A DNA stretch of 63,413 nucleotides, filler included, from Octopus bimaculoides (lineage: Eukaryota), in the NCBI RefSeq assembly GCF_001194135.2. It is 4 parts of 4 records of this genome, joined end to end, with 100 filler letters (N's around TTAATTAATTAA, not from the genome) between each part and the next. Parts side by side here need not be neighbours in the genome. Positions count along the whole stretch, not along the records: positions 1 to 6,075 come from NC_068982.1; positions 6,176 to 27,077 come from NC_069002.1; positions 27,178 to 52,625 come from NC_069003.1; positions 52,726 to 63,413 come from NC_068987.1. The stretch is one strand, 5' to 3'. The translations under genes and the position numbers were made by a program. Positions 1 through 63,413 of this stretch are shown here, one piece after another (positions within the stretch are counted from its first letter, which is position 1; each line of letters opens with the position of its first letter). The notes beneath the pieces are model-generated. The model had not been told where the DNA came from. It saw nothing but the letters and a program-made list of their open reading frames with translations, and searched no databases.

Positions 1-5
1 TAGGC

Positions 6-78
6 TATTCCGCTGACGATAGTTGGCCTTGCAAAATAATTTGTTTTGCTAAAATAACTTGAAACCTGGTTCGGAATA
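6..78 (+). ncRNA. Type I hammerhead ribozyme motif (U10.1-U11.1 variant, GUU triplet)
   Basis: TATTCCG(6-12) CTGACGA(13-19) T AGTT..AACT T GAA(61-63) ACCTGGT T CGGAATA(72-78). Stem I is a perfect 7 bp, the core is intact, and stem III is near-palindromic. Confidence 0.8.
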
Positions 79-312
79 TAGATGGTAAATGTTTTTATTT
101 TTCATTCCTTATCGAAATTATCTCAAATTTTGCGGTGTAGAGCTTTGACTGCTCTTTCTAGCGGGTCAGATGTCCTTTTATGGGCATCTCTAATGTGTAT
201 TAAAATGTACACTGTATTTTACATGAATAATATATAGTCTGTTGACTAATTTTTTTTCTTGCTACACCACTGGTAGTAAATTAAATTTCTTAATTTTTTG
301 CTACCCTAAGAC

Positions 313-347
<35 letters not shown>

Positions 348-713
348 CATATTGAAGATGAATAAAAATGAAAATGCATCTTTAAAAAAAAATGTTTTGG
401 GTGTTTTAATTAATTTACATGCTTCGGTTTTTTTGAAAAACTTTATCAAAAATGAATATAAAACATGTGAGAAGAGAAAAGATCTATTAATAAAATAAAA
501 TTGAAATTAAAATTAAGAATGACATTCATCGTTTACTGTTATTTCTTGCATGCACACGTGGTCCTTTCGTTGAGTTCTGAAAACATGGTAATTCCAACTT
601 GTGCTAGTAGATTACTACTATCTGTTTTAGGAAATTATATATATACCTAATAGATAGATGTATATATATAATAGACATATATATATATAGTATGAATATA
701 TTATATATATATA

Positions 714-828
714 TCATCATCATCATCATCATCATTTAACGTCCGCTTTCCATGCTAGCATGGGTTGGACGATTTGACTGAGGACTGGTGGACCAGGAGG
801 CGACACCAGGCTCCAATCTGATTTGGCA
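714..828 (-). mobile_element. 3' end of RTE-type LINE (short, 5'-truncated) with (GAT)n tail
   Basis: Reverse complement of the CCAACCCATGCTAGCATGGAAAGCGGACGTTAAA(TGA)n terminus also seen at ~1999-2046 and 5844-5900. Confidence 0.8.
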
Positions 829-887
829 AACAGATATATGTATATACATAATAGACATATATATATATATAGATATATATATATAGC

Positions 888-2046
888 AAGTTGTTGGACC
901 AGGTAATGAAGGTCACTGAGAGGGTCATAGCCCAACTAATTAGGGAGCAATAAACACTGAGAATGTGAAGAAAACAACCTTTGCCACACTCCAGGAAGAA
1001 AAACTAGAAGTAGTTGATAGCTTCCGCTACCTAGGTTACCAAGTTAGTAGTGGGGGAGGGTGCGCTGAAAGCGTAGCTCCTAGAATAAGAATAGCCTGGG
1101 CAAAGTACAGAGATCTCTTACCTCTGCTGGTGACAAGGGGCCTCTCACTCAGAGTAAAAGGCAGACTGTATGACGCATGTGTACGAACAGCCATGCTTCA
1201 TGGCAGTGAAACATGGGCCGTGACTGCTGAAGAAATGCGTAGGCTCGCAAGGAATGAAGCCAGTATGCTCCGATGGATGTGTAATGTCAGTGTGCATACT
1301 AGACAGAGTGTAAGTACCTTGAGAGAAAAGTTGAACCTAAAAAGCATCAGTTGTGGTGTGGAAAAGAGATGATTGCGCTGGTATGGTCATGTAGCGAGAA
1401 CGGATGAGGATAGCTGTGTGAAAAAGTGCCACATCCTAGCAGTTGAGGGGACCTGTGGAAGAGGTAGGCCCAGGAAGACCTGGGACGAGGTGGTGAAGCA
1501 AGACCTTTGAACTTTAGGCCTTACTGAGGCAATGACTAATGACTGGGACCTTTGGAAATATGCTGTACGTGAGAAGACCCAGCAAGCCAAGTGAGGGCAT
1601 AAGCTGTGACCTCTGCCAGAAGCATGGCCAGCTCACTTATTCGTATCTTTACATCATTGGACACTAAACTCTGTTTGCTAAGACCTGTTGAGGCAAGTGA
1701 AATTGAAATTGGACCCTACTCGATGACTGGCACCTGCGCCAGTGGAGCAGTAACAGCACTGTCCGAGTGTGTTCATTGCCAGAGCAGCTCTCTGGCTTCC
1801 GTGCTAGTGGCCCGTAAATAGCACCATTTGAGCGTAATCGTTACCAGCATCGCCTTCTAGCACTTGTGCTGGTGGCACGTTAGGAAATCATTTGAGTGAG
1901 TTCGTTGCCAGTGCCGCTGGACTGGCTCCCGTACAGGTGGCACGTAAAAAACACCTTTTGAGCGAGGCCATTGCCAATACCGTTTGACTGGCCCTTATCC
2001 AACCCATGCTAGCATGGAGAGCAGATGTTAAACGATGATGATAATG
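888..2046 (+). mobile_element. RTE LINE copy 1: internally deleted ORF2 remnant, 3'UTR and (GAT)n tail
   Basis: KLLDQVMKVTERVIAQLIRE (888-947) joined to AINTENVKK..EVVDSFRYLG..AMLHGSETWAV..RLRWYGHV..GRGRPRKTWDEVV..KTQQAK* (1594). Premature TGA stops at 1370 and 1508. 3' terminus at 1999-2046. Confidence 0.92.
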
Positions 2047-2199
2047 ATATGTATTATAAATATATAATATATATATATAATATATAATATATATACACAT
2101 ATATATTATATGTATATATATAATATATATATATATATACATATAATATATATACACACATATAATATATATACACATATAATATATATACATATAATG

Positions 2200-2230
<31 letters not shown>

Positions 2231-2235
2231 TAAAC

Positions 2236-2274
<39 letters not shown>

Positions 2275-2340
2275 TATATACATATAATATATATATACAC
2301 ATATAATATATACACATATAACATATATATATAATATATA
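2047..2340. repeat. Compound (TA)n-rich microsatellite
   Basis: Almost pure TA with interspersed CA/TAA variants. Confidence 0.95.
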
Positions 2341-2345
2341 CAAAC

Positions 2346-2515
2346 AGGCATAGGAGTGGCTGTGTGGTAAGTAGCTTGCTTATGAACCACATGTTTCTGG
2401 GTTCAGTCCCACTGCATGGCACCTTGGGCAAGTGTCTTCTACTATAACCTCAGGCCAACCAAAGCCTTGTGAGTGGATTTGGTAGACAGAAACTGAAAGA
2501 AGCCTGTCGTATATA
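2346..2515 (+). mobile_element. tRNA-derived SINE family A, 5' half
   Basis: Head GGAGTGGCTGTGTGGTAAG..GGTTCAGTCCC (A/B-box-like), then GCACCTTGGGCAAGTGTCTTCTACTAT..GAAAGAAGCC. Matches copies at 15936, 39745 and 56134. Confidence 0.9.
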
Positions 2516-2883
2516 TTCATATATATTATATGTATATATATATATTACATGTGTGTGTGTGTGTGTGTGTGAGATGGTTAAATAGAGGGAAATGGGAAAT
2601 AGTAGAGTTCAATATAAGGGGTTACTTTGGAAAAGGATGGAAATAAGAAGTATAAAGGGAAATAAGAAAATAAAAGTATATGTAAGATGTTATAGTTGAG
2701 TTTATATTTTGTCACTACAGATGGAATGTGCGGAGATGTAGATTCCATGTACTGTTCATTCAAAGGAGTCTTTGAATGAACAGACCCTTTTGAATGAAGA
2801 AGCACATTTTTATTACCATGTTAGTCCCATAACGAAATGGTACTAACACAGTAATAAAAATTGGAATAAACAATTTATTTGGG

Positions 2884-4390
2884 ATAAGTAGGAAGGCAGA
2901 CAAATCACAAATCCCTTCAGTTAGATGTCCCTGCTCAATCTGTATAAAAGGTGTAGACAGAAACTCCATAAGATGTACCCGGTATAAGCTATGGACACAT
3001 AAGAGGTGCTGCAATATCAGTGGAAAATTAACAGAGAAAATTGTTTTTGTGTGTGAAAGGTGCACAGGTACAATAAATACCAAAAATATACAGAAAATAG
3101 ATTCCATCACATACCAGGAGGGTAAAAGAGTAGTTGATAGGTTCCGTTAGGTAGGTGACAAAGTCAGTAGCAGGGGCAGATGCTCTGAGAGCATAGCTGC
3201 TAGAAAAGAATAGCCTGGGAAAAGTTCAGAGAGCTTCTATCTCTGCTGGTAACAAAAGGCTTCACGCTCAGAGTGAAAGGCAGACTGTATGATGCCTGTG
3301 TGTGAACAGCCATGCTACACGGCAGTGAAACATGGGCTGTGACTGCTGAGGACATGCATAGGCTTGAAAGAAATGAAGCTAGTATGCTCCACTGGATGTG
3401 TAATGTCAGTTTGAATGCACAACAGAGTGTAAGCATCCTGAGAGAAAAGTTTGACACGGGCAGTATGAGATGTGGTGTGTAAGAGAGACGACTGCATTGG
3501 TATGGTCATGTGATGCATATGGACGAGGACAGCTGTGTGAACAAGTGTTGCACTGTAATGGTGGAGGGAACCTGTGGAAGAAGTAAACCCAGGAAGACAT
3601 GTTGATGAGGTGGTGAAGCGCGAGCTTTCAATGTTTGGCCTCACAGAGACAATGACAAGTAACTGAAACCTTTGGAAATATGCCATGCTTGAGAAGACCC
3701 ATCAAGCCAAGTGAGATCGTACTTGTGGCCAATGCCAGTGTCGTGTAACTGGCCCGTTAAAAGTGCCCTTCAATCGTTGGGTGATATGCTATACTTATGA
3801 ATACCTGTAGAACTGAGTGAAATCATAGTCATGGCTGATGCCAGTGCTGGCTGGCTGGTACCCTTGCCAGTGGCATGTAAAAAGCACCATTCATGCATTG
3901 GGCCTCATGGAGGAAGTGACATCAAGCCGAGTGTCGTGTAACTGACCCGTTAAAAGCACCCTTCAATTGCTGGGCGATATGCTGCACTTGTGAAGACCTG
4001 CTGAACAGAGTGAAATCATAGTTGTGGTTGATGCCAATGCTGTGTGACTGGCACCCGTGCTGGTGACACATAAGAAGCACCATTCAAGTATTGGGCCTCA
4101 TGGAGGCAGTGATAAGTGATCAAGATCCTTGGCGATATACCATGCTTCTGTTGACATGTCAAGCCACGTGAGACTATAGTTGTGATCGATGCCAGTGACA
4201 GTTCCATGGCGCCTGTGCCAGTGGAATGTTAAAAACACCCACTACACTCTCAGAGTGGTTGGCATCATGAAGGGTGCCCAGCCATAGAAACCTTGCCAAA
4301 TCAAATTGGAACCTGGTGCAACCCCTCCCCCCACCTTACCAGTTTTCAGTCAAACCGTCCAACCCATGCTGTTATATGATGGTAATGATA
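2884..4390 (+). mobile_element. RTE LINE copy 2: ORF2 C-terminal part with PHD-like finger, duplicated 3'UTR and 3' terminus
   Basis: ISRKADKSQIPSVRCPCSICIKGVDRNSIRCTRYKLWTHKRC..VCERCTG..VVDRFR*VGD..AMLHGSETWAVTAED..RLHWYGHV. Frameshift near 3210 plus stops. CCAACCCATGCT terminus at ~4359-4372. Confidence 0.92.
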
Positions 4391-4472
4391 CACACACTCA
4401 CACACATATATGTGCATATATAAATGTGTGTGTGTGTATCCAAAAATTGGACAATAGAGTAGATAAAATCCA

Positions 4473-4556
4473 GACTACATATGTTTCATAGCTAGCAGAA
4501 CCTTGGAAGTAGTAATTATCCAAATGAGAGGTAGACGGCTAGCTACTCATCAGGCC
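4473..4556 (-). ncRNA. Type I hammerhead ribozyme motif (GUA triplet, palindromic stem III ACAUAUGU)
   Basis: Minus strand reads GGC CTGATGA G TAGCTAGC..(41 nt)..GCTAGCTA T GAA ACATATGT A GTC. Core intact, 8-bp stem II closed by G-U, 3-bp stem I. Confidence 0.85.
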
Positions 4557-4631
4557 AAGGATGCCTTGATTACATGAAGTTTACATTGTCATTAGGAGAT
4601 TCTGTGTTAACTTGCTGAGGGTTCGATCAAA

Positions 4632-4688
<57 letters not shown>

Positions 4689-4807
4689 GGTAAAGCAAAT
4701 TTTAGAGGTAATACTTGATAATTGTAAGCACCTGTATATGCCAGATAGTGGCCGAGGTGAAAGAATAAATTAAAAACGTAAAATCAAAACAAAACACAAA
4801 GGATTCC

Positions 4808-4906
4808 ACGGAACACGTGTTTCAAGCTTTATACACAAACAGTCGTTGCATCATAATATGAGTATATAATTGATAGATAGGATGGTATAAAGCTATCTTC
4901 AGCCGC
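4808..4906 (-). ncRNA. Type I hammerhead motif in IR1 left arm (GUU triplet)
   Basis: Minus strand: GCGG CTGAAGA T AGCTTTATAC..GTATAAAGCT T GAA ACACGTGT T CCGT. Confidence 0.75.
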
Positions 4907-5002
4907 AAATATATTCTTTCCCAAGATTATATCACAAAGAAGAAATCACTAAGAAAAAAGAAAAAGAGAGAGAAACAGGAGAGAGTGGGAAAGAATATAT
5001 TT

Positions 5003-5101
5003 GCGGCTGAAGATAGCTTTATACCATCCTATCTATCAATTATATACCCATATAATGATGCAATGGGTGTTTGTGTATAAAGCTTGAAACATGTGTACCG
5101 C
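5003..5101 (+). ncRNA. Type I hammerhead motif in IR1 right arm (GUA triplet)
   Basis: GCGG(5003-6) CTGAAGA(5007-13) T AGCTTTATAC(5015-24)..GTATAAAGCT(5075-84) T GAA ACATGTGT A(5097) CCGC(5098-5101). Confidence 0.82.
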
Positions 5102-5132
5102 GGAATCCTTTGTGTTCTGTTTTAATTTTACA

Positions 5133-5169
<37 letters not shown>

Positions 5170-5445
5170 TATATATGCATATATATAAGTATGTATATTT
5201 GTATTTAGACACAATATATTAAGATTTAGTTGAATAAGGTACTGGGTTAGGTCAGAATTAAAATGCATACAGAGCAATTATAGACAAATGCCAACATTAG
5301 TAGAGAAGTACTGGTAGAAGGATATGTATGCAATTGACTGAACCCAAATAAGAATATCATCAGCCCTTGGAATAATTCAGAAACACACCTTTTATTAAAT
5401 ATAGAGTCCGTAATATACTTCAGAACATGTGAGGGGAAGGTGTCA

Positions 5446-5533
5446 ATTCATTACAACTGTTTCTAACGAATTCTTCAATTGATCAATGAGTACATCATAT
5501 CATTATAAAAAAAAACATTGTCTTCAGATGAAT
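5446..5533 (-). ncRNA. Type I hammerhead motif in IR2 left arm (GUA triplet)
   Basis: Minus strand: ATTCAT CTGAAGA CAATG..CGTTA GAA ACAGTTGT A ATGAAT. Perfect 6-bp stem I; stem II weak (C10.1-A11.1). Confidence 0.75.
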
Positions 5534-5675
5534 ACATGAATTTAACAATCAAGAACATCAATAATAATAAACATATTTGGTGATGCCATGATCGATGCTT
5601 ATCAACATGTGTCAATCGTGGAACCACCAAATATGTATGTGCTGTGAATTAAAAATATGATTGTAAAATTCGTGT

Positions 5676-5761
5676 ATTCATCTGAAGAAAAGAATTTTTT
5701 ATAATTATATAATGTACTCATTGATCAATTAAAGAATTTGTTAGAAATGGCTGCAATAAAT
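5676..5761 (+). pseudogene. Degenerate hammerhead copy in IR2 right arm
   Basis: ATTCAT CTGAAGA..GTTA GAA ATGGCTGC A ATAAAT. Stem III, the cleavage triplet (GCA) and stem I are mutated. Confidence 0.6.
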
Positions 5762-5804
5762 TAACACCTATCCGACATTTGTCAATTATTTATTTTGTAT
5801 TTAG

Positions 5805-5843
<39 letters not shown>

Positions 5844-5844
<1 letters not shown>

Positions 5845-6075
5845 CATCATCATCATCATCATCGTTTAACGTCCGCTTTCCATGCTAGCATGGGTTGGAC
5901 GATTTGACTGAGGACTGGTGCAACCAGATGGCTACACCAGGCTCCAATCTAATTTGGCAGAGTTTCTACAGCTGGATGCACTTCCTAACGCCAACCACTC
6001 AGAGAGTGTAGTGGGTGCTTTTACGTGTCACCCGCACGAAAACGGTCACGCTCGAAATGGTGTCTTTTATGTGCC
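5844..6075 (-). mobile_element. 3' end of RTE LINE running into a gap
   Basis: (CAT)n then CGTTTAACGTCCGCTTTCCATGCTAGCATGGGTTGG, near-identical to 714-828. Confidence 0.85.
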
Positions 6076-6175
6076 NNNNNNNNNNNNNNNNNNNNNNNNN
6101 NNNNNNNNNNNNNNNNNNNTTAATTAATTAANNNNNNNNNNNNNNNNNNNNNNNNNNNNNNNNNNNNNNNNNNNN
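6076..6175. other. Artificial gap spacer: 44 N + TTAATTAATTAA + 44 N (assembly artefact)
   Basis: The identical 100-bp construct recurs at 27078-27177 and 52626-52725. TTAATTAATTAA gives stops in all six frames. Confidence 0.95.
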
Positions 6176-6229
<54 letters not shown>

Positions 6230-6244
6230 GCTTTACTTGTTGGT

Positions 6245-6540
6245 CTATGGGTAACCTGGAGCGTATTTTTGAAAAGACTAGTCAAAAAAATCGATCCAGG
6301 TACATTTTTTACTTTAAGTACTTTATATATCGGTCACGATTTTCGAACCAATAAGTTACAGGGACTTCAACAAACCAACACCGTTTGTCAAGTGTTGATG
6401 AAAACAAAAACACAAAAACATGCACACAAATTCACCCAGAAAACATTGGTCAGTGCGGAACTTGTAGTTGTAGACACTTTCCTGAGTTGCCACCTGGCCG
6501 CAAAGCGAGATTCTTAACCACATACCTATGCCCCTGCATG
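6245..6540 (-). mobile_element. Old degraded SINE A copy
   Basis: Diverged matches to the SINE A 3' part (AAGTTACAGGGAC..CACCGTTTGTCAAG) and head (TTAACCACA..TATGCCCCTGC). Confidence 0.55.
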
Positions 6541-7545
6541 GGTAGATAAACTGATATATTGATGGATACATGGGCAGACAGACACAGACAGATAGAAAGA
6601 AAGACAGACACAGGCAGATAGATAGACAGACAGACAAATATAGGTTTACACACACACGTTTTTGAATGAATTTATGTCTCTTTGTATTACATTAAACTGA
6701 AGTTTCGTGTTACTAGCCCCAATTAGATTATGACTGTGTGTACATTCATAGGTGCATACATACATACATACATGCATACATACTCGATGTCAAAAAGGGA
6801 TGAAAAGGAATCAACCAGATTATTCATTGAAGTAATCCACATGATATACAACGTACAATAGTGCCTGGTGTTAATCATGCGTGGCCTTAGCTGCTCATTG
6901 TCAATGATTAAATTCTGGCTGCTAAAAGATCGAACGACAATTGCCAATGTTGAGGGCGGCGGAGGGAGCACTAATAACAAAAACTACAGAAAATTAAAGA
7001 GGAGGGGAAGAACAAAAGAGCATTCACTGCAACGTATCTGCATTGGAATTTCAAATTGTATCGGTAATATCATTTACCGTTGGCCTTTGGTTCGGGGTCT
7101 GATGCAGTTTTAATGAAATAAGTAGCAAAACTATGTTTAGGTGTCGGTTCAATTAACTGTGCACTTCACTTGGAAATGTGAAGATAAAATAATCATAGTA
7201 ATAAACGACAACCTCTCTTTTGTGACTGTTCGAACAGATATTCATATTAGATGACCGATATAACGGTAATTCTATTTCGAATACACACACTAGCGCGCAC
7301 ACAGCCACACATGGACACTAACACACAGACACGCATACACCCTAACACAGAGACACATATACGCACTCACATAACAGTATCAACTCAGACAATCACGTAC
7401 ATACATTTCAAGAATGTATTACCCTTGTGTCACAATATCTCTTTCGCTAACAACGTTTCCATTCAGACACACGCGCGAACACACATCCTCTCTCCTTCTC
7501 TCTCCCTCCTTCTTGTTCTTTCTACGTGATTGTGTGCGTTAATTA

Positions 7546-7643
<98 letters not shown>

Positions 7644-8260
7644 CGCATGCTCTCATAATACTTATTAAATAAATAATAACCATCCCCGGCAGAGTTGGGT
7701 TATCGCTTTCTTGAGTGACAACAATCTTGTAAAATATTAAAGAAGCCGTCTACAGCAGGATTAATTCTACATTGCCCTGAACACACTAGTTCAGTAGAGG
7801 CACTCCGCATACAATCTCGATCTGTATATCTATATGTATAGGTTTATATCTATCTATCGATCTATATGCTTCTATAAATGTGTGTGTATACATGTACAGA
7901 TATATAAATATAGGAACACATGTATATAAACACACATACGCGCACACATACGCGCATACACACACGCACATAGAAACGCACACGAATGCACACTCACACG
8001 CATGCACACAAGCACACACACAGATTTGAGAACGTCCTGCTTACAGTGTGGTTACTGTGTCTGACAAAAGGTCTAACATCATTTTTTCGGTTCGTTGTGA
8101 ACAATGCACAAAGTCAGCCACGATAAAATTTGCCTTTAGTTTTAAAAAGGTTTCATGGCGAGAAACATGTACCCATTGAATTTCTGTGGTCAACATAATC
8201 AGCCTCACCTATTCCTAATATTCCTGGCCTTTAACCAATATTTTATTTCAAGAAAAAATA

Positions 8261-8432
8261 AAGCGGGTGAGCTAAGAGAATACTTAGTGCGTCTGACAAA
8301 ATGGTTGACAGTATTATTTCTGGATGTTTAGTTTCTGTGTTCAGTTTCTGCCGATGTTAACGTACTGCAGTCCATATACTCGACATGTCTCTCCCCTCAA
8401 ATTAGCTGGGCTTGTGCCAAAATTGTAAAGAA
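8261..8432 (+). mobile_element. Degraded SINE B copy
   Basis: AAGCGGGTGAGCTAAGAGAATACTTAG head, ending AAATTAGCTGGGCTTGTGCCAAAATT. Confidence 0.55.
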
Positions 8433-8918
8433 TAAACGTTTTCAACCTTCTATTACTTGATGGTCACGTATGGGTGCTGCCATAACAAAGGTATGTTTGA
8501 GCTTATTCTTTTCAACATTTTACGTTCTGACTACTGCTGGTTCCTTTCAGAAGAATGTCAGACACACAAGAGTGAGAGAAACAGAGGATATTACCGGACA
8601 AGTGTTTTATTTATTGAAAGCGACAGAATGAAATACAAAGTTGTCTTTAGTGGATTCGAACTCAAGGCGTAGAGAAGTGGAATAATTACTGCAGTTACAT
8701 TTAGCAGCCTCTCTGACGACTCAACTATCAAACCAATATGTATGTATGTATGTATGTATGTATACAAATGTGTGTATGTATGTATATATATATATCTATC
8801 CATATATGCGTGTGTATTTATATATGTATATACATATATGTAAGTATATCTATGTATATTTGTAGGTATATATATTTATATATATGTAAGTAGGTATGTT
8901 TGAATGTTTACGGAGGTA

Positions 8919-8961
<43 letters not shown>

Positions 8962-10114
8962 NNNNNNNNNNNNNNNNNNNNNNNNNNNNNNNNNNNNNNN
9001 NNNNNNNNNNNNNNNNNNNNNNNNNNNNNNNNNNNNNNNNNNNNNNNNNNNNNNNNNNNNNNNNNNNNNNNNNNNNNNNNNNNNNNNNNNNNNNNNNNNN
9101 NNNNNNNNNNNNNNNNNNNNNNNNNNNNNNNNNNNNNNNNNNNNNNNNNNNNNNNNNNNNNNNNNNNNNNNNNNNNNNNNNNNNNNNNNNNNNNNNNNNN
9201 NNNNNNNNNNNNNNNNNNNNNNNNNNNNNNNNNNNNNNNNNNNNNNNNNNNNNNNNNNNNNNNNNNNNNNNNNNNNNNNNNNNNNNNNNNNNNNNNNNNN
9301 NNNNNNNNNNNNNNNNNNNNNNNNNNNNNNNNNNNNNNNNNNNNNNNNNNNNNNNNNNNNNNNNNNNNNNNNNNNNNNNNNNNNNNNNNNNNNNNNNNNN
9401 NNNNNNNNNNNNNNNNNNNNNNNNNNATATATATATATATATATATACGGAACATTTTTCGTTTGCCGGTTTCAAAACTTAGACTTAATAGCCATTGGTG
9501 TGAAACTTATTGTATCAAACCAGGAAATATTCCGCACATTGCTTTCACGTCTAATCAAGTCTTTTCGAAACGTTGATATTAATACAGAAACATAGAATGC
9601 TGATAAGAAAATACCAAAACACCATAATAGAGAATAAAAGATATTTTAATAAATATACGTAGATATAGATATATATGCGTAGAAAAATCAAGAAATTTTC
9701 ATGGCTTTGCTAGTTTGTGTGACCGACTGTGGCTATTTATGTCCGTAGGTATGTATATCGCTGTGTATATAATAATATATTATTATATATACAAAACAGC
9801 ATACATACTTATAAACATAGACAATCACAGTTGGTCGTGTTAACGAGCAACATAACGAAAAGCTCGATGAAGCGACAGAATTAATAATCAGTTTTATAGT
9901 AGAATAGGACAAGTAAAATATAAAGATAATATGTTCGTTGCAAAATGTATAGGTATCTATGTACTTGTGAATCTGCTCTTCATTTTGTCCACCAGTTTCA
10001 ATAGTCTGAATAGGTTCCTACTGGATAATTATGTGTTATTTCAGAGACAACATTTGACCGCAGAATATATTTCATGGTGATTCTTATTTTATTAATCATT
10101 ATTTTTGGCGATTG

Positions 10115-10332
10115 TAAGGCAGCGAGGTGGCTGACCCGTCAGCACGCCGGGCACGCCGGGCTTGGCAGCATTTCGTCTGTCTTTACCTTCTGAGTTCTTA
10201 TTACGCCGAGGTCGACATAACCTTTCATCCTTCCACGGTCGGTAAAATAAGTATCAGTTGAGGAATGGGGTCGATGTACTCAAACTTACCCCCATCCATC
10301 GAACTAGCTAACCTTGTGTCAAAAATTTGAAA
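10115..10332 (+). mobile_element. SINE B copy
   Basis: TAAGGCAGCGAGGTGGC head, CCTTTCATCCTTCCACGGTCGGTAAAATAAGTATCAG body, CCTTGTGTCAAAAATTTGAAAC tail. Confidence 0.8.
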
Positions 10333-10621
10333 CAAATATTTTGTCAAGAAAAAAATACATGTACGGGACTCGGACATGAGTACGAACACACACACGCTCA
10401 TATATGAATGTATATGCACGAGATAGTTCTCTGATCAGTCTTCGTCTTACAAATTCCATTGACCAGGAACTGATTAACTCAGCGCAATAAAAGAAAACGT
10501 TTGGTGGCGTAAATGAATACGATATCAATGGGATGCAAAATGAACTTCTTCACCAAACAGTCGTGACTGCACGTATATGTATATACACATTATTATATAT
10601 ATATATATATATATATATGTA

Positions 10622-11390
10622 TGGAGAATTCACAAAAAAAAACAAGAAGAAGAACAGGTGGTGTAGACAACAAACAGATGTATTAGTTTAACGCTCAGGA
10701 AGTGAAAGAGTCTTTAACGTTTCGAAAAATGTTTAAATAATTTATAATTAATTCTAATGTACTTTATATTTATTGTATGTTATAGTAGACTTTAAAATGC
10801 TTATATTATTAGATTAGTATTTAAGCAAACTTTATTTTCATCAGCTTCCCTTAGTCTCCGTAACATTAACAAAATAATTGCACAACTATTCGTTGCAGGA
10901 TTAGATCGCATGTACTGACTGTAACTACTTGTAGACCGTTTTAAATGCTTTTCACTGTGAGACACATTTACAATACTCTGTAGATTTTCCTATGAATTAT
11001 CCCACTCTTTCATTGAAAGTTTTATATAGAATCTCGTACATGGTTACAAATGCTTACGATTTTCTCCTTTCTGCAAGAACTTCTGCTAACTGTAATGCAG
11101 GCGTAGTATGGAGTGACGCACTTCTTCTGCCTTGCATTTTCGTAGTTGCTAGGAGTTAGTTAATGATTGTGTATCTGTACAAGAATGATATACCGTGAGA
11201 AAAAGTTTACTTGATAAATTTCTTATTGAGAAATTTCTCGTATTTACTTTGATGTTCACGTTGGAATTTCAAGTAATAAACTCGTAACAGATCAAAGACA
11301 ACTGATCAGTTTTGCGTGCATATAGATTTGTAGTAGTTGGACTGAATCAGAAGTAATGTTCGATATTCGATAGAGACTTGAACCTCACGT
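10622..11390 (-). mobile_element. Probable decayed Penelope-like fragment with a half hammerhead at its terminus
   Basis: 10684-10726 reverse complement (CGAAACGTTAAAGACTC..CTGAGCGTT) resembles the 58674-58720 pLTR-like segment. Weak TNLYARKTD and FIGKST peptides on the minus strand. Confidence 0.4.
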
Positions 11391-12279
11391 TCATACACAC
11401 ACAGGAGCATAGACATATATACATATATATATAGTGTGTGTGTGTGAATCTATCTATCTATCTATCTATTTGTTTATCTATCTTTCTATCGCATTATTCA
11501 CGCTTGTATATGATATAAATGCAATGCGAACTCAAAAGGACGCCATAAGTGGAGCAAAATGTAAAAGGTACGGTAATAAGTTGAACGCTTTTTATGAGCA
11601 AAAAAAAAAAGTAATTCAACGTTTCGTACGTTAGTCTTTCTCTTAAATAAAAGATTAGCAGTGGAGTAGTATGAAAGAGAAATAGTCAATGGAAATACAT
11701 ATAGACAAACGCACATATATATATATATATATATAATTAAATAATAGGGTAAAAAATTAGATATTAATTAATATCAATTTAATACCAGGGAACAAGCACA
11801 TTAAAAGAACCAGGGAGATTCAGAAAAATATGAGATCTCGAAGGATTATTGTATATNNNNNNNNNNNNNNNNNNNNNNNNNNNNNNNNNNNNNNNNNNNN
11901 NNNNNNNNNNNNNNNNNNNNNNNNNNNNNNNNNNNNNNNNNNNNNNNNNNNNNNNNNNNNNNNNNNNNNNNNNNNNNNNNNNNNNNNNNNNNNNNNNNNN
12001 NNNNNNNNNNNNNNNNNNNNNNNNNNNNNNNNNNNNNNNNNNNNNNNNNNNNNNNNNNNNNNNNNNNNNNNNNNNNNNNNNNNNNNNNNNNNNNNNNNNN
12101 NNNNNNNNNNNNNNNNNNNNNNNNNNNNNNNNNNNNNNNNNNNNNNNNNNNNNNNNNNNNNNNNNNNNNTTAGATAATTAATTTCGTTTGCTCTACACTT
12201 ATACATTCTACTGTGCCAATGATTATCGATAGAGAGGCTATAGTTCTCTCCTTGGCAGTACACGTTTTTTTCGTTTATT

Positions 12280-13110
12280 AATATATTATTATTATATTAT
12301 TAACATGATAATAATATCACTCTTGCTAATTTATTACCACCTATATTCCTTATATTAATACTTATCGATATATTCAATAACAGCGTTTCTCTCTGTATTA
12401 TCAGAGAAGTCTGTCTTACGGATGGCATTGTAAATTTGCTTTATTATAAAACCATCCGCCATTAAAGATATAATACTTTGATGACGTTTCAGGATAACTA
12501 CGGACCTTATGTGTAATGTTTTCTTGAAAGAAGTGATACGGCCGCAGTTTCGCTCGCATGAGTGTAGAAAATTCAGAGAGTCTCGTGTGTTCGTAAGGTA
12601 TTTCGCATCTTTCACCAACTTGCAGAATCATAACGTTCGCAATGTGACGTAACGTAACAACCAAGTATCTAATAGAGGCCGTACTTCGTGTTAAAATTAG
12701 CACCAGAACCAATTTTACGGAAGCATTTCTATGAATGAAGGTTTTGTTTTATGCAGATCGTTTACCTTGGAAGATTTTCTTGTTGGTGCACATCTGTCTA
12801 GTAATTCTGGTGTCGTATGGGTGATTATCGGAAAATGAATATTTCTTGCCGAGTTCATAGCTGTTACATTAGATGTTCTCTTGACTATTAAATATTTGGT
12901 TGCTGTATTTATTTTGACTACCGTTGTTTAGCTGACGTTGTGCGAGTGGCACCCTACAACATTCAGGGACTGCCGTTTCCATCTCCTTCTGTGATAGTTT
13001 ATGAATATCATTGTTACTATGAAGGCAGTCACTATATATTAGGTTCTTGTGCTTGATATTTATTGAGCAGATTTCCTTTACACTCTAGTCAAGTATCCCA
13101 AATGTTGGTA
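12280..13110 (-). mobile_element. Probable decayed Penelope-like reverse-transcriptase fragment
   Basis: Minus-strand peptides ASIRYLV, YYIFNGGWFYNK and VIEYIDKY loosely resemble PLE RT motifs; many stops and frameshifts. Confidence 0.35.
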
Positions 13111-13165
13111 CCAGTGCTAACACAACAAATGCATTATTTGATATTGACATATTATAAGAGGGATG

Positions 13166-13553
13166 GTGGAGTGGAGCAATGGCCCAGTGGTTAGGGAAGC
13201 GGACTCGCGGTCGTAGGATCGAGGTTTCGATTCTCAGACCGGGTGTTGTGAGTGTTTATTGAGCGAAAACACTTTAAACCTCCACGAGGCTCCGGCAGGA
13301 GATGGTGGCGAACCCTGCTGTACTCTTCCACCACAACTTTCTCTCACTCTTACTTCCTGTTTCTGTTGTGCCTGTAATTCAAAGGGTCAGCCTTGTCACA
13401 CTGTGTCACGCTGAATACCCCCCGAGAACTACGTTAAGGGTATACGTGTCTGTGGAGTGCTCAGCCACTTGCACATTAATTTCACGAGCAGGCTGTTCCG
13501 TTGATCGGATCAACTGGAACCCTCGACGTCGTAAGCGACGGAGTGCCAACAAC
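13166..13553 (+). mobile_element. tRNA-derived SINE family C, full length, (CAA)n tail, 10-bp TSD
   Basis: CAATGGCCCAGTGGTTAGGG..GGTTTCGATTC head and GACGGAGTGCCAACAAC end. TSD AAGAGGGATG at 13156-13165 and 13554-13563. Confidence 0.95.
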
Positions 13554-15935
13554 AAGAGGGATGCTACAGTTGTTTAACAATCTGGTTTACTAAATTTGAT
13601 CATTAATTTTATTTACAGCCACTTTGTATAGTATATTTTCGTTAATACCTACGTATTTCTGGCACAAGCTTCGTAGGATAAGAGAGTTCTACATACGTAC
13701 GTTTTTCAGGAAGGGGAAAAAAGATTTTGCTCAGTTTAACCTTCAAATATATTCACATTTCTTTTGGCTACATTCCATCTGTGAATTAACAGAAAATGTT
13801 ATTTACCCTGGTTGTTTCTCAGCATTGTAAATATATCTAGTGTAGTTCTTTTGAAAATTTACGCAGAAATTACGGGTTATATTTGCGTATGTTGTGCTCT
13901 TATAGAGCCTAGCATATAACCAGTGGATTTTTGTAAAAGCAAAGAAATTGTTTGGATTTAGTGCCAAAATACACAGAAACTGTCTCTTTGGAATATTCCG
14001 CTTGAAATATATATAACATCATAGATAATCGTTTCTCTTTCATGCATGTATGTGTGTCTACATGTATGTGGGTGTATGCATGTGTGTGTGTGCATGTATG
14101 TACAGATGCTTATTATTTAGTTTGATTTTTAGATGTCTTGCCAAAGTAGAAAGAGCCGGTTTCTAATCTAGATCCAAGCTTTTATCATTTGCATTTCAAC
14201 AACGTCAACAAATGGTTGTGCATGTTTGTCTATATATGTACAATATTTGGCCTGTGCAGATATGTGTGTTTTATTTTATGTATGTACATTTATACATATA
14301 GACTAGACGTACATATGTACTTATCTGATAAAGCTGGCAGTTCCATTGTTGGCTTGTATCTGTAATCTTCCTATTCATTTTATTCCTTTCGGAATTTGAA
14401 GATCTTAATTTCTCAAGATTGGTGCAGAAGCAGTTTGTTACAGATCACAGTGTCCCAATAATTACGAGTATAAATCTGAAATTGTTATCTGGGTAGAGTA
14501 ACTCTAAATTGTTCAGTAATTCAGCATAGGTTATTTCACCCCAGCTGCAACTAAGCAGAGCTGATGTGGAGCTAAACAACAATAGCAATTGACAATCCAT
14601 CCGTGACTATCCCAATTTAAAATCTTCTGGATTATTGTGTCATGGACGATGCTAGCTAACTATTGAAGTTTAGCTGTAGTTTTAACTTCACTGAACGCAT
14701 GACCATCAAAAAACGTTGGGATCCTTTTGACATGGAGCCCTACCTATTTGTAGATGGTTTGACGTAATTTGAGCCTTATCTAGCTGCTGTTTCTACCACA
14801 TCAAGCGGCAAGAATAAGGCTACCTCTCCGGCTCGTTCCCAAAACTTATACCTCTATATACTGTGCTAGATATTCTTCTTCGTGTAATATATTATTTTTC
14901 TTGACTTGCATGGAGGAATCGCATGGCTGCAGTGTGACATCCTAGATAAGTTATACTCTCTTTGCACTATTTCTTTATTCCTATACATGGTACACATAGC
15001 TACATGGAGAGAAGAATCGCATATTGTGTCAGAGAGAACGATATCAAATATATCCTTCGATTTTTATGACTACAAGATATAATTTGAGAAAGATTTGACT
15101 GCTATTCCTAAAGTTCAGCAACGCTCTTAAGTCTGATCCGGTGTTTATTCGTACACTTCCTGGTGTTTTTTAACCCTAGGTCAACTATGGTCAAGCCATG
15201 GTTTTTCTGCGTCATGGTATACGGATAGGGAGAGGGGTAGGGGGAATGAGAGGAGGCAGACCAGAAGTGAAAGAAAGTAGTAGTAGATGATGACGAAGAG
15301 GTCGATTCCTTGAATGCCACTACTGGACAGGGAATAAAAATTGAAAACGAGAAGTATTTGAACTCAGAACACAGAAGGTTGGAGGGAATTACATGAAGTA
15401 TTTCGTTTGACTTTTCCAACCACAAGTGCATACGTATGAACGCTTGCGCAGATCCAAATGCACACATATACATGTTTTAAATATCAAACCAAGAAGATTT
15501 ACAACTACACATTGTTCACATTAACAGTTTTAGGATATCTAAGGTTTCGTCAGATTTAAAATACAAAAAAAGATCTTTTACAAAAGGATTAATTTTCGAG
15601 AAATAGTGTATTATTTCCTTTCATTCTTGAATAAATAAACTTGTCAACTCTATAATAGAATATCGTGTTGTCACTTGTCCTTTTTAAAATGTATAAATAA
15701 TGCGTTTTTCTTATACACTTATTTTTCAAAATTAAGATAAACAGTTCTTTTTTAATATAAAATATACTCTCTTAGATTTTCCACAAAGATCTTCAATCTA
15801 CCTGGTAGACTTGCAAGACCCCCCCCCCTCTTACAAAATCCACTCCTCCAGTACTGTTCTGAAATCGTCTACAGAATTCATATTTTTCCCTTCCAAATGA
15901 TTTTGATAAATATGAGCGCCTTCGCGCTCCTATAT

Positions 15936-16310
15936 AGGCGTAGGAGCGGCTGTATGGTAAGTAGCTTGCTTACGAACCTCATAGTTCCGCGTTCAGTCCC
16001 ACTGCGTGGCACCTTGGGCAAGTGTCTTCTACTATAGCCTCGGGCCGACCAAAGCCTTGTGAGTGGATTTGGTAGACGGAAACTGAAAGAAGCCCATCGT
16101 ATATATTTATATGTGTGTGTGTGTTTATCCCCCCGACATCGCTTGACAACCAATGGTTGTGTGTTTACGTCCCCGTAACTTAGCGGTTCGGTAAAAGAGC
16201 CGATAGAATAAGTACTAGGCTTACAAAGAATAAGTCCTGGGGTCGATTTGCTCGACTAAAGGCGGTGCTCCAGCATGGCCGCAGTCAAATGACTGAAACA
16301 AGTAAAAGAG
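15936..16310 (+). mobile_element. SINE A, full length
   Basis: Head, central (TG)n and 3' part ..GGCGGTGCTCCAGCATGGCCGCAGTCAAATGACTGAAACAAGTAAAAGA, set in a TA context. Confidence 0.95.
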
Positions 16311-17111
16311 TATATATATATATACACGAATTTATTCATGCGCATATATATGTTCATAACGTACATACATACACACACGCACATAGACACACACGTGTGT
16401 GTATGTATTTGTACATTTACAAAGACATAAGGACACACATACATGTATACATATATATCTATAACCCACTTTCTGTAAACGGAATATTAAATCAAATAAA
16501 GTATCAATATTACACTGAACTGGCGAAGGAAGGAGAGAAAAAAGTAGAAAACTAAAACCAATAAAAAACAAAATTAAGTATAAAAAATTTAAAATACGTA
16601 AATTTGAAGTAAATGTCAACATTGTAAAATTTATTTATCTTTTTAGTAAATTATAGATTTCCATCAAAATTTCCTTGATATTTTCAGTGTATTGCTAACA
16701 TTCTACTACTTAATAGAAGCGACCTTTTCTTTTCCACTTTACGCTTCTATTTCGTTCATTTTATTATATTTTCTCGGTTTCTTGAGTTTTCTGGGTTATC
16801 TCTTCTAACAAAATAATTTTTTTTCTTCCAATTTTCCTTTTGTAATTTGGTTACGGTTTTTTCTGAATTTCTTCTCATTCACTCCTTACCAAATGAGCAC
16901 AAGACCCCTATAAAAAATAACAAATTACTATTAAAAATATAAATATTATCACAATAACAACAGAAAACGTCTAAATTCACAGAAGGTTAATCAATTTATT
17001 TATATATTTTTCTATTTATTCATTTATTGTATTGCAAGCTTTATGTAGGAGTTCAAACAAATTAGATTCGAAAATTGTTTTACCTTTTACCTTTCACCTG
17101 TTATTTTGTGA

Positions 17112-17550
17112 TCATTTCAGTCATTAGACAGCTGTCATGCTGGAGCACCACCTTAAAGAATTTTCAATCAAATGAATCCACGTCAGGTCTTTATTTTATG
17201 CTTGATACTTATTCTAAGCGATTTTTTAAAATTTTTACAGAATCGCTAAATTGCGATGTAATAAACACATTGACACCAGTTGTCAAGCGGTGGCTAGCGT
17301 CAAACACGCACGCACGCACACATAAACCTCCCCTCCACACACCCATAAACGCCCCCACACAACACACACATACATATATCCACAGTCAAATATATTTATA
17401 TATTTCAATTTGTCTACCAAATCCACTCACAAATTTTTGGTCGGCCCGAAGCTATAATAGAAGACACTTGCTCATGATGCCATACAGTGGGACTGAACCT
17501 GGGAGCATGTAGTTGGGAGGCAAGCTTCTTACCATGCAGTCACGTCTGCG
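17112..17550 (-). mobile_element. SINE A, full length, diverged
   Basis: Reverse complement of the 15936-16310 layout. Confidence 0.85.
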
Positions 17551-17579
17551 TTTATTCATCAAAATATAGATGATATTCT

Positions 17580-17803
17580 TATTTCTTTACTGCCCACAAG
17601 AGGCTAAACATAGAGGGGACAGACAAAGGGATTTAGTCGATTAAATCGACCCCAGTGCGTAACTGGTACTTAATTTATCGACCCCGAAAGGATGAAAGGC
17701 AAAGTCGACCTCGGCGGAATTTGAACTCGGAATGTAACGGCAGACGAAACACCGCTGAACATTTCGCCCGGCGTGCTAACGATTTTGCCAACTCGCCGTC
17801 TTA
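17580..17803 (-). mobile_element. SINE B with GGGCAATAAAGAAAT-type tail and 12-bp TSD-like flanks
   Basis: AGATGATATTCT at 17568-17579 and 17808-17819; head ..GCCAACTCGCCGTCTTA. Confidence 0.9.
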
Positions 17804-17844
17804 TTGAAGATGATATTCTGTTGTCTTTTACCCTAGTGACGCTA

Positions 17845-18075
17845 AGTGCACAATTCCACGCTTATACCATTTGGCTGGTTTAGAGGCAAAATCTTCCCTG
17901 CATTCGTTTGCAACCTCATCCATATTGTCGAACTTCCATTCTGCAAGAAATTAGCAATGGCTTGGACAAGGTGATAATCTGATGCTCGAAGATCTGAACT
18001 GTACGCAGCGAGATGTAGCACTTCCAGCCACTCAAGTTTGCGCCTGGTACTAGGCTTTAAAACATGGCACAACGT
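17845..18075 (-). mobile_element. Mariner transposase C-terminal fragment
   Basis: EVLHLAAYSSDLRASDYHLVQAIANFLQ corresponds to the decayed HPPYSPDLAPSDYHLF motif. Confidence 0.8.
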
Positions 18076-19047
18076 ATACGTACAACAGTTATGGATCGAG
18101 TAAGGGAGAAGGATAAATGGCAAAGAGAAATATTCTTCCCATGACAAAAAATACGCCTCAAAAAAAAACCGAGTCAAGAGAAAAAACAATACATAATCTA
18201 TTGAAAAATTCTCACAATGAGACAAAAACATAAATATTCCATTTATAGTGACATATATTCATAGAAATCATGCCATCTTACATTAGCCTACACAATATCT
18301 GGCAATTCTATGCCTGTCATTAAATCTTAGTAAAATAGATCTTCAAATTATTTAGAGCCGATTACAACCACCAAATCGTAAAAGATTCTTAAAATAGGTG
18401 AAATTCACACCAGAAGAAATAATGAGGGTAACAAAGTGTGGTAACCTATCTTCGCTGTGGTATATGGGAATTAACTGAACAGGGCAAAAAAAGTTTTCTG
18501 AGATCTGATTTCGAAACCATGGTCTACGGATAACATTATATTTTCACTAGTCTCACCCATATGTTTTTGCTTCGCTAAATTTTCTTTGAGAACTTTTCGA
18601 TGATCTTCTTCTAGCACGTTAGCAGTCCACTTAGTGGTCTCTTTTATATACACATGTACTATAATCCTTTTGAGATCTCAGAAAATTTTTTCTGAATCTT
18701 CTGATTCTTTTAATGTGCCGGTTTCCTGGTATTAAATTGATATTAATTAATATCCAGTTTTTTACCCTACTATTTAATTGTGTATATATATACGACGAGC
18801 TTCTTTCAGTTTCCATCAACTAAATTCACTCGAAAATAATTAAGGATAAAATCATTAAAATTACCAGTGGCCACCAGGTAAAATAGACCTATTTTGGTGC
18901 CGCATCTGCCCAATGCTTATATTTATTTACTATTGTTTGCATAAGGCCCCGAAAACAGCTGTCGGACCTGTGACATCATACCATCTCCCCTTTTTATTCT
19001 CCGTGACTTTGTACTCTGTTAGTTTGTTTTGTTAAATATGAATGTCT

Positions 19048-19288
19048 ATAGTGCGGAGCTGGCAGAATCGTTAGCACGCTGGGCGAAATGCTTAGCGGTA
19101 TTTCGTCAGCCGTTACGTTCTGAGTTCAAACTCCGCCGAGGTCTACTTTGCCTTTCATCATTTCGGGGTCGATTAAATAAGTACCAGTTACGCACTGGGG
19201 TCGATGTAATCGACTTAATTCCTTTGCCTGTCCTCGTGTGTCCCCTCTATGCCTAGTCCCCCCCCTTCCTTGTGGGCAATAAAGAAAT
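19048..19288 (+). mobile_element. SINE B with GGGCAATAAAGAAAT-type tail
   Basis: GAGCTGGCAGAATCGTTAGCACG head through CCTTGTGGGCAATAAAGAAAT. Confidence 0.9.
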
Positions 19289-19813
19289 GAATATCCATCG
19301 TCTGAACATTTTCAGTCTGCTGTCTCTTCGTTTACATGTATACATGTATGTATATTTTGCATATATAATCCAAACGGTTGTATTTGTTTATTTGCATCAT
19401 TATCTCCCTCCATCTCTCTCACTCTCTTTATATATATGTATGTATGTATAGATAGATAGATTACTGATAGATTATATAAGACACGCTCACACATCCACGT
19501 ACACGTGTTTGTGCCTCAGTATATATAAGTACGTATGCACTATCTAATATATTCGTTACTAATATAGAAAATCCCACCCGTAGCTAACCAACAATTCTGA
19601 CCTATCAGCGACCAGAGAGGAGGATAGCAGCTACAGAAATTCAACAGTTTTTCTCATACAATATGCGGACAATGTGGTTATAGCTGTGTACTAAGTACTG
19701 CTTTTCATTGTTGGTTAGTCTCAAATCAGTTTTGGCTCCGGAGACACAGATAGGACCGTAGACGTTGCAGCCGTGACCATCATGTCGTTTATATATATAC
19801 ACACACACACACA

Positions 19814-20020
19814 TACCAAGGGGGGCTGAAAAGTTCCTGGTTTTAAGAATATCGTGAAAAGCCTGGTTAGAAACCCAACGTTCTGAGTTCTTTTACAGAG
19901 CTTAGAAAAACTGAAGGGCCGCTGCAATGAGTGTGTGAATCTGAGAAGGGAATATGATTGATAACATCATAGTTAACTGATCCTCTTGCATTTTCTTTTA
20001 ACCAGGACTTTTTAAGCATA
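19814..20020 (+). mobile_element. Mariner-derived MITE (~200 bp)
   Basis: Ends GGGGGCTGAAAAGTTCCTGGTT and AACCAGGACTTTTTAAGC are inverted. Internal peptide KLKGRCNECVNLRREYD* resembles a mariner C-terminus. Confidence 0.7.
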
Positions 20021-20733
20021 TATACATATATGCCACTAATATTTGAATGTTAGAATTGAGGGAAATGTGGTTCCTATTTCTATCATGTGGAGAGAACTTA
20101 CAAGGCATGGACGACATAGAATCTCTTCCCTATTAAATTTTGTAGCTGCCAGATGACAAAATATCTGCTCCCTGCGCCAGATAAGAAACAGGACAAAAGA
20201 AAAAGAAAACAACAACAAAAGGAGAGAGATTTAAGGCAAAGGACCAAATTAGAATTTTATTTTTGATTCTAGTATGGGAACAAAGCCTGATGTTTTGCGG
20301 AAGGGGCCAGTCGATTATGTGGATTCCAGTGTTCAACTGGTACTTATTTGATTGTTTCCGACTGGATGAAGGACAAAGTCGACCTCGGCGGGATTGGTAC
20401 ACAATGTAGAGACGGGCAAAATGGAGCTAAAACCCTGCGTCCGTAGTACTAAGGATTCTAGCAGCTGGCTCCCTTGGACCAAATTAGAGCAAATCGGATG
20501 GGCCAGATATTGATAAGACACTACCAAATCCTTGGGCCTCTCATGAGTAAACTACTGACAAGACTTTCTGAATGGCAAGCCAACGATAACGAATACCTTG
20601 ATTTAGTAGACCTCCTGATTATGATCCATGACACATACGACCTGCAGCTCGAAAAAAGTTGGCATTCAAGTTTAATCAGTTATCATGGGCAATTTTTCTA
20701 GAGAAGTTTAGTCTGACCTTATTATTTTGACTT

Positions 20734-21114
20734 GTGGATGCGCAATGGCCCAGTGGTTAGGGCAGCGGACTCGCGGTCACAGGATCGCGGTTTCGATTCT
20801 CAGACCGGGCGTTGTGAGTGTTTATTGAGCGAAAACACCTAAAGCTCCATGAGGCTCCGGCAGGGGATGGTGGCGAACCCTGCTGTACTCTTTTACCACA
20901 ACTTTCTCTCACTCTTTCTTCCTGTTTCTGTTGTGCCTGTAATTCAAAGGGTCAGCCTTGTCACACTGTGTCACGCTGAATATCCCCGAGAACTACGTTA
21001 AGGGTACACGTGTCTGTGGAGTGCTCAGCCACTTGCACGTTAATTTCACGAGCAGGCTGTTCCGTTGATTGGATCATCTGGAACCCTCGACGTCGTAAGC
21101 GACGGAGTGCCAAT
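20734..21114 (+). mobile_element. SINE C, full length
   Basis: Highly similar to 13166-13553 throughout; no clear TSD. Confidence 0.95.
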
Positions 21115-23344
21115 AAATACACTGTTACGTTTAGAGCTCAATGTAGATTATCATAATCCCGTCTGCTTCTTGTATAGTTGTTAAGTAACTGCTATACCTT
21201 GTAGTATTGCTGATTACGAACTACAGAACAAATGTAGAATAAAAACAAGCTTATGTTATAGTTCCTACGCGAATTTCAGCCTTGTAGCTGGCCTCCAAAC
21301 CACTAGAATTGTGAAACGCACATAGGAACGATATTAACTTGTGATTATCCTTATTTCTCTCTCACATACACGCGCACACACACACATGTATGCATACCGG
21401 AACAGAAAAAATCTAAGTCTATCATTTAAGTATATCTTAACATGTCTAGAGATGCATGAGAGTACATACATAAAGCAAAACATACAAATCTGCACATACC
21501 CATACATACATACACACACAAGCATATGATATAAAGTAAGTCAAGAGGTGTGAGATAAATATACTTATCTCACCAGTTGATATCCATACGATTATGATCT
21601 TTCCGCCAGCAACTTTGTGTTATAAACACTTCTAATGAAATAATCATTAGTAATTGGATTTACTGGCTTTCAGCTGAATCGGACTGTAAATTACAACCCT
21701 TTATATTGGTCTACTGTGTGCTTTGTACACTGGTCTACTGAAGGAGATTTTTGTGGGTACCAACGGATAAGTTAAATCCATGTATTTTACATTACACACA
21801 CACACACACATACAGAGAGACAGGCAGGCAGAAACAAAGAATAGGTATGTACTGAGTTTGGTTCAGCACTAGAACTCAGGCTTGAAGTGATGTGAGACTT
21901 TCCTATCTGAGGCGGCTATAAGTGGTTTCACATTGAGCGGCTAGATAATGATTAAAGTAAAAACTCAATGCGCGCGTGTGTGTGTGTTTCAGAGAGAGAG
22001 AGAGAAAATAGGTAAGTAGAGAGGGCTGCGTTAATACATGACCGCAATCCAATAACTGAAGCTAGCAACAGATAAAAGATACTAAAACACATACTCCATA
22101 CAAGATGCAGTTTATCACTATTTAGCGGAACAAACTTAATAAACGTTGAACATTTATGATTTAGTAAAACCGAAAGCTCGTTACTTCTTCTTGCGACCTC
22201 CTCACAGCCCCTCCTCCGAAAAACACTCGCTCATTCTCGGTGCAGACACTCCGTCGTTTGTTTGTGGAAGCCTACGTATATCTAAGACTACACTTGCCCG
22301 TCTCTCCGGTTTCTCGAAACGATAGAGTGTCATCTGAGAGAATTAAATTCGGCTGCTGTTTCTAGCACGTTGAGTGACCACGGAGAGGCATCCTCATCGG
22401 CTTCTCGCTATAATAGAGTGGCAAGCTGGTGGAATCCTTAGCATTCCGGACCGAATATTCAGCAGCATTTCTTCCGGCTTTAGATGCTGAGATCAAATAC
22501 CGCTAAGGTCGACTTTACATTTCATCCTTTCGGGGGTCGATAAAATAAATTCTGACCGAGCACTGGATCATTGGAATCAACCTTATCCCTTCCACCAAAT
22601 TTCGGTCCCTCGTTCAAGAATTACAGACGTTCTTTCGCCCCAGGTCAGCTTTATGATTTATTGGTCCTGACACAACCATCCCAGTATAACAAATCTAAAA
22701 TGTATTCTCATATTTGAGGAATTCTTGGCTGTTATTTCTAGCAGGCCAGGCCTGACATTCAACAAGTAGCAATCTATACGGTTCTATTATTAACTATGGT
22801 CAATAGTAGGTTGGTGACGATTGATTTACAAGAGATTCTCTCCAACACTATCATATGTACACTGAATACGTGCTAGGGTGTGTGTGTTTACTGTTGCTGT
22901 GTTTCGACTTCCTGGAATAAGTGAGAGGGAAAGAGAGAGAGAAAGGGAGGAAAGGAGGGAGAATATATTTATAAAAAACAGAAGGGAAAGCGGGGCAGTG
23001 TGAGGGGTAAAGAAAGCAGAGAGAGAGTGGGAAGGGAGAGAGAGAGAGAGAAAAGATAGAAAGGAAGAGCGTGAGAAAGGCATTGCATACATGCGATGAC
23101 AGATCTGGAGCGAGATCGAAAGAGAGAGAGATGCAGAGAAAGGTAGAGAGAAAACACCTACAAGAGAAAATTTGTATAGAAAACCATAACTGCCGACTAC
23201 TATGAAGTTTCGTATTGGTTGCAGCGTCGACGTCGTCAACGTAGTCGTTACCATCATCATCATCGCAATGTGCCATGCACTTCACACACATATATATATA
23301 TATATGTATGTATATATATATTGTCATTATGTGTATACAAATCT

Positions 23345-23637
23345 CTATCTATCTATACACAGAGAGAGAGATATAGAGATAGAGAGAGAGGAAGAGGGAG
23401 AGGGAGATAGAGAGAGAGAGATATATTTCGAAAGATAGAGATATATATATAGAGAGAGAAAGAATATATATATAGAGAGATATACATATATAGATAGGGA
23501 GAGGGAGAGATATATATAGAGAGATAGAGAGAGAGAGATATATAGAGAGAGAGAGATATATAGAGAGAGAGAGATATATATATAGAGAGAGAGAGATATA
23601 TATATAGAGAGAGAGAGAGATATATATATATAGAGAG

Positions 23638-23698
<61 letters not shown>

Positions 23699-24029
23699 TA
23701 TAGAGAGAGAGAGAGATATATATATAGAGAGAGAGAGATATATAGAGAGAGACATAGATAGATATATATATAGAGAGAGAGAGAGAGAGCGAGATAGATA
23801 GAGAGAGAGAGATAGATATATATGTAGAGAGAGAGAGAGATAGATATATATATATAGAGAGAGAGCGAGAGATATAGATAGAGAGAGATAGAGATAGATA
23901 TATATATATAGACATAGAGATATAGAGAGGGAGAAAAAGAGATAGGGAAAGATATAGAGAGATATATATATATATAGAGAGAGAGAGATAGAGAGAGATA
24001 GATATAGATAGAGAGAGAGATAGATATAG

Positions 24030-24060
<31 letters not shown>

Positions 24061-24375
24061 TAGATAGATATAGAGATAGAGAGATATAGATAGAGAGATA
24101 TAGAGATAGAGATAGAGAGTGATAGAGATAGAGAGATATAGATAGAGATATATATAGAGAGAGAGATAGAGATAGAGAGAGAGATAGAGATAGAGAGTGA
24201 GAGAGATATAGAGAGAGTGATATAGACAGAGAGAGAGAGTGGGAGAGAGAGAGAGAGAGATATATATATAGAGAGAGAGAGAGATAGATAGAGAGATAGA
24301 GGTAGAGAGAGAGAGAAAGAGAGATATCGAGAGAGAGAGAGAGAGAGAGATAGAGAGATAGAGAAAGAGAGAGAG

Positions 24376-24412
<37 letters not shown>

Positions 24413-24817
24413 TAGAGAGAGAAAGAGAGCGAGATATAGAGAGATGGAGAGATAGAGAGATAGATAGAGAGAGAGATAGAGAGAGAGATAGATAGAGAGA
24501 GAGATATACAGAGATAGAGATATACAGAGAGAGAGAGATAGAAAGATATACAGAACTAGAGATATACAGAGAGAGAGAGATGGAGAGAGAGAGATGGAGA
24601 GAGAGAGAGAGAGATACAGAGGTAGAGAGAGAGAGAGAGAGCGAGATATATATAGAGAGAGATATATATAGAGAGAGAGAGATAGAGAGAGGGAGAGAGA
24701 AAGAGAGATACAGAGATAGAGGTAGAGATAGAGAAAGAAAGAGAGATAGATAGAGAGACTGAGATATATATATAGAGAGAGAGATAGAGATAGAGAGAGA
24801 GATAGAGAGAGACTGAG

Positions 24818-24868
<51 letters not shown>

Positions 24869-24989
24869 GAGAGAGAGAGAAAAAGAGAGAGAGAGAGATA
24901 TATACAGAACTAGAGATATACAGAGAGAGAGAGAGAGAGAGAGATGGGGAGCGAGAGAGAGATAGAGAGATAGAAAGAGAGACTGAGAT

Positions 24990-25020
<31 letters not shown>

Positions 25021-25549
25021 TATAGAGAGAGAGAGATATATATAGATAGAGAGAGAGAGAGATAGAGTGAGACAGAGATAGAGATATAGAGAGAGATAGA
25101 GAGAGAGGAAGAGATATAGAGAGATAAAGAGAGAGAGAGAATGAGAGAGAGAAAGAGGGAGATAGAGAGAGATAGAGATAGAGAGAGAGAGAGAGATAGA
25201 GAGAGAGATGGAGAGAGAGATAGAGAGAGAGACAGAGATAGAGAGAGAGAGATAGAGGTAGAGAGAGAGAGAGAAAGAGAGATATCGAGAGAGAGAAAGA
25301 GATATCGAGAGAGAGATATATATATAGAGAGAGAGAGATATACAGAACTAGAGATATACAGAGAGAGAGAGAGAGATATATATATATAGAGAGAGAGAGA
25401 GAGAGTGAGAGAGTGAGAGAGAGAGAGAGTGAGAGAGTGAGAGAGAGAGAGAGTGAGATACAGAGAGAGATAGAGAGAGAGAGAGAGAGATAGAGAGGTA
25501 GAGAGAGATAGAGAGAGACTGAGATATATATATAGAGAGAGAGAGATAG

Positions 25550-25589
<40 letters not shown>

Positions 25590-25855
25590 AGATATATATA
25601 TAGAGATAGAGAGAGAGAGATTGAGAGAGACTGAGATATATATATAGAGATAGAGACAGAGAGAGATAGAGAGAGAGAGACAGAGAGTGGGAGAGAGATA
25701 GAGAGAGAGAGAGATGGATAGAGAGAGAGACTGAGATATATATATATATAGAGAGAGAGAGATAGAGATATATAGAGAGAGAGTGGGAGAGAGAGAGATA
25801 GAGAGAGAGAGAGACTGAGATATATAGAGAGAAATAGAGAGAGAGAGAGAGAGAG

Positions 25856-25886
<31 letters not shown>

Positions 25887-26033
25887 TACAGAGAGAGAGA
25901 GAGATAGAGAGACAGATAGAGATAGAGATAGAGAGAGGGAGAGATATAGAGAGAGAGAGATAGAGAGATAGGGATAGATAGAGAGAGATAGATAGATAGA
26001 GAGCGAGAGAGATAGAGAGAGAAAGAGGGAGAT

Positions 26034-26117
<84 letters not shown>

Positions 26118-26521
26118 CTAGAGAGATAGGGATAGATAGATAGCGAGAGAGAGAGAGAGAGATAGAGAGATAGAGAGAGAGAGATAGACACAGAGAGAGA
26201 TATATATATATATAGAGAGAGAGAGAGATAGACACAGAGAGAGATATATATATATAGAGAGAGAGAGATATATATATATATAGAGAGAGAGAGATAGCGA
26301 GAGATAGAGAGAGAGAGAGAGAGAGGAAGAGATATAGAGAGATACGTAGAGAGAGAGAGAAAGAGGGAGATAGAGAGAGAGTGAGAGAGAGAGAGAGCGA
26401 GATATATATAGAGAGAGAGATAGAGATAGAGAGACAGAGGTAGAGAGAGATAGAGAGAGAGAGAGATATACAGAGATATACAGAGAGAGAGAGAAAGAGA
26501 CAGATAGAGACAGAGAGAGAT

Positions 26522-26555
<34 letters not shown>

Positions 26556-26910
26556 NNNNNNNNNNNNNNNNNNNNNNNNNNNNNNNNNNNNNNNNNNNNN
26601 NNNNNNNNNNNNNNNNNNNNNNNNNNNNNNNNNNNNNNNNNNNNNNNNNNNNNNNGAGAGAGAGAGAAAGAGAGAGAAAGATAGATAGAGAGAGAGAGAG
26701 AGAAAGAGATAGAGAGAGATAGAGATATACATAGAGAGAGATAGAGATATACAGAGAGAGAGATAGAGATAAACAGAGAGAGAGATAGAGAGAAACAGAG
26801 AGAGATAGAGAGCGAGAGAGAGATAGAGATAGAGAGAGAGATATATAGAGAGCGAGATAGAGAGCGAGATAGAGAGAGAGAGATATATATATATATAGAG
26901 CGATAGAGAT

Positions 26911-26941
<31 letters not shown>

Positions 26942-27006
26942 TATACAGAGAGAGAGAAAGAAAGAGATAGAGAGAGATAGAGATATACATAGAGAGAGAT
27001 AGAGAT

Positions 27007-27057
<51 letters not shown>

Positions 27058-27077
27058 AAGAGATATAGAGAGATACG
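23345..27077. repeat. ~3.7-kb compound (AG)n/(AT)n microsatellite with an internal gap
   Basis: Near-continuous AG/AT dinucleotides. This tract produces the 948-aa SLSL ORF artefact. Confidence 0.97.
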
Positions 27078-27310
27078 NNNNNNNNNNNNNNNNNNNNNNN
27101 NNNNNNNNNNNNNNNNNNNNNTTAATTAATTAANNNNNNNNNNNNNNNNNNNNNNNNNNNNNNNNNNNNNNNNNNNNTATATATATATATATATATATCT
27201 ATATACACATGCATATATATATATATCTATATATCTACACATATATGTATATATGTATGTATATATATGTGTGTATGTGTGTATATATATATATGCATAT
27301 ATATAAACAA

Positions 27311-27373
<63 letters not shown>

Positions 27374-28237
27374 CATATATGTATGTGTGTGTGTATGTAT
27401 ATACGTATATGTATGCATGCATGCATGAATATAGATGTTGTTAGAATTATCACTGTTGCACTACTTTTCCTGCAAGTGGCCAGACAGAAATATAGAAAGT
27501 CGATATAACTATTTACTTAATTACAGAATTATTTATGTTACATCAAAATAGTAATGAAATCTTCGGCAGAGTATTGTCGTTTAGGTGTGTCAAAATATTG
27601 GGTGATATCATAAAATTTATTTCATATCAGATTATGCACAATTTATAGTCTTCAGTTTTCTGTTCAGGTGTTTAAGTTTTTATTCATATCAACTATTAGG
27701 CTTTTTAATACGTTAGTTCTTCATTCAGAAACATTTTACTAAAATTTAACAAAGCTTGCTAGTCTTTGATTATTGTTTATTATAAACTCATCGAAGCGTC
27801 GCTCTTTAAAAAAATGCGGAATCTTCCAGAAAACATCAATTCAAATCCATACAAGTAATGATTGAAAAACTCAGAAAATAATTCGAAAGAAAAAAAAAAA
27901 TTAATGTTAACAATTTGGATGACAGAGGTTCTGTTGTTTGTTGTTGTAGTTATTGTTGCTGTTGTGTCTGTTAAAACCAAGTCAGCTCAAATTAAAAGAT
28001 GATTCATTAAGATAAACAGTATCCAACTCATAAAAATTCACGCAGATGTATATTTATAAACTTTCATAAAAATATGCTAGATTTTTTTGATTAGAAATAT
28101 ATTTATAGCTTTTTTTTTAGTATGTTTTATCTTTAAAATTAATATATTTATTTCAGAATTGTGTATTAATTTTTTGGTTCTCAAAATTACATTTGTTAAC
28201 ACTTTATAAAACAAGTTTTATAATTTCGAAACCAAGA

Positions 28238-28912
28238 TAAAGCGGTGAGCTGGCAGAATCGTTAGTACGCCAGGCAAAATGCTTAGCGGCATTTCGTCCG
28301 TCTTCACGTTCTGAATTCAAATTCTGCCGAGGTCCACTTTGCCTTTTATTCTTTCGAGGTCGATAAAAGAAGTGCCAATCCAATACTGGAGTCGATGTAA
28401 TTGACTAAGCCCCCCCCCCAATCCCCGAAATTGCTGGTCCTGTGCCAATATTTGAAACCAATATCTCAGAAGCAACATAAAGCGGCGAGTTGGTAGAATC
28501 GTTAGCATGCCAGGCAGAATGCTTAGCGGCATTTCGTCCGCCTTCACGGTCTGAGTTCAAATTCTGCCGGGGTCGACTCTGTCTGCCATCCTTTCGGGGT
28601 TGATAAAATAAGGACCAGTTACGCACTGGGGTCGATGTAATCGATTATCCCCCTTCTCTAAAATTTCAGGATTTGTGCTTATAATAGAAAGGATTATTTC
28701 AGAGATAAGATAAAGCTGCAGGCTGGCAGAACCGTTAGTATCCGGAGCAAAAGGCTTGGCGGCATTTCATCTGTCTTCACTTCTGAGTTCAAATTCCGCT
28801 GAGGTCGACTTTGCCGTTCATCTTTTCAGGGTCGACAAAAGAAATACCAGTTGAACACTAGGGTCGATATCCTCGGAAATTGCTGGCCTTACGCCAAAAT
28901 TTGAAGCCATTA
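28238..28912 (+). mobile_element. Three head-to-tail SINE B copies (28238-28462, 28478-28695, 28711-28912)
   Basis: Three heads and bodies separated and flanked by similar ~20-bp spacers. Confidence 0.9.
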
Positions 28913-29059
28913 TTTCAGAAACAAGAAATAAATTTTTAAAAAATAAACAAAATATTTCACTGAGAAAAATGTCTGCTTAAATACCTTACTGGAATTAGTG
29001 CTTTTGCTGCTGCTCCTGCTGCTGCTGTCGTTGCTGTTGCTGTCGTTATTTAGGCACAA

Positions 29060-30289
29060 GTGAATCTTGATCGTAAAAGGGGTTTTTCAACAATGGAAAC
29101 TGTAAGAAATATTCCTTCTACGGAAATAAAGCTTAATATGTCTGGATATGCTAACGAGGGTTTGGCTAGTTTCGCTTGGAAAATTTTTCACTCGCTGTTT
29201 TCCCACGATCCGATCGATCAAGTGTCGTTAATATCGAGCTTCTAAGAGCAGTAGTTGAGAAAAATCCAAAGCAAACTGCATAAGAATTAGCAAAATATAA
29301 AACACCTCCATGAACAACGAATAATGTGTACTCTTAGCCAGTAGGCCCTTGATCATCTGACTGTTTCTCAACTTAGAGAGTCACCCTTTGTTGGCCATTG
29401 AAGAGCGGACTTGCTACCTAACCTTTAGTGAGGAAATGTGAGTCCCCTATAATCATATCCAACGAATACGACAGTCGCTGGCACCCAATGAAAAAGGGAG
29501 GTTCTATTCCCAGACTCTATTCGCAAAACTTTATGCTCTGTGTTTGGTAAGATATGAAGGGTGTTATCTATCATGAACTATTGAACCAAAATGAAACAGT
29601 TAATGTGGAGAAATATTAGTTTTAAATTTGTGTACAAGACCAAGAGTCTGGGGGAAGATGTAAGTCGATTATATCAACCCCCGTGCTCAAATGGTACTTA
29701 TTTTATCGACCTCGGAAGGATGAAAGGCAAAGTAGGCCCCGGCGTAATTTGAACTCAGAACGTAAAGATGGAAAAAATGATACTAAGCATTTCGCCTGGC
29801 TTGCTAACCGTTCTCTCAGCTCGCCGCCTTAATACGGAGAAGCACTGTTGCTAAATGGAAGCATTGCTCAAAAATCTACAAATAAAGCACCCATCATTGG
29901 TCAACCATAAAGGAGTGTTGCTCTTATACGATAATGCAAAATCACATTATTATCCATGTGACTAAGGAAAACATCATGACACTAAATATAGAAATTTTGC
30001 CTCATCCTCATTACTTTGAAGATCTTGTTCCCGCTCACTATCATATTTTCAGACGATTTGTTTATTTATAATTGGGAAGAGATTCAAAATGATATTGAGT
30101 GTTTCTTTGCTTCCAAATCTGGAGAATTTTACGGCCGAGGGATTAACCGTTTACCAAATGGATGGGATTATGTTATGAATAATGAGGGGAAATATTATCC
30201 TGATTAAAAAATCAAAACCAAAGAAGCATTTATTTCTCTTCCATCTTCAAATTCCTCAAATGCAAAAAGACTTTCTTTCCAACCTTCTA
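29060..30289 (+). mobile_element. Decayed mariner element interrupted by SINE B
   Basis: LRAVVEKNPKQT; FMLCVW*DMKGVIYHELLNQNETVN (~29530-29600); LLYDNAKSH; LPHPHYFEDLVPAHYHIF; RGINRLPNGWDYVMNNEGKYYPD*; TIR-like ACTTTCTTTCCAACCTTCTA. Confidence 0.88.
29618..29831 (-). mobile_element. SINE B nested in the mariner
   Basis: Ends CTCGCCGCCTTA. Flanks AATGTGGAGAA and AATACGGAGAA are TSD-like. Confidence 0.85.
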
Positions 30290-30527
30290 TGTATGTGTGT
30301 GGGTGGCTGTGCGCGCGTGCTTATGTATGTATTTTGGTTCTATTGTTGCCGTCTTTTTAAATTTAGTTATTGAAGTTCAGCATCTTCATTCAACATTATT
30401 AAATTATATCCACCCCACCATAAAAAAAAAATACAAATACGAAATAAAGAAGAAATTGTAGAGATATTTCCCTGGAGTCATTTGAAATGCGAGACATATC
30501 CTATAGAAAATGCAACCNNNNNNNNNN

Positions 30528-30586
<59 letters not shown>

Positions 30587-30857
30587 ATGTATATATATAT
30601 ATATATATATGTCTGTATGTGTGTGTGTATGTATGTGTGTGGGTGGCTGTGCGCGCGTGCTTATGTATGTATTTTGGTTCTATTGTTGCCGTCTTTTTAA
30701 ATTTAGTTATTGAAGTTCAGCATCTTCATTCAACATTATTAAATTATATCCACCCCACCATAAAAAAAAAATACAAATACGAAATAAAGAAGAAATTGTA
30801 GAGATATTTCCCTGGAGTCATTTGAAATGCGAGACATATCCTATAGAAAATGCAACC
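30288..30857. other. Identical 230-bp duplicate across a 10-N gap (30288-30517 = 30628-30857), likely an assembly overlap
   Basis: The two copies read identical; the gap is at 30518-30527. Confidence 0.85.
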
Positions 30858-30862
30858 AAACT

Positions 30863-31438
30863 AATATCAGTTTTGTTGGGCAAACGGATTAAGCACATGT
30901 TTGCACACGTGACTTACTTTTCTTTATGAGATTTCGCATTATACATCTTTAATTTACTTTAGAATTGTATAAGAAAGGGAATAAAACGTTGCTCCAACTA
31001 AAATCTTCAGTTTCCGAGATGCATTCCAGAAGTAATGAGACGTTTTTAGGCGAACCAGTTTATAACTGTTCTAGATTATTCTAATTTTTGTATATCTTTA
31101 ATAAACATCTAATAATTTTGTTGTGTCTGGAAGAATCACATATATCATCTTTTTTGCTTCATCTTCCTTAATTTCCTGAGCTTGTTCCAGCTCACTTGAC
31201 ATTTTCAGACGATTTTTTTTTATATTGTGAAGAGGTTCAAAACGATATTGAGTATTTCATTGCTGCGAAACCTGAAGACTTTTGCGGTCGAGGGATTAAG
31301 AGTTTACCAAATAGATGAGATAATGTCACGTACAGCAAGAGGAAATATTATCCTGATCAAATGTATCAATTAAAACAAAAGAAATATTTGTTTCTGTTCC
31401 ACCGGCAAATTCACATAAATAATTTTGCTAACCAGATA
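30863..31438 (+). mobile_element. Internally deleted copy of the same mariner family
   Basis: 31155-31360 parallels 30000-30207 (CCAGCTCACT..CATTTTCAGACGATTT..CGAGGGATTAA..TATTATCCTGAT); both ends are TIR-like. Confidence 0.7.
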
Positions 31439-31661
31439 CAAAAACGAAATACATCAAATAAGCTGACCTGCCAACTTTGTTATTCCAGATTGAAGGAGAT
31501 GGCTGTAATAGCCATTTGAACACATCCTACTAAACACTTCTTGTCACAGCCGACTAGTTTGTAGAATGCAGTCAGGATGTGAAGACAATTTGGAAGATTT
31601 TATGTAATAAATATTGTTGAACTGTGCAAAACGCTACAAAAATCTATGAAATGCTCTAGAC

Positions 31662-32272
31662 CAGGGGTGTGAAGCTCATTTTAGTTCACAGGCCACATAT
31701 CAACCCAATTTGATCTCAAGGAGGCCGGACCAGTAAAATCATAGCATAAGAACCTATAAATAGTAATTTCAAAATTTTCCCTTTGTTTTAGAGTAAAAAA
31801 AGCACCTCCGAAAATGTTCATGTTTAAAAAGCAATTTTCTTTCTTTTTTTTTTTTTGCAAAACATTGAACAAGTGAAAGTGACGACTGTTAAAGAAGACA
31901 GTTATCACACTGCCTTGTAAATGTATACAACTTATAAATTAAAAAAAGTGACACTTTGAAAAACATTTGAAAACACTTTTATTATTTTTTAGCATTTATT
32001 TTCAATATGTTCATGAAACTTGGCATCTTTTCTCCTTCACATGTGCATCTTTTCTCCTTCAGACGTGCATCCATATCAGGCGTCAAATCCTGAGTAGCAG
32101 ACAATCTCAATATGTCATTTAGGTGTTTATGTGTGAACCTGGTGCAAAATGTAATGAAATATTCCAAAATCACGTCCTCCATTTGCAGTCTGTACATTCT
32201 CTCTGAACTGCATCACAACACCTGCTTTTCCCCCAATTATTGATGGAGCGCCATCTGTAGCCACGCTGACAG
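31662..32272 (-). mobile_element. hAT (Charlie/SPIN, GTF2IRD2-like transposase) relic with one intact terminus
   Basis: TIR CAGGGGTGT at 31662, preceded by the 8-mer CTCTAGAC (NTCTAGAN Charlie target). Minus strand: SVATDGAPSIIGGKAGVVMQFRENVQTANGGRDFGIFHYILHQ, then RFTHKHLNDILRLSATQDLTPDMDARLKEKRC. Confidence 0.88.
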
Positions 32273-33144
32273 AACATCAGAGCTGCTTGAGAAAATTCAC
32301 AACTTTCTGGCTGAAGACCGTTGTGCATACAGTTTGGAGTTGGTGTAGAACTGTACACAGCATTATTCATGAAGATCTGAACATACCTAAAATTTGTGAA
32401 AGGTTTGTTCTCAGGGTGTTCAGTGACAAACAGAAAGAAAGACATTGGTGACAGTAGGGAGATGGTTGAGCTCATTCTCTCCAATCCAAGAGTACGTAAG
32501 ACACTGGTAACCTGTGACGAAAGCTGAAGCTGCTGGTATGATCCAGAGACCAAGAGACAGGTTACCCAATGTAAGCATCCTCGTTCCCCCAGACCCAAGA
32601 AGGCCTGGTAAAGTAGGTCTATCGGGCAGTTCATGATGATCTCTTTTCTCGAGAGCAAGGGGATCGTTTGCATCCACTGGGTTCCCTCTTGCCAAACGAT
32701 CATCAAAGAATAGTTTGTGGAGGTTTTGAGGAAGTTAAAGGTCAGAGCTTTTCTACTAGAGTCGGTGGCACCTGCAGCAGGATAATGCACCAGTATTTGT
32801 TTACCATCCTGGTAAGCAACTACTATAGAGAAATGAGCATCAAAATTGTCTCTCACCCTACAGTTCAGACCTTGCTCTTTTTGATTGTCCCATAGGCTGA
32901 AGAAGAGCCTCAAGGGAGGTCGAATTGAAGACATTGAGAATATGAAGGAACATGTGACAAGAGTCCTAGACACCTTCGCTTTGGAAAACTTCCATGGGGC
33001 CTTCACGAAGTGACTAGAGAGTTTCAAGAAGTGCATTGAAGTCAGAGGTTCCTACTTTGAAGGAGATTAGTTTTGTATTTTGTGAAATTAATTAATGCTT
33101 CTCCCACAAAAATCAGTGTCAAAACTTTTGCAATGCACCTCGTG
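32273..33144 (+). mobile_element. Mariner transposase pseudogene (5'-truncated) with 3' TIR
   Basis: SIIHEDL..LVTCDES(~32509)..YDPETKRQ..QDNAP(32778)..PDLA..LKKSLKGGRIEDIE..FKKCIEVRGSYFEGD*; TIR AAACTTTTGCAATGCACCTCGT. Confidence 0.9.
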
Positions 33145-33162
33145 CACACATACACACGCACG

Positions 33163-33221
<59 letters not shown>

Positions 33222-33486
33222 NNNNNNNNNNNNNNNNNNNNNNNNNNNNNNNNNNNNNNNNNNNNNNNNNNNNNNNNNNNNNNNNNNNNNNNNNNNNNNN
33301 NNNNNNNNNNNNNNNCACACACACATATATATACACATACGTTTGTATATGTATGATCATTTGGAACATGCATATACACTGTTATGTAACTGTTATGATA
33401 TAAACAAAATACTTTATAGAAGATTGTCTAATCGAATTTTTTAGTCGCTGAGTGTCCATAATAGCTGTGTGATGTGTGTGTTTGTT

Positions 33487-33545
<59 letters not shown>

Positions 33546-33851
33546 CAGCAAGCGTTGCAGACGCTTGTTTTTTCCATGTTGTTTGCGGCTAAAGCCCTAC
33601 AGAACTTATAAATCATGAGCCTTTTTTTTTGTGTGAGGTATGTGAAAGAACAAGTTTACCAGTTCAACTCATTTGTTGCTAGGAATAGTTGGTATAAAAG
33701 TACTACAGTTCCAAGTGCTCAACTGTCATAGTTTAGCTGAGGGTTCGGGTGTGAACGATGTTTGATGTAGTTGGATTCGCAGTAGGATACCATGTTTAGG
33801 AAGCGATTGGACCACGCAGTACGTGCATGAAATATATCCGAACCAATAAGC

Positions 33852-33956
33852 GAACACATCACACCAGAGTCACAGTGTGGCTTCCACAGGGACCCAAACA
33901 CGATGGATATAGTAGTCATTACAAGGCAGCTTCAGGAAAAATACTTGGAAAATTTG
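33852..33956 (+). mobile_element. Short RTE reverse-transcriptase fragment
   Basis: EHITPESQCGFHRDPNTMDIVVITRQLQEKYLEN. Confidence 0.75.
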
Positions 33957-34193
33957 TTTTTTTTTATTTGTAGATCAGAATCTTTTAACATATAAAACAA
34001 GAAACTTTTGGGATATGTTTTCAGAAGGTTCGATTGCTTCGCTTAAATTCGTGATTTTCCTCCTCCAATTCCACACAAATGATGGCCTGAGTTGATGGAC
34101 TGCAGACGTTGGAGCCCCTTATCATAAAAGAACGACTCGAGCAAGGTTACATGGCTACATGTTAGCTCATGTCTTGTTAATATCTTAATCTGT

Positions 34194-34560
34194 TGTTGTT
34201 GGCACTCCGTCGCTTACGACTACGAGGGTTCCAGTTGATCCGATCAACGGAACAGCCTGATCGTGAAATTAACGTGCAAGTGGCTGAGCGCTCCACAGAC
34301 ACGTGTACCCTTAACGTTGTTCTAGGGGATATTCAGCGTGACACGGAGTGTGACAAGGCACAACAGGAACAGGAAGTAAGAGTGAGAGAAAGTTGTGGTG
34401 AAAGAGTACAGCAGGATTCGCCACCATCCCCTGCTGGAGCCACGTAGAGCTTTAGGTGTTTTCGCTCAATAAACACTCACAACGCCCGGTCTGGAAATCG
34501 AAACCGCGATCCTATGACCGCAAGTCCGCTGCCCTAACCATTGGGCCATTGCGCCTCCAC
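34194..34560 (-). mobile_element. SINE C with 11-bp TSD and 20-bp internal deletion
   Basis: TSD TCTTAATCTGT at 34183-34193 and 34561-34571. Confidence 0.95.
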
Positions 34561-36110
34561 TCTTAATCTGTATGACCATACTATTGCACAGAATAACTTT
34601 AATAGAGGTGGAAGTCACTATTAACTGTTGACTTGACGGAGTTTTTTCAAAGTTAAAAGACTGTAGGCCACCATCAAACGCAGATTTGATAAAATTATTG
34701 AGATAAAATTGCTGGTGACTGTTCCAGTTGTTTGCTGGGCATTATCTCAGCAGCTGATATGCATTTTGAAAGAATAAACCTGACAGAAGAGTAAGGATGA
34801 TTATGACGCTGCAACAACCACCACCAGCTTTTTGAATAATTAAACCCTTTCCAATCTAAATATCATCATATCAAATGATTGCACATTGGACAAGGAAATT
34901 CAAGCAGGTCTCTGAATCCTTCGGAAGGCTGAGATAGTTATGTGAACAATCATCTCTGTTTACGGACAAATGTCTACTAGTAGTATGAATAGATGAGAAA
35001 TGTTGACAAAAGAAGGCCAAAACAAGAGAAGGACACAAATAACTGAAACAGTTTAACAGCTAAAGTTGTTTTGAAGAGGAATGACCTTTTATGAGTAGAA
35101 ATGATAATTTGCTTTGGCGGTTTTACCGTTGAAGTGGATGGATTAAAGATATCATGGAGAAATGAACTCAACATTACCAGGCAAAACATTTACATATTCT
35201 GTGTCTAGCTGAAGCTGTGTATGAAAGGTTGAAATATAGTCAATAAAGAATCCAAAAATGATGGAGAACATAATCATCATTGGTTTTGACGCACAACTAT
35301 AAGCAAAACAAATATTGCGCGCGCGTGCGTGCGTATGTGTCAGTTTCTGATACTTTCCCTGATGGCAAATTATATTTGCTGTTGTTTTATTGCCACCGTG
35401 GCTTAGTTAAAATTCTGACTTGTGGAATCATTAAAATCTCTGTGAAGACTAGTTCAAAATAACTGAAGGATTCTATGAGAGTTAAAGAGAAAGAAACATA
35501 TTGACTTTTGGTAAAGCTTTTCAGGTCAAAGATTTTGGACAAAACAGTTGATTTTGATCACCCATCAGGAAGTACTGTTTGAGAAATAGCAGGCTAGTGA
35601 AATAATATTCTGGTGTTTGATGATAAGAAATAAAAGTTCACTACTCATACAACTAGAGGTCGCTTTATTATTTGCTTTTTAGCTCAAAGATTTTGCTATC
35701 GTGTTTAGAACAGATTTGTCAGGGAAGTTCATTATGAGGATTATGCGGTTATTTTTTATTAACTGGAGAAGGGTTATGAATGAATAGCTATTCTTTTGGT
35801 TAGAGAATATACGTTGGAAGTTACGTGAGATAAATTTGAAATTACTCTTTCTTTCTGCTGAAATCTTCAAGTCTTCTTTTGAGTTTGACTTGACGGATGC
35901 GTATGAGAGTTTCCCTTGAGTAAAGTTGACTAACAATGGTTGGTCACCTTGCCATAGAAAGGTCAACATTGTTTTGATCAAGAGTGCGCACAGTGGAGAT
36001 TAAGGGATTCGTTAGATCGGACTGCTAACTTCCCGATAAAACAGCCTTTATAAATTGAAGTCAATTTGGTTGGAGAATTGGAAGAAACGATTGCACACTT
36101 TACCTTAACA

Positions 36111-36502
36111 CAGTGGTTCCCAACCTTTTCACAGTAGTTCCCAACAATGGTTCGCAACCCTTTTATTTAAATGAGTTTTCCCACGGATCGTTTTTAATAT
36201 GCTTAGCACGGAATTTTGTCAGTGATCAGGTCGCGGTCTCAAAACGACGAAAATATTTTGGAAAAATAAACTTAAATGTTGAAGTGAATCTAACGGTTTT
36301 TTGTGTGTTTTTAAATGGCTTATAAACACCTTCCACGCTGCAATAGTTTTTGTTTCAGCACACGATATCAGATCAGGTCACTTGCTATGCAAGTACATCT
36401 CCGTAATATTTTTTCATGAAATTTTGAATTTAGTTCACGGACCCCCAGTACTACCCTTGCGGACCACCAAAGGGTCCGCGGACCCCAAGTTGGGAACCAC
36501 TG
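36111..36502. mobile_element. hAT-type MITE
   Basis: Perfect 14-bp TIR CAGTGGTTCCCAAC (36111-36124) / GTTGGGAACCACTG (36489-36502). The 8-bp flanks do not match. Confidence 0.8.
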
Positions 36503-37249
36503 TATTCGATTCATATTACTCCAGAGTCAAGGATTAATAAAATAAGAACCAGTCGCATGATACTTTCAATTTAATTGATTGAATTTCCTCCTTCTTCATC
36601 TTCTCCCTAATCAAAATAAATATCTTGTGTGTACAGTTAGATGTACGACTACTATTGTATAAGTAAGATCTCCTCGTAGATTATCATATCCAGTCAGCTT
36701 CCAGTATAATGGTTAGTCGACCACTGTACTAGGTTACTAGTTATGATACACAGAACATACGTTGTGGAAAATTAAGGCAAACACAATATAAATATTAGTT
36801 CTTACACACGTTTCATCACTACAGATAATTGGAACTCAGCATTGGATGTTCCAAGTGCATTTGGATGTTCCAAGTGCATTTGGATGCCTAACTGTGATGG
36901 ATCATGAGAGGAACACATCTTAATTTTCCACTAATCAGAATAAATCGATATTCCAGTTAATCTAAGGAATCGTAAAAGATTTTATGCAAATTATATTGCC
37001 TAGAATTACAATTTCTAACTGAATAAAAGTTGTACTTTTCCCTCCATAAAATATTAACACAGTCAATGATACTACTAGTCCTTCTTGTTGTCTGAGGTTC
37101 TATGGTTTGTTACTGACATCGAAGCTAAGACCATGCTGGAGTACTATCCGTTTTGCTGACGTAGATGTTTTTTTTTTAATCGATGCTGTTATTTTAAATG
37201 AGTAATTACATCAATTCCAACCTCACTTGAACACACTTTTTAAAACTTT

Positions 37250-37434
37250 TATCTTTTATCTGTTTCAATCATTAGACTGCGGCCATGCTGGGGCACCGCC
37301 TTGAAGAACGTTTAGTCGAGTGATTCGACCTCAGTACTTTTTTAAAGCCTGGTACTTATTCTATCGGCCTCTTTTTCCCAACCACTAAGTTACAGGGACG
37401 TAAGCAAATCAACACTGACTGTCAAGCAGTGGTA

Positions 37435-37468
<34 letters not shown>

Positions 37469-37489
37469 GCACGCACACACGCACGCACG

Positions 37490-37528
<39 letters not shown>

Positions 37529-37917
37529 GATGAGCTTCTTTCAGTTTCCATCTACCAAATCCACTCACCAAGCTTTGGTCGACCTGAGGCTATAGTAGAA
37601 GACATTTGGTCAAGGTGCACGCAGTGGGACTGAGCCCATAACCATGTGGTTGAGAAGCAAGCTTCTTTATTTCATTAAGATTGGCCATAAAGGCCTCATA
37701 CAGGAAAAGGGAAGCTGCGGGCTGGGCATAGACATAATGTTATGTGAATGAAAAAATGATGATAAATGAATAAATAGGGGGGAGCAAGCAGCGCCCGCCG
37801 ACTCATCCCCGAAAACATTGTTTTCTTATATATGAGGCAACAAGCCTCTTACACTGTTCGTAATGTTCATTGATACAAAAAGGAGAAGCAAGCTTCTTAC
37901 AACACAGCTACACCTAT
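37250..37917 (-). mobile_element. SINE A interrupted in its tRNA head by a 215-bp insertion
   Basis: Body at 37250-37667; the remaining head ACAACACAGCTACACCTAT is at 37899-37917. Confidence 0.9.
37668..37882 (-). mobile_element. 215-bp 5'-truncated non-LTR (L1/Tx1-like) insertion with 16-bp TSD
   Basis: GAGAAGCAAGCTTCTT at 37652-37667 and 37883-37898. The minus strand ends GGCCTTTATGGCCAATCTTAATGAAATA. The clade assignment is inference. Confidence 0.75.
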
Positions 37918-37938
37918 AAACAAAAAAATTAAGTAATG

Positions 37939-37983
37939 GGTGTATATACATATTTCAGGAGTTATTGCTCCTTCATCAGCACC
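37939..37983 (-). ncRNA. Compact type I hammerhead motif (AUA triplet)
   Basis: Minus strand: GGTG CTGATGA AGGAG caataa CTCCT GAA ATAT gt ATAT A CACC. All three stems pair and the core is intact. Confidence 0.85.
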
Positions 37984-38604
37984 ACATTCAACTCTTGCCG
38001 CATCTACCACTTACCCACAACTTAATTTGAAGTAAGACACGAATTATCATTTTCTTTACAACAAATGCAGCACGCACAAAATTTTTTTTGTTTCCGTCAT
38101 TTTAAACCAATTTCCTTAGTTTATCAGTTTGTTTTTCATTCTTCTTAACAGATTTCTTTACTAATTCTTTAATAATTTCTAAACGTTTAATAAGTTTATT
38201 TCTGTTTGCGATTCCAAACATTCGCCATTTTGGTGAGTAACATTGTAAACAATCAATATTTTATCGCTATTTTCCAAATATTAATAACATTTCTGAATCA
38301 AATTAAAATATCTATTTTGACATACAAATATTAAATATATTCATAGCATTTCCAGTTTATTCACGATGTTGAGTTATAGATTCCAGTTTCTTTCGATCAG
38401 AGAAAGCACATTGTGTTACTATATTATAACATTACAATATATTATATTATTACAATATATTATATTATTACAATATATTATATTTCTGTATTACATTATT
38501 ACAATATAGTGCATTATTATATCATTACAATATAATATATTATCATATTACTGTATTGATTTACACAAGCATATTATATTACACTATTATATTACTATAC
38601 TGTA

Positions 38605-38781
38605 TAAGGCTGCGCGCTGGCAGAATCGTTAGCACTCCTGGAAAAGTGCTTGGCGGCATTTCGTCCACCGAAGTCGATTTTGCCTTCCAACCTTCCGAGG
38701 TCGATAAAATAATACCAGTTGAGCATTGGGATTGATGTAATCTTATCCCCCAAAATTGCTGGCCTTGTGCCAAAATTTGAA
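38605..38781 (+). mobile_element. SINE B with internal deletion
   Basis: TAAGGCTGCGCGCTGGCAGAATCG head; GCTGGCCTTGTGCCAAAATTTGAAA tail. Confidence 0.85.
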
Positions 38782-39039
38782 ATCAGTATTACTATATAGT
38801 ACTTGTATATTGTTTTACCACATTGTATTACTGTATTTCATTATTGTATTGATTTATTCGAATAAATACTATTGTACTACTATGTTGTATTGCTATAGTA
38901 TTTTATCGTGTTATACTCCAGTGATATACTGTAGTATTATTATTATGACAGGGTTAGATAAATATCGGTAGTTGGCTTAAACAACAGAGAAGTGGATAAA
39001 ATGCTTTGTGACGCGGTAGTAACTTGGTAAAGCATCTGT

Positions 39040-40630
39040 AAGGGCGGAATTTGCGCTGAGGTCTTGCACTTTGGCCGGGTGGTGTCTCACAAAAGCTTCA
39101 CGAACTTATTAGTGCAATCCGGAAGAATGGTGCTGTCCCCAAGGACTTGAAGGATGCAATTGTCCTTCTCTACAAGGCAAAAAGAACAGAATAAAGTGTG
39201 ACAATCATAGAGGTATCACTCTACTGCCAGCTGCTGGCAAGGTTCTGATAAGTATTCTTCTTACTCGCTCGAATAAATACTTTGTAACTGATGTCTTTTC
39301 TGAAACTCAATGTGGTTTCTATTCTGGTAGAGGAACAAGGGAAATGATTTTCACAGCAAGACAGATGCAGGAGAAATGTTATGAGAAGAATCAGCATCGT
39401 GTCCAGATTTTCATTGATTTAAACAAAACCTTTGATATAGTGAATAGAGCCTCCCTGTAGAAAATACTTGGCAAACTTGGTTGTCCGAGTCGTTTGTATT
39501 GATAATTAAATTGTTTTATGATGGGATGGAGGCCTAGGTTAATGTCGGTGGTGGCATGGCGGGATCCATTCCTGTAGAGAATGGTGTCAAGCAAGGTGAC
39601 ATCCTTGTGCCAACTTTCTTTTCCTTGTATTTTGTTGCTAGTCGCATTCGTGCTTTCTCGGTGAATTGCATTTCTACTCTCACCTTTCTTCAAGTAGAAC
39701 TTGGAGTCGAAAAGAACTTAGCCGAAGAAGAAAATAGCTCTCTTTACTCTTTTACTTGTTTCATGCTGGAGCACCGACTTTTTATTAGTCGAGCAAATCG
39801 ACCCCAGGACTTATTCTTTGTAAGCCTAGTACTTATTCTATCGGTCTTTTTTGCCGAACCGCTATGTTACGGGGACGTAAACACACCATCATCGGTTGTC
39901 AAGTGATGGTGGGGGGACAAACACAGACACACAAACATATACACACACATACATATATATAAATACATATATACGACGGGCTTCTTTCAGTGTCCGTCTA
40001 CCAAATCCACTCACAAGGCATTGGTCGGCCCGAGGCTATAGTAGAAGACGCTTGCCCAAGGTGCCACGCAGTGGGAATGAACCCGGAACCATGTGGTCGG
40101 TAAGCAAGCTACTTACCACACAGCCACTCCTGCGCTCTCTTCAGTTCTTTCAAATGAGTCCAGCACACAGCCTATGTTACCATAGTTACCGAATACAGGA
40201 GAACTTCGCAACTAAAAGAATGCAGTGCGGTGGTCTCCGTGATGGACTTCATGATAATCGGATCCGTCCTATACACACTAGCTGTTCGCTAAAAATCCAG
40301 AATTCAGCAATGCTCGTACATTGAATGAGTAAGTACAGAATAGTTACGTCCCTCTGTGCGTATCTTGAACAAGCTTGAATAGCAGCGTTACCATGTCTAT
40401 AGAAATATCATGAAGTGGCTGTGCCTCCCACAATCATTTTCATATCAGAGATTTGTGGAAGTTATCCATAAATCCGGGACTGAATGTCATTCAGAACAGA
40501 CAAGCCAGTTAATCTTACTCAATATCCAGCTCTTACCCGAGAACATAGTCGCTGCCCTCCCCCACACCATTTGTCCTCTACGGAGTGTTAAGATGGAAAT
40601 TCTATTGAGCTCATTACTCGGCACGTGGGG
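39040..40630 (+). mobile_element. Decayed RTE (BovB-like) ORF2 fragment interrupted by SINE A
   Basis: NHRGITLLPAAGKVL..ETQCGFYSGRGTREMIFTARQMQEKC..FIDLNKTFDIVNR..NGVKQGDILVPTFFSLYF. After the SINE come weak VMDFMIIGSVL, VYRNIMKWL and VLYGVL matches. Confidence 0.85.
39745..40135 (-). mobile_element. SINE A nested in RTE
   Basis: Full-length reverse copy. GCTCTCTT at 39737-39744 and 40134-40141 is TSD-like. Confidence 0.92.
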
Positions 40631-40675
40631 GTAGTCTATGGACACCTGACGACATTCTAGAAACTTGCTATAGTA

Positions 40676-41440
40676 GTGGTGATGATGATGATAATAATGA
40701 TGATGATGATGATGGTGGTGGTGGTAGCGCTGGAGGTGATAATTGCGGTGGTGTTGATAGTGGTGGAGGTACTGACGGCGCTGGTGGCAGTGGTGGTGGT
40801 GGTGATGGTGGTGATACTGCTGCTGCTGAACGATTAGAGATAAATGATAAATGAGCAAACAAAGCAGGAGAAACGAAGTTTGTGGAGACGGAGAAGGAGG
40901 AAGAGGAAGAGAGAGAAAAAGGGAGGGGGAAAGTGAAAGAGAAAGTGAAAGAGAAAGACTTGAGAAGCTATAAAATGTCGCCTTGTTTTGACATAAATAT
41001 TAATATTAAATAATTTTATTGGCAAGACAGTGGTGGCGGCGGCGGCGGTGGTGGTGGTGGTGGTGGGAGATGATGAGTCTACCGAAGAGGGAGATATTTT
41101 ACATGATGGTGGAGTTGTCGCGGGGATATTATGGTGGAGGTGGAGCTTGATACGATGCTAATGTTATTCTGAGTTTTCTGTTATTGCTGCTGCTGCTCTC
41201 GATGTTGTTGTTATTACTGTTTTTATTGTTGTCGTTGTTCTTGCTGTTGCTGTTGTTCCTACTGTTGTGGTGGCTGTTGCTGCAGTTGGTACTGTTGCTG
41301 CTGTTGTTGTTGTTGTTCCTACTGTTCTCCTTGCTGGTGGTGGTGCTGCTGCTGCTGCCGTTGTTGTTGTTGTTTCAGACGTTGTTGTTGTTCTTGTTTT
41401 TGCAGCTTTTGTGCTGTCGTCATCGTCGTCGTTAACCGTT
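40676..41440. repeat. Trinucleotide microsatellite tracts (GAT/GGT and GTT/GCT)
   Basis: Directly visible; source of the poly-H, poly-L and poly-V ORFs. Confidence 0.9.
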
Positions 41441-41868
41441 GTTATTTTTTGCTGTTATTGTATAAAATTTAGTTGTAGTTTTGAATGTATAATGTAATTA
41501 TACCCCCTCATCATGTTTGATGTGTTGTTATGTGACAGTCTAATTATTTCCGATATGTTTGCAAGCAAGAAGAAAGAAACAACATTCCACAAATACTAAG
41601 GAATCACCATTTCTTCCAAAACTGTAAACTACGTTAGAGAAAAAAACAACAACAAAACCTACGTTAATATTGCCGTCAAGGACAAATGATAATTATTTCA
41701 GTACGCAGCCGTCCGCATTTCTAATCATAATGTATTTTCGAGCAATTTCACTGAATAGCGATGGTAAAACCTTCAAATAGAATATGATTTGTAATAAACT
41801 CATTATATAGTTCTTTTGTTTTGTGTTTGTGTTTGGCCTGCAAGATTCTTGATGTGAATTCGTGTCTT

Positions 41869-42294
41869 AGTTTCTCTCGTGGTATCTACAGAAGTATAGT
41901 TTGTTCTTACAGAACATCCATGTTTATGTGGGGATAAATGTTACCTGTCGGTGTTAATACTGCCTCTGCCGCTAATATATATTTTAATGAGTTCACAGGC
42001 TAATCGCAACACCAGCGTTTGTCCAGGTACTGTTTTTTCTATAAATCGCTGGCAGGGAGATGAATAACTGCTATATCTAGCGGTTGAGTGTCCATCATTG
42101 ACAAGACCAAACAAGATCAAAATCACATGATGGTGGCCTTGGCTCTGGAGGTAGCAAGGATTTATCTTCCCGCTAATGATATAAACAAGCGTGCATTTTG
42201 CACCAAAAAGCCAATATGAGAGTTTCTCTCGTGCTATTTACTGCAGTATAGTTTGTTCTAACAGAGCATCCACGTTTAGCTGGGGATAAATGTT
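41869..42294. repeat. 74-bp direct repeat pair (41869-41942 and 42221-42294)
   Basis: About 9 mismatches in 74 bp by eye; period 352 bp. Confidence 0.85.
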
Positions 42295-42877
42295 GTTGTG
42301 CCTTGGGAGAGTCATTACGCCAATAATAACAACACTCGCACAGGTTCAATCCCACTCCTCTATTGCAAGTCAATTGGTTAAGTATCTAACCAACTAACTA
42401 ATCGAATGTTTGTTTAATTTTTAAACAATCAACCGGTTGTTTGTGATTCGAAGTACTTTCGTCGCCGTTCGCGACCTTTCCAGTGACTTTCCCTCTCGTT
42501 CCAAGGTCTGCCTTGAATCTGTCTGATAATTGGTGTTATGCCTGTGTGTATGCATGATTTTATATCTATGTATGTAGGTGTGTGTTTGCTTAGAAGGAAA
42601 GATTAAGGTAAGGGTAAACGAAGAGTGGTTGTATGTGTGTTTATGTGTGTACGTGATACATCGCTGGTCACAATGCGATTCACCTTGTTCTAGATTTCTA
42701 AAGGTGCCACGCCGCTGGCTGGCTGGCTGGTGGGCTGGCCCACATTTCCCCGGTTCGGAAGGTTATTCCATCGTAGGGTTACCTATTTAACAGCTGAATG
42801 GACTGAATGGCTTTATGAAAAGTTAATTTATATAAGATAAACGCCTCCTACCTAACAGCTTTCTTTCAAATAATGGC

Positions 42878-43150
42878 TATGGAGAAAAAGATTGCGTACT
42901 GGACAATATTGAAAAAACAGGGGTCAGAAACTTTCCCTTCTGAACAAGTCCTCACCGACTTCACCATGTTCCGCGTGGGGAGGAAGTGAGAGGAAGGCGA
43001 GGGTGCAGAGAGTGAGTTTGCTAAAAGACGTGGGGGTGAGAACTGTGTGTATAAATCTACACTAAGCCTGTACCTGTAGACCAAAGAACACAGCCGGGAG
43101 AGGGGCACTTGCCCTTCATAGTTAGGATCAGAGAAGGTTTTACACCAATT
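42878..43150 (+). mobile_element. Possible decayed L1/Tx1 ORF1 N-terminus
   Basis: MEKKIAYWTILKKQGSETFPSEQVLTDF resembles, from memory only, cephalopod L1/Tx1 ORF1 starts. Confidence 0.3.
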
Positions 43151-44189
43151 AGACAGATTTTGTTCAAATTGGACCCCGCGCCAAGAGAGAACTCCGTGCG
43201 CATGCTCGAGCAGAGGACGCTATGAGGAACTTTTAGTAAACCATTGAGGCTAATGGTGGAACTTCTCAAGCCCTCAACGCTTTTTGGCTAGGATTGGCGT
43301 ACCACATGAAGCATTTAACATCAATCTTCAGCTTTTGTAGAGTTGAGGGGTCTACTGACAATTCTCTAATTGGACCCCGCACTTCCTAGCGCTGGCCCTG
43401 GTCAGGGTAATCCAGTATCTACAGAGTTCTTTGATTGATCCTGGAGTGGTGGTGGTGGTGATGGGGGCTTTGCATCCAAGGGACACATCCTTTACCGCAG
43501 TTGCTTTCCATGCCTCTTGTTTTCTGTAATCAATTCTGAAGTCGTTTTAATAATTTGCAATATCCGCACATCCGTTCACCCTTGAGACGAGTAAAATGAT
43601 CATTATAATTATTATTCTTATATTAACAATGTTTTCACGCAAAACAAGCCAACACCTGTCTCCAATTGTGAGATCAACAATTAAATTTAAAAAAACAGCA
43701 AGAAAAACATTGAAATAAGATAAGGAAATCTTACAATTATAACATGTGAAGAGGAGGAGGAGAGGTAGGAAGAGCGGATTGAGAGACGAGGAGAAAGTAG
43801 GAAAGAGAGGAGAAGGGAAGAGGTGGGAGAAAAGGTGACAGAGGGGATGGAAGAAAGAATGAGAGAAGGTGATAGTGTAAATTAAATCTAAAATCCAAGA
43901 ATGTGATGACTAAAACATTACCAGTGTTTTGATTTTTCTTAATAAAATAAAATTCCACAGGTTTCTGTCTGGGAATTATGTCAGTTTTCGCTTTTTTTTT
44001 TTTATTCCCGATACATGCATACATACATGCATACATAGATATCTGTACACCTACACATATGTATGCTACTACCGCTCCTTTTCTCCCTTTTTTCTTTCTC
44101 TATATCTCTTTAAATGTGTGTGATTATATGTGTACGTAGATTGTATAAGATTCTGTGTGTGTGTATATACACATATATATATACATACA

Positions 44190-44242
<53 letters not shown>

Positions 44243-44248
44243 CATATA

Positions 44249-45660
44249 CACGAACATACCTCACCCTACGTCGTTAATTGGTTCCAGGAGACACAACTTA
44301 AGTCGAATTGACTTGTCTCCAGGCTAAGCTAGGCCGAATTTACTTGTCTTTAGGCTAAACCGATAATAACCATTCCCAGTTCTGTACTTTACTTATGAAC
44401 GCATTTTCAATAATACATGGTTAGTAAAAACCTATTTTAAGCTTACAAAAAACAATCATTTTTATTTTTTAATAAAATACAGTAAAAAATAAAGTAATCT
44501 AAATTTACGAGTACAATTTGGCGGTGTTTATCGTACATCGCAGACGCTATATTTATGAATGCGGTTTGCAATAAGACATGGTAAAATAAAAGCCTTTTTT
44601 AAGCTTAAAAAACAAATTCAGTAATTATTATTATTTTGCAATAGTAAAAAGAACTAAATTATTTTAAATTTACCAATACATACATACAATTTGGTGGTTT
44701 ACATCGCGCATGTAGATGGCTGTGGATCGTCAACATCAATAGCTGTCTCTGGCTGTTCTTGTTGTTCGATGCGCTTACAAAAGCGGTTGAGAATTCCTTA
44801 AATTGTCTTCTTCTTTTCCTCAAGGATTACATTATAAGAAGCAAAAGCTTTGTGACAAGCCCGCATAATCTTGGAAAAGAGTTGAGCAATTGGATCCATA
44901 CTCTCGAACATAGAAAAACCTTTATCGATATACACAAATGCTTGCTGCGTTTTCTTAATGGTAAAGTGGCATGGCTCAGGTTTGACTTCCTCTTCTTTAT
45001 TTTGCTGTTCGTTAAGCTCTATGAAATCCTCGTTCGTCAGAGGCTGCTTGTCTTTCTCAAATAAATCTGTAAACTCCTCCTCCTACAAATCCATTTGCAG
45101 TTCTTTGCTCGTATTCACCAACGTTTTGTCATCCACGAATTGCGGGCCTAGATTATTCCATACACCATTCATAGCCGGGCTCTGTACATCATTCTATGCC
45201 GCTGCTGTGTTCTGTACAGCCTTATAGATATCGTATCTCTACCAAAAGTCACGAAGCGTGATGGACTTATCAAGATCAGTTGCAGCTATTGCTTGCCGCA
45301 GCGTACGCTTCATATAGCAACACTTGAAGATAGCAATTATTCCCTGATCCATTGGCTGCAGAAGAAACGACAGTAAATTTGGAGTCACTACACAACTTTA
45401 TGGTGTGTATCTTAACATTTACTGTACGTGTTTTTATATGATTTTATATGCTTTTATTCTTAGTTATTGCACAGTAACATGATTTTATGTATTTTTAACG
45501 GTTTTCTAGTGAGTTTACGATTCCAGTGTTTGTGGCGGACAGACCTAAAGTCGAGTAAAATGACTTAACTTGATATTTATTTTTCTATAAATCATTTTTG
45601 AAAACCGACGTATAATCGAGAACAACTTAAATCGAAACGACTTAAACCGAGGTATGCCTG
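44249..45660 (-). mobile_element. Non-autonomous Tigger/pogo (TIGD1-like) element, TA-flanked
   Basis: TIR-like CACGAACATACCTC / GAGGTATGCCTG with TA on both sides. Minus strand LLQPMDQGIIAIFKCCY (45342-45358 = QPMDQG)..RDFW*RYDIYKAVQN..NGVWNNLGPQF..PLTNEDFIEL. Confidence 0.9.
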
Positions 45661-46666
45661 TATATATATATGTATATATATATATATAATAATAATATTA
45701 TGGACAAAATCCAAAATTACAGGTAAAAAACTCAATTAAAATCAATTTATAAAAAATTAAAATTAAATTGAGCCTTATAGATAAAGTATATATAAAATAT
45801 ATAGTTTTAGGGAAAATAACCAATTTTCAAGAACTCATCGATGAAAATCCACTATCACATATAGAAAAATTAATAATTAAAAGCACAATAAATGAGTATA
45901 ATATAAAGTAAAGTAAATATTATATTATATTTATCTTATGANNNNNNNNNNNNNNNNNNNNNNNNNNNNNNNNNNNNNNNNNNNNNNNNNNNNNNNNNNN
46001 NNNNNNNNNNNNNNNNNNNNNNNNNNNNNNNNNNNNNNNNNNNNNNNNNNNNNNNNNNNNNNNNNNNNNNNNNNNNNNNNNNNNNNNNNNNNNNNNNNNN
46101 NNNNNNNNNNNNNNNNNNNNNNNNNNNNNNNNNNNNNNNNNNNNNNNNNNNNNNNNNNNNNNNNNNNNNNNNNNNNNNNNNNNNNNNNNNNNNNNNNNNN
46201 NNNNNNNNNNNNNNNNNNNNNNNNNNNNNNNNNNNNNNNNNNNNNNNNNNNNNNNNNNNNNNNNNNNNNNNNNNNNNNNNNNNNNNNNNNNNNNNNNNNN
46301 NNNNNNNNNNTATATATATATATATATATATATATATGAGGCTGCATACTGTGAAGTATCATGTGTGAAAACAATATTGTCATATTGTTGATACCCACAA
46401 GCACGTTCAACAAACACAGGTGTTATGAGTCTTTGAGAAAACATAATGCTTCTTTTCTGGTACATAACGCCACTTGTCAGCCAAATTAACAGACGCAGTT
46501 AGTGCCATTATGTCTGTGTGTGTGTGTGTGTGCATTATCTATTCGTATTTGGATATTTCGTTTGACATTATGTCTATTATTTTCATTACAAAGAGATTTT
46601 TCAGGCAGTGTAAGAAAGAATCCATCGCGCCAGCTGCTCCTAGGTAGAACAATGAGTTTTACTCTA

Positions 46667-46707
46667 CATTGTCTGAAGAGTCATTATGGAAACGACTGGT
46701 TGCAATG
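46667..46707 (+). pseudogene. Degenerate hammerhead-like motif
   Basis: CATTGT CTGAAGA GTCATTATG GAA ACGACTGGT T GCAATG. Stem I is 6 bp and the core is present, but stem II does not pair. Confidence 0.4.
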
Positions 46708-46800
46708 CTACACAGAATATTCAGCTATGATTACATATGTGTGTATATTCTGTGTTTGTGGGTCTGTAAGGTATACTTTTTTTATGACTATAGAGTTACA

Positions 46801-47546
46801 GTGGAGGCGCAATGGCCCAGTGGTTAGGGCAGCGGACTCACGGTCATAAGATCGCGGTTTCGATTCCCAGTCCGGGCGTTGTGAGTGTTTATTGAGCGAA
46901 AACTCCTAAAAGCTCCACGAGGCTCAGGCAGGGGATGGAGGAGAACCCTGCTGTACTCTTTCACCACAACTTTCTCTCACTCTTACTTCCTGAGTTTCTG
47001 TTGTGCCTGTAATTCAAAAGGTCAGCCTTGTCACACTCTGTGTCACGCTGAATATCCCCGAGAACTACGTTGAGGGTACACATGTCTGTGGAGTGCTCAG
47101 CCACTTGCACGTTAATTTCACGAGCAGGCTGTTCCGTTGATCGGATCAACTGGAACCCTCGACGTCGTNNNNNNNNNNTAGGGCAGCGGACTCACGGTCA
47201 TAAGATCGCGGTTTCGATTCCCAGTCCGGGCGTTGTGAGTGTTTATTGAGCGAAAACTCCTAAAAGCTCCACGAGGCTCAGGCAGGGGATGGAGGAGAAC
47301 CCTGCTGTACTCTTTCACCACAACTTTCTCTCACTCTTACTTCCTGAGTTTCTGTTGTGCCTGTAATTCAAAAGGTCAGCCTTGTCACACTCTGTGTCAC
47401 GCTGAATATCCCCGAGAACTACGTTGAGGGTACACATGTCTGTGGAGTGCTCAGCCACTTGCACGTTAATTTCACGAGCAGGCTGTTCCGTTGATCGGAT
47501 CAACTGGAACCCTCGACGTCGTAAGCGACGGAGTGCCAACAACAAC
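46801..47546 (+). mobile_element. One SINE C copy shown twice across a 10-N gap (46825-47168 = 47179-47522)
   Basis: Both parts share the same private variants (CTCACGG, AAAACTCC, CCTGAGTTTC). Outer flanks ACTATAGAGTTACA / ACTAATAGAGTAACA are TSD-like. Confidence 0.9.
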
Positions 47547-48497
47547 TAATAGAGTAACAATCTCTCTCTGAAATGTAAGGGTTTTATTTCTCCATGAGTA
47601 GAATCGATCTTCTGTCTGCAGAGGGAAAATAGAAGCTTACAACTATTTATGGTGTCTATAAAAACTAAATTAACCAGTCTGATTTACATAATGTTTGCAC
47701 TGATACGTGGTTGTGTAATGAATTAATTATGTACGCTTTGATAATTTGATAAAACTCCACACAGAATATCCATCTTCTGTTCATGGAGAGATTGGGATCT
47801 TATAGCTGTTTAAGATCCGTTCACTGTTCAAGTATTCCTGACTTGTGGAGCTATGTCATACTGTTGTCGTGTGTAGGAGTGATCCGGATATCTGCAGAGT
47901 CCATCGTAAAGATCGCCCCCCACTGTCTACTTTTAGCCGGGAAGGCTGGGCATGTTTCCTCTGCTGATTGGCTGCGGCAAAAGTGGTCATGTAGTACATG
48001 GGATGAAAGCAACAGTTGCTTCTTCGACAAATGTCTAATCGACTTTTTCAAGTTCCAGTTAGAGAGAAAGAGGGATGTAAAGATGGCGGTCCCCGAGAGC
48101 TTATTGCACAACTACATTGTCTATTACTGTTCAAATGAAACCATCTTCTATTTTCCTACCCTTTTTACAGCTAATAAAAATAGTTTATTGATTGCATCGA
48201 CAGAATCTTCACACTAGATTGTCCACTGTGGACCTGACAGCTTGTTTGAAATTAACGAAGTGAAAATATAAATGTTATATCTTATTTCTTCTTGTAGAAA
48301 ATTTCTAACTGAAACGATTTAATTAATTGTTCTCATCACACACGCAACCTTCTTCTTTTTCCATTCTTCTCCCCAACTCCGCTGTATTTGTATGTATCTC
48401 CATGTCATCCTGTGTATGGCATTTTGTCCTTTATCTCCTCGCCCTTATTTTACAACTAATTGAAATTCTTCTTCCCGCTATATCCACTTTCCTACGT

Positions 48498-48895
48498 GTG
48501 GAGGCGCAATGGTCCAGTGGTTAGGGCAGCGGACTCGCGGTCTTCGGATCGCGGTCTTCGGATCGCGGTTTCGATTCCCATACCGGGCGTTGTGAGTGTT
48601 TATTGAGCGAAAACACCTAAAGCTCCATGAGGCTCCGGCAGGGGATGGTGGTGAACCTTGCTGTACTCTTTCACCACAACTTTCTCTCACTCTTACTTCC
48701 TGTTTCTGTTGTACCTGTAATTCAAAGGGTCAGCCTTGTCACACTCTGTGTCACGCTGAATCTCCCCGAGAACTACATTAAGGGTACACGTGTCTGTGGA
48801 GTGCTCAGCCACTTACACGTTAATTTCACGAGCAGGCTGTTCCATTGATCGGATCAACAGGAACCCTCGACGTCGTAAGTGACGGAGTGCCAACA
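48498..48895 (+). mobile_element. SINE C with a 14-bp tandem duplication in the head
   Basis: (CGGTCTTCGGATCG)x2; CACTTTCCT at 48485-48493 and 48898-48906. Confidence 0.93.
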
Positions 48896-50146
48896 TACAC
48901 TTTCCTCCACATCGTACAAAATCCACATAACTCGCATCACTTCCCACATTACACAAAACCACTCTCCCACAACACATACCATCTGTCACACTATTCACAC
49001 CGCACTATTCAAATCANNNNNNNNNNNNNNNNNNNNNNNNNNNNNNNNNNNNNNNNNNNNNNNNNNNNNNNNNNNNNNNNNNNNNNNNNNNNNNNNNNNN
49101 NNNNNNNNNNNNNNNNATATGTGTGTGTGTGTGTGTGTATATATATACTCACATACATACACATTATTTTCTTTTCAAGATTTCTCTTTTAAGAGAAACT
49201 ATTTTAGTGCACATTGATACTTAAACGTTTTGGTCTACAAATATATTTGTTTATATTTGTTTACAAATATATTTCTACAACATTTATAAACACATTAGGT
49301 TTTGTTTCGAGTTAAATCATATTAAAATTTATGCGTTCATATTTCAATATTCACAGTTTTCTAATAAAATCGTTGAAAAAATTTTTTTTACATTTCTTTA
49401 TACATTTTCCCGCTTTTATTAATTTGCCTATCATTTATTATTTATAATCCTTTCAAGTCACCTCTCTGTATTTATGGTGTAACGTTAATTATTTGTTAAT
49501 AATCTATTTACTTTTATCCTTCTCACATTTTTTATACTCTTTTATCTTATTTCACTAGACTTCTCTCCTTTACCCTTTTTCTTTATCACAAACTCTAGTC
49601 TTTTCTCGAACTGTTTCTCCTTCTATCGTTATTTTCACTTCTGTTTTTTTTTCCCTCTTTTGATCTTCATGTGATAGATGTTCTCTTTTATTGCAATTAG
49701 TGAGACTACAGTAAGAGTTTATATGTTTAATCTGTTTAAATTCTCTAGTCTCATCTGCTTGCTTTTCATCTGTTGGGGGGTGGATGGGGGAGCTATTTTT
49801 CTGCCTGGTCTCCATTTCTGGAAATCTCCGGTTTCTGTATGAATACGTTATGACTCATCATCTCTGATATGTGGGCAGTTAAGAGAATGACCCTCTACGC
49901 ACTATTTCCGACTTCAACACCACCACCAGAGAAAGCAGTGAAGATAATTCGACAAGAAGACAACAGCTATAGCAGCAGCAGCAGCACCAGTCGCTGATAT
50001 AACAACAATTTTATTTCAAGTTCGAAATTCTAAAATTTGTAATTTGATAAAAGGATACCTACTGTCCTCTGCTATTAGATGTCTAGACTCCATTATAAAC
50101 TCATATAGAATTTCTCAATTAACAATATGAAAACATCAATAAATAC

Positions 50147-50791
50147 CGGTTTCAAATTTTGGCACAAGACCAGCAATTTCTGTGGAACGGGTTAGTCGAT
50201 TAGATCGACCCTAGTTTTTTTAACTGGTACTTATTTTATCGACCTCGAAAGGATGGAAGGCAAAGTTCAACCTCGGTGGAATTTGAATTCAGAACGTAAA
50301 GACGGACAAAATGCTGCTAATGATTCTGCCAGCTCGCCGCCTTAACATCACCGAACATTACTTTCAAATTTTGGCACAAGGCCTGCAATTTCGAGGGAGG
50401 AAATTAGTCGATTATATCGACCCCAGTATTGAACTGGTGGTTATTTTATCGGCCCTTAAAAGATGAAAAGCAAAGTCGGCCTCGGCGTGATTTGAACTCA
50501 AAACATAAAGACGGACGAAATGCCGCTAAGCATTTTGCCCGGCGCGGTAAAGATTCTTATTTCTTTATTGCTCACAAGGGGCTAAACATAGAGGGGACAA
50601 ACAAGAACAGACAAAGGGATTAAGTCGATTACATCGACTCTAGTGCGTAACTGGTACTTATTTAACCGACCCCGAAAGGATGAAAGGCTAAGTCGACCTC
50701 GGCGGCATTTGAACTCAGAACGTAGCGGCAGACGAAATGCCGCTAAGCATTTCGTCCGGTGTGCTAACGTTTCTGCCAGCTCGACGCCTTA
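50147..50791 (-). mobile_element. Three stacked SINE B copies (50147-50344, 50362-50557, 50558-50791)
   Basis: Three bodies; the flank TTAACATCACC follows both the first and the last head. Confidence 0.9.
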
Positions 50792-51611
50792 ACATCACCA
50801 GATATTAATTCAGGTTGCAATAACTTAAATATATTAAGGGTTTGGTTTACAAGGAAGGAAACTAGAATCAACTGGTTGAACTTTTGAAGTTGGAATGGTT
50901 CTGTGATTGAAGTAAAATAGTGTTTTCTTCCATTGTCTCCTTTCATTGATAAAACGATCTTGTATATCAACATACACACACAAATATCTACGTGTGTGTA
51001 TATGTGTATGTTGTACGTTTATCTGTTTGTTAATATATGTATATATGTGCATATATTTATGTGTATGCATGTATGTATGTATATATATATATGTGTGTGT
51101 TTAATACAATAATGGGATAAGCTCTTATATAAGAATTTATTAAGTAGTTATCGTGAAAAAAATTCATAGGGAAGAATCTATCGTTTTTCCCTAAATCATA
51201 TTTATCTATTTATATATATATAAGGGTATATATATATATNNNNNNNNNNNNNNNNNNNNNNNNNNNNNNNNNNNNNNNNNNNNNNNNNNNNNNNNNNNNN
51301 NNNNNNNNNNNNNNNNNNNNNNNNNNNNNNNNNNNNNNNNNNNNNNNNNNNNNNNNNNNNNNNNNNNNNNNNNNNNNNNNNNNNNNNNNNNNNNNNNNNN
51401 NNNNNNNNNNNNNNNNNNNNNNNNNNNNNNNNNNNNNNNNNNNNNNNNNNNNNNNNNNNNNNNNNNNNNNNNNNNNNNNNNNNNNNNNNNNNNNNNNNNN
51501 NNNNNNNNNNNNNNNNNNNNNNNNNNNNNNNNNNNNNNNNNNNNNNNNNNNNNNNNNNNNNNNNNNNNNNNNNNNNNNNNNNNNNNNNNNNNNNNNNNNN
51601 NNNNNNNNNNN

Positions 51612-51647
<36 letters not shown>

Positions 51648-52337
51648 GTATATATATATATATATATATGAGGGCATTCTTGTATAGCTATGCCCTTGTA
51701 TATATATAAATATATTTGTATGTGTGTATATGTATATATAATACGCATACACGCACATATATTTATAATCTATATATTTAGAAGTTGTTTGTTGTTTGTT
51801 AACGCTTACCTTATAAGCGACTGGTCAGACTCAAATGGCTGGAGATGATAGATATATAGATAGATATATAGATAGATATATAGATAGATAGATATACATA
51901 TACAAATGCAACATCATGCAATTAATGCGATCGAAACACGTGTTGAAAATTATTAGGAATAAACCAACTGTCCTTATTAAACATTTCCCTTACAATCAAT
52001 ATTGTACAATATATGCCGCGCACGCGCGCTATATGTATATTAGGGGGGCGGTCGTTAAATTCAAATCCGAGCATAACCACTTTCTCATTGCAGACATGAG
52101 CCTGTAAAAGGATTGATATTAATGTCTCCCATGGAATCTCGGATTACTGCCAAGCCCTGATTTATGGACGGTTATTCCCTAATGGCATATCGCAATAATG
52201 ACCGTCAAATTTATAACCAACCTAATCATAAATGATGGAAGGTTGAAGCTACATGGATCTAAAACCTATTTAAAACTATGTTAACACGCATTCACATATA
52301 CATGTGTGTGTGTGTGTCTGTTAAAGTCTGTCATACC

Positions 52338-52377
52338 GGCCATGACGAAGGGAAATAGCCCTGAAACTCGAGTCGCC
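52338..52377 (+). ncRNA. Minimal type I hammerhead motif with a 1-nt insertion in the core (GUC triplet)
   Basis: GGC C[A]TGACGA AGGG aaatag CCCT GAA ACTCGAGT C GCC. Confidence 0.7.
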
Positions 52378-52725
52378 TTTATATATATATATTTATATAT
52401 TTGATCCTTTATATTGAACACTCAATATTTCATCTACATTCAATACTTTCTTTCATGGTGCCATCCATTTTTATTTTATTTTATTTTATATTGTATATTG
52501 TATATCATATTATATATTGTATATTCCATATTCTATACCCCACATTAGTTCTGCAGGAATATAAATAAAACATAAAAAACAGACAGTGTTGGAACTCTTT
52601 TAAGCAAAATAATATATTCCTCTATNNNNNNNNNNNNNNNNNNNNNNNNNNNNNNNNNNNNNNNNNNNNTTAATTAATTAANNNNNNNNNNNNNNNNNNN
52701 NNNNNNNNNNNNNNNNNNNNNNNNN

Positions 52726-52736
52726 AGGAGGAGGAT

Positions 52737-52769
<33 letters not shown>

Positions 52770-52798
52770 GGAGGAGGAGGAGGAGGAGGAGGAGGAGA

Positions 52799-52833
<35 letters not shown>

Positions 52834-53450
52834 AGTGGTGGTGGTGGTGGTTGAGGTAGTATTGATAGTGATGCAAAAGATGATGATGAGGAAGATGATG
52901 AGAGGGTGAAGGAGGAACGACGAGAAAGAGAAGAATAGGAGAAGAGGGAGAGGGAGCGGAAAAAAGTGATGGATGAGAGTAACGATGGTAATACTGCTCA
53001 TGATGATGATGATGATGATGATGATGACGATGACAACGATGACGATGACGATGATGATGGTGATGACGATGTTGATGATAACGATGACCATGATGTGGAC
53101 GATGATGGATGATGAAAATGTTTGCCAAGGATTCAATCCTGCTCCCTTGCTCCACCCGTTACCCCTATACCTCTCTCCCACCTTCTCTCCTTCTCTACCC
53201 ACTCTCTCTATCCACTCACTCTTTCCCTCTCTCTCCCTCCATCTCTCTCTCTCCCTCCATCTCTCTCTCTCCCTCCATCTCTCTCTCTCCCTTCATCTCT
53301 CTCTCTCCCTCCATCTCTCTCTCTCTCCCTCCATCTCTCTCCCTCCATCTCTCTCTCCCTCCATCTCTCTCTCTCCCTCCGTCTCTCNNNNNNNNNNATC
53401 TCTCTCTCTCCCTCCATCTCTCTCTCTCCCTCCATCTCTCTCTCTCCCTA
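52726..53450. repeat. (GAG)/(GAT) tracts followed by a CT-rich minisatellite (CTCCCTCCATCT(CT)n units)
   Basis: Directly visible. Confidence 0.9.
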
Positions 53451-54078
53451 CCCACCGCTTTCCCTCTTTTAGTTGAAACAGCTGCGCTAGTTTCCTTTAA
53501 ACGATGCAGTTACCAAGCAACAGGTACCATTTTTTTCTCCCTGCCTTTTCTCCCTCTTATGATAGACATATGATAAGTTACTGCAACGACAGCCAAAATA
53601 CCAATAAATATTATGGCTACTCATGTTTTCTCATCACAGTGAACAATAACTCAAATTATCCAACGAAAGATCTTCTAGGTGGTCGTTCCGAACAGCTGGA
53701 AATAACAGCTGGAAATAACAGCAGAACATCTCTCAAGCCACACCGTAATAGTTGCCCATGTTTATATGAATTTATTTAAATTAAAACATCAGGATTGTCT
53801 CCCTTAGTTTATCTGGTTAAGAATTTATTCTCGAGCTAACGATTTCATTTTCTTCTCTCTGCGAGTGTAAATTGCTTCATTAAAATTTCTTGATTCAGCC
53901 ACATGATGTTTGCACTGGCTTAACTGTTTTTTTTTCTTTTTTGCAGAAAAGGACCCTAAGTATTTCTTGAATCCTCGGTCATGGTTATAGGAAGGTAGTA
54001 GTAGTAATAGTAGTAGTAGTAGTAGTAGTGATGATGATGATGATGATGATGGCGGTGATAATGTACATGCACACACAA

Positions 54079-54125
<47 letters not shown>

Positions 54126-54196
54126 ATTACATACATACATTATTATTATTATTATTATCATTATTATTATTGTTGCTGTTGGTGTTGTTGTTGTTG

Positions 54197-54266
<70 letters not shown>

Positions 54267-54269
54267 GAT

Positions 54270-54485
54270 TAAGGCGGCGAGCTGGCAGAATTGTTAGCAC
54301 GCGGGACGAAATGCTTAGCGGTATCTCCGCTGCGTTCTGAGTTCAAATTCCGCGAAGGTCGACTTTTGCTTTTCAGCCTTTCGGGGTCGGTTAAATAAGT
54401 GCCAGTGAAACATTGGAGTCAATGTAATCGACTATTCCCCTCCCCTCAGATTTCAGCCTTGTGCCTACAGCAGAAAGGATTATTA
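54270..54485 (+). mobile_element. SINE B with GCCTACAGCAGAAAGGATT-type tail and (ATT)n
   Basis: Full head and body inside an (ATT)n tract. Confidence 0.9.
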
Positions 54486-55585
54486 TTATTATCATCATCA
54501 TCATCATCACTATCACATCATAAAGAATTACATTAGACATTTATGCATGCAATATATTTTTAGGAACATTAAAGAATATTAAATATATCTGTTATAAGAG
54601 ACGGGATATTTTAAATGAAGTTCGTATTGAAGAGATGTAAATTTTATTCCATTTCTGAATGTTCTCTTTAAGCAGAGATAATTGTTTAAGAGTTTAACAT
54701 ACTTCGATAAATTTAATCTTTCGATGTTTCACATAATTTTGAATTTGGCAGACTCTCAGCGTCAAACACGATTAAATGACTGTTTCTAGATAATTTCCGT
54801 TTATATGAAGTGGATGTTAGGAATTTAGTAAATGTAGATCATTGCATTGATTTTATGACAACCATCTCCTTATTCCAAACATGAAATAGAGAAGGGTGCT
54901 AACAACATTTTCTACCGATGTACGAATCATTCCGACTAAGAAATGTTGATTACGTATTCAGATATTAAGTCACGTGTTTAAGGATACGGGGAATTGTTGT
55001 TGTTATTTTTTGTTGTTGATGATGATGATGTTGTATAAACTTAGGTTAACCCTCACCAAGCAGACCGATCGTTAAACTCATTCCCACGGTGACCATCCTG
55101 TCTTTTTTTAGAAGCATAGAAAACTAAATTATCTAATCATTCTATCATATTTACTGCTTTCAGTCACTGGACTGCGACTATGTGGGGCCACTGTTTTGAA
55201 GATTTAGTCATATAAATCGACCCCCACCATTTATGCTTCGTTAAACTCTGATAGGTATTCTATCCTTCACTTTGCCGAATTGCTAACTTACAGGGCGAAA
55301 ACAAACCATCACCGATTGCCAAGACATATAAACACACACACACACACATGCACAATTAAAGAAGTGATTTTCTCCAATTCTTATTCTTACTGCCTTATAC
55401 TCTGAAATTTTTGAAATTCTTCGAAGCGTTATTTGAATTTACTTGTCAACCATGAAGAATTACCTACAATGATAATCCTACTTGCATTTATTGGTATCTG
55501 ATTCTTTGATGTGTTTAACCAAATTCGTTTAGCACTGAGTGCTTTTATAGATATCTTCCTGGATTTATTAATCCTTTTTACTTCT

Positions 55586-55648
<63 letters not shown>

Positions 55649-56013
55649 NNNNNNNNNNNNNNNNNNNNNNNNNNNNNNNNNNNNNNNNNNNNNNNNNNNN
55701 NNNNNNNNNNNNNNNNNNNNNNNNNNNNNNNNNNNNNNNNNNNNNNNNNNNNNNNNNNNNNNNNNNNNNNNNNNNNNNNNNNNNNNNNNNNNNNNNNNNN
55801 NNNNNNNNNNNNNNNNNNNNNNNNNNNNNNNNNNNNNNNNNNNNNNNNNNNNNNNNNNNNNNNNNNNNNNNNNNNNNNNNNNNNNNNNNNNNNNNNNNNN
55901 NNNNNNNNNNNNNNNNNNNNNNNNNNNNNNNNNNNNNNNNNNNNNNNNNNNNNNNNNNNNNNNNNNNNNNNNNNNNNNNNNNNNNNNNNNNNNNNNNNNN
56001 NNNNNNNNNNNNA

Positions 56014-56049
<36 letters not shown>

Positions 56050-56133
56050 TGCATATAGATATGTATGTATATACACACACACATACATACACACATGCAT
56101 ACATACATACATGCATACATACATACATACATG

Positions 56134-56480
56134 CGTGGCTGTGTGGTAAGAAGCTTGCTTCCTAATCATTTTGTTCCAGGTTCAGTCCCAGTGCGTGACA
56201 CCTTGGGCAAGTGTCTTCTACTATAGCCTCGGGCTGACCAAAGTCTTGTGAGTAGATTTTGTAGACGAAAGCTGAAAGAAGCCCATCGTGTACATGTGTG
56301 TGTATGTGTGTGTCTTTGTGTCTGTGTTTGCCCAGACCACCCCCACCCCCATCACCTCTTGACAACCTGTCTTGGTGTGTTTTTGTCCCCGTGACCTAGC
56401 GGTTCGGCAAAAGTGACCAATAGAATAAGTACTAAGTTTAAAAGATAAGCTTTGGGGTCGACTTGTTCGACTAAAATAAA
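56134..56480 (+). mobile_element. SINE A
   Basis: Head through GGGGTCGACTTGTTCGACTAAAA. Confidence 0.9.
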
Positions 56481-56821
56481 GTTCTCAGCGAAACAGCTGT
56501 TGCAAAACTACTATACTATATATATATCATATATGAGCAATCTAGCCCAGAAGGTTCTTTCGATGTGGCGAAAGTGAAAGTTGGCATTTTTTTTTTATTG
56601 CCGGCGAGGAGCTGCGCCTGCGCAGTAAATCTGAAGAATTAGGATGTATAAACGAGAGGCATAGAATTGATTACCACGTGTTTATATATTTTAGTCGTAG
56701 GTGTACCTGCTGAAAACGACTTCACCTAGCAAATTAGGGACTCAGATATAACTGAAAAGCTCCAAAATATATACGGGTTGTATGCTGACAGCCTGATATA
56801 AATTATTAACGTGATTTTATC

Positions 56822-56883
<62 letters not shown>

Positions 56884-57271
56884 CATGCATGTGTGTGTAT
56901 ATGTATGAAATATGTGTGACCTGCGAACTGTCTGTGCGTGCTTATTTTTATGTTAAAAGGACGTTACCATTTTATAATTCAAATGAAATACAAAATGTCT
57001 ATGTGCAATACGATGCTATTTGCATCATTGATAGTACAAAACAAGATTCAAGCAGACATTACGTCATAACTTATTACTCCACAAGGTTGGGCAAATTGCA
57101 CCTTGTCTCTAACCTGGTCTCTAACATTTGAATCTGGAGTATAATTTAGACCTGTTCCACAAGGAGTGCAAATAAATAAATATATTAATTAATTAATTTA
57201 TTAATAATCAACATCATACAGAATATCCCGTCTGATTTAATAAATATATAGCCTTAGCCGCTATTGATGTT

Positions 57272-57329
<58 letters not shown>

Positions 57330-57715
57330 CAGCAGCAGCAGCAGCAGCTACAGAAGAAGGGAGGGAGAGTAGGAAAAAAAATAAATAAGAAAAAGAAGGG
57401 AAGAGGAGGAGAGAAAGATATTTCGGGCGCAGAGAAATGGTTAATGGGAGAAAAGGATGAAAGAAGATGGCCGGATTACAATGAAGAAGACGGAAAACGA
57501 GGTGGGGGGGGGGGAGAATAGTGATGAAAGAAGGAGAATAATGATGAAGGAGAAGTAAAACGGAAGAAGTAAAAGAAAAAACCTGGAGGAGAAAGAAACA
57601 AAGTGTTATTATCAATTATCGATGAGGTCTTTACTCAAATACTTGAGCCTGGAATTGTGAAATACCGAGATATTTCATATATCACTATTTCTCTCTCTTT
57701 CTTTCTTTCTCTCCC

Positions 57716-57780
<65 letters not shown>

Positions 57781-58650
57781 NNNNNNNNNNNNNNNNNNNN
57801 NNNNNNNNNNNNNNNNNNNNNNNNNNNNNNNNNNNNNNNNNNNNNNNNNNNNNNNNNNNNNNNNNNNNNNNNNNNNNNNNNNNNNNNNNNNNNNNNNNNN
57901 NNNNNNNNNNNNNNNNNNNNNNNNNNNNNNNNNNNNNNNNNNNNNNNNNNNNNNNNNNNNNNNNNNNNNNNNNNNNNNNNNNNNNNNNNNNNNNNNNNNN
58001 NNNNNNNNNNNNNNNNNNNNNNNNNNNNNNNNNNNNNNNNNNNNNNNNNNNNNNNNNNNNNNNNNNNNNNNNNNNNNNNNNNNNNNNNNNNNNNNNNNNN
58101 NNNNNNNNNNNNNNNNNNNNNNNNNNNNNNNNNNNNNNNNNNNNNNNNNNNNNNNNNNNNNNNNNNNNNNNNNNNNNNNNNNNNNNNNNNNNNNNNNNNN
58201 NNNNNNNNNNNNNNNNNNNNNNNNNNNNNNNNNNNNNNNNNNNNNNNNNNNNNNNNNNNNNNNNNNNNNNNNNNNNNNNNNNNNNNNNNNNNNNNNNNNN
58301 NNNNNNNNNNNNNNNNNNNNNNNNNNNNNNNNNNNNNNNNNNNNNNNNNNNNNNNNNNNNNNNNNNNNNNNNNNNNNNNNNNNNNNNNNNNNNNNNNNNN
58401 NNNNNNNNNNNNNNNNNNNNNNNNNNCAAATTTAAAAGAAAAGTCTTTTTAAAAACATATTTGTGTAATATTCAAATACCAGGGGCATTTTCCTTGTTTC
58501 TGTCTGTCTCTGTTTCTCTTGTTAACTCTTGTGGGTTCGAGGTCGTTGTGAATTCTTTCCGATACTGAATATATCTTTTCATAATGTAACCTCGTGGGCA
58601 TCGGTACCATTTTCCTCTTTCTCTGTTCTTCCATTCTCCGAACTTTCCAT

Positions 58651-58686
58651 CTTTCCGACGAAGGGCTACGCCCGAAACGTCATACA
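58651..58686 (+). ncRNA. Hammerhead-like variant (CCGACGA core) in a Penelope pLTR-like segment
   Basis: CTTT CCGACGA A GGGC tac GCCC GAA ACGT C. U4 is replaced by C, and stem I is poor. Confidence 0.45.
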
Positions 58687-58772
58687 CTCTCTCTTTCCTT
58701 TCCTGAGCGTCCAATAATACTATCCATATCACGTCCTCACTTTGTTGTTTTTTGGTTATTGTTTTTTTTAAC

Positions 58773-58808
<36 letters not shown>

Positions 58809-58895
58809 CGGTAGAAAGATTAGGGAAATTTTCTACCAGTGGCTAATATGCATAAAATAGTCGATAGACAACATATTTTTCATATAAAATTAGTG

Positions 58896-59313
58896 TACAT
58901 TTATACACAAAAGAGGTGACCCTAACAGGATACCTTACATGCTAAAAGGACAGTCAAAACCCAAACCACGGTTACGAGTAATTTTGAAGGGGATGAAAAA
59001 AAACATTTTCAATAGTTACCACTTGTACCTAGGTTTCGAACATCAATGAACAAATAAAATAATTTGTTATCCGTGTTCTCATCAGCAAGGGCGCTACAAT
59101 TAACGTATAATTATAAGACAAATAAACAGCACATGCCTGATGTTTATAAAGATGAGGCATGATGTTCGAAACCTAGGTACAAGACGTAACTATTGAAAAT
59201 GTTTTTATTTTTCATCCCCATCAAAATTACTCTTAAGCGTGGTTTGGGCTTTGACTGCTCCTTTTAGCATGTAAGGTGTCCTGTTAGGGTCATCTCTTTT
59301 GTGTATAAATGTA
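58896..59313. repeat. Inverted repeat IR3 (arms 58896-59045 and 59160-59313)
   Basis: ~150-bp reverse-complementary arms around a 114-bp spacer. Confidence 0.93.
59022..59089 (-). ncRNA. Fully canonical type I hammerhead motif (G10.1-C11.1, GUA triplet, palindromic ACCUAGGU)
   Basis: Minus strand: CTTG CTGATGA GAACA..(31 nt)..TGTTC GAA ACCTAGGT A CAAG. Confidence 0.9.
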
Positions 59314-59360
59314 TAAATTGTCTTCTGCAATTATAGTTTTGGATCTTCAATACATATGAA

Positions 59361-59467
59361 GGCTTTGGTCGAGGCTATAGTATAAGACACTTGCCCAAGG
59401 TGCCATGCAGTGGGACTGAACCCGGAACCAAGTGGTTGGGAAGCAAGCTTTCTTACGACACAACCAT
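59361..59467 (-). mobile_element. SINE A head fragment
   Basis: GACACTTGCCCAAGGTGCC..GGGACTGAACCCGGAACC..AAGCAAGCTT. Confidence 0.85.
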
Positions 59468-59811
59468 AACATTATATAAATCAGAAGTAAGGTAAATATT
59501 TTTCATATAAAAATACTGCAGCAAAACAAAAGTGCTGCTAGTCAAGTGTTGACTCGTAATGGATTGAATAAACAGGGTTACGACTAGCAAACCATCTCGT
59601 AATTTTTACAAGTGATTAATTGTTATAAGACAGAAGCAATTATCTTGAGTGAGCGATAACGAATGAACAGCGGTCGATAAAATTAATCACTCCGTCTATG
59701 TCACTCTCTCTTGTTCTGTCTTCCTCTTCCTCTTTCCCTCTTTCTCTCTCTCCTTCCTCCTTCTCTTTGCAACTGTTACTTTTTTACATCCATTTACATT
59801 TGTTTACATCA

Positions 59812-60009
59812 GTGCTTTTGCATAAATGTGATGCCATATGAGACGCATTTTTTTCCCTCCAAAAATGTCTCGAAACATCACCCGGAGTCCAATATGTGAA
59901 GTTGCTTTAAATGCTCTAAGGCACTAAAATTTTCATTTCTGAATATATGCTGCTGAAATTGGAGTGCATCTAATATGTACGTGCGTCTTTTATGCCTTCA
60001 AATACGGTA
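59812..60009. mobile_element. Possible pogo-family MITE fragment
   Basis: The end reverse-complements to TACCGTATTTGAAGGCATAAAAGACGCAC, a pogo/Tc2-like TIR pattern; there is a second internal GAGACGCATTTTTT. Confidence 0.45.
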
Positions 60010-60718
60010 TATTGAAGTCGGCTGTTGCAGCTTCCAAGAGATTTATTCTCTCTAAAAGATCGATTTAGAATACAAGTAACTGAAAGATACCACCAAGTAG
60101 ATAGGCATGGCAGTTGAAACTAGCTCAAGGTGGATGTAATTGACAGGAAATAGCAAATGAAATCCTTCTGTAGGCGAAGACTAATTCAGTCATCGCTGCC
60201 CCACTGAGACGAATCGTACAGGCTCATGGACGAAAAGCTCGTAAGCTTGAGATACCTGCTGACGATGCAAAAAAGATTACTGACATTGCGATGCCTTTAG
60301 TCACCACCAGAAGAAGAGCTTACATTATCTCTAGGTCGCTCCTGCAGTTTTTGAGTGGGGCAAAGCATTTCTGATGTTTATTTTTTTTTCACCTAATGGT
60401 TTTTTTTAATATATATTTTCTTTGATTAGGGCATTCTGGTATCTTTTATCCTTTGCTTTTTCTGACATGCATTCTATAAGCACTTCAACAAACAGAGAAT
60501 AGGAACTGTGACATTTGTGCTCTGTTAGGAGCAGTTAGCTAAGTAAATGAGTTAAAACGACAGGCAATTGTGTATGTGTGTGTATGTGTGTGTGTATGTG
60601 TGTGTGTGTAAAGATATATATACACGCAACACATCTAGACGATAAAATACAATAAACTGTGAAAGTCTCAAAGATAAACTATGAACACCCTTTATATATA
60701 TAGATGTATTATGAACGC

Positions 60719-60760
<42 letters not shown>

Positions 60761-61082
60761 ACACACACACACACACACCAATGATAAATAGTGCACTTGT
60801 TTTTGTGAGTAAATGACGAAGTACTGAACCGGATAATCTAGGTTTTCAGAAAAAGAAATCAACTAACACGCGCATTACAAATACAATCTATGAGTGGAAC
60901 AGTGAAAGAATGCAAGACTTTTCTCAAGTTTGAAATGCGCCGTTGTTTTTGTTATCTACATTCCAATGATGGTNNNNNNNNNNNNNNNNNNNNNNNNNNN
61001 NNNNNNNNNNNNNNNNNNNNNNNNNNNNNNNNNNNNNNNNNNNNNNNNNNNNNNNNNNNNNNNNNNNNNNNNNNNNNNNNNN

Positions 61083-61138
<56 letters not shown>

Positions 61139-61932
61139 GGTATAATTTGGTATTGAGGAAATGTTTCAACTGAAGAAGACGTCTACAGTGCTTCGATTTT
61201 TTCTTATTAATTTGAAATAAATTACCTTCATTTCAATCCAACAATATTACAGGCCATGACAAAATCAAAGAAACAAAAAGAAAAGGTGAATTAACGCAGA
61301 AGAAACAAGCTCCAAATCCATCATGGTCGGCGTTGACTATATGATGGCTACAGTATGATAACTTAAGTCCGCCAGACCGACAGCCATATATAATGTATAT
61401 TTGTTGGCGTCAACATATTGATGCGGAAACATGATTCTTAAAAACTGTCTCTAGAACTGTTATCATTAGTCGCCATGAGGCGCAAACAAATTCCTTAATG
61501 ATTATTTTCTTTGGAGCTTCAAAGCTCTCCTCCTCTCCGTTCCACAATTAATGTTATATTGATACTGTTGTTATCGCCATGGCTGTTGTTGCTGTTTTTA
61601 TCGCCATGTTCGTTGTTGTTGTTGTTATTGATAATCTGTGATCAGCAATTATTTCTTCGTCGTTCTGGTTAAAAGTAATTATATTCAACTGGCATTTTGT
61701 TCTCTGTGAAAATGCAGGAAAAAAGCATTATGTTTTTGAAATGTGCTTTGTGGAAGCTGTCAACAATTCAATGATATGTTTTGTATTTATTCAAAATGTA
61801 TGATGTTTTATTTTAACAATATTTAGGGCCAAAATATCTATGTATACGTATATATGTATATGTATGCTTGTATATGCTTACGTGTATACGTATTTATGTA
61901 CATATGTATATATGTGTTCGTGTGTGTGTGTA

Positions 61933-61975
<43 letters not shown>

Positions 61976-62328
61976 NNNNNNNNNNNNNNNNNNNNNNNNN
62001 NNNNNNNNNNNNNNNNNNNNNNNNNNNNNNNNNNNNNNNNNNNNNNNNNNNNNNNNNNNNNNNNNNNNNNNNNNNNNNNNNNNNNNNNNNNNNNNNNNNN
62101 NNNNNNNNNNNNNNNNNNNNNNNNNNNNNNNNNNNNNNNNNNNNNNNNNNNNNNNNNNNNNNNNNNNNNNNNNNNNNNNNNNNNNNNNNNNNNNNNNNNN
62201 NNNNNNNNNNNNNNNNNNNNNNNNNNNNNNNNNNNNNNNNNNNNNNNNNNNNNNNNNNNNNNNNNNNNNNNNNNNNNNNNNNNNNNNNNNNNNNNNNNNN
62301 NNNNNNNNNTATATATATATATATATAC

Positions 62329-62359
<31 letters not shown>

Positions 62360-62425
62360 TATAAATATATATATGTGTGTGTGTCTGTGTGTGTGTCTGT
62401 GTGTGTGTCTGTGTGTGTGTGTATA

Positions 62426-63413
62426 CAGTGGTACCTTTAATTATGAGTATCCCAACTAACGAGTTTTTCGAGATACGAGCCGTCTTTCGGCCGATTTTTT
62501 TGCTTTGAATTGCGAGCTTAAATTTTGGTTTACGAGCCAGCTTCAGATACCCCACTCGATATCTAGACAGATATGCACGTTAGCAAGTGCAAAGATCGAT
62601 ATCTAGACAGACATGAGCGTTAGCAAGTGCAGAGATCGTTAGTGGACCGTTAGCTAGACGAGTGTTGAAATGCTTAGTTAGTCGTTGCAGGTTACAGAAG
62701 CATCAGTGTTGTGCTCGCGATTCCTCTGCATGGAAGAAGCTGTGGCCTGAAGTTGTGCCTGAAACGGACTTTGAAAGACTCGAACTCGAGGTAGAGGAGA
62801 GTGTATCCCTCGGCAAGTCCATGGGTCTGGATGTAGATGAAGAGGACATCAATAAGCTCATCGAGGAGCACTCCGAGGAACTGACAACGGAAGAGCTAAA
62901 GGAGCTACAGACGCAGCAGCACACGGAGGTTTTGCAGGAAATAGGGGACGTGGAGGAAACGGAAGAGGTTATCTCTACAAGTGCGATAAAGAAATTGTTG
63001 GGAATATGGGAGAAACTTCCAGACTTTTATTCGAAAGAAACAACCAGAAAAGGTTGCAGCTGGGCGTGCGACGGCGCTATTTAATGGCACTTACCTAACG
63101 CATTTCAGAAATACTCTGAAAGTGAGGATCAAACAGATCTTATTGGACAGGTTTTTATCGAAAACTCCTGCAGATGAAAGTGGGGAAAGCGTGGCGAAAA
63201 GGGCAAAAATCAGCGAATAAGATTCAGTTATTTAGTTCAGCCTTTCTCCTCCACCTCCATCAGCATCCTCAAGTCATCTGATCTCCATGGTAAATGCTGT
63301 ACATGATACTTAATAAAACGAGTTTATTGCAATACATTCTATTTATATTGTGTTTTTTTTTATACATTATTCATTATTTATAGGTAGATTTTTCTTATTT
63401 AAAAACACGTAAC
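62426..63413 (+). mobile_element. Non-autonomous Tigger (TIGD1-like) derivative running off the window
   Basis: TA|CAGTGGTACCT start; SSAWKKLWPEVV..SLGKSMGLDVDEEDINKLIEEHSEELTTEELKEL.., frameshift, then ..THFRNTLK..LLDRFL..AKRAKISE*. 40-bp tandem duplication at 62559-62638. Confidence 0.88.

What the first reader, a model, noticed from the sequence alone, without database searches (positions are those of the whole stretch)
6..59183. Dense, unannotated population of minimal type I hammerhead ribozymes from several unrelated families
Seen in sequence: seven motifs have an intact CUGANGA...GAAA core, an NUH triplet and a paired stem I (6-78 +, 4473-4556 -, 4808-4906 -, 5003-5101 +, 5446-5533 -, 37939-37983 -, 59022-59089 -). 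Damaged or half copies lie at 5676, 10709, 46667, 52338, 56490, 58651 and 59163. Their flanks are unrelated to each other, so at least six families are present. Nearly all have a self-complementary stem III too short to close alone (ACAUAUGU, ACACGUGU, ACCUAGGU, ACUCGAGU, ACAGCUGU). Established: this minimal, dimer-dependent type I architecture is characteristic of Penelope-like element pLTRs and metazoan retrozymes. Inference: octopus carries a large, diverse PLE/retrozyme ribozyme repertoire, mostly ORF-less here, and some of it may be undescribed.
Basis: partly seen in the sequence, partly recalled or inferred. Interest (0 to 1): 0.75.

Follow-up and report, generated by a model that had tools for sequence, protein, structure and literature searches.

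The report
Penelope retroelement tails carrying hammerheads
The self-cutting-RNA (hammerhead) motifs are real and are likely all tail ends of Penelope-type jumping genes, a kind already described in octopus; the surprise is a sister lineage with thousands of copies whose hammerhead keeps its predicted fold but has changed a normally fixed catalytic letter.

Summary
All seven motifs are real (6 strict hits vs 0.04 in shuffles). Each belongs to a dispersed repeat family. Three families (B, C, D) lie 0.9-2 kb behind Hydra-clade Penelope-like ORF remnants in other copies. A, F and E were not traced to an ORF. Copies are mostly 5'-truncated stumps ending at microsatellites; 39 of 155 loci hold an inverted copy, only 6 a same-strand one, so these are not tandem retrozymes. 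A Hydra hammerhead from Octopus bimaculoides, U·U at 10.1/11.1 and GUU triplets are already published (Craig 2021). The genome holds about 25,000 such cores. Two 'damaged' sites are not decay: 58651 and 10709 belong to a Neptune-type minimal-hammerhead class of 11,706 copies, only 909 with canonical CUGA; at least 6,322 carry A6U with intact stems. I found no A6U lineage in print, but one key paper was unavailable. Cleavage is untested. The scan noted similar PLE-end hammerheads on other DNA of this genome.

The parts
6..78 (+). Family A hammerhead (U·U at 10.1/11.1, ACC-U-GGU stem III, GUU triplet); 3' tail runs to about 312, then (TTA)n
   Evidence: 1,880 first-look candidates, 40 scored; core intact in 17 of 22 copies, GUU in 15 of 17; related to F; no ORF link found
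4473..4556 (-). Family C hammerhead, 3' end of a Hydra-clade PLE
   Evidence: 2,036 candidates; Hydra-type endonuclease remnant about 0.9 kb upstream in L063 and L589, and the C motif follows the shared UTR in 4 of 4 fetched loci
4665..4985 (-). Family B 5'-truncated 3' end; hammerhead at 4805-4909; ends in (TA)n
   Evidence: 1,235 candidates; Hydra ORF link
4986..5144 (+). Inverted copy of family B, same insertion; hammerhead at 5000-5104
   Evidence: 159-nt arms, 92% complementary
5438..5769 (.). Family D inverted pair: hammerhead 5446-5533 (-) and damaged copy at about 5676-5760 (+)
   Evidence: self-inverted, 76%; 466 candidates; colinear Hydra RT/thumb/linker remnants upstream in one locus, L531
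10620..10730 (-). 3' half of the Neptune-type minimal-hammerhead class; its tail matches the CUGU (A6U) lineage, the 5' core half is missing here
37939..37983 (-). Family E hammerhead (short stem II, AUAUGCAUAU palindrome in most copies, AUA triplet)
   Evidence: 904 candidates; core intact in 24 of 31 copies; no ORF link found
46667..46709 (+). Probable remnant: core and 6-bp stem I present, stem II collapsed
   Evidence: read from sequence; no relative among held loci
52338..52378 (+). Hammerhead with an altered core start (extra A after C3, or C3A) and ACUCGAGU palindrome, followed by (TA)n
   Evidence: one 97% relative with the same change in L153
56484..56505 (+). 3' half only (GAAA plus ACAGCUGU palindrome), joined to an unrelated common repeat; unconfirmed
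58574..58778 (+). Young Neptune/Nematis-type PLE 3' end; core CCGACGA (U4C) at 58655-58661, stem I broken as the family norm; ends in (TA)n
   Evidence: copies 94-99% identical, 2,008 candidates; ORF link
59022..59089 (-). Family F hammerhead (ACCUAGGU, GUA)
   Evidence: 221 candidates; no ORF link found
59159..59330 (+). Inverted, 5'-truncated copy of family F (3' half of the motif plus tail); end approximate

Best explanation
These motifs are hammerhead-shaped RNA elements at the 3' ends of Penelope-like retroelements (shown for four families, inferred for the rest), likely left as 5'-truncated stumps when reverse transcription aborted. Shown: family B, C and D motifs lie behind Hydra-clade ORF remnants on the same strand, the 58651 family behind Neptune/Nematis-type ORFs, and copies have variable 5' ends, inverted partners and microsatellite 3' junctions. 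Inferred: the encoded GIY-YIG endonuclease nicks AT-rich or (TA)n DNA and the RT copies the RNA from its 3' region, so the ribozyme end is the part always retained; a template or strand switch gives the inverted copy; new (TA)n tails attract later insertions, hence the cluster. In a tandem parent transcript two motifs would pair through their palindromic stem III and cut weakly, probably with protein help. The window's copies are solo or opposite-strand, so they likely cannot form that dimer in cis and are probably inert.
For: B: L031 holds a decayed ORF with PADKT, CNCVTPSTC (CxCX5C) and a C-terminal endonuclease, followed 1.7 kb later by the B motif and an inverted 3' copy upstream. 11 of 17 loci with a closely related endonuclease have B sequence downstream on the same strand. 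C. D: one locus. 58651 family: 7 of 20 endonuclease loci carry its tail 1.4-2.5 kb downstream, plus L204 and L324. Inverted partner in 39 of 155 loci. Microsatellite within 450 nt: A 19/27, B 33/36, C 29/33, D 27/34, F 27/30, against 33% of 2,366 control windows. Hydra features and hammerheads as published. Dimer model and weak activity: Cervera 2014. Protein-assisted, dispensable cleavage in another PLE: Frangieh 2024.
Against: No ORF link for A, F or E: searches meant to walk upstream returned tail or inverted-tail sequence or no loci. E has a microsatellite nearby in only 12 of 31 copies, close to the 33% background. D rests on one locus with the endonuclease missing. Pfam did not recognise the Hydra fragments, so the clade call rests on motifs; no tree was built. 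No cleavage was tested. RNA reads show no start or end piles at B or C, though such libraries are a weak test.
Confidence: 0.85

Rival explanations
1. Some families are non-autonomous non-LTR retrozymes: short tandem units that yield circular RNA and borrow PLE enzymes. Most plausible for E and for the CUGU lineage.
For: No ORF found for A, E or F. In the CUGU lineage the 3' end is followed by a fixed 5' leader in about 18 of 30 loci, and two cores lie about 450-520 nt apart on one strand in L079, L474, L475 and L494/495. Retrozymes are described as pLTR derivatives.
Against: Same-strand second copies in only 6 of 155 loci of families A-F; 5' ends vary continuously; B extends 1.5 kb or more into an ORF. 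Partial tandems are also normal for autonomous PLEs.
Confidence: 0.1
2. The 58651/10709 class is a rewired hammerhead: the conserved downstream YGAG...GUC-YUCR helix supplies stem I and the cleavage site, as in the core-opened layout proposed in an earlier scan note.
For: On 30 loci chosen by the upstream half alone, 25 keep CYGAGnG and 21 keep GUCYUC downstream. The four-pair helix is compatible in 64 of 66 parsed sequences (66 of 89 unique; many are near-copies), with UGAG/CUCA and CGAG/CUCG forms.
Against: An ordinary adjacent stem I exists and covaries (pair 4: C-G 44, G-C 14, A-U 7 of 86), so no permutation is needed. The covarying positions of the downstream helix are CpG-decay sites, and the regex constrained the letters.
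Confidence: 0.1
3. The motifs are chance matches in AT-rich repeat DNA.
For: The descriptor was fitted after seeing the motifs; single-strand MFE folds do not give the hammerhead fold for most, as expected for dimer-type motifs.
Against: 6 vs 0.04 in shuffles; 25,494 vs 2,558 and 11,706 vs 0 genome-wide; fixed position behind PLE ORFs.
Confidence: 0.01

Closest known systems
Hydra-clade EN+ Penelope-like elements, including Hydra-1_Obim (Craig et al. 2021, PMC8557442; Files S1, S2)
   Same: DKT, CxCX5C linker, C-terminal endonuclease, (TA)n insertion, 3' hammerhead with palindromic stem III; U·U beside the core and GUU triplets appear in File S2.
   Different: By eye none of the window's motifs matches the Hydra-1_oBim row (not run as a comparison). 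Elements are longer (3' UTR 0.9-1.7 kb, B element at least 4.6 kb against under 3 kb published), stem II extensions reach 40-75 nt, and the genome holds many families rather than one.
Minimal hammerheads of metazoan PLEs (Cervera and de la Pena 2014, PMC4209133)
   Same: The 58651/10709 class has that layout: 4-bp stem I, extra base after A9, G10.1-C11.1, ACGU with no loop III. Solo and opposite-strand paired copies are also described there.
   Different: Most copies here have a non-canonical core fixed in the lineage (A6U in at least 6,322 copies; U4C with broken stem I in a young family). The parts read report only the U3-A8 core variant.
Metazoan non-LTR retrozymes (Cervera and de la Pena 2020, PMC7229834; Li et al. 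2026, 10.64898/2026.07.22.740005)
   Same: Type I hammerhead with palindromic stem III, non-coding, dispersed.
   Different: No tandem arrays for families A-F, variable 5' truncation, contiguity with ORFs; circular RNA not shown.
Natural core variants A6C (phage Bcep176), U4C (viroid), U10.1·U11.1 (Perreault 2011, PMC3088659; Naghdi 2020, PMC7151607)
   Same: Substitutions at the same core positions occur in nature with reduced activity.
   Different: Those are single examples. Here A6U is the majority form of a multi-subfamily retroelement lineage; its activity is unknown.

Membership tests
Type I hammerhead (minimal, dimer type) | CUGANGA, GAAA and NUH with stems I and II | tested here: met
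   7 of 7 window motifs; intact core in 115 of 179 copies of A-F
Type I hammerhead (minimal, dimer type) | Short palindromic stem III | tested here: met
   Perfect in B 19/28, C 7/14, E 14/24, F 11/14, D 3/18 (others near); A is ACC-U-GGU in 13/17
Type I hammerhead (minimal, dimer type) | Self-cleavage at H17 | not testable with these tools
   No assay; read piles absent in a weak test
Hydra-clade PLE | DKT motif and CxCX5C linker before a C-terminal GIY-YIG-type endonuclease lacking CCHH | tested here: met
   Family B: L031, L182. C: endonuclease remnants only. D: RT and linker remnants in one locus. Absence of CCHH judged by eye
Hydra-clade PLE | Contiguity of motif and ORF for families A, E, F | tested here: inconclusive
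   No link found; most copies extend under 400 nt upstream
Hydra-clade PLE | Insertion into (TA)n or other microsatellite | tested here: met
   A, B, C, D, F 70-92% vs 33% control; E 39%, not enriched
Hydra-clade PLE | RT phylogeny within Hydra | not tested
   No tree built
EN+ PLE insertion structure | 5' truncation with inverted copy | tested here: met
   39 of 155 loci, a few overlapping
Neptune/Nematis-type PLE (58651 family) | RT, then CX2-5CxxC linker, then C-terminal GIY-YIG with CCHH, upstream of the motif | tested here: met
   L341, L343, L334 translations; tail downstream in 7 of 20 loci. Neptune vs Nematis not separated; 'Neptune' is my recalled reading of the endonuclease motif
Neptune/Nematis-type PLE (10709, CUGU lineage) | Motif contiguous with such an ORF | tested here: inconclusive
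   One locus (L312) joins a GIY-YIG fragment directly to the core; otherwise by homology of the motif only
Canonical hammerhead core (58651/10709 class) | U4 and A6 conserved | tested here: not met
   909 of 11,706 have CUGA; 75 of the 100 listed are CUGU (counted by hand); 58651 family is CCGA
Non-LTR retrozyme | Head-to-tail units each with an intact hammerhead | tested here: not met
   A-F: 6 of 155 loci with a same-strand copy. Not excluded for the CUGU lineage. The assembly is gappy at repeats
Non-LTR retrozyme | Abundant circular RNA | not testable with these tools
   Only ordinary RNA-seq available
Naiad PLE | N-terminal endonuclease; no canonical hammerhead | tested here: not met
   Linked ORFs have C-terminal endonucleases; short motifs of the 58651 class are absent from Naiad entries of the Craig supplement (line breaks could hide a match)

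The most novel reading that the evidence does not exclude
The most successful hammerhead-bearing PLE lineage in this genome has swapped the catalytic A6 for U in at least 6,322 copies across several subfamilies, yet still conserves stems I and II, GA, GAAA and ACGU while N7 and H17 vary and H17 is never G (0 of 51). A second, very young family has U4C and no stem I and still spread. So either the PLE hammerhead fold is kept as a protein-binding or priming signal rather than as a cutter, or U6 is a new, protein- or metal-rescued active core.
Probability: 0.3. Interest if true: 0.65.

Novelty: new member of a known kind. Interest (0 to 1): 0.38.

Why it matters
The seven motifs add families to a published class. 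Two things go beyond that. First, scale: about 23,000 excess intact cores imply that Hydra-type elements, known from one octopus family, are a major repeat class here. Second, why PLEs keep hammerheads is open: cleavage was dispensable in vitro for one element, and Craig et al. call the function unclear. Sister lineages with CUGA, CUGU and CCGA cores in one genome are a natural experiment that one cleavage assay series could read.

Tried and rejected
Rfam scan: only simple-repeat miRNA noise among the matches listed. The repeat finder was swamped by a GA array. Pfam missed the Hydra fragments. No PLE ORF remnant in the window itself (Hydra queries, Neptune queries). Sequencing-run search: no RNA holder listed. 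Reads from three raw RNA runs and one contig set laid on 4420-5120: 207-350 reads per raw run, 0-2 at 99% identity or more, 84-91% running on into unlike sequence, both directions, no start or end piles. Upstream walks that failed: one search hit another element's tail; one search hit the A tail; one search hit the inverted F tail; searches gave no loci. A second Hydra endonuclease query led to another hammerhead family in 8 of 30 loci, none of the window's. I first read the 58651/10709 class as lacking stem I and as having an invariant downstream CUGA; both were wrong, the second being an artefact of my pattern. A Naiad origin and a GACG/CGUC helix inside the core were dropped for lack of support. 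Lunse 2017 (about dimeric PLE hammerhead variants) was not held.
Full report
Observation. All seven motifs are present. Six pass a strict descriptor against 0.04 in 200 shuffles; the seventh needs a 3-bp stem I, a form I did not shuffle. The descriptor tolerates a mismatch at the first stem II pair and was written after seeing the motifs. Rfam listed no hammerhead among the 150 of 186 matches shown. The seven motifs are six insertions: 4805/5000 is one inverted pair, and 5676 and 59163 are inverted partners of 5446 and 59022. Families A and F are related (71% over 114 nt).

Each motif is a repeat family. First-look candidates were A 1,880, B 1,235, C 2,036, D 466, E 904 and F 221; 40 were scored each and these are not copy numbers. 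Among distinct copies the core is intact in A 17/22, B 28/34, C 14/33, D 18/32, E 24/31 and F 14/27. The pair beside the core is U·U in A and B, G·U in C, A·A in D and A-U in E. GUU is the norm in A but a private change in the window's 4805 copy (family GUA 27/28). Genome-wide, two exact patterns give 9,050 and 16,444 matches against 1,310 and 1,248 for reversed controls. The window has 3 against about 0.7 expected, so the density is mostly the genome's, with a local cluster in the first 6-kb piece.

What carries them. Copies have ragged 5' ends. Of 155 loci, 39 hold an inverted copy and 6 a same-strand copy (a few loci overlap). A microsatellite lies within 450 nt in 70-92% of A, B, C, D and F copies, against 33% of controls; E is at 39%. 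Extending B gave L031: a decayed ORF with PADKT, CNCVTPSTC and a C-terminal endonuclease, a 1.7-kb UTR, the B motif and an inverted 3' copy in front. These are the Hydra-clade traits in Craig et al.. In the reverse direction, 11 of 17 loci with a close endonuclease have B sequence downstream, and 14 of 43 more distant ones have other hammerheads. C follows a Hydra-type endonuclease in L063 and L589 and follows the shared UTR in 4 of 4 loci fetched out of 32 found. D follows colinear Hydra RT remnants in one locus, L531. A, F and E were not linked.

Mechanism. Shown: position at element 3' ends, truncation, inversion and microsatellite junctions. Inferred from published work: endonuclease nicking of AT-rich DNA and reverse transcription from the 3' region, with protein-assisted cleavage that was dispensable in vitro; weak, dimer-dependent cleavage through the palindromic stem III. 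Opposite-strand partners cannot supply a cis dimer, so the window's copies are probably inert. RNA reads neither support nor exclude cleavage.

The 'damaged' sites. 58651 belongs to a young family (94-99% identical, 2,008 candidates) in which CCGACGA and a broken stem I are the norm. 10709 is the 3' half of a related motif on the minus strand. The class has 11,706 exact matches against 0 controls; 909 have CUGA; 6,322 match a CUGU core with a perfect CUUU/AAAG stem I and H17 not G. Stem I pair 4 covaries between subfamilies (66 of 86 Watson-Crick against a shuffled mean of 36 and maximum of 49); shared ancestry inflates this, as it reflects about three lineage states. CUGU copies range from 77% to 100% pairwise identity, median 86% over 20 copies, with N7 and H17 varying. 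The 58651 tail lies 1.4-2.5 kb behind C-terminal endonucleases with a CX4CxxC linker in 7 of 20 loci, which is Neptune/Nematis type; no tree was built. The CUGU lineage has one such link and frequent partial tandems. A conserved downstream YGAGCGU...GUCYUCR element is unexplained.

Comparison and novelty. Craig 2021 File S2 lists Hydra hammerheads, including Hydra-1_oBim, with U·U and GUU features; Perreault 2011 reports U·U tolerance, A6C and U4C; A6C shifts activity to Mn. An ORF in L031 resembles the published Hydra-1_Obim protein by eye, consistent with an octopus genome. Searches showed no survey of octopus hammerheads and no A6U retroelement lineage; I judged most hits from listings only. 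Lunse 2017 was not held and may already cover such variants.

Earlier scan notes describe PLE ends with inverted copies and retrozyme-like families on other DNA of this genome. One proposes a core-opened hammerhead in Naiads. It prompted my look at 58651, but a sequence look-up found no match, and this class has an ordinary stem I and C-terminal endonucleases.

Verdict. The finding as given is real and is a set of new members of a known kind. The A6U and U4C lineages are the part worth an experiment.

Noticed in passing
   Followed up: partly
window 18513-18525 (+): GAAA plus ACCAUGGU-C palindrome without a 5' core; possible half copy.
   Followed up: no
L031:7728-9470 (+): A second decayed Hydra element, resembling published Hydra-1_Obim by eye, inserted right after the family B tail; its relatives carry another hammerhead about 550-580 nt after the ORF.
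   Followed up: partly
L031:4676-5400; L166, L182, L088: Family B and D ORFs carry a long Asn-rich low-complexity insertion just before the CxCX5C linker.
   Followed up: no
L212-L251: At least two further Hydra families with their own long-stem-II hammerheads 0.75-1.3 kb after the endonuclease.
   Followed up: partly
L471-L500: CUGU-lineage 3' ends are followed by a fixed 5' leader, giving partial tandems with cores about 450-520 nt apart.
   Followed up: partly
L300, from about 1560 on the matched strand: 3' tail of another repeat runs into the start of a Hydra ORF, apparently a tandem junction.
   Followed up: no
window 23361-27073: About 3.7 kb of degenerate (AG)n array ending at a pack joint.
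   Followed up: no
window 46823-47522: Two 354-nt direct copies, 97% alike, starting with a tRNA-like stretch; probably a SINE dimer (label by eye).
   Followed up: no
window 944-1369 (+), 39538-39903 (+), 62617-63081 (+): Open frames that look like LINE (RTE-type) and DNA-transposon remnants by eye; not searched against families.
   Followed up: no
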